A DNA stretch of 54,769 bases from Methanobacteriota archaeon. GTDB taxonomy: Archaea; Thermoplasmatota; Poseidoniia; Poseidoniales; Poseidoniaceae. Under the pieces are notes generated by a model. It saw only the letters and a program-made list of their open reading frames with translations. It did no database searches and was not told the origin of the DNA. Numbering within the stretch: position 1 is the stretch's first letter; each line of letters opens with the position of its first letter. Position numbers and translations under genes: made by a program. The stretch lies in assembly GCA_009937025.1 (NCBI GenBank), contig JAACDG010000070.1, positions 1-54,769 of the forward strand. Direction: 5' to 3'. Positions 1-54,769 of this stretch are shown piece after piece.

Positions 1-185
1 CACACACCATATGAGTAACCCTTCGGTATCTAATTCATGCCAATTCGGCTTCCACAGAAAACCGCCTCCTCAGGGACGGTTCTCCTCAGCCCTTCCCCCG
101 ATACATGGCGTACCAGGGTGCTTAAGCATCCTCCCGACTTACCACCTCTATATCAACGAATCGGTATGAGCACCGGAGAATACCC
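1..185 (-). ncRNA. Candidate structured non-coding RNA or RNA leader, family not recognised; probably continues beyond the window edge
   Basis: No long ORF on the minus strand. GC-richer than the flank. Minus-strand hairpins include CCCUGGUAC-GCCAU-GUAUCGGGG and CGGUUUUC-UGU-GGAAGCCG. Lies directly downstream of an AT-rich promoter-like block. Confidence 0.4.
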
Positions 186-336
186 GTAAAAAATGAACTG
201 TAAAAAGCATCATTGCTCTCCATTTGACTGTTGTAAAAATTTCTCATTCTCATGTATAAATTAAGGGCTAATTTTCAACCGATTTTCTCTTAAAAAAAGG
301 CAAAATATTCTCATGAAATATACTCAAAATCGAGAA
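186..336 (-). promoter_or_regulatory. AT-rich intergenic region with TATA-like boxes and short direct repeats
   Basis: Strongly AT-rich. TTTTTAC (minus strand) occurs at 186, 200 and 233; TTTATAC near 254-260; ATTCTCATG at about 246 and 307. Confidence 0.45.
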
Positions 337-1689
337 TTAATATTTCAATTTTAGCAGATTTGAGCGGATTGTTTCATCCTGTTGAACAAGATTGAGTATT
401 TTTACGGCCTGTCCACTTTCCCCAAGACTGACTAAAGATGCAGCTTCTAAATTTGCACTTTCAGAAGTCTTTGAATGGCTTTTCTCAAACATGTTAAGCA
501 GCGATAGAGCCTTCTCAGCACGTCCGCTTACAAGTAAAGCATGCGCTAAGTTGAGCAGTATTGTGGGGTTGGTTGGTGAGGTTTTTGCCGCCTCACGAAG
601 GGCAAGAATTGACGATTCAAATTGTGTTGAAGCAAGTTGTTGCACCTCAAGGTCCGTACTCTTCGCCATGACCAATGCACGTTGAAGCAATGCAAGACCA
701 TAATTGTTGAACACCGCAGAATCACCCGGCATTTTTGCAGCCATTTTTTGGAAAGCAATAGCAGCTTGAGCCCAAGATTCTTGACCGATGGCATAGAACC
801 CTTCAGCCAATGTATCTTCCAATTCAGGGAGGCCATCCAATCGAACGCCTATTGCCTTTGCAGGGTGAAGGTCAAGTGAAATAACTCCCGAATCTGGATG
901 TAAATCTTCACTGCTTGTCGTGTGAAGATATGCTTCATGGTGTTCATCAGTCGTGTGAACAACTTCGACAACTTCATCGTCCATTGCATAAATTTGTTCC
1001 ATGTCAACAGGTGAAGCATCAATACGCCACATATCAGGCACCTCTTCAAATGATGAGGGAACCTCTACTGGTTCTACAACCGAGTTCAGTGGGGCGAGAT
1101 CAACCGCAGCAATCCGCATAGGCTCTGGCTCCATGATTGTAGGTGAAGATTGAGGTTCAACGACTATTTCTGGAAGATTGACCATTACAGGTGCTTCGTC
1201 AAAGACAGCGGATTCAGAAGGGTGGGGAATTTGCGTTGCATCCTGTTGGCCCATTGCCGCAGTTTGAACAACTTCTTCCGGTGCGACCACTTCTTCAGCA
1301 ACCCTTGGTTCAATGGGCTTGGACTCGGATGCACTTGTGTGTTCACTGATGAGTGGTAGGGCTTCTTCAGTTTCATCAAATGGCATACCTCCAGAATAAC
1401 TACCGACACCAAATGGTAGACGTGAAATATGTGTGTTCGACTCTCCAGAATACCCAAACGGTAGGGCCCCTCCTGCCGTAGTGGATGTTTCCTCTTCTGA
1501 TTCAGTAGGTGCTTCGATTCCTTCGAGTTCATACCAAGAAGCAACAGCTTCATCCAGACCAGGCACTTCGCTAGGTAGCGTGGTTGTATCACCATCTTCC
1601 ATGGTCAAATCTACGAGAAGTAGACTCCCGCATGCAGGACATGCAGAACCTCCAAGCGAAAGTAATCCACATATTTTACACTCAAACAT
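337..1689 (-). CDS. Hypothetical protein: N-terminal zinc ribbon, long acidic linker, C-terminal TPR repeats
   Basis: MFECKICG...CPACG at the N-terminus; E/P-rich middle; TPR-like helices (AVFNNYGLALL, ILLNLAHALLVSGRAEKAL). Start refined to ATG 1689 to avoid overlap with the upstream gene. Confidence 0.75.
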   Translation of the reverse strand: MFECKICGLLSLGGSACPACGSLLLVDLTMEDGDTTTLPSEVPGLDEAVASWYELEGIEAPTESEEETSTTAGGALPFGYSGESNTHISRLPFGVGSYSGGMPFDETEEALPLISEHTSASESKPIEPRVAEEVVAPEEVVQTAAMGQQDATQIPHPSESAVFDEAPVMVNLPEIVVEPQSSPTIMEPEPMRIAAVDLAPLNSVVEPVEVPSSFEEVPDMWRIDASPVDMEQIYAMDDEVVEVVHTTDEHHEAYLHTTSSEDLHPDSGVISLDLHPAKAIGVRLDGLPELEDTLAEGFYAIGQESWAQAAIAFQKMAAKMPGDSAVFNNYGLALLQRALVMAKSTDLEVQQLASTQFESSILALREAAKTSPTNPTILLNLAHALLVSGRAEKALSLLNMFEKSHSKTSESANLEAASLVSLGESGQAVKILNLVQQDETIRSNLLKLKY

Positions 1690-1744
1690 GCACTGCCTCG
1701 GTACAACTAACGGGGTTAAGCACTTCAAATCAACGCTTCTGAGT

Positions 1745-3475
1745 TCATTCCTCAGAGTCAGAACGACCAGGGACATGGCGTGCCACGATGTCGACTAGAT
1801 TGTCGACAGCATCCATAAATTCCTCCGCATCATTGTCAACCAAGGAATCTGCGAAGTTCTTACCCTTCGAGCGGCCTCGGGCTACTTGCCAAATGATGCC
1901 AAACAGAGCCACTCCGATACAAACGAGTTTCCATACTGTCGCACCACCATCAGCACCCACGACATAGACGAGAATCATATAGAAAGACACGATTGTAGTT
2001 GTCAAGATCATAATTGGGAATCCGGCTTTGAAAAATTCATTAAATGAAATTGGGTAACCTGCTTCTTCAGCCATACCGGCTGTTACTACATTTGCTGAAG
2101 CGCCGATGAGCGTTCCATTACCCCCCAAACAAGCACCGAAGGCAAGCGCCCAAATCATTGGGCCAAGGTCGATGTTGAGGTCGTAAGCAATTTGCATGAC
2201 GACGGGTATCATCGTCGCGGTATATGGAATATTATCGATGAAAGCAGATGCAATTGCAGAAACCCAAAGGATGATTAAAACAGCTGCAGCGAGACGAACG
2301 TCATCTCCTTCTGCATCGGTTCCAAACATAGCAATACCTTTTGTCACATTGTCGCCAATAAACGTGATGACCCCTAGGAATCCAAGAGCGCCTATGAGGA
2401 CAAAAAGACCTGCAAAGAAGAGCAAGGTTGACCATTCTACGTGCTCGAGAGGTGCTTCCAATTCATGTCGATCTGTTGCCAGAAGCATAATTACAGCACC
2501 GACTAAAGCAATCCAAGAAACGGCAATGTGAGTGATTGGGTGGAGGAAGAAGTTCAGTACGACAAGGAACAAGATGGCCCCACTGACCTTGAGCATTGCC
2601 GCGTCTTTAATCCCATACTTTGATTCCAGTTCTGCAATATCTCGGATACGGCTTCCAGAAAATTCTTCTGCGTAAAACCACTTGAGAAACATGAAACTCG
2701 GCACCACGGTCATCAAAATACCTGGTGCCATTTCGATAATGAAATCGTTGAAATTTACTCCGGCACTTGCTAGGTCAGGATAACCGGCTTTCTCTATTGC
2801 AGCGGCTGAAAGACCTGAACCAATCATGATATTTGGCGGGTCACCGATCATGGTTGCTGCACCGCCAATATTCGAAAACAAGACTTCGGAAATGAGCAAA
2901 GGTATTGGCTTTATGTCAAGTACTTTAGCCAACTGAATAGTGACTGGAGTGAGCAGGAGCATCGTTGTAACATTATCTAAAAATGCAGAAAGGACAGCAG
3001 TGACGCTGCACAAAATAACAACGAGCGTCCATACCGAACCGCCGCTCTTTTTGTATGCTTGAACTGCAAACCATTCAAACAAACCAGTATGTGAAAGTAT
3101 TCCTACCATCACCATCATTCCGAGAAGGAGGCCGATTGTTTCCCAATCGATGAGCGTCGTGGCTTCTCCAAGAGTAAAGGCTTGTTCCGAGTAAAAGCCA
3201 AGAGCAATAATTGCAAGTAATCCACCAACTGCAGCGGCAAGTGTCCTGTGAACAATTTCAGTGATAATGAGTGCATACACGCCAAGTAAAATTCCTAAGC
3301 CGACCAGAATGGCTTGCGAATTTTCGATAGGTTGAAACGAAGCAGATGCCGAACCGCCACCTCCTGCCATAGAGGAAGTGGTAAACATCATAGTCCCAGT
3401 AAACGCTAACAGCCCGAGTCCAATGTATTGGGAGATGTGCCGACGGTTTCCACCAAGTACAATACTTGCCTTCAT
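1745..3475 (-). CDS. ArsB/NhaD (ion transporter superfamily, P-protein-like) permease
   Basis: About 13 hydrophobic segments; motifs IDWETIGLLLGMM, SAFLDNVTT, SNIGGAATMIGDPPN, SAFIDNIP, GGNGTLIGASAN. Confidence 0.9.
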   Translation of the reverse strand: MKASIVLGGNRRHISQYIGLGLLAFTGTMMFTTSSMAGGGGSASASFQPIENSQAILVGLGILLGVYALIITEIVHRTLAAAVGGLLAIIALGFYSEQAFTLGEATTLIDWETIGLLLGMMVMVGILSHTGLFEWFAVQAYKKSGGSVWTLVVILCSVTAVLSAFLDNVTTMLLLTPVTIQLAKVLDIKPIPLLISEVLFSNIGGAATMIGDPPNIMIGSGLSAAAIEKAGYPDLASAGVNFNDFIIEMAPGILMTVVPSFMFLKWFYAEEFSGSRIRDIAELESKYGIKDAAMLKVSGAILFLVVLNFFLHPITHIAVSWIALVGAVIMLLATDRHELEAPLEHVEWSTLLFFAGLFVLIGALGFLGVITFIGDNVTKGIAMFGTDAEGDDVRLAAAVLIILWVSAIASAFIDNIPYTATMIPVVMQIAYDLNIDLGPMIWALAFGACLGGNGTLIGASANVVTAGMAEEAGYPISFNEFFKAGFPIMILTTTIVSFYMILVYVVGADGGATVWKLVCIGVALFGIIWQVARGRSKGKNFADSLVDNDAEEFMDAVDNLVDIVARHVPGRSDSEE

Positions 3476-3525
3476 GAACACGCCTAATTAAATCATCATT
3501 TGAGTATTTCCTTGATAGCGCTTGC

Positions 3526-3792
3526 CTAACGCCAAAGAACGCCGACATTTCCTCGAGCCAAAACGACAATAGAATTCGTCTCTTCAGCCAAATGAGACCA
3601 TACATTTGCAATGTCTTTTCGTTCAAACAAACCTCGGTTTATTTTGATTTTTACCAAACTACGTTTTTGTAATTGTGCATCGATTTCCGAAATTAGAGTT
3701 TCAGTAATCCCAGACTTCCCAACACGGATACTGGGTTGGAATTCGCGCGACATAGCCTCTCGACGAATAGATTCTGGGATGTCCTTAGCCAT
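3526..3792 (-). CDS. yhbY: YhbY/CRM-domain RNA-binding protein
   Basis: PSIRVGKSGITETLISEIDAQLQKRSLVKIK matches the CRM signature; adjacent to Rpp21 as is common in archaea. Confidence 0.9.
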   Translation of the reverse strand: MAKDIPESIRREAMSREFQPSIRVGKSGITETLISEIDAQLQKRSLVKIKINRGLFERKDIANVWSHLAEETNSIVVLARGNVGVLWR

Positions 3793-3855
3793 GATAACCA
3801 AACCTTCCGAGTCGCCACTTGTTCATGTAGGTGACCGTTGTTCATGCTACCAAAT

Positions 3856-4203
3856 TCATGGATTCTGTATACGGTGATGTTGAGGGCCACCACCGTATCT
3901 CCGGATACTTGAACATTCTAAGCAGGTAACAACACGTTGACCTGCTAAAATTCGAACACGAATATTTTCGCCATACCGATGGGGTGCCAGGCAACGTCGG
4001 CAGAACAAGTGTCGGGCCTTTGACGGTATTGGGAGGCGATGTCGTTGAGATATCTTGACTAAATGTTGTGCGCTTGAAAGAACGATTTGTTCATCGTATT
4101 GCGAAGGGTTTTCGAGTATATTAATGAGCCGAACTTGGCTTGAACGGGCAATTGCTCGTCGGTCGATTTTACTTTGACGACGACGGTTGTTTCGAGAACT
4201 CAA
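3856..4203 (-). CDS. rnp4: Ribonuclease P protein component 4 (Rpp21/Rpr2)
   Basis: Zinc ribbon FCRRC...RVRI...VTCLECSSIRRY, basic composition, next to yhbY. Confidence 0.85.
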   Translation of the reverse strand: MSSRNNRRRQSKIDRRAIARSSQVRLINILENPSQYDEQIVLSSAQHLVKISQRHRLPIPSKARHLFCRRCLAPHRYGENIRVRILAGQRVVTCLECSSIRRYGGGPQHHRIQNP

Positions 4204-4212
4204 ACCCTCACC

Positions 4213-4842
4213 TCATTGATTTAATGCGACAAGAATATCTCCCGTTATCTCATCGATTGCACGGTCGCCATTTACTGCGTGGAAGATTCCTTTTGAGCGG
4301 TACCAGTCGGCGAGAGGTGAGGTTTGTTCGTGATAGGCGCCAAGACGTGAATTCACGGTTGTTTCGTTATCGTCAGCTCGTCTTTTCTCTTGCCATTGAC
4401 CACAATTACACCCACCACTTGCAACTGGATTGAAGGTGTCGTGATAGACACTGCCGCAACCTGCACACGAGTATCGCCCACAGATTCGCTCGACGATTCT
4501 CTCATCAGGAACTTCAATCGCAATAACATGCGTGACAGATGTGATTCCAGCCAAGGCTTCTGCTTGTGGAATAGTTCGAGGAAATCCATCAAACATGACG
4601 CCATTGGCTGCATCAGGCTCGAGGATTCGATCCTTGATCAAGTCGATGATGACTGCGTCAGGAACCAATTGCCCAGATTCCATGAATCCTTTCGCTACCA
4701 TACCAGTTTCTGTTCCTGCTTTGACTGCAGCACGTAACATATCGCCAGTAGAGACTTGAGGTAAACCAGTAGCGACCATGATTCTTTCTGCTTGAGTGCC
4801 TTTTCCAGCACCGGGTGGTCCAAACAATACAATACTGCTCAT
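4213..4842 (-). CDS. adk: Adenylate kinase (bacterial type, Zn-LID)
   Basis: GPPGAGKGTQ P-loop, STGDMLR, FDGFPRT, Cys-containing LID, RRADDNE. Confidence 0.96.
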   Translation of the reverse strand: MSSIVLFGPPGAGKGTQAERIMVATGLPQVSTGDMLRAAVKAGTETGMVAKGFMESGQLVPDAVIIDLIKDRILEPDAANGVMFDGFPRTIPQAEALAGITSVTHVIAIEVPDERIVERICGRYSCAGCGSVYHDTFNPVASGGCNCGQWQEKRRADDNETTVNSRLGAYHEQTSPLADWYRSKGIFHAVNGDRAIDEITGDILVALNQ

Positions 4843-4887
4843 GACACGCCCTAGTGGTGCATCATATTAGAGATACGCCCCGGAAAG

Positions 4888-4974
4888 TTACTGCCGGTCT
4901 AACCATTGTTGGCCATAATGTTGCCACTGTTCCATTGTCCAACCTTCGGGCAATCCAGATGCTGGCAAAGGCGG
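4888..4974 (-). repeat. C-terminal PPLP-GLPxGWT-QW module, copy 1
   Basis: Encodes PPLPASGLPEGWTMEQWQHYGQQWLDRQ-stop. Confidence 0.85.
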
Positions 4975-7900
4975 ACCTATCGAAGGTGCTGGCTCTTGAA
5001 GAGCAACAGGTGTTGGCATTGGCATCGGTTGTGGAATTGGAAGTAATGGCAGAGCCTTCGGTGGCATTCCTGCTGGAGGGAGTCCTTGTGGCATTGGGAG
5101 TGGCTTGAGAGATGCTGCTCCAGGTGGAAGCCCCATAGGTACGGCAGCAGGAGCAGTTGGCAAAGGCATTTGCAACGATTGAGCAAGCGCCGCTGCAATT
5201 TCATCAGACGATACTTCTCCACTCGCTATTTCATCAACAGCGTATCCAATGTCCAAAGCATCATCTCTTCGAGTGCCAAGATGATCTGGATTGACAAAGG
5301 CATCCGGTGCCACAAGTTCTTCTCCAGAGTCAGTTAATTCACCACTCTTTTTCATTCGTAGGGCTAGTACGACTGCACCTATGATGACAACACCTACCAA
5401 CGGCAAGGAAAGATAAAGTGGTAAGAAACTGAACAATCCTTTTGTCCCGGTCGCAGAATCGACAGATGATTCAATGGACAATGTTCCATAAACCGAATCT
5501 CCTGAATTCAATGTTATGGTCGTCATGACCTTTCCTTTTTGGGCGTTTTCGCTTGGTGTAAGTTCGACAACAAGAATTAGAACTTCGCCAACTGCAATTG
5601 AATCAACATTATTTGGTGTGCATGAAACAGACCAAGCCTTGGAAAGGTTACCATCTGCGTCTAAAACTTCACTGAGGACATCACCGCTTAACGGCACATT
5701 TCCGTCGTTTCGAATGACAATATTTTGACGGACAGTTTCTTCTCTTGAAACAAGGATAAACGGAGTGATGCTGGCATCCTCAACCGTAATATTCGCAAAG
5801 GATGATGCAAGAACTGAGACTTTGACGGACACTGAATATTGAATCATGCGCCCATCGTTATATCCAGATGCTGTGACAACCAATTCGAACGCCTCGGAAG
5901 TTGCAGGTGCATTGGCAGGAGGAATAAACCCAAGACGTACTGTTCGATTCTCTCTTGGCTCGAGATAGTTGCTTGGGTTTGCAAAACCGACTGTCCAACC
6001 ATCAGGAGCAAGTCCATTGCTCCAATTTAGCGTCAATGGAGCGTTACCTGTATTCGTAACGTTAAATTCTCCGAAGGAAAAGTCTGAGGAAATAACGGTT
6101 TCAATAACGCCAGATTCAGGACCGGTTAATTCCATTGAAAGGTCGTCTTTCACCTTGAGAACGGTCGTATTCGAAACAAATTGCTGGGCATTGAGTTCCG
6201 TCCGTATGACGAAATTATTTGTTTCGCCTTCCTCGGCAACGGGTGGTACTCCCAATACAAAATTGACTGTTGTAACTTCTCCGCCGGCCAAAGTAAGAGA
6301 AATCTGGCGACTGTCGAGTTGATCTTGATACTTGACCTGAATCGGCCAAAGAGGGTTGGAGGGTTGTATTATTACATCCAAATCTATTGCGGTATTGCCA
6401 GTGTTTTCAACAGTTAGATTGAGTGAAACTTGTTCGCCTGTATCAACCATGCAATTCCGATTGATTGCTGAAGGGCCAATTGGTCCGAGGTCATCATACA
6501 AATCTCCTTCAAAAGATTCCTGAGGAAGTACCAAGACATCAACGGATTGAGTAAAATTCATTTCAGCATCATTTTGTGAATTGACCCAACACGTTACTGT
6601 ATCGGTCGAACCAGAAACAGGAGCACCGTTAGAAACAGGGGGGACAAAGATGCGAATATACATAGGAAGAGACTCTTTGATGTTCAAAGGTTCAAATTCA
6701 AGTGTCGAAGAATTCGATGAGCCAAGCATAACTTGCCAACGATTTTCAGAGGTGCAAGATACGACATACTGCCCAGGAGTATTTCCAATGTTCATCACGG
6801 AGATAACGAAACCTGTTGAGTCTCCTGGTGCTGCAGATAAACCGCTTATTCCTGCTGCGCCAATGTTGACTGCATTCACTTCGGGAACAACGATGGTTAC
6901 ACGTTGTGTGTGAGATACAGTAGGTTGTGCCTGATATCGAGCGATGATATCAACAACAAAAGTTCCTGCCCGTGCATAACGAGGCGCAGAAGAATCAGAC
7001 AAGTCTGCATATTCATTCTCAAGGTGAACTGTAAGCATCTTGAAATCGCCTTCTTCACCTTGTCCTTCCACAATGTAAGGGCCAATCTCAGAAACCGTCT
7101 TGGTCCAATAATCTTCAGGAGCAAGTAAGAAATCGGGTCGCCCCGGTTGAGGCATTTGTACATTGGTTACCGAAAGAGTAACACTTTGTTGGCCTGTTCC
7201 TTCATGAAGAATGTGTATTGGAATATCAATGCCAGTGTCATTGAGTACATCGAAGACTTTCATTGCTGAATCTGCCCGTGCTTCCGGTGTCGTTGGGGCA
7301 ATTCCTGAGGCATCTAAAGCGACAACACGGACCCCAAGAGCTGTTACTTCTATGTCTTGAGTCCACACATTGTTGTTTACACCATTGACACCATCGTTCA
7401 TTTCTGGTACTTGATTGAGCGTATCAATACTGAGTCGTAATGAATGAGTGCCTGTTGAAGTAAACTGATGCTGAAGTAAAAACGAATCAACAATTCCTGG
7501 CCCAAGTCCTGGGCGGTCAGCATCGAATAATGTTTCATTCGTAGTAAGGTCTTCAAGGGTAACATGGAAGGTTCCAGAGGATAAAGTACCTTGATTAATC
7601 CAACCTAATTGTAAGGTGATTAAATCATTCTTGAGTGGTTCTTGTGATGAAGGAACGATGCTTCCATTATATGTTGCCAAATCGGATTGTGGGTTTGATG
7701 TAGCATTCGCAACCAAAACGAGTCCAAAGGATTGGGTGGTGCCTCCTCGATGCATTACTTTAACCTGCCATTGCCCAGATGCAGTAAGAACGCCTGGTGC
7801 AACTTTAATCCGTTCGACATTGTTGATGGTATCAGCAACACCACCTGTTGTCGAAAAGCCAGATGTGAAATCGTTACCAAGCCACTCGTTTCCAGATGGG

Positions 7901-9837
7901 TCAACGAGAATCAAATCCAAGTCATTCACCAATCGAGAATTCGCTTGAGCAGCGTTTGCACTCCCCTCCTCATCAGACCATACCAGCGTCATATCAATTC
8001 CATGACTTGGGTCAAGAGTAAATGCATAGAGTAATCCAAATCCAGCATCCAATTGTTTGTTGTGATCGATGAAAGTATCCAGAGGGGTTGCTCCATCCAT
8101 TGGTAAAACCGTTCTTTCAAGGTCGATTTGACCCCATCCTTCGAGAGCGTTTGGAATATCAGGAGCTCCCAAATCCGTTGCTCCATTGATGACAACTGCT
8201 TTGATTAAAGCTGCAGAGGGGGAGTTAATTCCCAGTTCCTCGCGCAAGAATTCACGCACAAGTGCTGTTGCTCCTCCAGCAATGGCAGTCGCATGTGAAG
8301 AACCAGAGAGCGACATGTAAAGACTACTACCGTCGGAATGTGTACCTGTGCCACATCCAAATCCAGTGGGGGATTTGGCTTCTTCTGCAAGTCCCGAACA
8401 AATGTCCATTCCCGGGGCAACAATGTCAGGCTTAATTCGACCATCGAGGCTTGGCCCTTGGCTCGAGATATTAGAAACACTGCCGGTTAATGCACCGGTA
8501 TGAGTTGTCCCAACTGCAAGAACGTTTTTCGCGGTTGCTGGAGCAGATACTTGAGACGACCCTTGGCTACCCCGGTCTCCAACTGAGAAGAGAGGTAGAA
8601 CAGTATTTTTGTCACTTACAAGCAAATCTACAGAACGTGAATCAGCGGTATAATGCCCATAATTTCCATTTGAGCCCCAAGCATTGATGGCGATACGAGC
8701 AGTTTTCTGTTCTGCATCGTTAAGTAAGTCGTAGATTGAACCAAGCCGACCAAAAACTCCGGTTGGGTCGTGTTCAAGTGCATACATGACGAGGTTAGCA
8801 GCAGGTGCAATACCTTGTGCTGATGTATCACCTGAGCCATCTCCAAGAGCGGAAAGAGTAACGTGGGTTCCATGCCCAGTATTGGTATCGGACGGTGAAG
8901 GGTCAAGTCCAAATTGGGTGTAAACACCTGCAACTCGACCGACGATATCAGGGTGATCTTGGTCCAACCCTGTATCTGTAATGGCAATTGTTTCACCAGA
9001 GCCGTCAAGAGTGAAAGGCGCATTTGTGGCGATACCAGTTTGGCCAATTATAGCACCAGCAACTGCATTGTGCAGGACAAGACCCGTTGTTGGCTCGGTC
9101 CAAATAATACGACCATCGTGCATGATATTGTTGAGAAGAAGTGATTGGAATTGAGAGTCAAAGTGTATTTCACACAATCCTACACCGCACCATGCCTCAT
9201 TCGCACCCATTTTGACTAAGTCGAGACTGAGGGTGTCAAAACCTCCGATAGCAAGGTCAGATGAAGGCACGAGTGCCAAATGGGTTACTGATGATGGTTC
9301 GAGAAGCGAGGAATGTATTCGCCAACCAGGGTGCTGTACGCCAGCCCAACGTACACGTTCATCGTTTTGTAACTCTTCAAGAGATGAGAGAGGGGGTGAA
9401 GCGAGGCGAATGAGCCAGCCTTCATCGGCAATAAAGTCCAAAGGCGTGATGGAATATTCCTTCACCAGTTGCTCAAGAACGACACCATCATGCTGATGCA
9501 ATTGAATCAATGCAAGAGCCGATTGAGCCGGGTCGTTCAGGTCCGTATATTGTGAATGCAAGTTTGGGCCATCAGAAACCAAAGGGTCAAATTCGCCGGA
9601 TTGGAGACGCAAAATCCCACTTGATGGACGCAATTCTACATCCAAAATGGGGATAGGTTCTGCTCGGTTCCAAAGAGTTGTAGCAAGTTCAAGGCGTTCC
9701 GATTGTGAAGTCTTGTTTGGCTCATCGAGTTGTAAATCCAAGACAGGAGTTGGCTCGGATTGGAGAACTGGACTTAGAGAAGTCAGTAACAGCAAGAAGA
9801 GCATCAAAACTGGGCGCCGCATTTCTTGCATGGTCAT
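4888..9837 (-). CDS. Membrane-anchored S8 (subtilisin, Kp43-like) serine peptidase with CARDB/Ig-like stalk, C-terminal TM and Pro-rich GWT tail
   Basis: Signal peptide; ITDTG, HGTHV and SGSSHA catalytic motifs; SSQGP..DGRIKPD; LVNDLDL...NNVE C-domain; repeated V.NTGN Ig-like modules; TM (LPLYLSLPLVGVVIIGAVVLAL); Pro-rich tail. Confidence 0.9.
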   Translation of the reverse strand: MTMQEMRRPVLMLFLLLLTSLSPVLQSEPTPVLDLQLDEPNKTSQSERLELATTLWNRAEPIPILDVELRPSSGILRLQSGEFDPLVSDGPNLHSQYTDLNDPAQSALALIQLHQHDGVVLEQLVKEYSITPLDFIADEGWLIRLASPPLSSLEELQNDERVRWAGVQHPGWRIHSSLLEPSSVTHLALVPSSDLAIGGFDTLSLDLVKMGANEAWCGVGLCEIHFDSQFQSLLLNNIMHDGRIIWTEPTTGLVLHNAVAGAIIGQTGIATNAPFTLDGSGETIAITDTGLDQDHPDIVGRVAGVYTQFGLDPSPSDTNTGHGTHVTLSALGDGSGDTSAQGIAPAANLVMYALEHDPTGVFGRLGSIYDLLNDAEQKTARIAINAWGSNGNYGHYTADSRSVDLLVSDKNTVLPLFSVGDRGSQGSSQVSAPATAKNVLAVGTTHTGALTGSVSNISSQGPSLDGRIKPDIVAPGMDICSGLAEEAKSPTGFGCGTGTHSDGSSLYMSLSGSSHATAIAGGATALVREFLREELGINSPSAALIKAVVINGATDLGAPDIPNALEGWGQIDLERTVLPMDGATPLDTFIDHNKQLDAGFGLLYAFTLDPSHGIDMTLVWSDEEGSANAAQANSRLVNDLDLILVDPSGNEWLGNDFTSGFSTTGGVADTINNVERIKVAPGVLTASGQWQVKVMHRGGTTQSFGLVLVANATSNPQSDLATYNGSIVPSSQEPLKNDLITLQLGWINQGTLSSGTFHVTLEDLTTNETLFDADRPGLGPGIVDSFLLQHQFTSTGTHSLRLSIDTLNQVPEMNDGVNGVNNNVWTQDIEVTALGVRVVALDASGIAPTTPEARADSAMKVFDVLNDTGIDIPIHILHEGTGQQSVTLSVTNVQMPQPGRPDFLLAPEDYWTKTVSEIGPYIVEGQGEEGDFKMLTVHLENEYADLSDSSAPRYARAGTFVVDIIARYQAQPTVSHTQRVTIVVPEVNAVNIGAAGISGLSAAPGDSTGFVISVMNIGNTPGQYVVSCTSENRWQVMLGSSNSSTLEFEPLNIKESLPMYIRIFVPPVSNGAPVSGSTDTVTCWVNSQNDAEMNFTQSVDVLVLPQESFEGDLYDDLGPIGPSAINRNCMVDTGEQVSLNLTVENTGNTAIDLDVIIQPSNPLWPIQVKYQDQLDSRQISLTLAGGEVTTVNFVLGVPPVAEEGETNNFVIRTELNAQQFVSNTTVLKVKDDLSMELTGPESGVIETVISSDFSFGEFNVTNTGNAPLTLNWSNGLAPDGWTVGFANPSNYLEPRENRTVRLGFIPPANAPATSEAFELVVTASGYNDGRMIQYSVSVKVSVLASSFANITVEDASITPFILVSREETVRQNIVIRNDGNVPLSGDVLSEVLDADGNLSKAWSVSCTPNNVDSIAVGEVLILVVELTPSENAQKGKVMTTITLNSGDSVYGTLSIESSVDSATGTKGLFSFLPLYLSLPLVGVVIIGAVVLALRMKKSGELTDSGEELVAPDAFVNPDHLGTRRDDALDIGYAVDEIASGEVSSDEIAAALAQSLQMPLPTAPAAVPMGLPPGAASLKPLPMPQGLPPAGMPPKALPLLPIPQPMPMPTPVALQEPAPSIGPPLPASGLPEGWTMEQWQHYGQQWLDRQ

Positions 9838-9873
9838 TCGTACTACCCTGCCCTTTTCAAAACGCCCCTTGGC

Positions 9874-9891
9874 TGTGCCCTATGGGGCACA
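9874..9891 (-). terminator. 7-bp inverted repeat immediately after the gap stop codon (terminator or mRNA-stabilising hairpin candidate)
   Basis: TGTGCCC-TATG-GGGCACA, a few nt beyond the gap stop; no clear U-tract follows. Confidence 0.35.
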
Positions 9892-9895
9892 CAAA

Positions 9896-10933
9896 TCAAA
9901 GATTATTGTACTTTGAAATCGCTGCATCAGTTTTGTTTACTGAAACCAACCAGTCCTCTTCAATTCCGGTCAAGGCCCGAATGGCATCGACATTTTCAGG
10001 AATTACATCAGATTCCTGGTGAATGGCTTGGAAATAGTACAATGTATTCCCTTCGAGTTTAACTCCGTCTTCCCAGATGAAAATTTCATGCAAGTCGCCC
10101 CATTTTCGCCCAATATCTCGAGCAAATTCCATCACTTCTGCTGTCGTGGTAATTCCAGTCTCAGCCCCGTTCATAATGACTAAACGTGGATTGCTTGACC
10201 ACATTTTGAGAATTGATTCAGTCGTCAGCCCATGACCCTCAGGCAAACTCGCCGTAATCACGTGAACGTGCATGATTGTCGTTGGAACAGCAACTGCCAT
10301 TGAATTAATTTGAATTTCTGGCTTCACAGTCATCACATCCGGACCATGGTGCGATGGCACTTTGAGGACAGGCTTGATAGCATTAATCGGGCCTTTGCTT
10401 GAGTCTCCGGGATCTGCGGCTCTCCGAATCATTGTGCATTCAACTTTCAGTTCGCCACAGTGCTCATACAATGGAACCAATGTTCGAGAGAGTCCAGTGG
10501 TATTGCAGGAAACAACACGAGTACCTTGCACATTCAAATTCTCCCTATGGTTTGCAGATGAGGTGTATGACATACCAGTCATTGCATGTTTCTCACCACC
10601 TTGGAATATCCACTTAACGCCTGCTTGGTCATAGGTTTCCTTGTTTGAAGCACCGACTTTTCCAGGTGAACAGTCGACAACAATGTCTGCAATTTTGAGT
10701 AAATCGGATAATCCCCCATGACATGTGTATCCTGCATCTGCGAAAGAAGCGATTCGCTCTGCATCATCGAATGTGCAGTAAAGCGGGTAGCCTTTACGAA
10801 CTGCTAAGTCGCAACCAAACGCTGGACGTGTTTTAGTAACTCCCACAATTTCCATATCGTCTTGAGCGTCGACTGCATCTGCAACTCGCTTTCCGATTGT
10901 ACCGTATCCGTTAATAGCCACCTTGATTGTCAT
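9896..10933 (-). CDS. gap: Glyceraldehyde-3-phosphate dehydrogenase, archaeal type II
   Basis: VAINGYGTIGKRVADAV, VVSCNTTGL (catalytic Cys), PSHHGPDV, QAIHQESDVIPENVDAIRA. Confidence 0.97.
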   Translation of the reverse strand: MTIKVAINGYGTIGKRVADAVDAQDDMEIVGVTKTRPAFGCDLAVRKGYPLYCTFDDAERIASFADAGYTCHGGLSDLLKIADIVVDCSPGKVGASNKETYDQAGVKWIFQGGEKHAMTGMSYTSSANHRENLNVQGTRVVSCNTTGLSRTLVPLYEHCGELKVECTMIRRAADPGDSSKGPINAIKPVLKVPSHHGPDVMTVKPEIQINSMAVAVPTTIMHVHVITASLPEGHGLTTESILKMWSSNPRLVIMNGAETGITTTAEVMEFARDIGRKWGDLHEIFIWEDGVKLEGNTLYYFQAIHQESDVIPENVDAIRALTGIEEDWLVSVNKTDAAISKYNNL

Positions 10934-11064
10934 GGTTCTCAATATACCTGCCTTTGAAGACCCTCTATTAACACATCGTTGAAACGGTGAAAAATATCAT
11001 GGCGGTTTTAACGCTCATACGAAACCTCAATAATTCTACATTTGACACGGGAGGCTATTTGGAT

Positions 11065-12669
11065 ATGGAGCAACAGCCGAGCATCATGGCCGAACCACGA
11101 GAGGTTGTTGAACGCTCTTTCAATATCAACAAGAAACTCGGCCCCAGATTGATTGAAGCAGCCAAACAGGATGCAATTCTTCGCATTGGTTGGACCAGTG
11201 CAGGGGACCCGGTTCCGAAGAACGGAGAACTTGGCCTATGTCCGAACTTGCCTGCAGGTTCTCGAATGCGTGCCCTTGGAATTCTCGGCTCTTGGGTCGC
11301 TGCTTTTGGTAGCGGCGGTCGATTCACAATACAAGGCGATGTAGGTTCTTTCCTCGGTGCCGGAAATCGTGGAAATATCATCGTGTGTGAGCAGCTCGCA
11401 GGAAATTACACGGGTTATGCAATGCGTAGCGGAGAAATTAGTGTATTGGATGGTGTTGGCGATGATGCGGGTGCTATGATGAGTGGTGGATTGTTAATGA
11501 TTCGAGGTTCTGTTGGCGACCGTGTTGGAGGTGGAATGAAAGATGGAATCATTGTCATCCATGGAGATGTTGGCCGCAACCCAGGCGCTGGTATGACCGG
11601 TGGGAAAATTATCATCAATGGCCGATACCCAAGCCGACTTCCTTCAGGGGTAGAACAAAGACTTCTCACAGCTGCAGAAGTCAAATCAATTAATTCTCAA
11701 CTCGGAAATGAAGATATGGAAATTCCAAAAGATGCTGCATGTTTGGTGCCTTCAGAACGTCTTTACATCGAGCAAACTGAAATTCCAGTTTCTTCATCAG
11801 ATTTGTCAAGCATAGGTTTGGTTGCTGGAGATTTGCATCATACAGCACCTTACCAAACCTGCGACATTGCTGTATTGATACCTGAAAAGAGTGAGGAAAA
11901 AGACCCACTCGCATTCCCTTTACCGCTTCTCCCAGTAATTTCGAGTGGTGAATTGCTCCATCCCGCCAATCAAGAGGAATTCGACGTTGCCCAAATTCTA
12001 GCAAAACAACCGTTCATCACTCGAGAACAACCACGACGAATAGATTTATCACTCATCGATACTTCTAATTTAGCAGATGCCCCGGAACTTTTGGAAAACA
12101 GCAGCGGAATGGTTGTCGACCTCGACGACTTACCTGCAATGAATTCTGAAGAAATTGATGGATTTATCGTTGCTACTCGAACCCTCCTAGGGATGAAAAA
12201 ACCTATTTCTTTCCTCAACTCAATATCAAGAGTTGAATCACTGCATGTTCGCTCGTCCCACCATGAAATTGATTTGGCAATAAGTAGAATTGAAGACGGT
12301 TCGGGCATTGCCGAGGCTGCTGCCCTCCCAATGATTGGACGGTCAACTAAATCTCATTTATCAGGCTCTGCAACTCAAACTGGAATACTCCTTGGACTCT
12401 CAGCCAGTGGTCAAGATTTAGCAATTTTACGGGCTTCCGGCATCGAAATGATTTGCTGTGAAGTCCCTATGCAGGACCCTCAAGATTTAGCACATTGGCT
12501 ACAGAGTGTTGGAGATGAATTAACGGCTATTCTTCGACGACTTGGCTTAGATTCTATCGAACAACTTCAACGCCAACATCTACGGGCCCTTGACTACGAA
12601 ACCGCTTCTATCAGTGGATTGCGTCTCGTTGGATATGACCGGCCATTGCCACACTGGTTCGCACGCTGA
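11065..12669 (+). CDS. GXGXG (GltB3/FwdC-like) beta-helix domain fused to a degenerate glutamate-synthase FMN-barrel-like domain
   Basis: Repeated G-D-x-G-x-x-x-G-x-x-M-x-x-G-x-I units; the C-terminus ELTAILRRLGLDSIEQLQRQHLRAL..ETASISGL resembles the GltB2 end. RBS GGGAGG precedes ATG 11065. Confidence 0.7.
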   Translation: MEQQPSIMAEPREVVERSFNINKKLGPRLIEAAKQDAILRIGWTSAGDPVPKNGELGLCPNLPAGSRMRALGILGSWVAAFGSGGRFTIQGDVGSFLGAGNRGNIIVCEQLAGNYTGYAMRSGEISVLDGVGDDAGAMMSGGLLMIRGSVGDRVGGGMKDGIIVIHGDVGRNPGAGMTGGKIIINGRYPSRLPSGVEQRLLTAAEVKSINSQLGNEDMEIPKDAACLVPSERLYIEQTEIPVSSSDLSSIGLVAGDLHHTAPYQTCDIAVLIPEKSEEKDPLAFPLPLLPVISSGELLHPANQEEFDVAQILAKQPFITREQPRRIDLSLIDTSNLADAPELLENSSGMVVDLDDLPAMNSEEIDGFIVATRTLLGMKKPISFLNSISRVESLHVRSSHHEIDLAISRIEDGSGIAEAAALPMIGRSTKSHLSGSATQTGILLGLSASGQDLAILRASGIEMICCEVPMQDPQDLAHWLQSVGDELTAILRRLGLDSIEQLQRQHLRALDYETASISGLRLVGYDRPLPHWFAR

Positions 12670-12678
12670 GGTGAAAGA

Positions 12679-14427
12679 ATGCCAACAATATCCATCGAAC
12701 AAAAATTACTGAGCCAACTTTTGGCCCGCCATGGTTTACAACATGATGTTGAACAAATGGCCTCTCAATTACCATTACTTGGCACTGATATTGATACCTG
12801 TGATGAAAGCACACTCGACATTGAGATTTTTCCCGACCGCCCCGACCTCTTGTCAGGAGAAACTCTGGCCAAAGCGATTCGGCCCTTTTTGCATGGTGCT
12901 AAAAGTGAACCAAGTCTAAACGTAGAAAAGGGTGCAATCCAAATGCACGTCGACTCAGCACTTGAACACATTCGCCCAGTCATATTGGGTGCAGTAGTCC
13001 GAAATGTCGAAACTGGAACGAATGCAGAAGAAAAAGATGAATTTATCAAAGCACTCATGGAACACCAAGAAAAATTGCATTTCGCCTTGGGACGTGGTCG
13101 TAGAAGGGCTTCTATTGGCGTACATGACCTCGCTAAAATCGCTCCACCATTCTATGTAAAAGCGGCACCAGGCTCAACCAGTTTTTGCCCCTTAGCCATG
13201 ACTGAAGAATTAACTCTAGATGAGATATTATCCACTCACCCGAAAGGAATGGATTATGCACATTTGCTTGAAGGGATGGAATCCTATCCAGTTATTTTCG
13301 ATTCGAACAACGAGGTTCTTTCCTTCCCACCAATCATCAATGGCAATCATACTACTGTAAGTCATGCTACATCCGATTTCTTCATCGATGTCACAGGCTG
13401 GGATCGTCGTGCTTGCGAATCGAGCCTCATGCTTATAGCGCTGCAATTGGCCGAACGTGGAGGTCAAATTGAATCGGTTGAAGTCTCTGGTTATGATGGA
13501 AAAATCGAACACCTCCCCATAGCACATCCAATTGAACATCAGGTCACTCAACGGCTTCTTGATGGATTATTAGGCCGAAACCTTACCGATGAAGAAATAA
13601 GTGCTTCAATCAACAGAATGGGTGGTGAATATTTGGGACGAATTCCGGCTACAGAATTCACATCAACAACCGTAACTAAAATGTCTGATGTAGTTGAAGG
13701 CGATTCAATTCTCACTTTTGCAATGCCTCGATGGAGATTTGATATCCTCCACCCGGTTGACTTGGTAGAAGATGTTGCTATTGGACATGGGTATGAGGAT
13801 TTGGGTAATGATGTACCCAAAGCACCACTTACCGCAGTACCACGTGGCGACACGCACATTCGACGCCGACTTCGAGAATCGCTCCAAGGACTTGGTTTCA
13901 TGCAGATTCAATCTTTAACATTGTCAAATGATTTTGACCAATTTGAGGCAATGCGCTGGCCACCAATGGGAGAAGTTACTCGGATTACAAATCCCATCAC
14001 AATTGACCACACATTACTTCGCCAATATCTCCTTCCAGGACTCTTCCGACTCATGGCATCAAACCGCCATCATGATTTGCCCCAAGCGGTCTATGAATTA
14101 GGAACGGTTATTCGCGACCACAAAAATGGAGATCGCTTTGCCTTCCTCGTCGCTGAACAAGGCGGAGGGTTTGCAGCAATCCGTGGACGAATTCAAGCTC
14201 TCTTAAGGGACATGGGCGCAACAGAATATACGATTAAACCATTGAAAGGTACAATGGGCCCTTGGCTTACTGGCCGTTGCGCTAAAGTCGTCATCAATGA
14301 TGTTCATGTCGGCTGCTTTGGGGAGATGGACCCCGCAGTGAGTGCACAATACGAGTTACGCGTGCCTTTGAACGGGGCCGAGTTCGACATCGTTGCTTTA
14401 CGATCTGTACTTCCAGACCCTGTTTAG
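12679..14427 (+). CDS. pheT: Phenylalanine--tRNA ligase beta subunit (archaeal type)
   Basis: PDRPDLLS, QEKLH..LGRGRR.ASIGVHDL, VLSFPPIING, RFDILHPVDLVEDVAIGHGY; RBS GAGGTG. Confidence 0.97.
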   Translation: MPTISIEQKLLSQLLARHGLQHDVEQMASQLPLLGTDIDTCDESTLDIEIFPDRPDLLSGETLAKAIRPFLHGAKSEPSLNVEKGAIQMHVDSALEHIRPVILGAVVRNVETGTNAEEKDEFIKALMEHQEKLHFALGRGRRRASIGVHDLAKIAPPFYVKAAPGSTSFCPLAMTEELTLDEILSTHPKGMDYAHLLEGMESYPVIFDSNNEVLSFPPIINGNHTTVSHATSDFFIDVTGWDRRACESSLMLIALQLAERGGQIESVEVSGYDGKIEHLPIAHPIEHQVTQRLLDGLLGRNLTDEEISASINRMGGEYLGRIPATEFTSTTVTKMSDVVEGDSILTFAMPRWRFDILHPVDLVEDVAIGHGYEDLGNDVPKAPLTAVPRGDTHIRRRLRESLQGLGFMQIQSLTLSNDFDQFEAMRWPPMGEVTRITNPITIDHTLLRQYLLPGLFRLMASNRHHDLPQAVYELGTVIRDHKNGDRFAFLVAEQGGGFAAIRGRIQALLRDMGATEYTIKPLKGTMGPWLTGRCAKVVINDVHVGCFGEMDPAVSAQYELRVPLNGAEFDIVALRSVLPDPV

Positions 14428-14428
14428 A

Positions 14429-14800
14429 TTAGTATGGAGCATACGTACCATCAGACTTTTTCTGATGGGGGACTGAGTCAAATCGGCCATCGGCAAATTG
14501 TTTGTAGTGATATCCATCAGTATGATGAATCCATGTGAACTTTTCAACAGCAGCAGGGGTTGTTGCCGAATCAATGATTCCTTCATAGAATTGAGATTGT
14601 TCTTCAGCACGTTTCACAGTTGTAGCACCGTTGCCAAAAAGAGAGACTGCTGCTTTGTAATCCACTGATTCACGATGGGAATTATCCGCCAATACTTCTT
14701 GGCTGGGATCCGCATCTTTACGATAAACAATCGGTTCAGGTTCAGGTTCATCAAGCATCAGCGGTTGCTTCTTTTTCCCAAAGGGCCAAAGGGGTGGCAT
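14429..14800 (-). CDS. Small hypothetical protein with an aromatic beta-hairpin C-terminus
   Basis: MPPLWPFGKKK start with a plausible RBS; fills the gap between pheT and the divergent gene; C-terminus WIHHTDGYHYKQFADGRF...DGTYAPY. Confidence 0.65.
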   Translation of the reverse strand: MPPLWPFGKKKQPLMLDEPEPEPIVYRKDADPSQEVLADNSHRESVDYKAAVSLFGNGATTVKRAEEQSQFYEGIIDSATTPAAVEKFTWIHHTDGYHYKQFADGRFDSVPHQKKSDGTYAPY

Positions 14801-14893
14801 ACCTTTCCGAGATTCATCTGCTTCATGAAGACTACGAACATCTGCGATGCATACATTGAGTGATGTTGAAGTGCATGATGATATGGACGGGTT

Positions 14894-17320
14894 ATGCGCA
14901 GAGTGTTCATTGTGATGATCCTCCTGCTGCATTCAACGGTAGCGGTTGCTGTTGCAGGTGCTGATTCTTCATCGACACATCCTCGTAGCAGTGAATTGGA
15001 CGTGATTGGGCTCAACCAAATTACACTTCACCAAAATGAATTGGTAGAAGTCTTGTTCACACTGCACAACATTGGTGAAGATGATGATTTCTATTCCTTT
15101 GAACTCGAGTCGGAAGTGAGTGGCTTGAATGCAACAGGTTTGCCGCACACTAAATTCGTTGAAAGCGGATATCTTCGGCAAGTGAAATTTAATCTGACCT
15201 CTGATGCAACTACACCTTTCGGGGTGTATAATTTTTCATTGAACTTTACCTCTCAAAACGACCAAAATTGGCATCAAATCGAAACGTTTCAAGCCCTTGT
15301 GGCGCCTTATTCAAATCTCAACTTTGGGGTGTCGGGAATCTCATCATTTATCGTCACACCAGGAACAAGAACTTCTGTTGCCATGAACATTACAAACAAT
15401 GCCACATTAGAAGATGATATCACCTTCAACTTGTATTCTCAAACGGGGTGGAATTGGGGGTGGACAATGGATTCTACCGAAGGCGTCAACGCATTTGAAA
15501 CGCTCCAACCGGATTCATTGACGTATGTATTTTTGTGGATAGACGTCCCCCCAATTATCGATGGGGCTCCACTTGCAAATACTGGGCCACGATTTCAATT
15601 GAAAGCCGTATCTGGCATAGATGGTGCGATATCACAATGGTCTTTTGACCTTTTAATGGATGATTTCTACAATGTTTCTATTGATTCAGGTGGCGACAAT
15701 CTCTTGCTCAAACCTGGAGGGAATGATCGAATCCCCATCTCTGTTCGAAACACGGGTAATACGCCAAACTTGGTCAATATTACGCTGGAAGCAGTATCTG
15801 AAAATGGTGAGCCAATCGTTGGCATCCCAATCAGTGACAGAATTACATATGAGGGTTGGACAATGGCTCTTTTCGGAGGATTAGAAGGAAATATGCTCCA
15901 ACCAAATGAATCGAGAACTCTTGAAATTGGATTCCAAGCGCCACTGGAATATTCAGGGGACATCGATGTTCGTTTGCGCATCTTTGCCAGCGGTGCGCTT
16001 GCTCGAATGCAAACGATAGATGTCAGCGCATCCATTGATTGGCAGCGAAGTGGGTCTGTGCAATTGCTTACAGATTCATGCCAGTATTTGTTACCAAATG
16101 AAACGTGTGATGCACGTGTTTCAATAGAGAACTCAGGAAATGCGGTTGATAGTTATGAATTCACAATAATACAGGTACCTACATTTGTTGAAGCAGAACT
16201 TCTTCTCTCAACGACTGAAATTGAACCAAATGGTATTGTCGAACTCACTTTGCTTAACATCACTGCAAATGCATCTGCTTATGCTTTTGAATTAGATGAT
16301 GTCGTTGTAGAAATTCGATTACTTAACACAGATACTCTCGTTGGAATTGCTCGAATACCGGTAAAAATAGCTCCAGTTATCAAATGGGTATTCACCGATA
16401 TCGTTGAAGAAATTGACAACCAAGGGCGTCTATCAATCGCCATGACTCTTCGAAATGAAGGGAATACTGCTGACGGTTTATTGGTTCAATTGCAATCATC
16501 ACATTCGACAGACATGTCGTTTATTCCTCCCTTCATAGCCATCTATGAAGAAGACATTGAGTACCCTCGTTCCTTCGAAGTAAGTGATATTCCTATCGGC
16601 TATAATTTCACTGTTCGTGCTTGGGTTGATTTACCAATCGACCAACTGAGTAACGGCACGGTATGGGTTAACACGAGTGTTCGTTCACAATTTGAGCCAA
16701 GTACTCTCTTTACCTACACCTGTCAAGGGGATTACAAAGGAATACCTTGGCAAGAAACAGAGGTGGATGATTCCTTTGACTTTGCTGCTGCACTCAATAC
16801 CGGCTGGGATTTTTTCAAGGCATGGTTTTTGATGTTCTGTGCAGTTTTGTTTTCTGGAGCCATTATTTACAAATCGATTACTGCCCGTAATCAAAGGAAT
16901 CTTGAACAAAAGCAACTCGAGGAATTGTATCGTGAAAAAGAACCTGAAGTTGTTGGGGACTGGATGGATAAATTCAGTGCAACAGATAAACAAGTGCCTG
17001 AAGATACTGCTCTGAAGGTTCATCCAGACCATTTCCAGGAGGCTTTCCAAAATCGAGCAGGAACATACAAGCCGGTCAGTGAGCCGGTCAATCCTGCACT
17101 CACTCAGGCAGCCAATACGGTGTTAGATTTTCATAGTTCGAACGAGTTGCGTTCTTCAGCGGATTCCTTGCTCGAAGATATCCAATCCGGAAAAGTTTCA
17201 GTTCCGCATGAAGGGAATGAAACTCTCAAAACTACTGCACTGGATACGGATGAAACGAAATCTGTTGAATCACAATCGGTTCCTCTCCCGAACACCGAAA
17301 ATGATGACCTCGATATTTAG
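14894..17320 (+). CDS. Membrane-anchored surface protein with tandem Ig-like (COG1470/NEW3-like) domains
   Basis: Signal peptide; repeated LHNIG, ITNNA, VRNTGN, IENSGN, LRNEGN modules; TM AWFLMFCAVLFSGAIIY; charged cytoplasmic tail. Confidence 0.8.
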   Translation: MRRVFIVMILLLHSTVAVAVAGADSSSTHPRSSELDVIGLNQITLHQNELVEVLFTLHNIGEDDDFYSFELESEVSGLNATGLPHTKFVESGYLRQVKFNLTSDATTPFGVYNFSLNFTSQNDQNWHQIETFQALVAPYSNLNFGVSGISSFIVTPGTRTSVAMNITNNATLEDDITFNLYSQTGWNWGWTMDSTEGVNAFETLQPDSLTYVFLWIDVPPIIDGAPLANTGPRFQLKAVSGIDGAISQWSFDLLMDDFYNVSIDSGGDNLLLKPGGNDRIPISVRNTGNTPNLVNITLEAVSENGEPIVGIPISDRITYEGWTMALFGGLEGNMLQPNESRTLEIGFQAPLEYSGDIDVRLRIFASGALARMQTIDVSASIDWQRSGSVQLLTDSCQYLLPNETCDARVSIENSGNAVDSYEFTIIQVPTFVEAELLLSTTEIEPNGIVELTLLNITANASAYAFELDDVVVEIRLLNTDTLVGIARIPVKIAPVIKWVFTDIVEEIDNQGRLSIAMTLRNEGNTADGLLVQLQSSHSTDMSFIPPFIAIYEEDIEYPRSFEVSDIPIGYNFTVRAWVDLPIDQLSNGTVWVNTSVRSQFEPSTLFTYTCQGDYKGIPWQETEVDDSFDFAAALNTGWDFFKAWFLMFCAVLFSGAIIYKSITARNQRNLEQKQLEELYREKEPEVVGDWMDKFSATDKQVPEDTALKVHPDHFQEAFQNRAGTYKPVSEPVNPALTQAANTVLDFHSSNELRSSADSLLEDIQSGKVSVPHEGNETLKTTALDTDETKSVESQSVPLPNTENDDLDI

Positions 17321-17328
17321 GTGAAGTC

Positions 17329-18051
17329 ATGTGGCATGTGGGTATCGATGAGGCGGGAAGAGGGCCTGTTCTGGGTCCACTTGTCGTAGGTGCCGTAGCA
17401 ATGCCATCGGCTGACCTCGAAATGTTGGTTGAACACGGCGTCAAGGATTCGAAAGATTTGACGCATAAGAAACGGGTGGAATTAGTGGACTGGTTTTATG
17501 TCCAAGCCAAGGAACGTGGTTGGAAATTCTCATTGATTGTCTGTCAAGCTGAACGTGTCGACCATGGTGTTCAAACCACTGGATTAAATGTACTTGAGGT
17601 CGAACTTTTTTCCGAAGCTTTGATTGAAATACGACAACAAGTGAAGGAACCACTTACGGTATTGAACGATGCTTGTGACGTGAATGAGCAGCGATTCACT
17701 GACCGAATAGCGGCTCGGATGCCACAATGGCCTTGGGATGATTCATCTATTCATTCAGAACACAAAGCCGACTCTACATATCCAATTGTTGGGATGGCAA
17801 GTATTCTGGCAAAGGTTCAACGAGACATACAAATTCAACAAATTACAGATGAAATCGGACATCCGCTGGGTTCGGGTTATCCAAGTGATCCAAAGACAAA
17901 GGCAGCCTTAGCCATGCTCCTGCTTGAATCAACTCCACATCCGGAACTCCGCTGGTCGTGGAAGACCGTGTCTCGTGCTTGGATGGAGATGTATGGTGTT
18001 GAACCGCCAAAACGCCCTTTTACTGTACAAAATCAAAAAACCCTTTTTTGA
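17329..18051 (+). CDS. rnhB: Ribonuclease HII
   Basis: GIDEAGRGPVLGPLVV, GVKDSK, HKAD...ASILAKVQRD, GSGYPSDPKT; C-terminal PIP-box-like QKTLF. Confidence 0.96.
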   Translation: MWHVGIDEAGRGPVLGPLVVGAVAMPSADLEMLVEHGVKDSKDLTHKKRVELVDWFYVQAKERGWKFSLIVCQAERVDHGVQTTGLNVLEVELFSEALIEIRQQVKEPLTVLNDACDVNEQRFTDRIAARMPQWPWDDSSIHSEHKADSTYPIVGMASILAKVQRDIQIQQITDEIGHPLGSGYPSDPKTKAALAMLLLESTPHPELRWSWKTVSRAWMEMYGVEPPKRPFTVQNQKTLF

Positions 18052-18114
18052 CATAATAGGCGCTCATCAAGCGAGCAGTTGATGAAGCAAAGGCTACAGG
18101 AAAGGTTGAGCCCC

Positions 18115-19827
18115 ATGACTTGGACACCCGATGAAGAAACGCTCACCGCTTTCCGGCACCTTGCTTTGCAAAATGCAATTGAATACGAAGGAAAGGCTGC
18201 CCCAGGTTCTGTCATTGGCCGACTTATGGGGAGTCGAAGTGACTTGCGAGAGCACGGAAAAATCATTTCACCTCTCATCGCTAAAGCAGTGGCAGAGGCG
18301 AATAAAATGGCAGCGGAACAAGGTATTGCTGCTCTGCAAGCAATCTTAGAAGTCGAAGCACCACATCTTCTCGAAAAACGAGAAAAGAAGGAACGTCGAG
18401 AAGGTCTTCCCGAACTCAAAAATGCTGTTAAAGGGAAAGTCGTACTTCGCTTTGCCCCAAATCCAAACGGTCCACTTTCATTTGGCCATGCCCGTGGGAT
18501 TGTCATCAATGGAAATTATGCGAAGGAATGGGATGGGGAATTGATTCTTCGATTCGATGATACCGATACGGTTGTCAAGCCACCGCTACCAGAAGCTTAT
18601 CTGCAAATTCCTGAAGAAGCAGAATGGTTACTTGGTTTCAAACCTCACCGAATAGTCATTGCAAGTGAACAAATGCCGCACTATTATGAACATGCAGTCT
18701 TAATGTTGGAAAGAGGCTTTGGTTATGTCTGCCAATGCAGCGGTGAAGCATTCAAGGAATATAGAGTCAGCAAAACTGAGTGTCCATGTAGAGCGAATGA
18801 TGTTGAGTTAAACCTCGAACTATGGAGCAAAATGACAGATGGCACTTTCGTCCCTGGCGATGCTGTCGTTCGAGTGAAAACAGCAATGGATTTGAAAAAT
18901 CCTGCCCTCCGTGATTGGCCTGCTTTGCGAATTCAAAATACGCAAGAGCACCCACATCCACGCAAATCTATTGGCTCCAAATACCGTGTTTGGCCGCTGC
19001 TTGATTTCCAAAGTGCTGTTGAAGATTATATCCAGGGTGTAACTCATATTATTCGAGGAAAAGACCTCATGGATTCAACTCGTAAGCAAACTTTGCTCTA
19101 TCAGCACTTTGGCTGGACATACCCCGAAACGATGTATTGGGGCCGAGTTAAAGTCCATGAATGGGGTGGTTTTTCAACCTCGCAAATGCGAAGAGACATA
19201 GAGGCGGGATTGTTTTCCGGATGGGATGACCCAAGGTTACCCACATTGACTGCTCTGCGAAAAAGAGGCATAACAGCCAAAGCCCTACGAGATTTTTGGG
19301 TGGAATTAGGTGTGACTCAAAAAGACATTTCAGTTCCACTTTCAACACTCTTTTCTCACAATACCAAAAGTATCGATGATGATGCACCTCGTCTTGCTTT
19401 CATTCGCCAACCTGAAAAATTGCATCTGGAGGGCGAACACCCTTCGAATGTGAGTGTTGAAGTTCATCCAAACCATTCCAGTCGGGGTATGAGAACTTTC
19501 GATGTTTCGAATAAAGCCATTTGGATTGAGCATGAAGATGCTGTCAAAAACGAAGTGCGTCTGAAAGGATTTTCAAACATTGAAATCAACGGCAATCTTG
19601 CTGGAATTGGCTCGATTGAGCGAAACGACCGACGGCCAATCATACATTGGATTCCAGATACAAATGCCACCCCTGCTGTTCTTCTTGTAGCCGAAGATGG
19701 TGAAATAAAAAGATTCGAGGGGTTGATGGAAGCACACACATATCCAGCCGGAACGATGGTCCAACTCGAACGTATTGGATACGCTCGAATCATAGATAAT
19801 TCAACGCTCATCTTCACTCATTCGTGA
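18115..19827 (+). CDS. gltX: Glutamate--tRNA ligase (archaeal type)
   Basis: RFAPNPNGPL(SFGH), LRFDDTD, THIIRGKD, GWDDPRLPTL, QLERIGY. Confidence 0.96.
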   Translation: MTWTPDEETLTAFRHLALQNAIEYEGKAAPGSVIGRLMGSRSDLREHGKIISPLIAKAVAEANKMAAEQGIAALQAILEVEAPHLLEKREKKERREGLPELKNAVKGKVVLRFAPNPNGPLSFGHARGIVINGNYAKEWDGELILRFDDTDTVVKPPLPEAYLQIPEEAEWLLGFKPHRIVIASEQMPHYYEHAVLMLERGFGYVCQCSGEAFKEYRVSKTECPCRANDVELNLELWSKMTDGTFVPGDAVVRVKTAMDLKNPALRDWPALRIQNTQEHPHPRKSIGSKYRVWPLLDFQSAVEDYIQGVTHIIRGKDLMDSTRKQTLLYQHFGWTYPETMYWGRVKVHEWGGFSTSQMRRDIEAGLFSGWDDPRLPTLTALRKRGITAKALRDFWVELGVTQKDISVPLSTLFSHNTKSIDDDAPRLAFIRQPEKLHLEGEHPSNVSVEVHPNHSSRGMRTFDVSNKAIWIEHEDAVKNEVRLKGFSNIEINGNLAGIGSIERNDRRPIIHWIPDTNATPAVLLVAEDGEIKRFEGLMEAHTYPAGTMVQLERIGYARIIDNSTLIFTHS

Positions 19828-19885
19828 ATGTTGACCCAAGGGAAGAATCATAGGACAAAACTCTAACCGGAAAGCAGTGGCGAGT

Positions 19886-20296
19886 ATGTCGAAGACAGTA
19901 GCAGATTTGAAACTTGATGATGAACACATGACCATTGGCATCGACGACTCGATGGCTGAGGCCTCAAGACGATTATTGACGATATCAGGTGGAATCCTTG
20001 TCGTTCTCGACGATGATTCAAAAACGAAAGGCGTCATTGGACAGCGCCAATTCCTCAAAGCCTTTGCAGAGAATATTGATTCGAATGAGGCTAAATGTTC
20101 AGAGTGGATGGAAATGGATTTCCTTGAAGTTCAACTTAACCAGACTCTCAAATCAGTTCTCGCAGATATTCAAGAAAGAGCACCACAAGCCGTTGTTGCG
20201 GTACAAGAAGATGGTGAATTTGCAGGTTATTTTTCACCGACAGACTACCAAGAAGCGACGAGAATTGTTAGTTCTCTCAAAGGGCTCAACCTTTGA
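19886..20296 (+). CDS. CBS-domain pair protein
   Basis: Two CBS-like units (SMAEASRRL...LVVLDDDSKTKGVI; TLKSVL...AVVAVQEDGEFAGYF). Confidence 0.75.
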   Translation: MSKTVADLKLDDEHMTIGIDDSMAEASRRLLTISGGILVVLDDDSKTKGVIGQRQFLKAFAENIDSNEAKCSEWMEMDFLEVQLNQTLKSVLADIQERAPQAVVAVQEDGEFAGYFSPTDYQEATRIVSSLKGLNL

Positions 20297-22345
20297 TTAG
20301 GCTACAATTTTGATTACCCGTTCGCAACCAACACATGCGAATCGCAAAGGCCTTTGTTGACTCATGATAGGATTCGGAGTTGAACAAGCAGGACATGGTA
20401 TGACGGGTGTGCTCAGCGTCATGGCTTCTTGAACCAATTCGGTCCTTGAACGGGGGCTTGTAACTGCTGTAACCCACCAGATCATAACTGCCATAGCAAC
20501 TGCCCCACCAACGAAAGGTGGTTGATAGCCAAAGAAATGGATGAGAACAACAAGTGGGACCAAGACAAGTTCAACATACACAATCTTTCTTTGCCGGTTT
20601 TTCGTCAGTTTCAAAGCCACCAGGAATCCAAATCCAAGGCCAAAGATGACCAAGAGAAGTAACGGGAGTGGACTGTGAATTGGATCCTTGGTTGGAGTTG
20701 CTGTGAATTTGAATTTATCATCTTGACCGATATCATCGCCTTTCACTTCAAATATTTCCCCCCAAGGCAAGCGCGAATGGCTGAGTGATACAGATTCACC
20801 GGGGTCCATTGTGGCACCTGCGAAAGAACTCATTGCAGAAGATGTTCCGCTCAACGAAAGTGTATATCCACTCCATAACGGAGAAGGTTGGGCTGTAATG
20901 AAATTTTCAAAAAGAGAAACGCGTTCTCCATTGGGAATGATTATTGTCGACGAGATAATCAATGTGATTGGGTGGTTCACCACATTTGCCTCACCATTCA
21001 AGTCAACATCAACATCGAAAGTGTTGAAATCTTTTGTTTGAGCTCCGAGTAAATCTTCCACTTCAAAACCAAGCCCTACTCCAAGGTAATAAGCAGCCAA
21101 ACCTGCACCATTTGTACTCAACATTTGACGTTCAAATTCGTTAACTTCTGTGTCTTCAATAGTACGACTCACACGTTGTTCATCGCCGACGCTTCCTGCA
21201 TCGAAACTTTTCAGGACATCGGTAAGTGGTGTTACTTCATCTCCAAGATGGTCCATTCCCCATCGCATCCAAAAAGCCATTTCTCCACCGATCTCAATTC
21301 GTGTTTGACGTTCAAGTTCAAGACCTTCATCCGAAGATACAAGTGAAAACGTTCCAGTGATAGTAAGTGGACTTCCATCTCCAGTGGTCTTCAAAGGTTC
21401 ATCGGGTGGATAATAGGTTCCTGTTCCACCGTTCGAGTCAAATGTTTCGATTTCAAAAGAGGTCGAACCAGAGAGTGAAGCACCTCCGGTCTCGAGCGTG
21501 AGGCGGGTTTCAACTGACACTGTTTCAATACCTCCTGCTGCACCCTCCCAGGTCCAAGTAACACGAACACCATCTCCTTGAGAAGTTTCAATTGGATCAC
21601 CAGTAAGTATCGTCGTCCCTACCAACATTTCAAGAGATTCAGATTTTGAAAGAATGTCCATGCCCCAATTTGAATTGATAACGACTGAGAAATACACTTC
21701 AGAGCCTTCAACTTCTGGCTCAAGTAGGGTCAGGTCAAAGAGTGGAATATCCGCCTCAAGAGTTGAATCACTTTCTTCCGAACCCCACTTAAACTCCAAC
21801 ATCGCATCGCCAGTAGGCAATGAAAAGACGACTGTACTAGCAGTGAGCGTAAGTTCAATAAGCCCATTATTAGAAATTGCAGTTTCATCAACATCGATAT
21901 CCAAGGTTAGTGTCCCAGTACCTTGGCCGAGGAAGGAATTTCCCGGTTCTGTTGAAGCACTGAAAGTCTGACTTCCAATCTTCAAAGTAGCCGTTGCATT
22001 GACTTGTGCACTTGCTGCATCACTCACTTCGTATTGAATCGAAACTTTCCAGGTATGGGCAGGAACTGTACCCGGCCAGACATGAGGCAACACCCATTTT
22101 CCAACCGTTTCTTCTGAAGTAACTGCATTTGCAATGGTTGCAGTGGTGGTCGTATCAGTCAAATCTTGAGAAAAAGGCGACATGGAACCCGCTGAAGCAG
22201 AGCCCAGTAAATGCAATTCCACTTCAGCAGAGTCGCAACATACAACTGTATCTTCAGCAGTTGCATCGCCAATAAAGGAATCAACCAAAGGCGTCATCAT
22301 CGAAGCAATGAAAATCAAAACAAATACGAATGGACGTACAGTCAT
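20297..22345 (-). CDS. Secreted/membrane protein with beta-rich ectodomain, 3 C-terminal TM helices and a terminal zinc ribbon
   Basis: Signal peptide; acidic S/T-rich ectodomain; three hydrophobic helices; CPAC...CVGC at the C-terminus. Confidence 0.75.
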   Translation of the reverse strand: MTVRPFVFVLIFIASMMTPLVDSFIGDATAEDTVVCCDSAEVELHLLGSASAGSMSPFSQDLTDTTTTATIANAVTSEETVGKWVLPHVWPGTVPAHTWKVSIQYEVSDAASAQVNATATLKIGSQTFSASTEPGNSFLGQGTGTLTLDIDVDETAISNNGLIELTLTASTVVFSLPTGDAMLEFKWGSEESDSTLEADIPLFDLTLLEPEVEGSEVYFSVVINSNWGMDILSKSESLEMLVGTTILTGDPIETSQGDGVRVTWTWEGAAGGIETVSVETRLTLETGGASLSGSTSFEIETFDSNGGTGTYYPPDEPLKTTGDGSPLTITGTFSLVSSDEGLELERQTRIEIGGEMAFWMRWGMDHLGDEVTPLTDVLKSFDAGSVGDEQRVSRTIEDTEVNEFERQMLSTNGAGLAAYYLGVGLGFEVEDLLGAQTKDFNTFDVDVDLNGEANVVNHPITLIISSTIIIPNGERVSLFENFITAQPSPLWSGYTLSLSGTSSAMSSFAGATMDPGESVSLSHSRLPWGEIFEVKGDDIGQDDKFKFTATPTKDPIHSPLPLLLLVIFGLGFGFLVALKLTKNRQRKIVYVELVLVPLVVLIHFFGYQPPFVGGAVAMAVMIWWVTAVTSPRSRTELVQEAMTLSTPVIPCPACSTPNPIMSQQRPLRFACVGCERVIKIVA

Positions 22346-22414
22346 TACTTCTCCTCGAGTCGAACCCAGCGCGCATGGCACATAAGCGAAGCGCTTTGCC
22401 GACTACAGAGAGCC

Positions 22415-22765
22415 TCAAATTGCCTTCTCGAGAAGTGCGCCAAGTTCCTTTTCGAAAAGAGAAACGACGGCTTCACCAACTTCACCTTGTAAATCATCAG
22501 GCAAGAGGCGTAAGCCAAGCCGGGTTGCTGCTCGGGTCGCTTTCAATTCTGCATATACAGTTCGTGCTTTGGTATGGAAATAATAGGCAACTGCTTCCTT
22601 AATTTCTGCCTTAAGTTCAGGGTCCTCATCGACTTTACTTCGGATGTGAGTTTTGAGTTCATCCTTGACCAAATCACGAAATGCTTCGATAACTAAATCT
22701 TCAGTTGACATCAAATCTTGGACTTGGTCTCGAATACTACCGGTAAGCAATCGTTCAATGGCCAT
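22415..22765 (-). CDS. Conserved-looking helical hypothetical protein
   Basis: 116-aa ORF with coding-like composition, co-oriented in the rps15 cluster. Confidence 0.75.
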   Translation of the reverse strand: MAIERLLTGSIRDQVQDLMSTEDLVIEAFRDLVKDELKTHIRSKVDEDPELKAEIKEAVAYYFHTKARTVYAELKATRAATRLGLRLLPDDLQGEVGEAVVSLFEKELGALLEKAI

Positions 22766-22790
22766 GACAATCCCAGAGTGTTATGAGGTT

Positions 22791-23714
22791 TCAACCCGTC
22801 GATGGCTCAGATTGAAAGAGTAAACCTGTTTTGAGAAAAGAATCGGCCAATTTTGAAGCGTGGGTTTTGGCTTTAAGCGCATCACTTGGCCATGCTTTCT
22901 CCGCCAAATGGACTTGGCTCATAACATCGATATCTGAAGTTCCAATCATTAACCGATGCCAAACAAGTTCTTCGAGTCGAGGTGTGGAGAGAGAAGAATT
23001 TTCTAGAGTCGGAAGAATCAATTCACTCAAAGCTGATGAACGAGATGTGACATCCATTTTCATCCACCCTTTTTGCAATCTCGATAACATTCGTTCGGAG
23101 AGGTCGGGAATCATTCCTGGAGCAGGTGATGGCACTTCTGGAAGCGGAACCATTCGAAAAGAGCCTTCGTCTCGCAAATGGTCTCGTATGGCTGTATGAA
23201 TCGCGTCAAATGTGGTATCCAAGGCTTCACGTAACCAAAGTCCCGTACCAGCAAATGGCCGCAATAAACGTACTTTTTGGCCATTTGGAACCAATTCTGC
23301 TGCTAATGCTGCACATTGTGCAACAACATCTAGTGCCCCACGTCGCTCAGATTGATTTGCTCCCAAACGTACCACGACCGATAGCGGTGTGATGTGAATA
23401 TATTCTGTTTCGGGAAGTTCATTCATCTCCCAGGTGTCTTCGAAAGGAGCAATAAATATCAGTAAACCATCCTGAATGTTTTCAGGTTGTGCTCGTTCAT
23501 CCCGGGGTAGAGATTTGTGTGAAGGGAGAAAACGGCGCCGATACTTCACTCCAGTATCGAGAAAGGCAGATTCTAACATCGAAAGGGAAAGAAGTCCAGA
23601 TAAATCTGCAGGAGCATGAATATGAACCATGGAGGCATCTCTAATTTGCTTTGAAAGGTTCTGTATTCTTTCTTTAACCTCAGAGAAGGATGAAATGAGA
23701 AGTAAGTCGTTCAT
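22791..23714 (-). CDS. Degenerate DHH/RecJ-like protein downstream of rps15
   Basis: N-terminus VHIHAPADLSGLLSLSML aligns by eye with DHH motif I (hhhhHxDxDG); it occupies the usual rps15-DHH position in euryarchaea; no DHH triad seen. Confidence 0.55.
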   Translation of the reverse strand: MNDLLLISSFSEVKERIQNLSKQIRDASMVHIHAPADLSGLLSLSMLESAFLDTGVKYRRRFLPSHKSLPRDERAQPENIQDGLLIFIAPFEDTWEMNELPETEYIHITPLSVVVRLGANQSERRGALDVVAQCAALAAELVPNGQKVRLLRPFAGTGLWLREALDTTFDAIHTAIRDHLRDEGSFRMVPLPEVPSPAPGMIPDLSERMLSRLQKGWMKMDVTSRSSALSELILPTLENSSLSTPRLEELVWHRLMIGTSDIDVMSQVHLAEKAWPSDALKAKTHASKLADSFLKTGLLFQSEPSTG

Positions 23715-23791
23715 TGCCCCACCGATTGATTCGAGGAGGTTACCATTGATGAAGTCTCCACATGAGGTGGGACGAAGCAATGAATGAGAAC

Positions 23792-24250
23792 TCACTCTAC
23801 CATGAGGCGGAGTTCATCACGCTTGTAGCGCCATTCAGATGGCAAGCGGCCCTCTGATTTGTAATAATTTGAAAGGCGACGGATTTTTGCTTCCGTGATT
23901 TCGAGAGAACGCTTGTTGTGAAGGTCCTTGTGGTTTCCACTTCCAAGATGGTTGATAATTCCAACAGCTTGTTGCATGAGGTTCATCATATCTTCAGGAT
24001 AAGTCCCGCCAATGTTGTTTTCTGCCAAAACTCTTGCAATACGCTTGCCAATGACAAGACGGACGCTTGGAACGGCATGTTTGTCTCGAAGAATAGTGCC
24101 AATGACTGCAGAGGAATGTCCTTCCTTTCCGAGGTCAATGATGAGTTGAGTTACCGCTGCAGCATCTGTGTTTGACCCCTCTGGTGCTTCGTCGACATGG
24201 GGCTTACTTGACCCACTTTTTCCTTTTCGAGACTTATACATACGTGCCAT
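23792..24250 (-). CDS. rps15: 30S ribosomal protein S15 (uS15, archaeal S13e/S15P type)
   Basis: MARMY..RKGKSGS, IGTILRD, PED, HKDLHNKRSL...EAKIRRL..YYK..GRLP..WRY. Confidence 0.97.
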   Translation of the reverse strand: MARMYKSRKGKSGSSKPHVDEAPEGSNTDAAAVTQLIIDLGKEGHSSAVIGTILRDKHAVPSVRLVIGKRIARVLAENNIGGTYPEDMMNLMQQAVGIINHLGSGNHKDLHNKRSLEITEAKIRRLSNYYKSEGRLPSEWRYKRDELRLMVE

Positions 24251-24271
24251 AAGGACAACTCCAAGGAAAAC

Positions 24272-24285
24272 GGCGACTTGTCGCC
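24272..24285. promoter_or_regulatory. Palindrome upstream of rps15 (operator or leader hairpin candidate)
   Basis: GGCGAC-TT-GTCGCC between a TTAAG TATA-like box and the rps15 start. Confidence 0.3.
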
Positions 24286-24364
24286 CCTTCTTAACCGCTC
24301 CGCTTCATCCAAGCGCTTTGAGAATCAAATATTCGATGGATGGCGAGCCATACAGTCCACTAAA

Positions 24365-26173
24365 CTACAAGCGTTGATGTGATTTTGCTAACCGGCCGGG
24401 AGTGGTTGGCCATTCCCATCCCGGGGCATTTGCACGAGCAAGGCCAATGACAGTACCGCCTTGATAAACAAGTAAATCTGAACCTGCGCGAAGAGTCGGG
24501 TCGAACGATTTGATCAAGGCTCCAAAGATATCTCCCTTCCACACAACATCAGGATGAAGATGGACTTCAGGAAGTGCGTTGAGTTCAGCAAGTGTTGGAA
24601 TGACTGCCTTGGGAAGGGAAAAACCACTTCGTTCAATCGACCAAAGTGCCATTTGTGTTTGACCATCCTCCAAACGATAACGCGGTGGTTTTCCTCGAAC
24701 CTTCAAACCCTCAAGCCAAGCATCACTTTTCATTTGTTTTCGAGCAATACTGGCAAAGTTATCGAGAAGAATTTTCTCAGTTTTTCTACCTCGTGCACTG
24801 AACGCATCAACTGCACTGCGCACGGTCTCTGTCAAACGTTCAAGTGCACCATGGGACCCTGCAGAATCCCCTTGGCGCGTGTCGATAATTTCAATCGAAT
24901 CATGCGTGAATTCAATACCTGAGTGGTTGATAATTCGCTGGTACTTATGTCGGTGAACCAGTGATTTGAACATGCGTTGTATGCGGGCCAATTCATCACC
25001 TGTCCAGTCCCCAGTAACCGGGACATCATAGTGGCCTGCTGGCCAAGCCTCTTCCAAATCTCGAGGGACCAATCCCAGAGGAGAAGTAACCATGACTTCA
25101 TGACAAGCACTGGTCCCAATTGCACGAATAAAACGTCCATGAGATTTCGAAAGTCGATATGGCTTACGTGCAGAACATGGGAGAAGTATGAGGATAGAAT
25201 CCAAACCAGTCGGCGCCTGATATTCAGTGGAGATGAAAGATTCCCAATCTGAAATAATCGGGTCAGACTGAATCGAAACCGAATGGCAAGGGAATGTGAA
25301 ATCAACAGCAACATGTGAAGAAAGAAGTCCTGGCATATTTTGACACAAGATGTCGTGCCGACGAAGATGTTCGACCAAGCGAGGGCTGGTGAGTGATTGG
25401 CGGTCTGCAAGAGAACGCATTTGGTCTGAAACCAGTGCTCCTCGAACTGCAGCAATAGCATTTTTCCAGTGTGAAATCTGAGCGTCCATGTCTGCAGTTT
25501 CGTTCATTGAGTCAACAACATGTCTCGGTCCCTGTTCAGTGAGAAGAACTCCTGCTGCAGCTGCTTGACGTGAACGTGCCAAATCAAACAAATCAACACC
25601 AAACCATGTCAGCACAGCGAGATTATCGGGGCCGCCAAGACCGGGAGTCCAAAGAAGCGCCCCTGGGAATCGGCGTTTGAGGGTCGTAATCGCTTCAACT
25701 AATCTACCAGGCTGAGCAGCGAGTTGAATGGCATCAACAAGAACCACAACGTCCGGGTTCAGTGTTGTATCGGTTAAAGTCGCATCATGGTTCAGTCGTT
25801 GCCAAGAGACAGGTAAAACTTGAGCGGTTCCAGCGGGCTCGCCAGCATCCGCTTCATCCAGAGAAGGAGGGAGGACATGGCCAATCGAAACGCTCCACTT
25901 TGGTGAAGGTTCAAGAAAATCTGGCGGGGAAAGTGGCAACCGTGATTCAAAAGTCAGCGTAGCTGGGATTTTGTCGTTTGTTGCAGAGCGGAAAGGAGCA
26001 AAATGTGCATCAATATCTTCATCACCATCGAGCAAAACGAGTGCTGGTGTTGATGCGACTGGATTTTTCCTATCTCCGAGCGCCCAGAGCCGAGCAAAGC
26101 GATAACGCGCCGTAACGGTTCGACCCAGCCCTGCCTCCATGGACAGGCCAAAAGCCATTGCTTCTTCAAGCAT
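24365..26173 (-). CDS. arcS: Archaeosine synthase subunit alpha (ArcS/TgtA2)
   Basis: Degenerate TGT-like N-terminus (GVDLFD), LLPCSARKPYRLSKSH, VTSPLGLVPRDLE, YDVPVTGDW, C-terminal PUA-like domain. Start uncertain. Confidence 0.88.
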   Translation of the reverse strand: MLEEAMAFGLSMEAGLGRTVTARYRFARLWALGDRKNPVASTPALVLLDGDEDIDAHFAPFRSATNDKIPATLTFESRLPLSPPDFLEPSPKWSVSIGHVLPPSLDEADAGEPAGTAQVLPVSWQRLNHDATLTDTTLNPDVVVLVDAIQLAAQPGRLVEAITTLKRRFPGALLWTPGLGGPDNLAVLTWFGVDLFDLARSRQAAAAGVLLTEQGPRHVVDSMNETADMDAQISHWKNAIAAVRGALVSDQMRSLADRQSLTSPRLVEHLRRHDILCQNMPGLLSSHVAVDFTFPCHSVSIQSDPIISDWESFISTEYQAPTGLDSILILLPCSARKPYRLSKSHGRFIRAIGTSACHEVMVTSPLGLVPRDLEEAWPAGHYDVPVTGDWTGDELARIQRMFKSLVHRHKYQRIINHSGIEFTHDSIEIIDTRQGDSAGSHGALERLTETVRSAVDAFSARGRKTEKILLDNFASIARKQMKSDAWLEGLKVRGKPPRYRLEDGQTQMALWSIERSGFSLPKAVIPTLAELNALPEVHLHPDVVWKGDIFGALIKSFDPTLRAGSDLLVYQGGTVIGLARANAPGWEWPTTPGRLAKSHQRL

Positions 26174-26224
26174 TGGACACCATGCAAGGCCTAAGTTCAA
26201 AGCAAATACTTTGCAGGCAATGTC

Positions 26225-28465
26225 ATGGACGGGGGAAGAGATGGATACACTTTTTCCTCCAGCGTTGCGATGGCATTGCTTTTCACAGTGATTATGTTGA
26301 GTCCTCTCGCCACTTCTTCGGCGGAAGATTCCCCTTCATCTACAACCCTCATCGATGGACGTATTGCTGGTTTTCAGGCTGAACCATCTGTAGATTATAC
26401 CCGAGATTGGATGGTAGAAGAGGGTGAATGGTTGAGCCTGAATCTTGATTGCAATCAATGTCAAGCCCAACTCACCCTTGATGGAAATACAACGACCAGT
26501 TCTTCGGGAATCACGCTACAAGCTGAAAGCAACGGCGCTGTACAGTTGGTTATTTCTTCGACTATCCAAGAATATGTTTCTTTCTCACTCGTAGAAAATA
26601 TACATGAAGATTTTAGCCACCTCCGCCCGTCCCCAACTGAAAACATTACGTTTGTAACGAGCAAATATTGCAATGACGTTCTGACGTGTATCAACCCAAC
26701 ACAGGGCAATCTCGATGGAATTCCACATGGCGAATACAATTCAAGTGATTACATTCGCGGTATTCTCGAACTGTCAACACCTGAATATATTCCTCTCGAA
26801 GTAGCCGCTGGAGATACACTTGAACTTCAATTTGTACATACGACGGATGAAATTTCATTGTCAGTCTATTTTCAAAATACCACATCTGAACACCTACACG
26901 AACAAACTCTTGAGCAATCACTTGGACTGGTAGCAAATGTTGCTGGTGATGCAAAACTCTGGCACTTTTCTGAAGATGGACGAGTTTTGGTTAAAGTTGA
27001 AAGTGGTGGAGTGGATACTGCATGGGTTCTCAAAAAAATGATGTATGAAAATCATTATTCCAATACGCTCATTGAAAGTCATGACAATCTCAAGTTAGTT
27101 GGCCACTCCTCTACATCAGCGACTATCGAAATGAACGATACTCAGAAATTCACTCTCGAAGCATTTCATACTTCACCTCGACTCCAAATTGACCAATTAG
27201 TTAGCGGCACATGGATAAACGGCCAATTCCAAAACATGACGGCTGAACAAGCAACAGTCTTCTATCCTTATCCAAACATCAGCGCAGTCCGAATCCATGC
27301 TGACTCTCCAGTCCATTGGATTGAGATTGAAGTTTCAGACATATCAGACCTCCACTCTGGTGAAGAGGCACCGTCCTATCGCCCTTCAACAGCCGCGAGT
27401 GTCAATACATCATGGCCTCTCATGCCGATGCAATCAGCACCACTTCAGGCTGAATTGACGCTTTCTATACATGATACTGCAGATGTCTATCGTTTTGAGA
27501 TTGAAGGATGGGATGAATCGGAACATCTTGTTCAAATCTTAGTCGAAGGAAGTAACATCGAATCTCTTCAACTTGAATTGTGGAGTCTTGATCAGGAATC
27601 TTGGGAGGTCGTTGAATCAAAACAAGCTATGTTTTCAAATGGTAAAATTCAACTTGCAGTCGAAGTAAGTAGAGGAACTCACTTTTTCCGTGTATCACTG
27701 CTCGATTCTGTCAATCACACTCAACATTCTTGGGGAGAAGAAGTACCAAGCATTTCTTACTTTTTGTCTTCAGGATACACACTCATTGATGAAGGGGATG
27801 AACCCTATTTCCCCCCTGATGAAAATGCTGAGAAGTGGGGGGTTCGTGCTCGATTCTTCCTTGGTGCCTTGTTCCTTATTCCAGTTGCTTTCTTGGTGAT
27901 TCAGCAATATCGAACAAAGAGGACTGCACAACAACTTCTACTCAAATCCGAACAATTGGTTTGGTTCAAAAGCCAAATGGATTCTGGAAAATTCACACCA
28001 CAGCAATCTCGTAAAAGTTTGGCGAATGCACTTCAAGCCATTACACTTCTCAATTGGGAAGAGGCAAACAAGGCTTGGGGGAAAACAGACCTCGAATACC
28101 GTACAGAAAATATTGCCTTGGCTGTATGGAAGCTCGACCGCCGGATGGCTGGACATGAGGGGGCTGTCCCACTCATGGTCGGCGTTCATATCGTTGAAGG
28201 CAATTGGGATTTAGCAGCCTTGCGGTTCGATGCACCTGTTGGACAAGCATGGAAGGTTGAGCGTGTCGAACCACGGTTCCTGCACCGTGGGGAAGAAGTA
28301 TTCTTGGATACTATGGCGAAAGGAAATCGGACCTTTATCATGGCTGAATTAAGCGGTGGGGCAACTTCTGTTGATATCGAACTCAATGGCCGATTAGAAG
28401 GAGAACCAAGTGCAGCACGAATTCCATCTACACTCATGCTTGAGAGTGCCAATGAAGAGGAATGA
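26225..28465 (+). CDS. Single-pass membrane protein with beta-sandwich ectodomain and a ~180-aa cytoplasmic domain
   Basis: Signal peptide; PPC-like segments (DTADVYRFEI...GTHFFRV); TM FFLGALFLIPVAFLVI; globular-looking C-terminus. Confidence 0.75.
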   Translation: MDGGRDGYTFSSSVAMALLFTVIMLSPLATSSAEDSPSSTTLIDGRIAGFQAEPSVDYTRDWMVEEGEWLSLNLDCNQCQAQLTLDGNTTTSSSGITLQAESNGAVQLVISSTIQEYVSFSLVENIHEDFSHLRPSPTENITFVTSKYCNDVLTCINPTQGNLDGIPHGEYNSSDYIRGILELSTPEYIPLEVAAGDTLELQFVHTTDEISLSVYFQNTTSEHLHEQTLEQSLGLVANVAGDAKLWHFSEDGRVLVKVESGGVDTAWVLKKMMYENHYSNTLIESHDNLKLVGHSSTSATIEMNDTQKFTLEAFHTSPRLQIDQLVSGTWINGQFQNMTAEQATVFYPYPNISAVRIHADSPVHWIEIEVSDISDLHSGEEAPSYRPSTAASVNTSWPLMPMQSAPLQAELTLSIHDTADVYRFEIEGWDESEHLVQILVEGSNIESLQLELWSLDQESWEVVESKQAMFSNGKIQLAVEVSRGTHFFRVSLLDSVNHTQHSWGEEVPSISYFLSSGYTLIDEGDEPYFPPDENAEKWGVRARFFLGALFLIPVAFLVIQQYRTKRTAQQLLLKSEQLVWFKSQMDSGKFTPQQSRKSLANALQAITLLNWEEANKAWGKTDLEYRTENIALAVWKLDRRMAGHEGAVPLMVGVHIVEGNWDLAALRFDAPVGQAWKVERVEPRFLHRGEEVFLDTMAKGNRTFIMAELSGGATSVDIELNGRLEGEPSAARIPSTLMLESANEEE

Positions 28466-28476
28466 AAAGTTACTCT

Positions 28477-28630
28477 TCATTCAGTTGCTTTACTTGCATT
28501 TGCTTGGAAGACTGTTAATTCAATGGTGATGTTGACTTCTTCCTCGTTATCGTTTTGACCTGGGATCGGTGATGATGCCCAGGATAAGATTTGTAATGGC
28601 AGCAACAGGAGCGAGGGATTCCTGTGCCAT
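28477..28630 (-). pseudogene. Possible gene remnant (internal deletion/frameshift)
   Basis: RBS GAGGG plus ATG 28630 gives MAQESLAPVAAITNLILGIITDPRSKR-stop; another frame carries a protein-like end PGQNDNEEEVNITIELTVFQANASKATE-stop at 28477. Confidence 0.35.
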
Positions 28631-28697
28631 GACTGACCCTCTTTGTTCCATCCATATAATTCATTTCCGAAAGATAGGGTGCAGAAAGGATTTTCTT

Positions 28698-28787
28698 TCA
28701 TTCACGATTCTTAAGGTAATCTTCGCCATACCAAGCCCATTGGTCCATTGTCCAGCCAGCAGGAAGGCCTTCAGGGGGCAAAGGCGG
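28698..28787 (-). repeat. C-terminal PPLP-GLPxGWT-QW module, copy 2
   Basis: Encodes PPLPPEGLPAGWTMDQWAWYGEDYLKNRE-stop. Confidence 0.85.
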
Positions 28788-31463
28788 AGTTGATGGGACA
28801 ACGGGAGCGGTGAACTGAACTGGAGCGTTCACGAGAGGAGGACTGTTCAGTGCATTGGATGGACTTCGACGACTCATCAGAGCAAAACCAACGAGCACCA
28901 TGAAAACAACTCCGAAGGCCACCAGAATAAATGTGGTAGGGAAGGACGAATCTTTCGAAGCAAGATGCCGTGAAGCATCCAGTGGGAAAGCGTCTGCTTC
29001 ATCTGACCAACCATCTCCGTCGCCATCAGGGCAACCGATGAGGTCTTGTTGAGAAGTCCCAGCGACTTCAGGACAATCATCACTCATATTCGTGCCGTTT
29101 TGGTCGGGATATCCGTCCTCATCGGAATCTGACCAAAATCGTTCATCGCTCGGGAAGATATCGAGATTATCATCCCAACCATCACCATCTGTATCAGGGC
29201 AGCCTAGACGTTGTTCACTTGAGAGACCAAAAAGTCCAGGGCAAGCATCGGGTAAATCGCCTGTTATTGAATCTCCATAACCATCTTGGTCAGCATCGAG
29301 GTGTTGAGTTGCGTCGTTTGGGAAAGCATCGATGGCATCTGACCATCCATCGCCATCTGTATCAAGACATCCAAAGACATCTTCTGATGAATTTCCTTCA
29401 ATCATTGGACAAGCATCGGGTTGAAATCCATCCGCAGCATCCCCGTAACCATCACCATCTTGGTCAGCATGCTGAGTGCTGTATGTAGTGAAGGCGTCAG
29501 CCCCTGAAGCCACAGTCCAATCCGCATCCGGATTAGACCAACCATCTCCATCTGAATCAATACAGCCAAGGCGGTCTTCTGTAGAGGTGCCTGGAACTGA
29601 TACACAGGAATCACCCTCAAATCCATTGATTTCATCTCCAAAACCATCACCATCAAGGTCGGACCATTGAGTTGCCTCGGCAGGGAATTCATCAACTAAA
29701 TCTGAATAACCGTCGTCATCCCAATCAGCGCAACCTATGAGGGTCCCTGCATCGCTGGTACCAGCATTTACTGGACAGTCATCAATACTGTCGGAAAAGC
29801 CATCATTGTCGTCATCAAGGTCTTCTGAGATATCTTCACAACCGTCTTGGTCGAGGTCATTGGTGGTGGAAGAAAAGAAAGAGGATGGGCTTGTTGGACA
29901 GAGGTCCATTTCGACGGATGAAATACTACAGAACCAAAACCCTTCAGATATTGATGCATCACAAATACGGTCGTTATCATCATCATAGTCTTCTCCAGAA
30001 TCTCTGCAACCATCGAAGTCATAATCGGAGGATGTGGTCGAAGTCCATCCAAGGTCGCCGGTCGCACAATAGTCTACAGAATCAAAAACACCGTCGTTAT
30101 CATCATCGGAGTCTTCGGTGAGGTCGGCACAACCGTCCGTATCATGGTCTGTTGCCGAAGAAGAAATCCAACTCAAATTACCAATATTACAGTCATCGGC
30201 AAGGTCAAGGATACCATCGTCGTCATCATCATCATCACACACATCTCCAAGTGCATCGCCATCGTAATTGGCTTGAGAAGGATTAGCGATCAATGGGCAA
30301 TTATCAACATCATCTCCAATTCCATCTCCATCTTCATCCATAAAGGGGTCGATTCGAACGACTTCATCTTGGCCATTATCGACGTAGTAGAGATGACCAT
30401 TTGGACCAATTTCAAGACCCATTATGGATGATGCTGTGGTTTGAATCGTATCGGCCACTGAAGCACTTTTTCCATCGGAATTCAGGTCATATGCAACGAT
30501 CTTTCCATTACCATTGAGGGAAACAAAGAGTTGGTCGCCATCAAGAGCGATTCCTGAAGGTCGGTTGAGCCCAGAGGCCAAAACACCCCATTCAATTCCA
30601 GTAATGCTTGAATATTCTTCAAGTGGTTCCAATCGTGATGAATCGCTCATGATGTCCTGAGTATTGTATGATGTATCATCGGTATTGACCCATAACACAC
30701 GGTTTGCTCCCGCATCTGCGATGTAAAGAATTCCTGAATCTTGGTCCAAAATCATGTGTCCGGGAACTCCAAAAGAATGTGTGAGCTGAACATCGACATA
30801 TCGACGAACAATTCCATCCGAGTGGTCGTCATAGCCTGTGTCATGGTCCATTTGGAAATCATAATACACGAGTTCCCCGTAATAGCCATCATTGTACCAA
30901 TATTTGTTGGCAGAGTCGTGAGCAATACCAACCCCATATGGAGATTCATGATTCATATCAATATGACTGCCAAGAAGACCATTGCCATTGTTTTGATTTT
31001 CCACCGCAAAGTGATTCAATGAAGATGGCCACAATGTTGGACCCATGAAATTGTTCGGCGCGCCTTGACCGCAAAATGTATTTCGCGTTTCTTGGGCAGA
31101 ACCCCATTGCCAATCGAATTCGGGATGATATGCCCCAAATGCAATTGAACTTACTTCTTCGAGGAAATGATTTCGATTCGAATCTTGACGATTCTGGGAA
31201 GTTTGGTTTTCAAGCCCTGTGTTTTGGACAATCGTTATGCTGTCTGTTGCTCGGTTAGCCACCCATAATTCGTTTGCTCGACCAGGATGGAATTCCAAAT
31301 CACGTGGGTCAGAAAGGGCATCGGAGGAGTCTGCTATGACCACTTCATCGAAGCCTACACCAAATTGAGATACAACCGGTGCATCTTTTGAAGCAAAGGC
31401 ATGTGAAGGAATAGAAAAAAGCAGAAGGCTTAGGAGAATTATGCCGATTTGCTTATTCATCAT
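28698..31463 (-). CDS. Surface protein: NHL-like beta-propeller, thrombospondin type 3 (Ca-binding) repeats, TM and GWT tail
   Basis: Signal peptide; PRDLEFHP, PSGIALDG, GLEIGPNG propeller blades; many DxDxDG...DxCP repeats; TM FILVAFGVVFMVLVGFALM. Confidence 0.85.
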   Translation of the reverse strand: MMNKQIGIILLSLLLFSIPSHAFASKDAPVVSQFGVGFDEVVIADSSDALSDPRDLEFHPGRANELWVANRATDSITIVQNTGLENQTSQNRQDSNRNHFLEEVSSIAFGAYHPEFDWQWGSAQETRNTFCGQGAPNNFMGPTLWPSSLNHFAVENQNNGNGLLGSHIDMNHESPYGVGIAHDSANKYWYNDGYYGELVYYDFQMDHDTGYDDHSDGIVRRYVDVQLTHSFGVPGHMILDQDSGILYIADAGANRVLWVNTDDTSYNTQDIMSDSSRLEPLEEYSSITGIEWGVLASGLNRPSGIALDGDQLFVSLNGNGKIVAYDLNSDGKSASVADTIQTTASSIMGLEIGPNGHLYYVDNGQDEVVRIDPFMDEDGDGIGDDVDNCPLIANPSQANYDGDALGDVCDDDDDDDGILDLADDCNIGNLSWISSSATDHDTDGCADLTEDSDDDNDGVFDSVDYCATGDLGWTSTTSSDYDFDGCRDSGEDYDDDNDRICDASISEGFWFCSISSVEMDLCPTSPSSFFSSTTNDLDQDGCEDISEDLDDDNDGFSDSIDDCPVNAGTSDAGTLIGCADWDDDGYSDLVDEFPAEATQWSDLDGDGFGDEINGFEGDSCVSVPGTSTEDRLGCIDSDGDGWSNPDADWTVASGADAFTTYSTQHADQDGDGYGDAADGFQPDACPMIEGNSSEDVFGCLDTDGDGWSDAIDAFPNDATQHLDADQDGYGDSITGDLPDACPGLFGLSSEQRLGCPDTDGDGWDDNLDIFPSDERFWSDSDEDGYPDQNGTNMSDDCPEVAGTSQQDLIGCPDGDGDGWSDEADAFPLDASRHLASKDSSFPTTFILVAFGVVFMVLVGFALMSRRSPSNALNSPPLVNAPVQFTAPVVPSTPPLPPEGLPAGWTMDQWAWYGEDYLKNRE

Positions 31464-31636
31464 GTCAATCCGAAAATGCACTGTGCTTTGATACCTTTCA
31501 TTATTAAATCTAAATGACATCAATAACAATCCTTCCAAAGAGACTACTTCCGACCCCATTCACATTGGAATTCTCGCTAATAATTGATTGAAAGTAGGGG
31601 ACGAAACTTTAACTAAAACTCTTCTCCGAAGTATAT

Positions 31637-32248
31637 ATGAAGTTATCAATGAAGATTTTTATTGTATCTTCAGCTCTTTCCTTTTTGCTCTCGAGTATAG
31701 GAATGGTATTACTTGTTTCATTCGCTTCTGAAGAAGAAAATATCGCAGTATCAGGCTCAGCACCTGGTGAACTCCGCTTTGAAGGTTCAACATTCCAATA
31801 TTATGACATCTATGCTGAGGATGCAGAGATTTCTATCGAGTTAGGCAATTTTAGTTACGACTCTCAATACACCTATGTCAAGATGTGCACTGTTGAGGAT
31901 GAACAAGTTCCTGCGTGTGGTTCGATGAAGGGCTCACAAACATTTGTAGGGACACTTACTGTGGGTGCAGGGGATAATGGAATTCTTGTATTGAACCTTG
32001 AAGGAAGTGGCGAAGTTAGTATTGTCGAAACTTCTGTCGGAAGTATTGCTGGAATAATGCTATTGCTTTGTGGGGGATTCTGTTTCTTCCCGCTTCTGGT
32101 CTTGATTTCAGCAATAAAGGCCTTCAGTGGTGATTCAGAGAAGCAAGTCGTTGCAGTTGAGCAAGATTCGGAAACCGAACAGTTGGAACCTGAGGATGAG
32201 GTTTCCGAATCACACAAAACCAATTTTCCGACAAATGCTCAAAAATGA
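31637..32248 (+). CDS. Hypothetical membrane protein (2 TM with a small extracellular domain)
   Basis: Hydrophobic N-terminal and C-proximal helices, beta-rich middle with a Cys pair, acidic tail. Confidence 0.7.
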   Translation: MKLSMKIFIVSSALSFLLSSIGMVLLVSFASEEENIAVSGSAPGELRFEGSTFQYYDIYAEDAEISIELGNFSYDSQYTYVKMCTVEDEQVPACGSMKGSQTFVGTLTVGAGDNGILVLNLEGSGEVSIVETSVGSIAGIMLLLCGGFCFFPLLVLISAIKAFSGDSEKQVVAVEQDSETEQLEPEDEVSESHKTNFPTNAQK

Positions 32249-32267
32249 ATGAACCATCAGTGAAACA

Positions 32268-33395
32268 TTAATTTCGACGCTCTTTAGCATCGTCTTTTAT
32301 TCGTTCAAGAAGGTCTTTAGGAGCGAGAACTTCTTTCAATTCTTGAAGAGATTTCTTTGATTTCTTATCGACCTTTTTCGGCATATGTAATTTGAGAAGA
32401 ACAATGACATCACCACGTCCGGAACCTCTGCTACGAGGCAATCCGCGCTTTTTGATTTCAATTGTGTCTCCCGAATTCGAATATGGAGGGATTTTGACAA
32501 TCAAGTCTTTGCCATCGATATGCTCGAGGTTCACACTTGACCCAAGTACCAAGTCGGAATAACCAAGAGGCAGAGACATGATTAAATCAGAATTCGAACG
32601 TTCGAACCATTGATGCTGGTCAACATCGATTTCGATGAAAAGGTCTCCATCCTCTCCTTTGCCATTTGGTGCTGGTTCACCTTTCCCACGCATGCGAAGA
32701 CGGGTTCCTGCTTCAGCACCTGCTGGAATATTGAATCGTAATGTAGATGTTTTGATTTCTTTTCCGTTGCCACGGCAAGGGCTGCACCGCTCAACAATTT
32801 GATGTCCTGTACCATCGCATGTTGGGCAATCACGAACGACATCTTGAACGAAGGGTCCAACTTGTCGCCTCATTCGAACTCGACCTTGCCCACTGCAATC
32901 ACCACAGTCAGAAATTGCTCCATCTTTGGCTCCAGTCCCTGCACAGAGAGTGCAAGCCACAGGTAATTCAACTTCCACTTCTTCAGTGCTTCCTCGGTAG
33001 ATTCTCTCTAAATCCACTGTATGGAACATCCGAATATCGCTGCCTCGGCGTCGAGAACGACGCCCTCCGCCACCACCACCGCCAAATATATTTGAAAAGA
33101 AATCCCCTCCAAGTATATCTTCAAGATTGATATTGAAGCCTCCGCCTCCAAATCCTCCGAACGGTGAACCTGAAGGTCCGCTGTGTCCAAATCGGTCGTA
33201 TTGAGCGCGCTTTTCGTCATCAGAAAGAACAGCATAGGCTTCTTGAATTTCCTTAAACATATCCTCAGCATTATCTTCTTCGCTTCGGTCGGGATGGTAC
33301 TTCCGGGCGAGGCTGCGGAACGCATTTTTCAGATCAGATGAAGTCGCATCTTTGGCGACACCTAAGACCTCATAATAATCCCGCTTTTCCGACAT
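32268..33395 (-). CDS. dnaJ: Chaperone DnaJ
   Basis: KRDYYEVLG, HPD motif, G/F-rich region, four CxxCxGxG repeats, C-terminal domain (GDLFI, GDVIV). Confidence 0.96.
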   Translation of the reverse strand: MSEKRDYYEVLGVAKDATSSDLKNAFRSLARKYHPDRSEEDNAEDMFKEIQEAYAVLSDDEKRAQYDRFGHSGPSGSPFGGFGGGGFNINLEDILGGDFFSNIFGGGGGGGRRSRRRGSDIRMFHTVDLERIYRGSTEEVEVELPVACTLCAGTGAKDGAISDCGDCSGQGRVRMRRQVGPFVQDVVRDCPTCDGTGHQIVERCSPCRGNGKEIKTSTLRFNIPAGAEAGTRLRMRGKGEPAPNGKGEDGDLFIEIDVDQHQWFERSNSDLIMSLPLGYSDLVLGSSVNLEHIDGKDLIVKIPPYSNSGDTIEIKKRGLPRSRGSGRGDVIVLLKLHMPKKVDKKSKKSLQELKEVLAPKDLLERIKDDAKERRN

Positions 33396-33462
33396 TGCAC
33401 TCACCGAACAAAACGAGGGGATTCAACGACCTCTTTGAACATCTCGCATGAAAACACTCTTC

Positions 33463-34440
33463 TCACGCATCAAGGCCGCATTGAAGACAAAATGGTTCAG
33501 ACTGAGGAATTGCGGCATTACAACCCCGACATAACGTGCCAGTTGGTGATTGAATCACTTCAGTTGGTTGTGTTGTTTCAAATTGAGGAACCGAAATCAT
33601 AGCCATGGATTCGATGCTTTCAGAAGAGTTTTCAGCAGGTGAATTCGAATCCCACGCATAGGTTTTGGCAATTTCGGATTGAGATTCAGTGGCAACAGCA
33701 ACTTCCGTTTCCGACATGACGGAGTCAATCCCACCATCATCACTCATCGAGGTGATTTTCAATTCAACATCATTACGGGGCGTCTCGGTTCTCATTGGAG
33801 CGACCGGTCGTTGAGCGATAACAGGGTCTGCATTTGCTGCAGCCCGTAGACTTGCTCGTCGCTTTTCTTCACGTCGTTCGACTGAATCTCCTCGGCCGAA
33901 TATTCGATTTATTGCATCGAGGAAGGAGTCCATCGGTGAGTTCTTTCGCGTCGCTCCAATGGTTGAATCAACAAATTCGTCATCAAAAGTTTCATCACCG
34001 GAAATCCTGCGATTCGCCTTACGGATGCGTTCTGATTCAAGCAGAAGGTCAACTTCGACTTTCTCATCTTCATCAAGTTCGAGTTCTGGTGATTCTTTAT
34101 CAAATGATGAAACCTGTTGCTGAAGGGCTCTTTCACCCTCTGGACTGAGATTACTGTCAAGAGGAACATTGGTTTGCCAAACTCCATCTTCTTCCGCCTG
34201 GTATACTTTTTTCATCGATTTCATTGCTTTCGAACGATGAAATTCATGGTCGCGAACAGTACGGGTTTTTCGAAACAAAACTACGCCGATTACCAAGCCA
34301 ATTCCATACCAGCCATACATGAGGTTCGGTTCAATCTCAAACATTTTTTTAAGTGGAGTAACTGTAAAATGTGTTACGCCCATGAGGAGTAAAGGCAAGA
34401 CTGCAACGCCTCGAGCAATTACAGTACGTTCTGATGCCAT
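33463..34440 (-). CDS. Membrane protein (2 N-terminal TM) with a charged cytoplasmic region and C-terminal zinc ribbon
   Basis: Two hydrophobic helices, E/R/S-rich region, CRGC...FCLQCG end. Confidence 0.75.
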   Translation of the reverse strand: MASERTVIARGVAVLPLLLMGVTHFTVTPLKKMFEIEPNLMYGWYGIGLVIGVVLFRKTRTVRDHEFHRSKAMKSMKKVYQAEEDGVWQTNVPLDSNLSPEGERALQQQVSSFDKESPELELDEDEKVEVDLLLESERIRKANRRISGDETFDDEFVDSTIGATRKNSPMDSFLDAINRIFGRGDSVERREEKRRASLRAAANADPVIAQRPVAPMRTETPRNDVELKITSMSDDGGIDSVMSETEVAVATESQSEIAKTYAWDSNSPAENSSESIESMAMISVPQFETTQPTEVIQSPTGTLCRGCNAAIPQSEPFCLQCGLDA

Positions 34441-34503
34441 AATACTCATCCCTCGCTCTAATCCGATACTCAAGTATGTTGTCATCCATTGTACGAATCA
34501 ATA

Positions 34504-35535
34504 TCATCGGTCTTTAGGTGCTCGACCTTTTCGGAGAAGTCCATCGATTAGCCCTATCGAAAAACTGGAATGAAGCATGAAGAGACAAAGCGGCACACCG
34601 GCAAGAGAGGATATGTGTTTTGAAAAAAGACTACATCGGACCCCTTCGAAGAGGAGTACTGCAGCATAACAACCCGGAAGGAGCAAAGCAAAGGTTGGTT
34701 GAAAAAAAGAAAATGCAAGTGTTGCTAACAATCCGAACCACGGCAAAAACTCTCTCCAACTGATTCGCTTGGGATGTTTTCTTAAAATTTTCATCCGCCA
34801 AAAACCATATCTATGGCCCATTTTCCACCACTTCATAAGACCCGAACGCTTTACCATATGCACCGAAGTAGCAGGTGTACGATGCAGTGCGAAACCCGCC
34901 TCAATAAGACGCATAGAAAGGTCGCTATCTTGACTCGTAATGTACGTTGTATCCCAACCACCTATCTGTTCCAATGCCGAACGGGAATGCATGGCAAAAG
35001 CAGGGGTATTTGTCGGCCCCGAAGCGGTGAAGTTGTCAAATTGCCCACTCCCACTTCCTAAAGGCGAGGAAAGTGTTCCTTCAATCCATGATTCGACCAT
35101 CCCATGGTCTCCTTTTCGGGGTTTGACGCGTGTTCCAACAGCTGCTAATGGAGCAGTTGATGAAGATTCAATACGTTTCCATTCCTCCATACGTATTTCT
35201 AAATGGTCTGCATCAACTGTCGAATGGCCAATCAGTTCCACGGTGAACTGGACCGAATCAGGAAGGAGTGAAAGTGCCAAATTCCGTGCGTCAGCAACAT
35301 ATTTTTGAGGGTTTGAATGCAACTCAATAACTGGTCCGTTAACCTTTTTACTTCGTTTAATGGCTTTGGATACTTCGACTTGAGTTGTATCGGTAGACCC
35401 ACCATCCAATACCAACACGATATGTTGTTCTGCTGGCAAAGTTTGAGCAATGAGCGAATCTAAACATTCCCCGATATGCGATGCTTCATTGAAGACCGGA
35501 ATAACCGATGCTATCAACGGCTGTCCATCACTCAT
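34504..35535 (-). CDS. Glycosyltransferase family 2 (ExoA-like)
   Basis: VIPVFNE..HIGECLDSL, VLDGGSTD, ARNLAL, GGWD....SQDSDLS.RL, C-terminal TM helices. Confidence 0.9.
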   Translation of the reverse strand: MSDGQPLIASVIPVFNEASHIGECLDSLIAQTLPAEQHIVLVLDGGSTDTTQVEVSKAIKRSKKVNGPVIELHSNPQKYVADARNLALSLLPDSVQFTVELIGHSTVDADHLEIRMEEWKRIESSSTAPLAAVGTRVKPRKGDHGMVESWIEGTLSSPLGSGSGQFDNFTASGPTNTPAFAMHSRSALEQIGGWDTTYITSQDSDLSMRLIEAGFALHRTPATSVHMVKRSGLMKWWKMGHRYGFWRMKILRKHPKRISWREFLPWFGLLATLAFSFFQPTFALLLPGCYAAVLLFEGVRCSLFSKHISSLAGVPLCLFMLHSSFSIGLIDGLLRKGRAPKDR

Positions 35536-35624
35536 AGTCTTGCCAACATGGCTTTGACTTTCACCTCTTCGCCCCTTTTCTCGAAGAAAGGCATGTTCAT
35601 GTGCAAGTGATGGCTGGCGAGTTC

Positions 35625-36140
35625 ATGCAAGAGCCTATGCTTCGCCTCAACGGTGTTAATGAAAACTTGCGTATCCTCATAGAAACGGTATTAGAAGGCG
35701 CAGACTCCCCACAAAAAGTAAAGGGAGCCCTCCTCGAGATTTTTCCTGAATTCCCTTTTGGAAAAGAATCCGCTGAACCCATGCTCGGAAAGGCGAGCAA
35801 TGAGACCTGGTCCGGTGAGAAGGTCTCCCTTGAGACCTTTCTGAAATTACTCCATGACCAAAGAATTCTCGATACAGCATTGGATGCAATGACGGTAAAT
35901 TTTGATGGCAAGAAAACTCAATTCAGTCTCCTACGACAAGCGGCCATTGTTGGGAAAGTTGCTTTCCCTTTGTCAAATGAACAACCACTTGGTGGAGTCA
36001 TAACCATCACCTTACAAGGTGAAAATCTCGCTGATTGGCTTGAAGCAGCGACATGGCATAAGGGACGAGATATCGCCCCACGTTCAATTAAGGATGAACA
36101 TTCAATGGACGAAGATGGTGAAGCAGTCACATGGTTGTAG
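35625..36140 (+). CDS. UPF0201/DUF54 (COG1931) putative RNA-binding protein
   Basis: DSPQKVKGALLEIFP, LHDQRILDTA, RQAAIVGKV, LGG.I.ITL pattern typical of this archaeal family. Start uncertain. Confidence 0.75.
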   Translation: MQEPMLRLNGVNENLRILIETVLEGADSPQKVKGALLEIFPEFPFGKESAEPMLGKASNETWSGEKVSLETFLKLLHDQRILDTALDAMTVNFDGKKTQFSLLRQAAIVGKVAFPLSNEQPLGGVITITLQGENLADWLEAATWHKGRDIAPRSIKDEHSMDEDGEAVTWL

Positions 36141-37173
36141 ACAGGTAATCTGTTTGTTTCATCCATTCGACAACTGCTCGGTCATTTCCGAGCCAATCAA
36201 TGGGCAATGACTCAGAGAGCGTCCTCCATGCAATTGCATCGTGTGCAGTCCACTCAGCCTTGTTCTCGAAATTTGGTTGTTCACCAAGAAATGATGTTGG
36301 TAAAATGTGAAGAGAAATGTCGATGTGTTCAAGTGCGTGGTACCAAGTTCCAACAGGATGTTTACACACAACATGCCATCCAAACTCTTCCTTCATCTCA
36401 CGCTCTAATGCCTGAATCATAGACTCATCACCCTCGATTTTCCCTCCAGGGAATTCCCATTTACCAGCATGGCTCTGATTCGGTGCGCGTCGAGCAACAA
36501 AGTAGTGTTCATTACGAGTTATGAGGGCGCCGGCAACAGATAGAACTGGCCTGAACATCATTCTTTGTAGGACTTCATGAACAAAAGAAAGAGCAGAGGG
36601 AAGGGGACAATTTTCATGCGAAGGAAGATGGAGGAAAAAACATGGAGTGGTCAACTCGTCATGTACTGCTGTTTCGGCAAGAGCCGAAAGGGTTCGATAC
36701 AGCGTTTCGTTGCAGAGGAAGGTTCCAGCGTCAGTTGAAATCTCACACTCAATTGGCCAAGTCCGCGTCATCCACGATTTTATCGGGGCTTTGACCGAAA
36801 GGTCTCCCTGCCCAGTGATTTCTTGTTCGAGGATTTGTCGACCGCTGTTGTCAGGTATTCGCATTTCAATTCGGTCTTGGGCACGTGTTTCCAATCTGGG
36901 TATCGTACAGGTTTCACACAACCCAACATGAAGAATTGCATCCCATTCTATCCCCTGCTGAATCGAGGTAGAAATTTCAACCGAACCTGGCTGATCGACT
37001 GTGAGAATACGTGTGTCGATTGAGGCATCAAGTGGTTCGACACTGTGCTCACGGATATCTGACCATGGGTCATTCAACAGAAGGCGGTCTGGTAATGCTT
37101 CAACCAGTTCGCTGGAAATATTCCGAAGATGCCCTCCAAACGGCTCAAAACCGGTCACCAATATCCGAACCAT
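36127..37173 (-). CDS. pcp: Pyroglutamyl-peptidase I (C15) fused to a MutT-like Nudix hydrolase
   Basis: ILVTGFEPFGG, LE.RA, IPDNSG, DAGTFLCN (Cys), FLHLP (His); then WEFPGGKIEGDESMIQALEREMKEEFG Nudix box. Confidence 0.88.
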   Translation of the reverse strand: MVRILVTGFEPFGGHLRNISSELVEALPDRLLLNDPWSDIREHSVEPLDASIDTRILTVDQPGSVEISTSIQQGIEWDAILHVGLCETCTIPRLETRAQDRIEMRIPDNSGRQILEQEITGQGDLSVKAPIKSWMTRTWPIECEISTDAGTFLCNETLYRTLSALAETAVHDELTTPCFFLHLPSHENCPLPSALSFVHEVLQRMMFRPVLSVAGALITRNEHYFVARRAPNQSHAGKWEFPGGKIEGDESMIQALEREMKEEFGWHVVCKHPVGTWYHALEHIDISLHILPTSFLGEQPNFENKAEWTAHDAIAWRTLSESLPIDWLGNDRAVVEWMKQTDYLSTTM

Positions 37174-37267
37174 GGTACTGCCTTGCCGAGGGGGTTTTTG
37201 ATACCCTTGCCGCTTGACCTCCCGTCATGTTGACAAATAAGGACCAACACGACAGTCTGCGGGGGGC

Positions 37268-37609
37268 ATGGAAATAGAATCTGAATTGACCGTTACTCTT
37301 CCCGCTGAAGAGAAGAGCGGGGTACTTGAATGGCGACCCATTCGATTAGTACGAGCTATCTGGAAAGAAATCACATTTGGAGTAGGGGCATGGGGAACAT
37401 TACGTCCGTTGATAACTGCACTTCTTGCTGCGGTTCCATTCCTTTTCCTTGGCCAACATTTTAATCGTCAACATCGCAGAGGATTTGACTGGACATTACT
37501 GCAAATACCCCTTGCCTTAACGGTCGTTCTTTGGGTGGGGTTGTGGGGCTATTCCATTTTTGATGCGTGGAAAGAAGCAACACAAAAAGTAGCTGCGCAA
37601 CAGGATTAA
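37268..37609 (+). CDS. Small membrane protein
   Basis: Two hydrophobic helices; LGQHFNRQ...WGYSIFDAWK pattern. Confidence 0.7.
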   Translation: MEIESELTVTLPAEEKSGVLEWRPIRLVRAIWKEITFGVGAWGTLRPLITALLAAVPFLFLGQHFNRQHRRGFDWTLLQIPLALTVVLWVGLWGYSIFDAWKEATQKVAAQQD

Positions 37610-38397
37610 GGCCGCCATAACTGGTCTGTACATGGAATTGAACCGTCTGCTAAACCTTGTAAATCCTGTTTATCATTAATGTCAAATTCAGTTGGTAAAT
37701 CATTGTCAAAGAAATTTGCGATGCTTGAAGATTCAACAGCCCAGTACATCACTGAATCTTCATTATTCGAATGGTGTGGATGTTCGCTGTCTTCATGGTC
37801 AACTGGTGAAGTATAGACTATATTCACCAAGCCCAAGAGATGTCCAATCTCATGAACAAGAACGCTGTTTTCGATTTTTTCTGCAGATGGCCTCCGAAAA
37901 ATATTCTCGGCATCGTCGATTGAATCTTTGAAGATCGAAACGGTTGATGCATCAACAGCCACACCAAGAACACTTGAATCCTCATATGTGCCTGCAGGGA
38001 ATATGGCTTGCCAATACAGTGTTGAACCTTCTCTTGGGTCATTCGCTTTTTCATCCCAACTCATCGTACGGACATCTTCAGAACTCCATACTGCATCGTT
38101 TTCGAAATTTGTTTCAGTGAACACAAAGTCAATGCCCTGAGGTTTATCGCAGACGGATTCCAATCGTTGTTTTAGCAAATCTGTCGAAGAAGTTTCAGGT
38201 CTGTATCCGGGTTCGTAATCGATTTCTACAACCATTGAGGTATAGGTTGAGTCATCAAGGCAAGCCAATGTCAAGCCGCCGGGAATTCCGTGATTTAATC
38301 CCAAATCCCCAAGGTCATCTACTCCCAAACAACCGGAAAGTGTAGGTGTAAGGAGGACTGTGATGATTGCTAAACAGACATGGACGCCTCTCTTCAT
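37606..38397 (-). CDS. Putative lipoprotein zinc metalloprotease (metzincin-like)
   Basis: Lipobox LSGC; HEIGHLLGL zinc motif; HPHHS and SVMY Met-turn. Confidence 0.8.
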   Translation of the reverse strand: MKRGVHVCLAIITVLLTPTLSGCLGVDDLGDLGLNHGIPGGLTLACLDDSTYTSMVVEIDYEPGYRPETSSTDLLKQRLESVCDKPQGIDFVFTETNFENDAVWSSEDVRTMSWDEKANDPREGSTLYWQAIFPAGTYEDSSVLGVAVDASTVSIFKDSIDDAENIFRRPSAEKIENSVLVHEIGHLLGLVNIVYTSPVDHEDSEHPHHSNNEDSVMYWAVESSSIANFFDNDLPTEFDINDKQDLQGLADGSIPCTDQLWRP

Positions 38398-38434
38398 GGT
38401 ATGCGGTAGAGGTGGTTATTTTCAAACCCACTGT

Positions 38435-38887
38435 TTACCAGTCTTCTGGAATCTCAAGAGGAGAGAATAATTGTCCAGGGCCTTTGGCCTTTGACAACTG
38501 AGTTCGAGAGAGGGCCTCCCATGGACGAAGTGCCAGCAACCCCTCTGCTAATGATGCATCAATCTCTACGAGTGTTACGCGAATGAGTGTTGCCAAAATA
38601 TCCATTCGGTCAGCATCGATTATCTTGAAAATTTTTTCTAAGTCAAATGTAAACTCATTGCCATCATCATCTGGAGTTTCAATCACCCATGGGTGTGTAA
38701 CCGTATCAGGGAATTCTTGCTGAGTCGCAGTAATGTGTTCGTCTAATGAACGGGAAAGGCCCGCTATGTGCTTACTTAAGACAAGGCTCACTTCGATTAA
38801 TGGCATGTTCAATTGGTTGATGAGGTTGACCATGCGTTCTTGCAAAGTCACCATACCATCTATGGCCGAAGCCTTCTCGTTCGTCAT
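38435..38887 (-). CDS. Hypothetical helical cytoplasmic protein
   Basis: 150-aa ORF starting 9 nt after the giant gene's stop codon; no TM or signal peptide. Confidence 0.75.
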   Translation of the reverse strand: MTNEKASAIDGMVTLQERMVNLINQLNMPLIEVSLVLSKHIAGLSRSLDEHITATQQEFPDTVTHPWVIETPDDDGNEFTFDLEKIFKIIDADRMDILATLIRVTLVEIDASLAEGLLALRPWEALSRTQLSKAKGPGQLFSPLEIPEDW

Positions 38888-38896
38888 CTCAACAAC

Positions 38897-38989
38897 TCAC
38901 TTTTTCATTGCTTCAACGTATTGCCAGCCAAAGTGGTTCCATTGGTCTTGGGTCCATCCCTGAGGCAGTCCAGTCGGTGGAATTGGAGG
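38897..38989 (-). repeat. C-terminal PPIP-GLPxGWT-QW module, copy 3
   Basis: Encodes PPIPPTGLPQGWTQDQWNHFGWQYVEAMKK-stop. Confidence 0.85.
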
Positions 38990-41900
38990 TGGAGCCGGTG
39001 TTGTAACTACAGGTTTTGGCTGCGCTATTGGTGCAGGAGACGCTTGTGGTAGTGGAAGGGCCAAGCCAGGCGGAGGAGGTAAATTTTCATCGATATCAGG
39101 TAATGTTTTCGAGTGATTAAGTTCATCGAGAACTTCAGCAGTTTGGTCTTCTGCACCGCCTTCAAGTTCACCTTCACGGATTCGGCGATTCATGACTAAG
39201 AGCCACATGGCAAGGCTCAGAGAGAGCAATGCAATCAGATAGAGAACGATACTAAACGTTCCTTGCTGTGCTTGAAGGGCAAGAGCCTCCCCGTCACGGA
39301 TAGTCTGCTCTTTCACCAGCAATGGGTCGAGCGTCTTACGGTCCATTTCAACTTCATCAACAAGGACTAAAAGTCGGAATTCAATACTTTCACCAGCCTC
39401 GACATTGGCGATTGTTGGGAGTGTTCCTGTAATAACTGCGCCCGCTGTAGCAACCAAGTCCACCCGTGCTGTGTCTTCCCAGAAACCACCGTCAACTGCA
39501 CGCTGTAAGACAAAGGCTACATCGCCTTTCCCACCGAGATTACGAACTTCAAAGTTAAGTTCGACGGATTGTTGAGTTATTGGACTTGGGTCATCCCAAG
39601 ATAAAGAACTGGTGGCGGCATTCAAATCAATACTTGGCCCTAGAAGAGCTAATGACCAAGAGGCAATAGGTTGGGAAAGCGAGTTTCCAAGCGTGTTGAA
39701 AGGATTACCTGCTGAATCAGAACCAGAAACCCAAACATCCACCATATAGGACGGCAATAATGTCGTTGCTCCTGCATCGGTGAGGTCGAGTGTACCTGTC
39801 CAGAAAAATTGCTGCTCGAAAGGAGTCGTGTCCGGCAAAGGCATACTGCCCCGAGAAATTTCTGCTTCTCCTGCTCGAACACGATAATGCAAAACGGCAG
39901 GCTCATCAAGCGCAAAGCCATGGTCGTCAATTGTTTCAAGCATAACTAACAAGTCTCCACAAGCCCCAATTGACAACTCTGAACCTGCTGAAACTTCATC
40001 CAAAGCAACAGTTGCAATCGTTGGACGAGAACTGTCGACTGCAAGACGTACACGTTGTAGCGTAGGTGTTTCATCCATAGCTAAACCAGGTAAATCATCC
40101 AGTTCGAGACGGAGGTCGAGGTGGCCAGAAGGAACAGAGGGTATCAAGAGGTCGAGGCTAAACTCTCCATCTCCACGGGTAGAAGTTTTCCAGGTGTTAT
40201 CATAATCTCCAAAGACCACATCAAATGCACCCGCCGGAGCAGGTGTTTCATCTTCGGAAAAGAGAACTCGACCATTAACTCGTAATGCTTGTCCTGCACC
40301 AATCAACGTCTCTTCGAATTCAGGATTATAGTGGTTTGTTCCATCTCGAAGTTCTACAGCACGAATATGCCCCTCCATGGTATCAAATCTGAAATCGTTG
40401 TCAAGACTCCAAGCATCGTTTCCTAAACCAGCAGTAGCTTCGAAACAAGGTGTTTCTTCACCTTCATTACATGGCAAATCAGTAACAAGGATTTTTGGAA
40501 TAATTTTACTTATCCCATTTGTATCAAAGGATTCAGGGAATGTCCATGTTAATTGGAAACGTGCCAAGATTTTGATGATGCTGTTGTTATTTTCATCTAA
40601 ATCTACACTTGAATACAGATTTGAAACTGCTATATTGGCTGAACCAGACTCCATAACCGCAACAGGGTTCCCATCTGGTCCTTTCATCAAGGAAATGAAG
40701 ACTGAAGTTTCATCGTCATTAAAATTGCCACCAAGTGCGAGTTGAATATACTGGATATCTTGCCATCCATTCCGGTCGGAAAGAACAATTTGAGCAGTAT
40801 AAGGGATTCCTGGGTGCAATGGTGCTTGGTCATCATGCCCAAGAATTGTGGAATTATCAAGGTCGAGTTCAGGCTCAAATTCAACGCGTATTTGGTATGT
40901 ACCCAAATCATTATCCCAATTTGGAACTTCTTCTCCAGGCACATATCCGCATGCGATATTGCTGTCAGGACAGACGGGTCCACCACCCATTGCAATGGCA
41001 TTGTCTTGAGCGTCTTTACCGGTGATAAAGTAGGATACTCGTTGACCATGTTGAAGCATTGAATCATCGATGAGACCGTCAAAAATATGCATTCCACCGG
41101 CTTGAGTATCGGGGGATGTGAGGATTTTCATTTCATATTCGTCTGAATTTGGCAGGCCATCAAAATTATAATCGCTGCAGCCAAGAGATTCACTTGCTTT
41201 ACAACCAATCCAGTAATTGAGAGTCAATTGGTTTGGAGGGTCAACCGAATCTTGAACGAAGATACTCACTGCTTGGCCTCCAGGCGCAGGAGGTCCCGCA
41301 TGTCGTTCACTTCCATCACCCGGGGTCGAGGACAACACAAGAGGAGAATTACCATCCAAAACCAGTCGGATTGTATTGTATCCTGGGTTCGAATAAACTG
41401 AACCGTTCTGCATTTGTATTGCTTCGACGTAGAAGATCATTCCACCTGGAGAGGATTCCAGTGGAGACTGGAACGTAATATTGTATTCTCCAAACGCAGG
41501 GTTTTGTTCTTGTGCCAGAAGAATCGGTTCGCCTATTGGAACTCCGTCATATGTGACATTTTGTCCTAATATGCGCAAGAAGAATTGTCCTGCAAGTGGA
41601 GTAAGTTGAGAATTCTGGAAATAGATTCCTCCTGTGAAAGAGAGATTAAATCCACCTCGAACCCAATCTTGAGAATACAATTCTCTACCTGTTTCTTCAA
41701 AGACTCGCAAGCCATCGAGTTGAATATCATTTTCTACTGTTATGTCCAAATCTTCAGTTTCCCATGCAGCGACTGCTTGACCTAAGTCATCTTCGACCGT
41801 GATAAGTGCCTGCATTTTAAATTCATCATCCCAAGTCCAATTCACGGAAACTGGTATACGTATTGAGACTATACCATTGGAGTCTGTTGTCGATGTACAA

Positions 41901-44302
41901 TTTGCTGTATCGAATTGGACGATACCTCCCGCATCGCTGACAACCGAACATGTATCTCCACGTTGCCAATCAAATGCAGGGTTTTCCCCATAGGAATTGT
42001 TCAGTGCAATAAGAGACTCAGTTACTCGGTCGACATCATCGCCCGGTGCGATACGTACCTGTAAATTACGAGAGACACCGTCTGGAGAGAGAAGACCCCC
42101 CTCCAATGATGCATCAATCGCACGGGTTTGCATCTTGTAAGCAATATCGATGTTCGAGATTTTAACTCTGCCCGAAGTTGCTGCTTTCACAGCGATTGGG
42201 ATGAGCACATCTCCATCACCGTTTTGTGGAATATGTGAATTAAACGCTTGAACAAGTGTAGGTTGGTTCTTCACATCGACATTCACTACTGAATTATCAC
42301 TGGCGACCACCGCTGATTCATTGAGGAAGAGGAGAGACTCCCAATCCCAAATTAAATCGTTCCCGATGTCTAATTTCGGGCGGTCAGGGTAACCTTCCTC
42401 ATATTCCATCACAATCGAATCAATAAGAGGGGATAAAGTAACATCTGTGGTTGACAAACTGACAGCATATCGAATCGTATCTCCTGCTTCAGTTGATGGA
42501 AAACTGACTTCCTGATTATTTAATGCAGGAAGCCAAGTAGAACCGTTATCATTTGAAACTTGAACAATCATGGATGTGCCCGAGGGAATATCTGCGACCC
42601 AATTAGGCCTTACTTTACCGACTTTAGTGCCCGTATTATGGGGCGGTGAAGTCCAACTACCTGTCGGGGCATATTCAGTTGAATATTCAACATCCACCCA
42701 CCATGAAACTGCAGTGGAACCAATTAACTGCGCTTTCCAAACTAATTCAGTTCCGGGGTAGTCAAAGTGAATAGTAGAATTCGAAGTAACAGATTCCCAA
42801 TGAGTGCCATTGTCAGCCGAGACCCAGTAATCGACACGGTCTCCGATGGATGCTGCAGACCAATAGGTTTGCATATTTACACTCAAAATTGGGTCTCCTG
42901 ATTCAGTAACAGGTCCAAACCATGTTGTCGTTCCTGGGGCTGGAGTTGTTTTGTATTGCCATCCAGTACCATATTCTCGATAATATAATGTTGCTGAGGA
43001 CCATGTCGAGTATCCACAGTCAACAGTCACGAATCGTGTACCGTCGAATTGAAGTCCATACCCTAGAGCAGAAAGCAAACGTGTTCCCGATTGAGGAACC
43101 AGCGAAGTCGAAGTTCCGGAAATAGTCCAAGCTTCGAGTTGATCTTTGTCTTGACTGGAAGAACCCTTTTGGCAACGCATGAAGAATGTGCTTTCATTGA
43201 CTTCTAAGCCACGAACTTGTTGGCCAGTTTTACCACATTCCCATGAACTACCGGATGAAGAGGAAAAGGAAAACATGTCTTGTCCACGGGTATATTGCCC
43301 ATCGGCTTGGTCTCCAAAGGTGTAAGGCACAATTCGGCGTTGGGCGTTATGAACAATCCAAACCTCTTCTGTATCTCGGTCATAAGCAATGGCGGTATAG
43401 TCGGAATATTGCGGTGAAACATCATATGAATCAATACATTTCCAAGTATCGTCCCTCGAAATATCCATCTCAAGAACACGGTGATATTGTGTCGGAGCAG
43501 ATGAAGAGTAGTGGTAACGGTAGCCAGAAAGAATAGCGAACATTCGTTCATCATCGGTAATGGTCCAATCTCGGAAACCATAACTACCATAGTATGAACT
43601 TGAATGTAAATTTGGAAGAGTGCACTGTCCTTGATCTAAAGTTATAACCGATTCTTTCGTTGCATTATTTGGATAAAGTCGATGAACGATGTTGTGGAAA
43701 GAAGATGAACTCCACGTTGACATGAAAAGCCAATCATGGTGTTTGAGAATTGCACCTTGACCTTGTTTCATGAGGCCGGATGAAGTCTTGAGCGCTTGTT
43801 GTGAAAATCTGTTTTCAGTTGAGTTTGAGGTGTGTGGTTGGCGAACTGCATAGGAGCCATTGTCAAGCCATGCATCGGAAGCAGAATGTTCAACTTCATC
43901 GTAACCATGTGGGAAAAATGTTGTTGAACGATTGGAAAAGGCAAGACTCAAATCACCACTTCGCGCATCAGTTGCTGAAGTTGAACCTTCAATCCATTCA
44001 TCTCGATCATCGGTTACGGTTTGACTCCATCCGGTAGCAGAGGCGCCAGAAAGCGTCATTGAAACATCGGTAACCAATGCCCCCTTGGGCAGTGAAATCA
44101 TAGCCCCAGTATCGGGGTTTGCACCTTGATACAGTGCAACATATTCACTTGAACCATCATGAAGGGAATAGATATGTCTCGAGACTCCACCTGCCTCTGC
44201 AGAACCAACAACAACATCGGCCATCGGCCCCATAGGTGCTAAAACCATGATGAAAAAGAGCACGAACATTATTCCGCGGCCGTTCGATAATTCGTTCTGC
44301 AT
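38897..44302 (-). CDS. Giant surface protein (~1800 aa): propeller-like and Asp-box regions, Ig-like repeats, TM, Pro-rich GWT tail
   Basis: Signal peptide; SADNGTHW and SNDNGSTW Asp-boxes; DGNSP and DSSRP Ig linkers; TM IVLYLIALLSLSLAMWLLVM. Alternative start at 44374 (ATGA overlap). Confidence 0.85.
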   Translation of the reverse strand: MQNELSNGRGIMFVLFFIMVLAPMGPMADVVVGSAEAGGVSRHIYSLHDGSSEYVALYQGANPDTGAMISLPKGALVTDVSMTLSGASATGWSQTVTDDRDEWIEGSTSATDARSGDLSLAFSNRSTTFFPHGYDEVEHSASDAWLDNGSYAVRQPHTSNSTENRFSQQALKTSSGLMKQGQGAILKHHDWLFMSTWSSSSFHNIVHRLYPNNATKESVITLDQGQCTLPNLHSSSYYGSYGFRDWTITDDERMFAILSGYRYHYSSSAPTQYHRVLEMDISRDDTWKCIDSYDVSPQYSDYTAIAYDRDTEEVWIVHNAQRRIVPYTFGDQADGQYTRGQDMFSFSSSSGSSWECGKTGQQVRGLEVNESTFFMRCQKGSSSQDKDQLEAWTISGTSTSLVPQSGTRLLSALGYGLQFDGTRFVTVDCGYSTWSSATLYYREYGTGWQYKTTPAPGTTTWFGPVTESGDPILSVNMQTYWSAASIGDRVDYWVSADNGTHWESVTSNSTIHFDYPGTELVWKAQLIGSTAVSWWVDVEYSTEYAPTGSWTSPPHNTGTKVGKVRPNWVADIPSGTSMIVQVSNDNGSTWLPALNNQEVSFPSTEAGDTIRYAVSLSTTDVTLSPLIDSIVMEYEEGYPDRPKLDIGNDLIWDWESLLFLNESAVVASDNSVVNVDVKNQPTLVQAFNSHIPQNGDGDVLIPIAVKAATSGRVKISNIDIAYKMQTRAIDASLEGGLLSPDGVSRNLQVRIAPGDDVDRVTESLIALNNSYGENPAFDWQRGDTCSVVSDAGGIVQFDTANCTSTTDSNGIVSIRIPVSVNWTWDDEFKMQALITVEDDLGQAVAAWETEDLDITVENDIQLDGLRVFEETGRELYSQDWVRGGFNLSFTGGIYFQNSQLTPLAGQFFLRILGQNVTYDGVPIGEPILLAQEQNPAFGEYNITFQSPLESSPGGMIFYVEAIQMQNGSVYSNPGYNTIRLVLDGNSPLVLSSTPGDGSERHAGPPAPGGQAVSIFVQDSVDPPNQLTLNYWIGCKASESLGCSDYNFDGLPNSDEYEMKILTSPDTQAGGMHIFDGLIDDSMLQHGQRVSYFITGKDAQDNAIAMGGGPVCPDSNIACGYVPGEEVPNWDNDLGTYQIRVEFEPELDLDNSTILGHDDQAPLHPGIPYTAQIVLSDRNGWQDIQYIQLALGGNFNDDETSVFISLMKGPDGNPVAVMESGSANIAVSNLYSSVDLDENNNSIIKILARFQLTWTFPESFDTNGISKIIPKILVTDLPCNEGEETPCFEATAGLGNDAWSLDNDFRFDTMEGHIRAVELRDGTNHYNPEFEETLIGAGQALRVNGRVLFSEDETPAPAGAFDVVFGDYDNTWKTSTRGDGEFSLDLLIPSVPSGHLDLRLELDDLPGLAMDETPTLQRVRLAVDSSRPTIATVALDEVSAGSELSIGACGDLLVMLETIDDHGFALDEPAVLHYRVRAGEAEISRGSMPLPDTTPFEQQFFWTGTLDLTDAGATTLLPSYMVDVWVSGSDSAGNPFNTLGNSLSQPIASWSLALLGPSIDLNAATSSLSWDDPSPITQQSVELNFEVRNLGGKGDVAFVLQRAVDGGFWEDTARVDLVATAGAVITGTLPTIANVEAGESIEFRLLVLVDEVEMDRKTLDPLLVKEQTIRDGEALALQAQQGTFSIVLYLIALLSLSLAMWLLVMNRRIREGELEGGAEDQTAEVLDELNHSKTLPDIDENLPPPPGLALPLPQASPAPIAQPKPVVTTPAPPPIPPTGLPQGWTQDQWNHFGWQYVEAMKK

Positions 44303-44370
44303 GCCTGCCCCCCCATACAGGCTTAGGACCTTTGGTCTTTGAACCATGCGGATACCGGTGAGACGTAAAA

Positions 44371-47300
44371 TCATCCAGTTTGACGAGAATCATAGCGTAG
44401 AGGCGATGAGTCGCCACGGATGCCGTCTTGCTCATCATCATGCACCTCGAACCAATCTACCATCCAATCACCGTCTGTATCCCAATTGGTTGGGTCCGTT
44501 CCTTCCGCAATGTGGTCATTGTCTAAATCAAGTATATACCAACCGAATTCGTGTTCCCCAACTGCTCGAACTGGAGATGTGTCGGGTGAACCAACATAGT
44601 AAATATCCCAAGCATCTGTTCTGTTACCTGCCATCAGAACTTCATCATCGCTTGAATCAAGAACAAGGAAGTTGGTATCTTTGTCGTCGACCAGGTAGGC
44701 AAAGCGTATATCATTCGCAAAGGATTTGTCCAGCTTCATGTAATTTTCAGTACTTGTGCCAGAGGAATCGATTTTCAAAAGAGCAGCTCGTAATTGCCAC
44801 CATTCCAGTACGATTTCACCATCATAAATCATGCCACTAAGGCGAACAGCATTCGGAGACGAAAGATCTGAGTCTGTAATACCATAGAATTCTTGGAAAT
44901 TCGTATATGGCTCATACACACATCCAGCACCGCTACAGTCCCAGTTTCCATCTTGGTCGGGATCGTAATTTGCATCAACCGGGTCTGCAGGATTCAAAGT
45001 AAACCAAGAGGAAGAAAAATCAGGGCGAGAAAGAATTCCACCGGCGCCTTGTTGGGATAATGGCAAACAGGAACTTGTGTCTGTAGAACAAGCGCCACCA
45101 GTCGCAGCATCAATCCAAATCACTTGAATTTGTAACAAAGAACTGTAATTATCATTTGATTCATTCCACCCTCTCGAATATTCATACCAGTCAGGCAGCA
45201 TGTCTCCATCCGAATCGTTGTCACTTGGATTGATTCCATACTTGAAAACTTCACGTCCATCTGACAAATTGAAATCTTGTTCGTGGTAGACTACCACGCC
45301 ATTGGATACAACGGTCGAATAAGACACACTGTCGCTGTCCGAATCATTTGAATCCGGACGTGTTTGATTGTCCCATTCCATCCAATTTGTGAATGGTAAA
45401 TCTCCGAGACCAGATTGAATAATTGACGAACCTGGGGAAAATACCCGGCCCGACCAAGTTCCTTGCTCGGCAGGTTGGTCGAATACTGTGCGGTCATACC
45501 AACCATCATGGTCTCCATCATAATCTACATCCCACGGATTCAATGGGTTCGCAGCCCAATGGTTGATTGTAGTTACATCTTCCATTCCATAGAGTGCAAA
45601 GCAATATTCCCAGCCATCTTCGATTCCATCAGAGTCCGAATCGACATTTGTTGGGTCAGCAATTCCGAGTAAAGTTCGATTAAAGTTGTCTTCATTGTAC
45701 TCATTAATCATCTCCATACGGTCAGCACTTGATTGACTCTTTGAAGTAAAATCAGTATAGAGCGCTTGCTGTGCTTGTTGCGGTGATAATCCGAGTTCTT
45801 CCATGTAAGCATCCATGGCATCATCTCCGAAATTGATAATTCCATCTGCAACAGGAACTGAGAAACGCTCAGTGTATTTACCATATGTGCGTGATTCCCA
45901 TTCACGTAAATTCGAGAAACGTTCATCCATAGAAATATTGCCATCACCGTCGCAGTCGAAACTATCCCCATCTGTGTCAAGGTTGACATCACTGTCGATA
46001 AGTGGGTTCATGCTCCAACGGTTTTGCTCTAAGTCCCACTCGGTAAACCAGTATTCAAACCCGTCATACATTCCATCATCATCAGTATCTGGATTGGTTG
46101 GGTCTGACATGCCAAGAAGTGTCGAAAGAATTGCATTTGGAGGAACTCCTGCCTGCCAATCGTTGAAATCACTTAACAAACGCTTACCTCGAGTTTCTTT
46201 GGTAATGAGAATATTAAACACTCGTTGAGCCTTTTCTGTTGGTTGTTGAGCATCTCCATCAATGTGCAGAAGTGGGGCATCAGAAGGATGGTCTAATCCA
46301 TTGACTGGCGCCTCGATTGCGATAGCAAACTCTTGACTATCCGTGAGACCATCGCCATCACCATCAAACCCTCCATCACCCGGTACAAGCGGGTTGAGTG
46401 TCCAAGTTTCGGCGGTCAAATTCCACGATGTGAACAATTGCTCAATTCCATCGATCATACCATCGCCATCTGTGTCAACATTATTCGGGTCCGAAGTCCA
46501 TCCCGTCAAATTTACTTGGTCAGAAGTGATGAAAGAGCCAAAAGAGAATTCAACAGTATTTCCAGGCCATTGTTGCAGGGCAAACGCAGAACCAACCGTC
46601 GTTACAAACCATTGCGGTGATGACCGGTTCTGGTCGGTTTCACTGTATTCCGGTGCGATTGCATTGTATTCCTCCCAATTGGCCATTCCGTCATCATCGG
46701 CGTCTTCCCATCGGTCTGCAGGGTCCAAAGGATTCAGAGTCCATGCATCCTCGAGAACATTCCACCGAGCAAACCAAACTTCCCAGCCATCAGGCATTCC
46801 ATCTGAATCTGAATCTGCATTCAACGGGTCTGAAGACCCGACGTCGGTCAGGGACTGAAGGGCCGTAACCGAACCAGAGGCTCGTTCTCCAAAGTTTGCT
46901 TCAGGGATTCCAAACGAGCTAACATTGATGAATAAATCAGTGGAAAATCCTTGTGGGATAGGCACACCATCGAGTGTTTGATTCCCATTAAAAAGGTCAG
47001 AACGAATGTGGAATTCAAGATAGTTTACAAAGGCTTCAGAATCTTCCAAGACTCCATTGTGATTGATATCATAACCATCACCATCGGGATTTGCAAAGAG
47101 ATCAGATGCGTTGAGTGGATTCACACCTTGCCGTGATGGGTCCCAAGTACAGGAGCCACCGGATTCCCAACCGTCCGGCAATGTATCACCATCTGAATCA
47201 ATATTATTTGGGTCTGGCTCAAACCACTCGAGACTTGAGTTAATCGTTTCACCATGTGATTCGAGCAAGAGGCCTTCGATGGCTGCACCACGGACAAGCG

Positions 47301-50124
47301 ACCATTGGTATTCACATAGATTTGCGAGACCGTCGCGGTCCGCATCCCAAAATGCGTCTTCAGCACGATTAGGGTCAAGTGTCCAATTATTTCCTCCGGT
47401 AAATGAAGAGCCAACCCAGCGACGGTGCTCAATTTCCCAACCATCGGGCATACCATCTTGGTCGCTGTCGAAATTTGTCGGGTCCGTGCCTCGGTCGTTG
47501 CTTGAAAGACCCAGATACGTGGCATTTGCTGCTTGACCTGCTGCATCATCACAAATATATTCCATTTGGACGGTATAGTGGCACCAAAGAGTTGAGTTTT
47601 CATAGAAGAAGCCGAAATATTCGTTTCCATCTCCTAAGCCATCCCCATCGCTGTCGCCGACACGAGGATTAGTGGAATTGTAACCATTTGGGGTTTGGCT
47701 GACAAATCTATATTCATCCAAATTTGTCCAAAGTCGTTCTAAAAAGCCATCACCAGATTGGTCAAGGTCGATGCCATCTCCGTCGGTATCAAAAATCGAA
47801 TCCCAAGGATCTGTTGGATCCAATCCATTGGCAACCTCCCAACCATCAGGCATTCCGTCGTTATCGGAATCATTCGCGCCTGGATTCATCAATTCAAGAT
47901 TTGCATATTGTCCTGGTGATGAACCCGTGAAGATGGTCGTATTGCCGTCGAGAGTCAAGGTTTGGAGTGCGACGATTTCACCAAATACTGCTTCCTGTTT
48001 CTGGAATCCGTATACGGCAGAATAATCGCCTGAAATAGCCCACAAGCCCTTGTCTGAACCAACGAGAATTTCATCTCCAGTTGGAAGAAGAGAATGGATG
48101 TTATTGTAGTCGCGAATATATCGGCCATCGATACCCGGATGTTCGAGTAAACCGCTGTGAGAAATTGTATTATCAACGAGGTGGAGCATATGGACGCCTG
48201 AAGGAGTTCCAAACCACAAGACCTGTGCATTGCTTGAAGTCGGCCCGTCAAGAGTCATACTCCGTACTTCAGCAGGATTCGCTACTGTTCCAAGAGAAAG
48301 TGAGCGCAATTCATCGATTGCTGTAGGAAATGGTGTTGATTCAGGAGTGTAATAAAACCTCCACGTTGGTTCAAAAGCACCACGAGCGGTCGTCGTTTCG
48401 CCAATGATCAAGCCTCTATCTGTGCCGACATACAGTGTGTTGTTCCCCCCACCTGCAGAACCATGTGCAATTCCTGTAACCTTTGCATTTGATTGACTCA
48501 AAGCGGTTTGCAGTCCAATAGCAATTTCATATTGTTGTGCAATTTGAGAAGAGGAAGAAATCTCGAATACAGAACCTTCACCGGCTTGACCTAATCCAAG
48601 AATATGTTTGTTTTGCCCTTCAATATTCAAAAGGGTGAGCGCAAAAATTTCTTCTGAAAGAGACCATGCCCATGTTTCAAGAGGACCAAGGTCGCCATCT
48701 GCTTGAAGTGGAGCAATCGCAATACCCACGTTTGTAGCAATCGCTAATGCGAAACTAGAATCTTGGATGGATAGAAGGGTTGAATCGTGTAATTCTACGC
48801 CTTGAGGCATCCAATGGTCGGAACTCGACATCTCTTCATAATTGAAAACCGTCAAACCATACCGCGTAGTAGCATAGAGCATTGAACCATCTTCATCAAG
48901 GTCGCGTATGTCATGATGAATGAGACTCATATCATCTGCTGTTGCAACAAAACTCAACGGGAAAAATTGATGTGTATTTTCTTGATTTCCAAGTGAAACC
49001 GATTTCATACCGGGCAACACAGAATTGCCATTATCCTCGTGAACAAAATATTCTTCCAATGTTGAAAGTGATTCTCCAAGGGCAAGAGCTGTCAACGTCC
49101 GACTGACGTCAGGAGATATGCCGCCATCACGGTTGGCATCCCAGCCATCCAAGTCAGGGTCAAGCAAGGCATTGGTGCGATTAAGTGGTTCAAGACCAAA
49201 ATGAACTTCCCAACCGTCAGGAATTCCATCGCCGAATGAAGGGAATAGGCGACGAATCGAAAATCCATCCCAATGGTAGCGGTCCGAATCTGCGAGCAGC
49301 GGGTCGGTTCCAAGCCAAAGGTCTTCGTCAATGACCATGGTAGCGTTTTCAGTACAAGCAGAGAGTAAATTCTCGAATGTCGCATTTGGACCGGTCGGAA
49401 TAAATGGCCAGTTCTTGAACACAGAGCCCTCTGGTAGACTTGCCGAACACCACATTCCATCCAATTCCGTCGTATGATTTAACGGCGCTCCATGAATATA
49501 TTCTTCCGGTGAGGAATAACGTTCCGTCGTCGACAAAACTCCATCTCTATTGACGTCGAAACCATCCTCGTCGGGGTCGTCATAAAGATCTGAACCATTG
49601 AGAGGGTCAAAGTTTTGGCATTCATATTTCAATGAAAAGATGTTGAAACCACCAACTCTCTCACACATGTAAGCTTCATACCCGTCAGGCATTCCATCGC
49701 CATCCGTATCTGCAATTCGAGGATCCAGGTAGCTCCGTTCACCTTCGTTGTCAACTGTGCCTGTGAGCCCACGTGGAAATCCAGGGGCTGTACAATTTGC
49801 TGGATATGGCCAACAATACTCCTCTGTAGCATTCAAACCATCACGGTCAAAATCAACAAAAGCATCCGAGGCATTGTTACTGTTCATGCCCTGCATAACA
49901 ACTGCACGACCATCAACAGAACTCCAATTCATCCATTCTTCAAAGAGGTTTTCGTGGACATCGGGAATTTTATCTCCATCGCTATCGGTGGAAGGTGGTT
50001 TAGAACCGTCAGTGGTATCTGGATGTAGATTTGATACCGATGAAACAGCCGGAAATTGTGACATAAACACTAGACTTGCAACAACTGCAAGAGTAGTTAG
50101 AAGAGTGGTTAAACTTCGACGCAT
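44371..50124 (-). CDS. Giant secreted Ca-binding repeat protein (~1917 aa; DxDxDG/TSP3-like repeats around a beta-propeller)
   Basis: N-terminal signal or anchor MRRSLTTLLTTLAVVASLVF; roughly 25 DxDxDG-type motifs, many DSDxDGMPDGWE; central blades LYVGTDRGL, LWFGTPSGV, ILVGSDKGL; no C-terminal TM. Confidence 0.85.
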   Translation of the reverse strand: MRRSLTTLLTTLAVVASLVFMSQFPAVSSVSNLHPDTTDGSKPPSTDSDGDKIPDVHENLFEEWMNWSSVDGRAVVMQGMNSNNASDAFVDFDRDGLNATEEYCWPYPANCTAPGFPRGLTGTVDNEGERSYLDPRIADTDGDGMPDGYEAYMCERVGGFNIFSLKYECQNFDPLNGSDLYDDPDEDGFDVNRDGVLSTTERYSSPEEYIHGAPLNHTTELDGMWCSASLPEGSVFKNWPFIPTGPNATFENLLSACTENATMVIDEDLWLGTDPLLADSDRYHWDGFSIRRLFPSFGDGIPDGWEVHFGLEPLNRTNALLDPDLDGWDANRDGGISPDVSRTLTALALGESLSTLEEYFVHEDNGNSVLPGMKSVSLGNQENTHQFFPLSFVATADDMSLIHHDIRDLDEDGSMLYATTRYGLTVFNYEEMSSSDHWMPQGVELHDSTLLSIQDSSFALAIATNVGIAIAPLQADGDLGPLETWAWSLSEEIFALTLLNIEGQNKHILGLGQAGEGSVFEISSSSQIAQQYEIAIGLQTALSQSNAKVTGIAHGSAGGGNNTLYVGTDRGLIIGETTTARGAFEPTWRFYYTPESTPFPTAIDELRSLSLGTVANPAEVRSMTLDGPTSSNAQVLWFGTPSGVHMLHLVDNTISHSGLLEHPGIDGRYIRDYNNIHSLLPTGDEILVGSDKGLWAISGDYSAVYGFQKQEAVFGEIVALQTLTLDGNTTIFTGSSPGQYANLELMNPGANDSDNDGMPDGWEVANGLDPTDPWDSIFDTDGDGIDLDQSGDGFLERLWTNLDEYRFVSQTPNGYNSTNPRVGDSDGDGLGDGNEYFGFFYENSTLWCHYTVQMEYICDDAAGQAANATYLGLSSNDRGTDPTNFDSDQDGMPDGWEIEHRRWVGSSFTGGNNWTLDPNRAEDAFWDADRDGLANLCEYQWSLVRGAAIEGLLLESHGETINSSLEWFEPDPNNIDSDGDTLPDGWESGGSCTWDPSRQGVNPLNASDLFANPDGDGYDINHNGVLEDSEAFVNYLEFHIRSDLFNGNQTLDGVPIPQGFSTDLFINVSSFGIPEANFGERASGSVTALQSLTDVGSSDPLNADSDSDGMPDGWEVWFARWNVLEDAWTLNPLDPADRWEDADDDGMANWEEYNAIAPEYSETDQNRSSPQWFVTTVGSAFALQQWPGNTVEFSFGSFITSDQVNLTGWTSDPNNVDTDGDGMIDGIEQLFTSWNLTAETWTLNPLVPGDGGFDGDGDGLTDSQEFAIAIEAPVNGLDHPSDAPLLHIDGDAQQPTEKAQRVFNILITKETRGKRLLSDFNDWQAGVPPNAILSTLLGMSDPTNPDTDDDGMYDGFEYWFTEWDLEQNRWSMNPLIDSDVNLDTDGDSFDCDGDGNISMDERFSNLREWESRTYGKYTERFSVPVADGIINFGDDAMDAYMEELGLSPQQAQQALYTDFTSKSQSSADRMEMINEYNEDNFNRTLLGIADPTNVDSDSDGIEDGWEYCFALYGMEDVTTINHWAANPLNPWDVDYDGDHDGWYDRTVFDQPAEQGTWSGRVFSPGSSIIQSGLGDLPFTNWMEWDNQTRPDSNDSDSDSVSYSTVVSNGVVVYHEQDFNLSDGREVFKYGINPSDNDSDGDMLPDWYEYSRGWNESNDNYSSLLQIQVIWIDAATGGACSTDTSSCLPLSQQGAGGILSRPDFSSSWFTLNPADPVDANYDPDQDGNWDCSGAGCVYEPYTNFQEFYGITDSDLSSPNAVRLSGMIYDGEIVLEWWQLRAALLKIDSSGTSTENYMKLDKSFANDIRFAYLVDDKDTNFLVLDSSDDEVLMAGNRTDAWDIYYVGSPDTSPVRAVGEHEFGWYILDLDNDHIAEGTDPTNWDTDGDWMVDWFEVHDDEQDGIRGDSSPLRYDSRQTG

Positions 50125-50357
50125 TTTGTGACCTGCCTGCAAAGCATACGCTTCGCAAGTGAGCAACCCTCTCAAGCCACTTATGAGGATGATGGAGCGA
50201 TGTTCGGACAAGTCATCATTCATTGACTGCAAAAAATCCATCCAAACCATCGAATATTGAGCGTCGAATCTTAAGAGAAAGTGGGCGAATTCAAGAATTG
50301 CAACGAAGTTATGCGGTTTCTTCAAAGGCCGCTCGCGACCGGTGGATGTTGATTGAG

Positions 50358-51176
50358 ATGGTCATGACGCTAACGCACCTTGGTACAGGCAGTCGCGGGA
50401 ACGCGACTTTGCTTGAAACCGAACATGCAAAAGTGTTGATTGACCAAGGTTTCAGCGGAGCACAACTCGAGAAAAGACTTGGACGATTGAACATTCATCC
50501 GACAGATATCGATTATATCTTCATCAGCCACCATCATGGAGACCATGGCGGCGGTGCTGCTGTCGTGCAAAAACGTTGGAAGATGAAGGTGCAAGCAAAT
50601 CATCGAACCGCAGAAGAACTCGGCTTACTTCCTGAATTGACCCATAACTTTGAATCTCTCGACATGATTCATGTTAGCCAAGACCTCGCCATCCTACCAG
50701 TCCCAGTACCCCATTCGGGAGCAGATAATGTCGCGTTCATAGCCAGCCATAACGGGGGGCGTGCCGCAGTGATAACTGACTTGGGATCTTGGACTGATGA
50801 ATTGGTCACCCACGTACGGGGTTGTGAACACATTGCCATCGAAGCAAATTATGACCATGACAGGCTAATGAATGGACCTTACCCCTACTCCCTTAAAGAC
50901 AGAATTAGCGGCCGTGGGGGACACTTGTCAAATGAACAAACGGGTAGGTTTCTTGCCCAAGTATGCACTCCCGCTACCAAGAGCATTTCATTAACCCACC
51001 TTTCAGAAAAAAATAACCAACCGCATCTCGCTGAATCAACAGTGTTGTACCATATCGATGGAATCTTTTCGGGAGACATTACAATCTCTCTCCAAGATGG
51101 TCCTGAAGACTCCCATTATATTGGCAGAACAGTACATGCAAATGATGCTGAGTTCGTTCACTCGAAGAAACAGTAA
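50358..51176 (+). CDS. MBL-fold metallo-hydrolase (YycJ/WalJ-like)
   Basis: LGTGSRGN, LIDQG, SHHHGDH, TDLG, IEANYD, GPYP..LK.RI...GHLSN, THLSEKNN. Start 50358 or 50364. Confidence 0.9.
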   Translation: MVMTLTHLGTGSRGNATLLETEHAKVLIDQGFSGAQLEKRLGRLNIHPTDIDYIFISHHHGDHGGGAAVVQKRWKMKVQANHRTAEELGLLPELTHNFESLDMIHVSQDLAILPVPVPHSGADNVAFIASHNGGRAAVITDLGSWTDELVTHVRGCEHIAIEANYDHDRLMNGPYPYSLKDRISGRGGHLSNEQTGRFLAQVCTPATKSISLTHLSEKNNQPHLAESTVLYHIDGIFSGDITISLQDGPEDSHYIGRTVHANDAEFVHSKKQ

Positions 51177-51186
51177 TTCCTCAAAT

Positions 51187-51207
51187 CACCCCCCTAAGGG
51201 GGGGGTG
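51187..51207. terminator. GC-rich homopolymer hairpin CACCCCCC-TAAGG-GGGGGGTG
   Basis: 8-bp perfect stem about 10 nt after the MBL stop and just upstream of the pilin operon. Confidence 0.4.
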
Positions 51208-51224
51208 CGAGGGTCAATTGCTAA

Positions 51225-52310
51225 ATGATGCCGAAGTGTGTGCCGACTGTGAACGCACAAGCAAGCACTGTTTTGCGCCCGTCCCTCCGTCGGGACCAAA
51301 GGGCAGTAAGCGAAGTGCTTGGAGTCATCATGATGCTGGCCATGGTCATCACAATCATGGGAGGGGTTTGGGTCTTTTTGAGCCCTTATGTTTCCGATTT
51401 TGAAGACAATACAAATTGGAACAGTGCAAACGGAATTGCTGAGCGATTTCAAGACCGAATCGATGTTGCAGGAAGTGCACCAAATGGGACGGGCATTCGA
51501 CATACACTTGCTCTACAGTCGACCATGATTCAACCGATTGAAAAAGTCGAAACTTGGACGATTGCTGCTGATTTGACACCTTACGATTCGGTGGTTGTAC
51601 GTGATGTGAACAGTACGGCATTTGGTATTATGTCAATGAATGAAACTGCACGCAGCATCACGATTGAATCCGAACTGGGCATGGAAAGTTATCTCTTCGA
51701 AGCATCTCACTTAGAGGTCATCGTGAACCACACATCATCTCAGCAACATTGGCGGTCAGTTACGGTTTATGATGCGGATGGAAATGCAATTCACCGAAGC
51801 GTAACCTATCTTATCTCAGGCATTCAGATATCAACATTCTTGGGAATGGGAGAGCATGAGATTGCTTTGATGAATGACGCCCGTGTTGAACGTTTTCCGA
51901 ATGAGCCCTGGAAAGTCTCCCAATTTCCAAATATTGAAATCGATACTTTGGTCAATGGTGAACTCCGTCTTTCCTTAGTCCTTAATGATGTTCGAATTAA
52001 TGGCACACTCGGTTCGGGGAGCAGGGTCGGCATGAACATGCTTTCACTTGGCCCAATGACCTTGTTTACTGGACAAGCATACAATGTGAAATTCACAGTT
52101 GTTAACTCTCTTAATGACTTGATTACCCCTCAATACCATGACCGATTTTTGGAGGAATATACACTGAACAGGGCCTCTGGAACTTTGGATTCCTATATCG
52201 GCTATGCGCCTTACATGAGAGCAAGTGGCGCTGACGGATTTACTGTGGAAACGCAAGGGGCACAACTGTTCTTAGAAGTCGATGTTAAACGCGTGGAGGT
52301 CTCCAGATGA
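51225..52310 (+). CDS. Type IV pilin-like protein with class III signal peptide (Pilin_N-like)
   Basis: RDQRA|VSEVLGVIMMLAMVITIMGGVW. Start may be GTG 51249. ATGA overlap with the next gene. Confidence 0.85.
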   Translation: MMPKCVPTVNAQASTVLRPSLRRDQRAVSEVLGVIMMLAMVITIMGGVWVFLSPYVSDFEDNTNWNSANGIAERFQDRIDVAGSAPNGTGIRHTLALQSTMIQPIEKVETWTIAADLTPYDSVVVRDVNSTAFGIMSMNETARSITIESELGMESYLFEASHLEVIVNHTSSQQHWRSVTVYDADGNAIHRSVTYLISGIQISTFLGMGEHEIALMNDARVERFPNEPWKVSQFPNIEIDTLVNGELRLSLVLNDVRINGTLGSGSRVGMNMLSLGPMTLFTGQAYNVKFTVVNSLNDLITPQYHDRFLEEYTLNRASGTLDSYIGYAPYMRASGADGFTVETQGAQLFLEVDVKRVEVSR

Positions 52311-54517
52311 GGTCCACTTTACAGCGAGATGAACATGCAGTTTCAGCTGCTGTTGCTACTGTCCTACTGTTTGGTGGAGTTTTGTCAATCATTGCAATGA
52401 TGATGGTATCAATGATTCCGGTTATTGAAGAACTCGAAGGCTCAATCGAACGGCATGATATGTCCTCACAAATGTCTCTTCTCGCACATCAAACATCAGC
52501 ACTTAGCGAAACTGGAATGCCTGGTGATTCAACTGAAATCGAATTGATTCCAGTCGATGGCACCCTGAATTGGGACATGATGCAATCAAGCATGTGGTAT
52601 TCAGCCACATGGGCTGATGAAACGAGTTTTCGCGTGCAAGGAGCTTTGGATTATGATGATGCATTCAGTATCCGACATCCTGAATCAATGAATACTGCAG
52701 TATGTATCGATGACCTTCGACTTGGGCCAGCAAACCCATACATATTCACCATACCCGAATGGGTGGAAAGTGTGTCGATGACAGCATCGCCTGGACTTGC
52801 ACTTCCACTCGGTCCAATCGATATCGATATTTGGAATCAATCGACGAAGATTTCAGAGGTTGAACTTATGGTTGATGGAATGTTTACGTTGGACACAAGT
52901 TCTTCAGGCGAAATTGCAATCCACTCGTCTCACCAACTCCACCTACTGATTTCCACAGGTGTAGGGGGTACTGCACTTATGCAGGCAAACGATCCAAGTC
53001 CGATAGATTCCACAGGTACTTCTTGGTCCCTTCCTCTTCCAAGTGGGACCAATCAGATTCATGTTGTGAGTGAAGTGGCGAATCAAATTACGATTACGAA
53101 CCAAACATCAACTTCATACTATGCTTTGCCATCGAATCAAAACCGTGTTGGCGTCACATTCAGTCATCAACTCACACTCGACGCCACTGAAGTCGTACAT
53201 GTTACGACAAGTTCTCCTTCACGTTTGATTCTTCAAACAACCCTCGATACAGATGTTGGACAAATTGCATGGCCAAGTGTCGATGGCCAGTATCTTGGAC
53301 ATTCATTCATAGCACCGTCTCTTGAAGGTGAGGTCGTCTTCACGAACCCTGGCCAAAACAGTGTGACGGTTACATGGAGAGGTGGCGGTGTTTCTGTAGC
53401 ACCAAACCAAAGTATGGTTTTTGATTGGCCACCTGCAGATATCAACGGTGCTCCAATGCTGGATGCAAATGGCGACCTGTTTGTATCATGGAGGGCACAT
53501 ACCAATGGCTCAGGCATGCAAGTTGTTCCGGCTGATGACACTGGTGCATTATCTGGTAAAGACCATTCATTCCATGTTGATGGAATTAGTGCCAGTCAAA
53601 TTCACCTCGCACGGGCAGGAACTTCTGCTGAATGGAACATGACCGGAAGTACGATTGCCAATGGTACTCTTTTTGATGAACAAACCCAATCCACATTAGA
53701 CATCAACCAAGGTACAAGTCAAATGGAACTTGAAGCCGGTCATGCCCTACGATTGTACCATTTACGAGGCCAAGATGGTCTGATGCAAATACATCATGAT
53801 GGTGCACAACGTTGCCTGTCCATCGGTGTTCAAGCAAGCGGTTGGATTACCACGCAACTGCCATGGGAATCAATGGGTGGAAGAAGTCAAGTCGATCTGA
53901 AAAATGCTTGGAAGAGCGGCACCCACCCAGCGAGTATGCAAATTACACTCATTGGTGTTGAAGGAGCCTCTACACATGCGAATTTAGGAACTGTCTGGGG
54001 ATTCCACCTATCGAGACTCAGTTACCAATTCTCATCTTCTATCGTTGGGATGGAAGTAGCCTATGTAGGCGGTGCTGTGGTGACCAACCATCCTGAATTT
54101 GAATCATACATTGTTGTCCCACCATCAGACAGAGGTGGTCCTGGGCCGAGATTTGCCGCAACTATACCCTCACTTCATCCAACACAGAACAGCGTGAGTG
54201 GAGCAGGTTCAATGAACTTAGATATTGAATTAGTTGACCGTTCATCGCTTGCTTCTGCAACAGCATTTGAGGTTCGACGAGGATGGTCAAACCCCTATGG
54301 AGTGGCGATAGCGGATGCCTCGGCTGACGGACTGGAATCAAGTGAAGATTGGACTATTTATCCTGGGCGTATCGACTTGCTTACCGATTATGTAGGATGG
54401 GTTCCTGACCCGTCATACGCTACATCCGAAGCAGTCTGGCATACCAATGGAGAACCGATTCAATTTACCCTTCAAATGGCGGCATTGAATGCACATATGA
54501 CGGAGGCGATTTCATGA
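52307..54517 (+). CDS. Large type IV pilin-like/adhesin protein with class III signal peptide
   Basis: RDEHA|VSAAVATVLLFGGVLSIIAMMM; RBS GGAGGT; beta-rich insert. Confidence 0.85.
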   Translation: MRSTLQRDEHAVSAAVATVLLFGGVLSIIAMMMVSMIPVIEELEGSIERHDMSSQMSLLAHQTSALSETGMPGDSTEIELIPVDGTLNWDMMQSSMWYSATWADETSFRVQGALDYDDAFSIRHPESMNTAVCIDDLRLGPANPYIFTIPEWVESVSMTASPGLALPLGPIDIDIWNQSTKISEVELMVDGMFTLDTSSSGEIAIHSSHQLHLLISTGVGGTALMQANDPSPIDSTGTSWSLPLPSGTNQIHVVSEVANQITITNQTSTSYYALPSNQNRVGVTFSHQLTLDATEVVHVTTSSPSRLILQTTLDTDVGQIAWPSVDGQYLGHSFIAPSLEGEVVFTNPGQNSVTVTWRGGGVSVAPNQSMVFDWPPADINGAPMLDANGDLFVSWRAHTNGSGMQVVPADDTGALSGKDHSFHVDGISASQIHLARAGTSAEWNMTGSTIANGTLFDEQTQSTLDINQGTSQMELEAGHALRLYHLRGQDGLMQIHHDGAQRCLSIGVQASGWITTQLPWESMGGRSQVDLKNAWKSGTHPASMQITLIGVEGASTHANLGTVWGFHLSRLSYQFSSSIVGMEVAYVGGAVVTNHPEFESYIVVPPSDRGGPGPRFAATIPSLHPTQNSVSGAGSMNLDIELVDRSSLASATAFEVRRGWSNPYGVAIADASADGLESSEDWTIYPGRIDLLTDYVGWVPDPSYATSEAVWHTNGEPIQFTLQMAALNAHMTEAIS

Positions 54518-54769
54518 GATGCCATGAATTGAAGCAAGACCAACGTGCTGCAGCAACAGAATTGGGGTACATTTTTACTTTCCTTCTTGGGGTGCTGCTT
54601 CTCACAATGTTCAGTCTGTGGGCGTATGAAATTGAAACTGCAACACGTGAACGTTGGAATGAAAATGCAATTCAATCGAACATGGATGACCTCGCTGCTG
54701 CCGTGGAAAGAGCTGATGAAGCAAGTCGAATGGGTTCAGTTGATTATGCCGAAAAAGTAGTTTGGCGAC
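54514..54769 (+). CDS. Third pilin-like protein (partial, runs off the window; absent from the ORF track)
   Basis: ATGA overlap and GGAGG RBS. I translate MRCHELKQDQRA|AATELGYIFTFLLGVLLLTMFSLWAYEIETATRERWNE..., with no stop before the window end. Confidence 0.85.
   Translation, partial: MRCHELKQDQRAAATELGYIFTFLLGVLLLTMFSLWAYEIETATRERWNENAIQSNMDDLAAAVERADEASRMGSVDYAEKVVWR

What the first reader, a model, noticed from the sequence alone, without database searches (positions are those of the whole stretch)
4888..38989. Shared post-TM C-terminal module on three unrelated giant surface proteins: candidate sorting/anchoring system
Seen: the S8 protease (4888-4974), the propeller/TSP3 protein (28698-28787) and the ~1800-aa protein (38897-38989) have unrelated ectodomains. 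All end in TM + Pro-rich linker + PP[LI]PxxGLPxGWTx[ED]QWxx[YF]Gxx[WY], stopping 4-6 residues later. By topology the module is cytoplasmic. It does not match archaeosortase (PGF-CTERM), LPXTG or PEP-CTERM signals. Known: LPxGW opens WW domains, and PPLP is a group II WW ligand. Inference: a portable intracellular tag that clusters, localises or traffics surface enzymes and adhesins through a dedicated partner, or by self-association.
Basis: partly seen in the sequence, partly recalled or inferred. Interest (0 to 1): 0.85.

Follow-up and report, generated by a model that had tools for sequence, protein, structure and literature searches.

The report
Shared cytoplasmic tail on archaeal surface proteins
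Marine Group II archaea (Poseidoniales) attach the same small, uncharacterised tail module to the inner end of up to eleven unrelated giant surface proteins per cell, which suggests that they dock these proteins to something inside the cell.

Summary
The three window proteins end in TM, basic cluster, disordered linker and PPLPxxGLPxGWTxEQWxxYGxx[YW]L. The same genome holds 11 such proteins, cleanly separated from noise. The module matches no Pfam or NCBIfam family, no PDB sequence and no paper found. It occurs in 63 of 63 sampled Poseidoniales genomes (1-11 copies) and in 0 of 237 other Thermoplasmatota. It is nearly always C-terminal, and 113 of 113 proteins examined have a TM upstream with basic residues on the tail side, so it is cytoplasmic by inference. 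It is the best-conserved part of these proteins, and the conservation is at protein level, not DNA level. AlphaFold2 models a confident non-helical Pro-rich stretch plus an aromatic amphipathic helix. It is not a WW domain and not a sortase-type signal; the genome has a separate ArtA/PGF-CTERM system.

The function is inferred: a docking tag for a shared intracellular partner, which remains unidentified. The best lead is an order-specific, highly divergent SepF-like gene that replaces canonical SepF. It lies directly downstream of a tail-bearing gene in 10 of 14 genomes. In the other 4, the same surface-protein family keeps that position without the tail.

The parts
4888..9837 (-). Gene of a 1649-aa type-I surface S8 (subtilisin-like) protease that carries the tail
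   Evidence: translation; Peptidase_S8 E=4.4e-38; N-terminal hydrophobic signal and one C-terminal TM
5362..5418 (-). Transmembrane segment of the S8 protease (residues 1474-1492), followed by LRMKK
   Evidence: Kyte-Doolittle 19-aa window, score 2.53
4975..5361 (-). Cytoplasmic linker of the S8 protease, 135 aa, 20% Pro
4900..4974 (-). Tail module core, PPLPASGLPEGWTMEQWQHYGQQWL
   Evidence: 71.9 bits
28698..31559 (-). Gene of a 953-aa type-I beta-propeller/TSP3-repeat surface protein that carries the tail. The true start is probably the internal Met near residue 33.
   Evidence: TSP_3 and MtsC-like hits; the Atlas holds the sequence from residue 33 on
28875..28931 (-). Transmembrane segment (residues 877-895), followed by SRRS
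   Evidence: score 2.88
28788..28874 (-). Cytoplasmic linker, 35 aa up to the GLP of the motif, 29% Pro; AF2 pLDDT 56-65
28713..28787 (-). Tail module core, PPLPPEGLPAGWTMDQWAWYGEDYL. The AF2 model has pLDDT 84-89 here, with a helix from MDQW to KNR.
38897..44374 (-). Gene of a 1825-aa type-I surface protein with no known family that carries the tail
   Evidence: no Pfam or NCBIfam family; orthologues of 1791-1856 aa with the tail in own-family genomes
39194..39250 (-). Transmembrane segment (residues 1709-1727), followed by MNRRIR
   Evidence: score 2.61
38990..39193 (-). Cytoplasmic linker, 74 aa up to the GLP of the motif, 23% Pro
38915..38989 (-). Tail module core, PPIPPTGLPQGWTQDQWNHFGWQYV (the most divergent of the 11)
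   Evidence: 63.1 bits
44371..50325 (-). 1984-aa TSP3-like secreted protein without a C-terminal TM or tail. Its stop overlaps the start of the 1825-aa gene by 4 bases, so the two are probably co-transcribed and the secreted protein may be held at the surface by the tailed one.
38435..38887 (-). 150-aa soluble helical protein, found only in the order among genomes searched, 9 nt downstream of the 1825-aa gene. A weak partner candidate.
   Evidence: 13 of 13 Poseidoniales, 0 of 87 others; pLDDT 87; no PDB fold match; adjoins a tail gene in the 2 own-family genomes checked, not in the 2 sister-family genomes checked

Best explanation
The module is a small autonomous C-terminal mini-domain of about 27 residues. 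It has a Pro-rich extended stretch (PP[LIV]P..GLP), a Gly-Trp-Thr turn, and an amphipathic helix with an aromatic face ([ED]QW..YG..[YW]L). It sits in the cytoplasm at the end of a poorly conserved, disordered, acidic or Pro-rich linker behind the single C-terminal TM helix of Sec-exported type-I surface proteins of Poseidoniales.

Most likely it is a docking tag. Through it, 1-11 otherwise unrelated surface enzymes and adhesins per cell engage one common intracellular, probably membrane-proximal, partner that positions, retains or clusters them.

Shown: the anatomy, the order-wide distribution, protein-level purifying selection, portability, and distinctness from known families.

Inferred: the cytoplasmic location (positive-inside rule), the fold (AF2 confidence only), and the whole docking function.

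The partner is unidentified. The most concrete lead is the order-specific divergent SepF-like membrane adaptor encoded directly downstream of one tail-bearing gene.
For: 1. Same tag on unrelated ectodomains. The carriers include an S8 protease, an arylsulfotransferase-like propeller, PKD/CARDB proteins, TSP3 propellers and unknown families.

2. Architecture. All 113 of 113 tail proteins with at least 260 aa upstream have a TM within 260 aa. K+R averages 0.23 in the 12 aa before the TM and 2.74 after it, and 97 of 113 have more after than before. Linkers are 29-136 aa. All 11 of 11 own proteins have an N-terminal hydrophobic signal.

3. Position. In 125 of the best 150 of 637 database representatives, the motif ends within 15 aa of the C-terminus. 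A TM lies upstream in 43 of the 44 that are at least 150 aa long.

4. Selection acts on the protein. In 77 orthologue pairs identity is 75% in the tail, 51% in the ectodomain, 39% in the TM and 28% in the linker. The loci were chosen by tail similarity, so the tail figure is biased upward. Among the 11 paralogous tails nucleotide identity is only 63%, and identical residues share a codon in 36% of cases.

5. Phyletic pattern. Present in 42 of 42 own-family and 21 of 21 sister-family genomes; in 0 of 8 genomes of the sister order and 0 of 229 genomes of other Thermoplasmatota families.

6. Fold. AF2 with 94 sequences gives pLDDT 84-89 over the motif against 56-65 over the linker, with a helix over MDQWAWYGEDYLKNR.

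7. Partner lead.
- A family of about 190 aa (A5) has a conserved N-terminal MxNLWQFFGLPDP, a variable linker and a conserved C-terminal domain. It aligns with canonical Thermoplasmatota SepF cores (hhalign probability 85.8%, E 5e-6, 49 columns).
- Pfam SepF matches 0 of 14 Poseidoniales but 71 of 87 other Thermoplasmatota. A5 shows the reverse: 14 of 14 against 0 of 87.
- A tail gene lies immediately upstream on the same strand in 10 of 14 genomes.
Against: No partner was shown to bind.

The 11 own loci share no neighbour gene family other than the tail proteins themselves. In the 80 related loci, neighbours recur only within one orthologous family, which is synteny.

In 4 of 14 genomes the gene upstream of the SepF-like gene is a full-length orthologue of the same surface-protein family (30-32% identity over about 1,000-1,190 aa) that lacks this tail. 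The surface-protein/SepF-like linkage therefore does not depend on the module.

Order-specific co-occurrence is weak evidence, because kin share many features. The unrelated 150-aa protein at 38435-38887 shows the same pattern.

Most invariant residues (P, G, L, P, G, W, T, Q, W, Y, G, L) could be explained by the mini-fold itself. The helix positions facing away from the aromatic face vary, so a conserved binding surface is not evident.

Topology rests on hydrophobicity and charge statistics, not on a trained predictor or an experiment. Model coordinates could not be inspected, so packing of the Pro stretch on the helix is inferred from pLDDT alone.
Confidence: 0.5

Rival explanations
1. Self-association. 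The tails bind each other, homo- or heterotypically, and so cluster different surface proteins into patches from the inside, without a separate partner.
For: An amphipathic aromatic helix on a flexible tether suits oligomerisation. One protein of the genome (contig C103, 1750 aa) carries two degenerate copies in tandem after its TM (PEGWTSEQYRLW and PEGWTLVQWVLF). Several copies per cell occur in the own family (7-11).
Against: Sister-family genomes usually have only 3 copies and one has a single copy, which makes a clustering network thin. There is no positive evidence of an interface.
Confidence: 0.15
2. Biogenesis or quality-control handle. The tail is recognised in the cytoplasm by a chaperone, an insertase-associated factor or a protease (a C-terminal degron) during or after export of very large proteins.
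For: The carriers are mostly large (372-1856 aa, most above 800) Sec substrates. The tail is the last part made and stays cytoplasmic. Its position within about 10 aa of the C-terminus recalls C-terminal recognition tags.
Against: The extreme C-terminus itself is variable, with 7-82 residues after the motif and no conserved last residues. Many equally large type-I proteins of the same genome lack the tail. A small 377-aa protein carries it.
Confidence: 0.15
3. Membrane-interface anchor. The Trp/Tyr-rich amphipathic helix dips back into the inner leaflet, sensing lipids or curvature or restraining the linker.
For: The aromatic face W-Y-[WY]-L on one side of the predicted helix is typical of interfacial peptides.
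Against: The 25-residue core (PPLP to L) is never positively charged: mean net charge -2.6, range -6 to 0, in 113 proteins. It has a conserved acidic residue and no conserved Lys or Arg, unlike known membrane-targeting helices. The invariant Pro/Gly stretch in front is not explained. AF2 is confident about the non-helical part too.
Confidence: 0.1
4. Sortase-type processing signal or translational arrest peptide. The motif directs cleavage and re-anchoring, or it stalls the ribosome at termination.
For: It is a C-terminal tag shared by many surface proteins of one genome, as the sortase-type signals are. Pro- and Trp-rich sequences close to a stop codon recall arrest peptides (recalled, not tested).
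Against: The signature lies 29-136 aa after the TM on the cytoplasmic side, not just before it. The genome has its own archaeosortase A (100 bits, over cut-off) and at least 5 classical PGF-TM-basic C-termini on other proteins. None of the 11 tail proteins has PGF next to its TM. The distances from TM to motif and from motif to stop both vary, which argues against a tunnel-geometry mechanism.
Confidence: 0.04

Closest known systems
PGF-CTERM/archaeosortase A and the other short C-terminal sorting domains (LPXTG, PEP-CTERM, GlyGly-CTERM, MYXO-CTERM)
   Same: One short C-terminal tag shared by many otherwise unrelated surface proteins of a genome, lineage-restricted, next to a TM helix and a basic cluster.
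   Different: There the signature sits just outside the membrane before the TM and is cleaved by a dedicated enzyme. Here it lies 29-136 aa after the TM in the cytoplasm, and no processing enzyme is linked to it. No Pfam or NCBIfam sorting-signal model matches. The genome runs an ordinary ArtA/PGF-CTERM system on other proteins.
WW domain and its PPLP/PPxY ligands
   Same: Opens with LPxGW, preceded by PPLP. A Gly and an aromatic follow at roughly WW-like spacing.
   Different: Only about 17-20 residues follow GW. The second Trp is 5 residues after the first, not 20-22, and the segment is modelled as a helix. There is no Pfam WW hit for the tails or anywhere in the genome at E<=1. PDB WW chains match only over 9 residues at E about 1.
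FtsZ C-terminal peptide docking onto SepF (Pende et al. 2021, PMC8178401; passages read)
   Same: A short C-terminal peptide at the end of a disordered linker docks a protein onto a membrane-bound adaptor. A divergent SepF-like gene lies next to a tail-bearing gene. That neighbour alone adds a C-terminal LLDDLD[LF], in 30 of 30 orthologues against 0 of 74 in the other tail families. This resembles the SepF-groove-binding LDDFI/DLDV quoted in the paper.
   Different: The resemblance concerns the acidic extension, not the GWT module itself. It is a 5-6 residue acidic-hydrophobic pattern of low information, and no binding was tested. The FtsZ of this genome ends ...LRALRNQQIEFVN, without such a motif.
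Cytoplasmic tails of Mycoplasma adhesins, and eukaryotic type-I receptor tails such as integrin NPxY-talin (recalled, no call)
   Same: Type-I surface proteins whose short cytoplasmic tail motifs couple them to an internal scaffold. The linkers are acidic and Pro-rich.
   Different: No sequence relation. No scaffold is known in Poseidoniales, which are uncultured. This is an analogy of logic only.
Pancreatic-polypeptide fold / Trp-cage miniproteins (recalled, no call)
   Same: A polyproline stretch followed by a turn and an aromatic amphipathic helix, in fewer than 40 residues. This would explain the invariant Pro, Gly, Trp and Tyr.
   Different: No homology is implied.

Membership tests
WW domain (PF00397) | Match to the family model | tested here: not met
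   No WW hit for the three 103-aa tails at E<=10; no WW match in the whole genome at E<=1.
WW domain (PF00397) | Three-stranded sheet of about 35 aa with two Trp 20-22 residues apart and a Pro after the second (feature recalled) | tested here: not met
   The second invariant Trp is 5 residues after the first. Only 17-20 residues follow GW. AF2 models a helix there.
PGF-CTERM / archaeosortase A substrates | PGF-type signature directly before the C-terminal TM, then a short basic tail | tested here: not met
   No PGF next to the TM in any of the 11. The tails are 58-175 aa long. PF18204 and the TIGR models do not match.
PGF-CTERM / archaeosortase A substrates | Archaeosortase present in the genome | tested here: met
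   TIGR04125 at 100.1 bits, over the cut-off, on contig C149. It is accounted for by at least 5 other proteins ending in PGF-TM-basic.
LPXTG, PEP-CTERM and other NCBIfam sorting-signal domains | Match to any curated C-terminal sorting-domain model | tested here: not met
   The NCBIfam scan of the tails at E<=10 gives only noise on the TM (CrgA 0.041, CcmD 0.095).
Any solved or curated domain | Sequence or fold match | tested here: not met
   PDB profile search: best E 0.66. Foldseek PDB: 0 matches. ESM Atlas: no usable hit. Public annotations of tail-bearing proteins read only 'hypothetical' or 'thrombospondin type 3 repeat'.
SepF ligand (FtsZ-CTD-like peptide) | Binding in the SepF groove | not testable with these tools
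Only adjacency (10 of 14 genomes) and resemblance of the acidic extension are available.
Same module as the 'AQGYP...YAQQY' tails of this genome (UBA-like?) | Profile-profile similarity | tested here: not met
   hhalign of A1 against A4: probability 0.4%, only YGQQY/YAQQY aligned. Pfam UBA matches one AQGYP tail at E=0.0025, below the cut-off.

The most novel reading that the evidence does not exclude
Poseidoniales have an inside-the-cell docking system for their cell surface. An order-specific, strongly diverged SepF-like membrane adaptor, standing in place of canonical SepF, or another order-specific scaffold, captures the cytoplasmic tails of a defined set of giant type-I surface enzymes and adhesins. 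The tails comprise the GWT mini-domain and, on the protein encoded next to the adaptor, an FtsZ-CTD-like LLDDLDL peptide. The cell surface would thereby be coupled to the FtsZ-associated cytoskeleton. That would be an integrin-like link from outside to inside in an archaeon, and a new use of the SepF/FtsZ-tail docking principle.
Probability: 0.15. Interest if true: 0.9.

Novelty: new variant of a known kind. Interest (0 to 1): 0.66.

Why it matters
Poseidoniales (Marine Group II) are among the most abundant archaea of the surface ocean and remain uncultured, so their cell biology is essentially unknown. Their large surface proteases and adhesins are thought to drive the degradation of proteins and particles.

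A tag that is conserved across the order, cytoplasmic and exchangeable on exactly these proteins implies intracellular machinery that organises the cell surface. No such case is known to me from archaea, and the searches found none described for Marine Group II archaea.

Practical uses:
- a 27-residue bait for pull-downs from environmental biomass;
- a sequence marker for annotating Poseidoniales surface proteomes;
- a family that can be added to Pfam or NCBIfam.

The side finding that canonical SepF is replaced across the order by a divergent form, encoded in a conserved operon with a type-I surface protein, bears on how FtsZ-based division is organised in this lineage.

Tried and rejected
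- **Homodimer prediction.** Two copies of residues 25-58 of the 58-aa tail, with its alignment: no verdict. It counts neither for nor against self-association.
- **Fold and feature searches.** Foldseek of the tail model against PDB gave 0 matches, as expected for so small a model. The ESM Atlas gave no usable hit.
- **Shared neighbour genes.** None among the 11 own loci. In the 80 related loci, neighbours recur only within one orthologous family and are housekeeping genes: thermosome, Hef-like helicase, GlmS, Maf, a KaiC-like ATPase.
The 150-aa protein is order-wide (13 of 13) but adjoins a tail gene only in the own family (both of 2 own-family genomes checked, neither of 2 sister-family genomes). 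It is helical with no PDB fold match. The 167-aa protein was found in only 4 of 7 sister-family genomes.
- **WW, GYF and EAGR-like readings.** No WW or GYF match in the genome. The Trp/Gly-rich tails of other proteins match no Pfam family.
- **Homology with the AQGYP tails.** Rejected.
- **FtsZ-tail mimicry by the GWT motif.** The FtsZ of this genome ends differently.
- **Virus-borne copies.** 50 pattern matches in viral contigs, none confirmed.
- **DNA repeat or gene conversion.** Rejected.
- **SepF-likeness of family A5.**
  - PDB sequence profile: no hit.
  - Pfam on single members: 3 of 16 weak hits, best E 0.028.
  - Only the profile-profile comparison gave support.
- **Literature.** Searches for 'Marine Group II' + 'cytoplasmic tail' + 'archaea' and for 'Poseidoniales' + 'archaeosortase' returned 0 papers. 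Motif strings returned 2 unrelated papers. In two MGII papers, term finds showed only that MGII MAGs encode 1-4 extracellular S8 subtilisins (PMC6864105, passages) and nothing on tails (PMC9723583). Supplements are closed and were not seen.
- **Not attempted.** Whole-proteome phylogenetic profiling. Without a remaining binding test it would only have produced a candidate list.
Full report
**1. Observation**

The three window genes are 4888-9837, 28698-31559 and 38897-44374, all on the minus strand. They encode proteins of 1649, 953 and 1825 aa. The proteins end in:
- ...PPLPASGLPEGWTMEQWQHYGQQWLDRQ
- ...PPLPPEGLPAGWTMDQWAWYGEDYLKNRE
- ...PPIPPTGLPQGWTQDQWNHFGWQYVEAMKK

Their ectodomains are unrelated. 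The first is an S8 protease with CARDB-like repeats. The second is a propeller plus TSP3 repeats. The third matches no family. BLASTP aligns the three only over the tails. Each protein has an N-terminal hydrophobic signal, one strong C-terminal hydrophobic helix, a basic cluster, and a linker of 135, 35 or 74 aa with 20-29% Pro.

**2. More than chance, and genome-wide**

The window is contig C173 of a 1.88-Mb assembly with 186 contigs, 83% complete and 46% GC.
- A strict regex finds 11 occurrences in the six-frame translation. All lie 7-39 residues before a stop, in ORFs of 383-1830 aa.
- An HMM of the tails scores these 11 at 52-60 bits. The next of 16,566 ORFs scores 15.7 bits. That ORF, on contig C103, carries two degenerate copies after its TM.
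- All 11 share the plan signal - ectodomain - TM - basic cluster - linker (35-135 aa) - motif - stop.
- The ectodomains of the other eight are an arylsulfotransferase-like propeller with TSP3, a tandem pair of PKD/CARDB proteins, a CARDB/Ig-like protein, a propeller, and three with no family.
- Invariant positions in the 11 are P14, G17, L18, P19, G21, W22, T23, Q26, W27 and G31, with Y30 and L35 nearly so.

**3. Not a known family**

- The tails alone match nothing in Pfam or NCBIfam at E<=10 except noise over the TM.
- A profile search of PDB sequences gives a best E of 0.66. WW domains of Itch and Salvador appear at E 1-3, over GLPxGW only.
- Public annotations of tail-bearing relatives read 'hypothetical protein' or 'thrombospondin type 3 repeat-containing protein', with no domain on the tail.
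- Full-text searches found nothing: motif strings gave 2 unrelated papers, and two topic searches gave 0.

**4. Distribution**

An exhaustive profile search of 1.84 billion cluster representatives finds 637 proteins at E<=1e-3 and 324 at E<=1e-10.

Of the best 150, the motif ends within 15 residues of the C-terminus in 125. The other 25 have 17-82 further residues; 12 of those end in an acidic LDDLDL-like peptide, and several look like read-through artefacts. Many hits are short contig-end fragments. Of the 44 that are at least 150 aa long, 43 have a TM upstream. The exception is P0087, a Cys-rich 236-aa protein.

In the species-representative genome collection, at least 335 stretches are confirmed. 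Of the 80 best, 79 carry archaeal titles: Poseidoniales, Poseidoniaceae, Poseidonia, Thalassarchaeaceae, Thalassarchaeum, or generic Euryarchaeota/Methanobacteriota/Thermoplasmatota MAGs. One is labelled Verrucomicrobiales (L041). Its ORFs are 54-55% identical orthologues of the tandem pair of this genome, so that contig is probably mis-binned.

Across 300 sampled Thermoplasmatota genomes:

| Group | Genomes with the tail | Copies per genome |
|---|---|---|
| Own family | 42 of 42 | 7-11 |
| Sister family | 21 of 21 | 1-7, mostly 3 |
| Sister order of the same class | 0 of 8 | - |
| Other families | 0 of 229 | - |

Viral contigs hold none.

**5. Topology and selection**

The sample is 113 tail proteins with enough upstream sequence: the 11 of this genome plus those in the 80 loci.
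- All 113 have a TM within 260 aa upstream.
- K+R averages 0.23 in the 12 residues before the TM and 2.74 after it. Ninety-seven have more after, 15 have equal numbers and 1 has fewer.
- Linkers are 29-136 aa, median 71.

With a Sec-type N-terminus and extracellular-type domains, the tail is cytoplasmic. This is an inference from the positive-inside rule, not a measurement.

The linkers are 13% Pro and 15% Asp+Glu, and they are poorly conserved. In 77 orthologue pairs identity is 51% in the ectodomain, 39% in the TM, 28% in the linker and 75% in the tail. The loci were chosen through the tail, so the last figure is biased upward.

Among the 11 paralogous tails nucleotide identity is 63% (maximum 73%). 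Identical residues use the same codon in only 36% of cases. The conservation is therefore at protein level and old, not a DNA repeat or recent gene conversion.

The tail stays with each orthologous family across both families of the order. It can also be exchanged. In four sister-family genomes, full-length orthologues of the tandem-pair family carry a different acidic tail, which in three of them has a DDAFDNPxYDPF-like motif.

**6. Structure**

AlphaFold2 was run on the 58-aa cytoplasmic part of the 953-aa protein with 94 aligned sequences. It gives pLDDT 56-65 for the linker and 84-89 for the motif. It models a helix over MDQWAWYGEDYLKNR, and the preceding PPLPPEGLPAGW is non-helical yet confident.

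The helix places W, Y, [YW] and L on one face. The invariant Gly in its middle and the invariant Pro/Gly/Trp in front fit a miniprotein in which the Pro stretch packs on the aromatic face. This is a PP-fold or Trp-cage-like logic, which I recall rather than tested.

The core is acidic, with mean net charge -2.6 and never positive. That argues against a classical membrane-targeting helix.

**7. What it is not**

- It is not a WW domain. The genome has no recognisable WW or GYF domain to read a PPLP ligand.
- It is not a sortase-type signal. The genome has archaeosortase A and at least five proteins with classical PGF-TM-basic ends. These form a separate class.

**8. Partner search**

No gene family recurs next to the different tail genes.

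One lead emerged. The gene that overlaps the 3' end of one tail gene is L002:2965-3570, minus strand, on contig C18 of this genome. It belongs to a family (A5) with three parts: a conserved N-terminal MxNLWQFFGLPDP, a variable linker, and a conserved C-terminal domain. This is the SepF plan as described by Pende et al. 2021: an amphipathic membrane helix, a linker and an FtsZ-binding core (passages read).

Evidence on whether A5 is a SepF:
- Pfam SepF does not match it in the genome, and a PDB sequence profile search finds nothing.
- Three of 16 members give weak SepF hits, best E 0.028.
- A profile-profile comparison with 16 canonical Thermoplasmatota SepF cores gives probability 85.8%, E 5.3e-6, over 49 columns.

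| Query | Poseidoniales | Other Thermoplasmatota |
|---|---|---|
| Canonical SepF (Pfam) | 0 of 14 | 71 of 87 |
| Family A5 | 14 of 14 | 0 of 87 |

A tail gene lies immediately upstream on the same strand in 7 of 7 own-family genomes and 3 of 7 sister-family genomes.

That upstream family, and only it, adds a second C-terminal peptide, LLDDLD[LF]. It is present in 30 of 30 orthologues and in 0 of 74 proteins of the other tail families. It resembles the SepF-groove-binding part of FtsZ tails, quoted in the paper as LDDFI in M. smithii and DLDV in C. glutamicum. The FtsZ of this genome ends ...LRALRNQQIEFVN, without such a motif.

Against the lead: in the remaining 4 genomes the same surface-protein family keeps its place before the SepF-like gene without the GWT module. 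The operon link therefore belongs to that protein family, and perhaps to acidic C-termini, rather than to the module as such. Order-specific co-occurrence alone is weak, because kin share many features.

**9. Verdict**

The module is a real, ancient domain found only in Poseidoniales among the genomes searched. It is uncharacterised and forms a cytoplasmic C-terminal mini-domain on type-I surface proteins.

I hold the docking-tag reading at about 0.5. The rivals are self-association (0.15), a biogenesis or quality-control handle (0.15), membrane-interface binding (0.1), and processing or arrest signals (0.04). The specific SepF-like coupling is the boldest reading not excluded, at about 0.15.

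Supplementary files of papers were not available.

Noticed in passing
Own genome contig C18 (L002:2965-3570, minus strand); related loci L009-L087; genomes G005-G097: Canonical SepF (PF04472) was not found in 14 of 14 Poseidoniales genomes searched, but was found in 71 of 87 other Thermoplasmatota. A divergent SepF-like family takes its place (14 of 14 against 0 of 87; hhalign to SepF cores 85.8%). In all 14 genomes it sits directly downstream of a PKD/CARDB type-I surface-protein gene, flanked by a Maf-like gene and, where the upstream side was read (3 sister-family genomes), a TBP-like gene (TBP by recollection of its sequence, no family scan).
   Followed up: yes
L002:3581-7453 (minus strand) and its 30 orthologues in L009-L087; also window 14894-17320 (+), which ends ...NTENDDLDI: A second cytoplasmic C-terminal peptide, LLDDLD[LF]-COOH, follows the GWT module only in the family encoded next to the SepF-like gene (30 of 30 against 0 of 74). 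Similar acidic-hydrophobic ends occur on other type-I proteins without the GWT module (contigs C175, C151) and on two small soluble proteins (C25, C35). It resembles the SepF-binding part of FtsZ tails.
   Followed up: partly
Own genome: L088-L095 (contigs C165, C177, C129, C124, C176, C138, C42); window 14429-14932 (-): At least eight other large type-I proteins end, after their TM, in Trp/Gly-rich segments such as DGYWWYHDKVTNEWWYKNAEGE or DENGTWWYRQEGDSEWGEW. The soluble 167-aa window protein ends similarly. No Pfam family matches them, WW included. They may form a second class of cytoplasmic tail modules.
   Followed up: partly
Own genome: L096 (C3, two copies), L097 (C178), L098 (C116): A third tail type, ...LIAQGYPxxxAxxYAQQY, occurs on three type-I proteins. 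Pfam UBA matches one at E=0.0025, below the cut-off. It is not related to the GWT module by hhalign (probability 0.4%).
   Followed up: partly
L116:675-4202 (-), L118:742-4209 (-), L119:646-4194 (+): In sister-family genomes without the GWT tail on this family, the orthologous surface proteins carry a conserved [VL]S[MI]DDAFD[ND]Px[YF]DPF motif shortly after the TM, and acidic C-termini. This is a tail swap within one orthologous family.
   Followed up: partly
window 38435-38887 (-): A 150-aa protein found in 13 of 13 Poseidoniales and 0 of 87 other genomes. It gives a confident all-helical model (pLDDT 87, pTM 0.82) with no PDB fold match, and has an invariant C-terminus GPGQLFSPLEIPEDW. Function unknown.
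   Followed up: yes
window 44371-50325 (-) and 38897-44374 (-): The 1984-aa TSP3-like protein has no C-terminal TM. Its stop overlaps the start of the tailed 1825-aa gene by 4 bases. They are probably a secreted/anchored pair in one operon with the 150-aa gene and a zincin-like 263-aa lipoprotein-like gene (37606-38397).
   Followed up: no
window 51225-54769 (+): Three consecutive genes start with archaeal class-III (pilin-like) signal sequences (...RDQRAVSEVLGVIMML..., ...RDEHAVSAAVATVLLFGG...). One matches DUF7289 weakly (E 8e-6, just under the cut-off). They are probably a type-IV-pilus-like surface structure locus.
   Followed up: no
Own genome contig C103:19950-25202 (+) (L099): A 1750-aa type-I protein with two degenerate tandem copies of the module (PEGWTSEQYRLW and PEGWTLVQWVLF) after its TM. 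It is the only sub-threshold HMM hit (15.7 bits).
   Followed up: partly
Own genome contigs C4:3112-7665 (-), C16:12641-15160 (-), C23:4969-7584 (+): Other type-I proteins carry zinc-ribbon-like CxxC...CxxC tails or a winged-helix-like cytoplasmic domain. Cytoplasmic tail domains on surface proteins appear to be a general habit of this organism.
   Followed up: no
L041 (NZEQ01000049.1): This contig is labelled Verrucomicrobiales bacterium, but it encodes 54-55% identical orthologues of the Poseidoniales tandem surface-protein pair and of the SepF-like gene. It is probably a mis-binned archaeal contig.
   Followed up: partly
Own genome contig C8:1746-2681 (+): A second FtsZ/CetZ-like gene (147.9 bits, below the FtsZ cut-off) is reported with one in-frame TAG. 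The main FtsZ (C22:3752-4747, minus strand) ends ...LRALRNQQIEFVN, without the GID/LDDFI-type archaeal C-terminal motif described by Pende et al.
   Followed up: no
P0087 (database representative, 236 aa): The only one of the 44 longer hits with the module but no TM upstream. It is a Cys-rich protein and could be a soluble carrier, a fragment or an assembly artefact.
   Followed up: no
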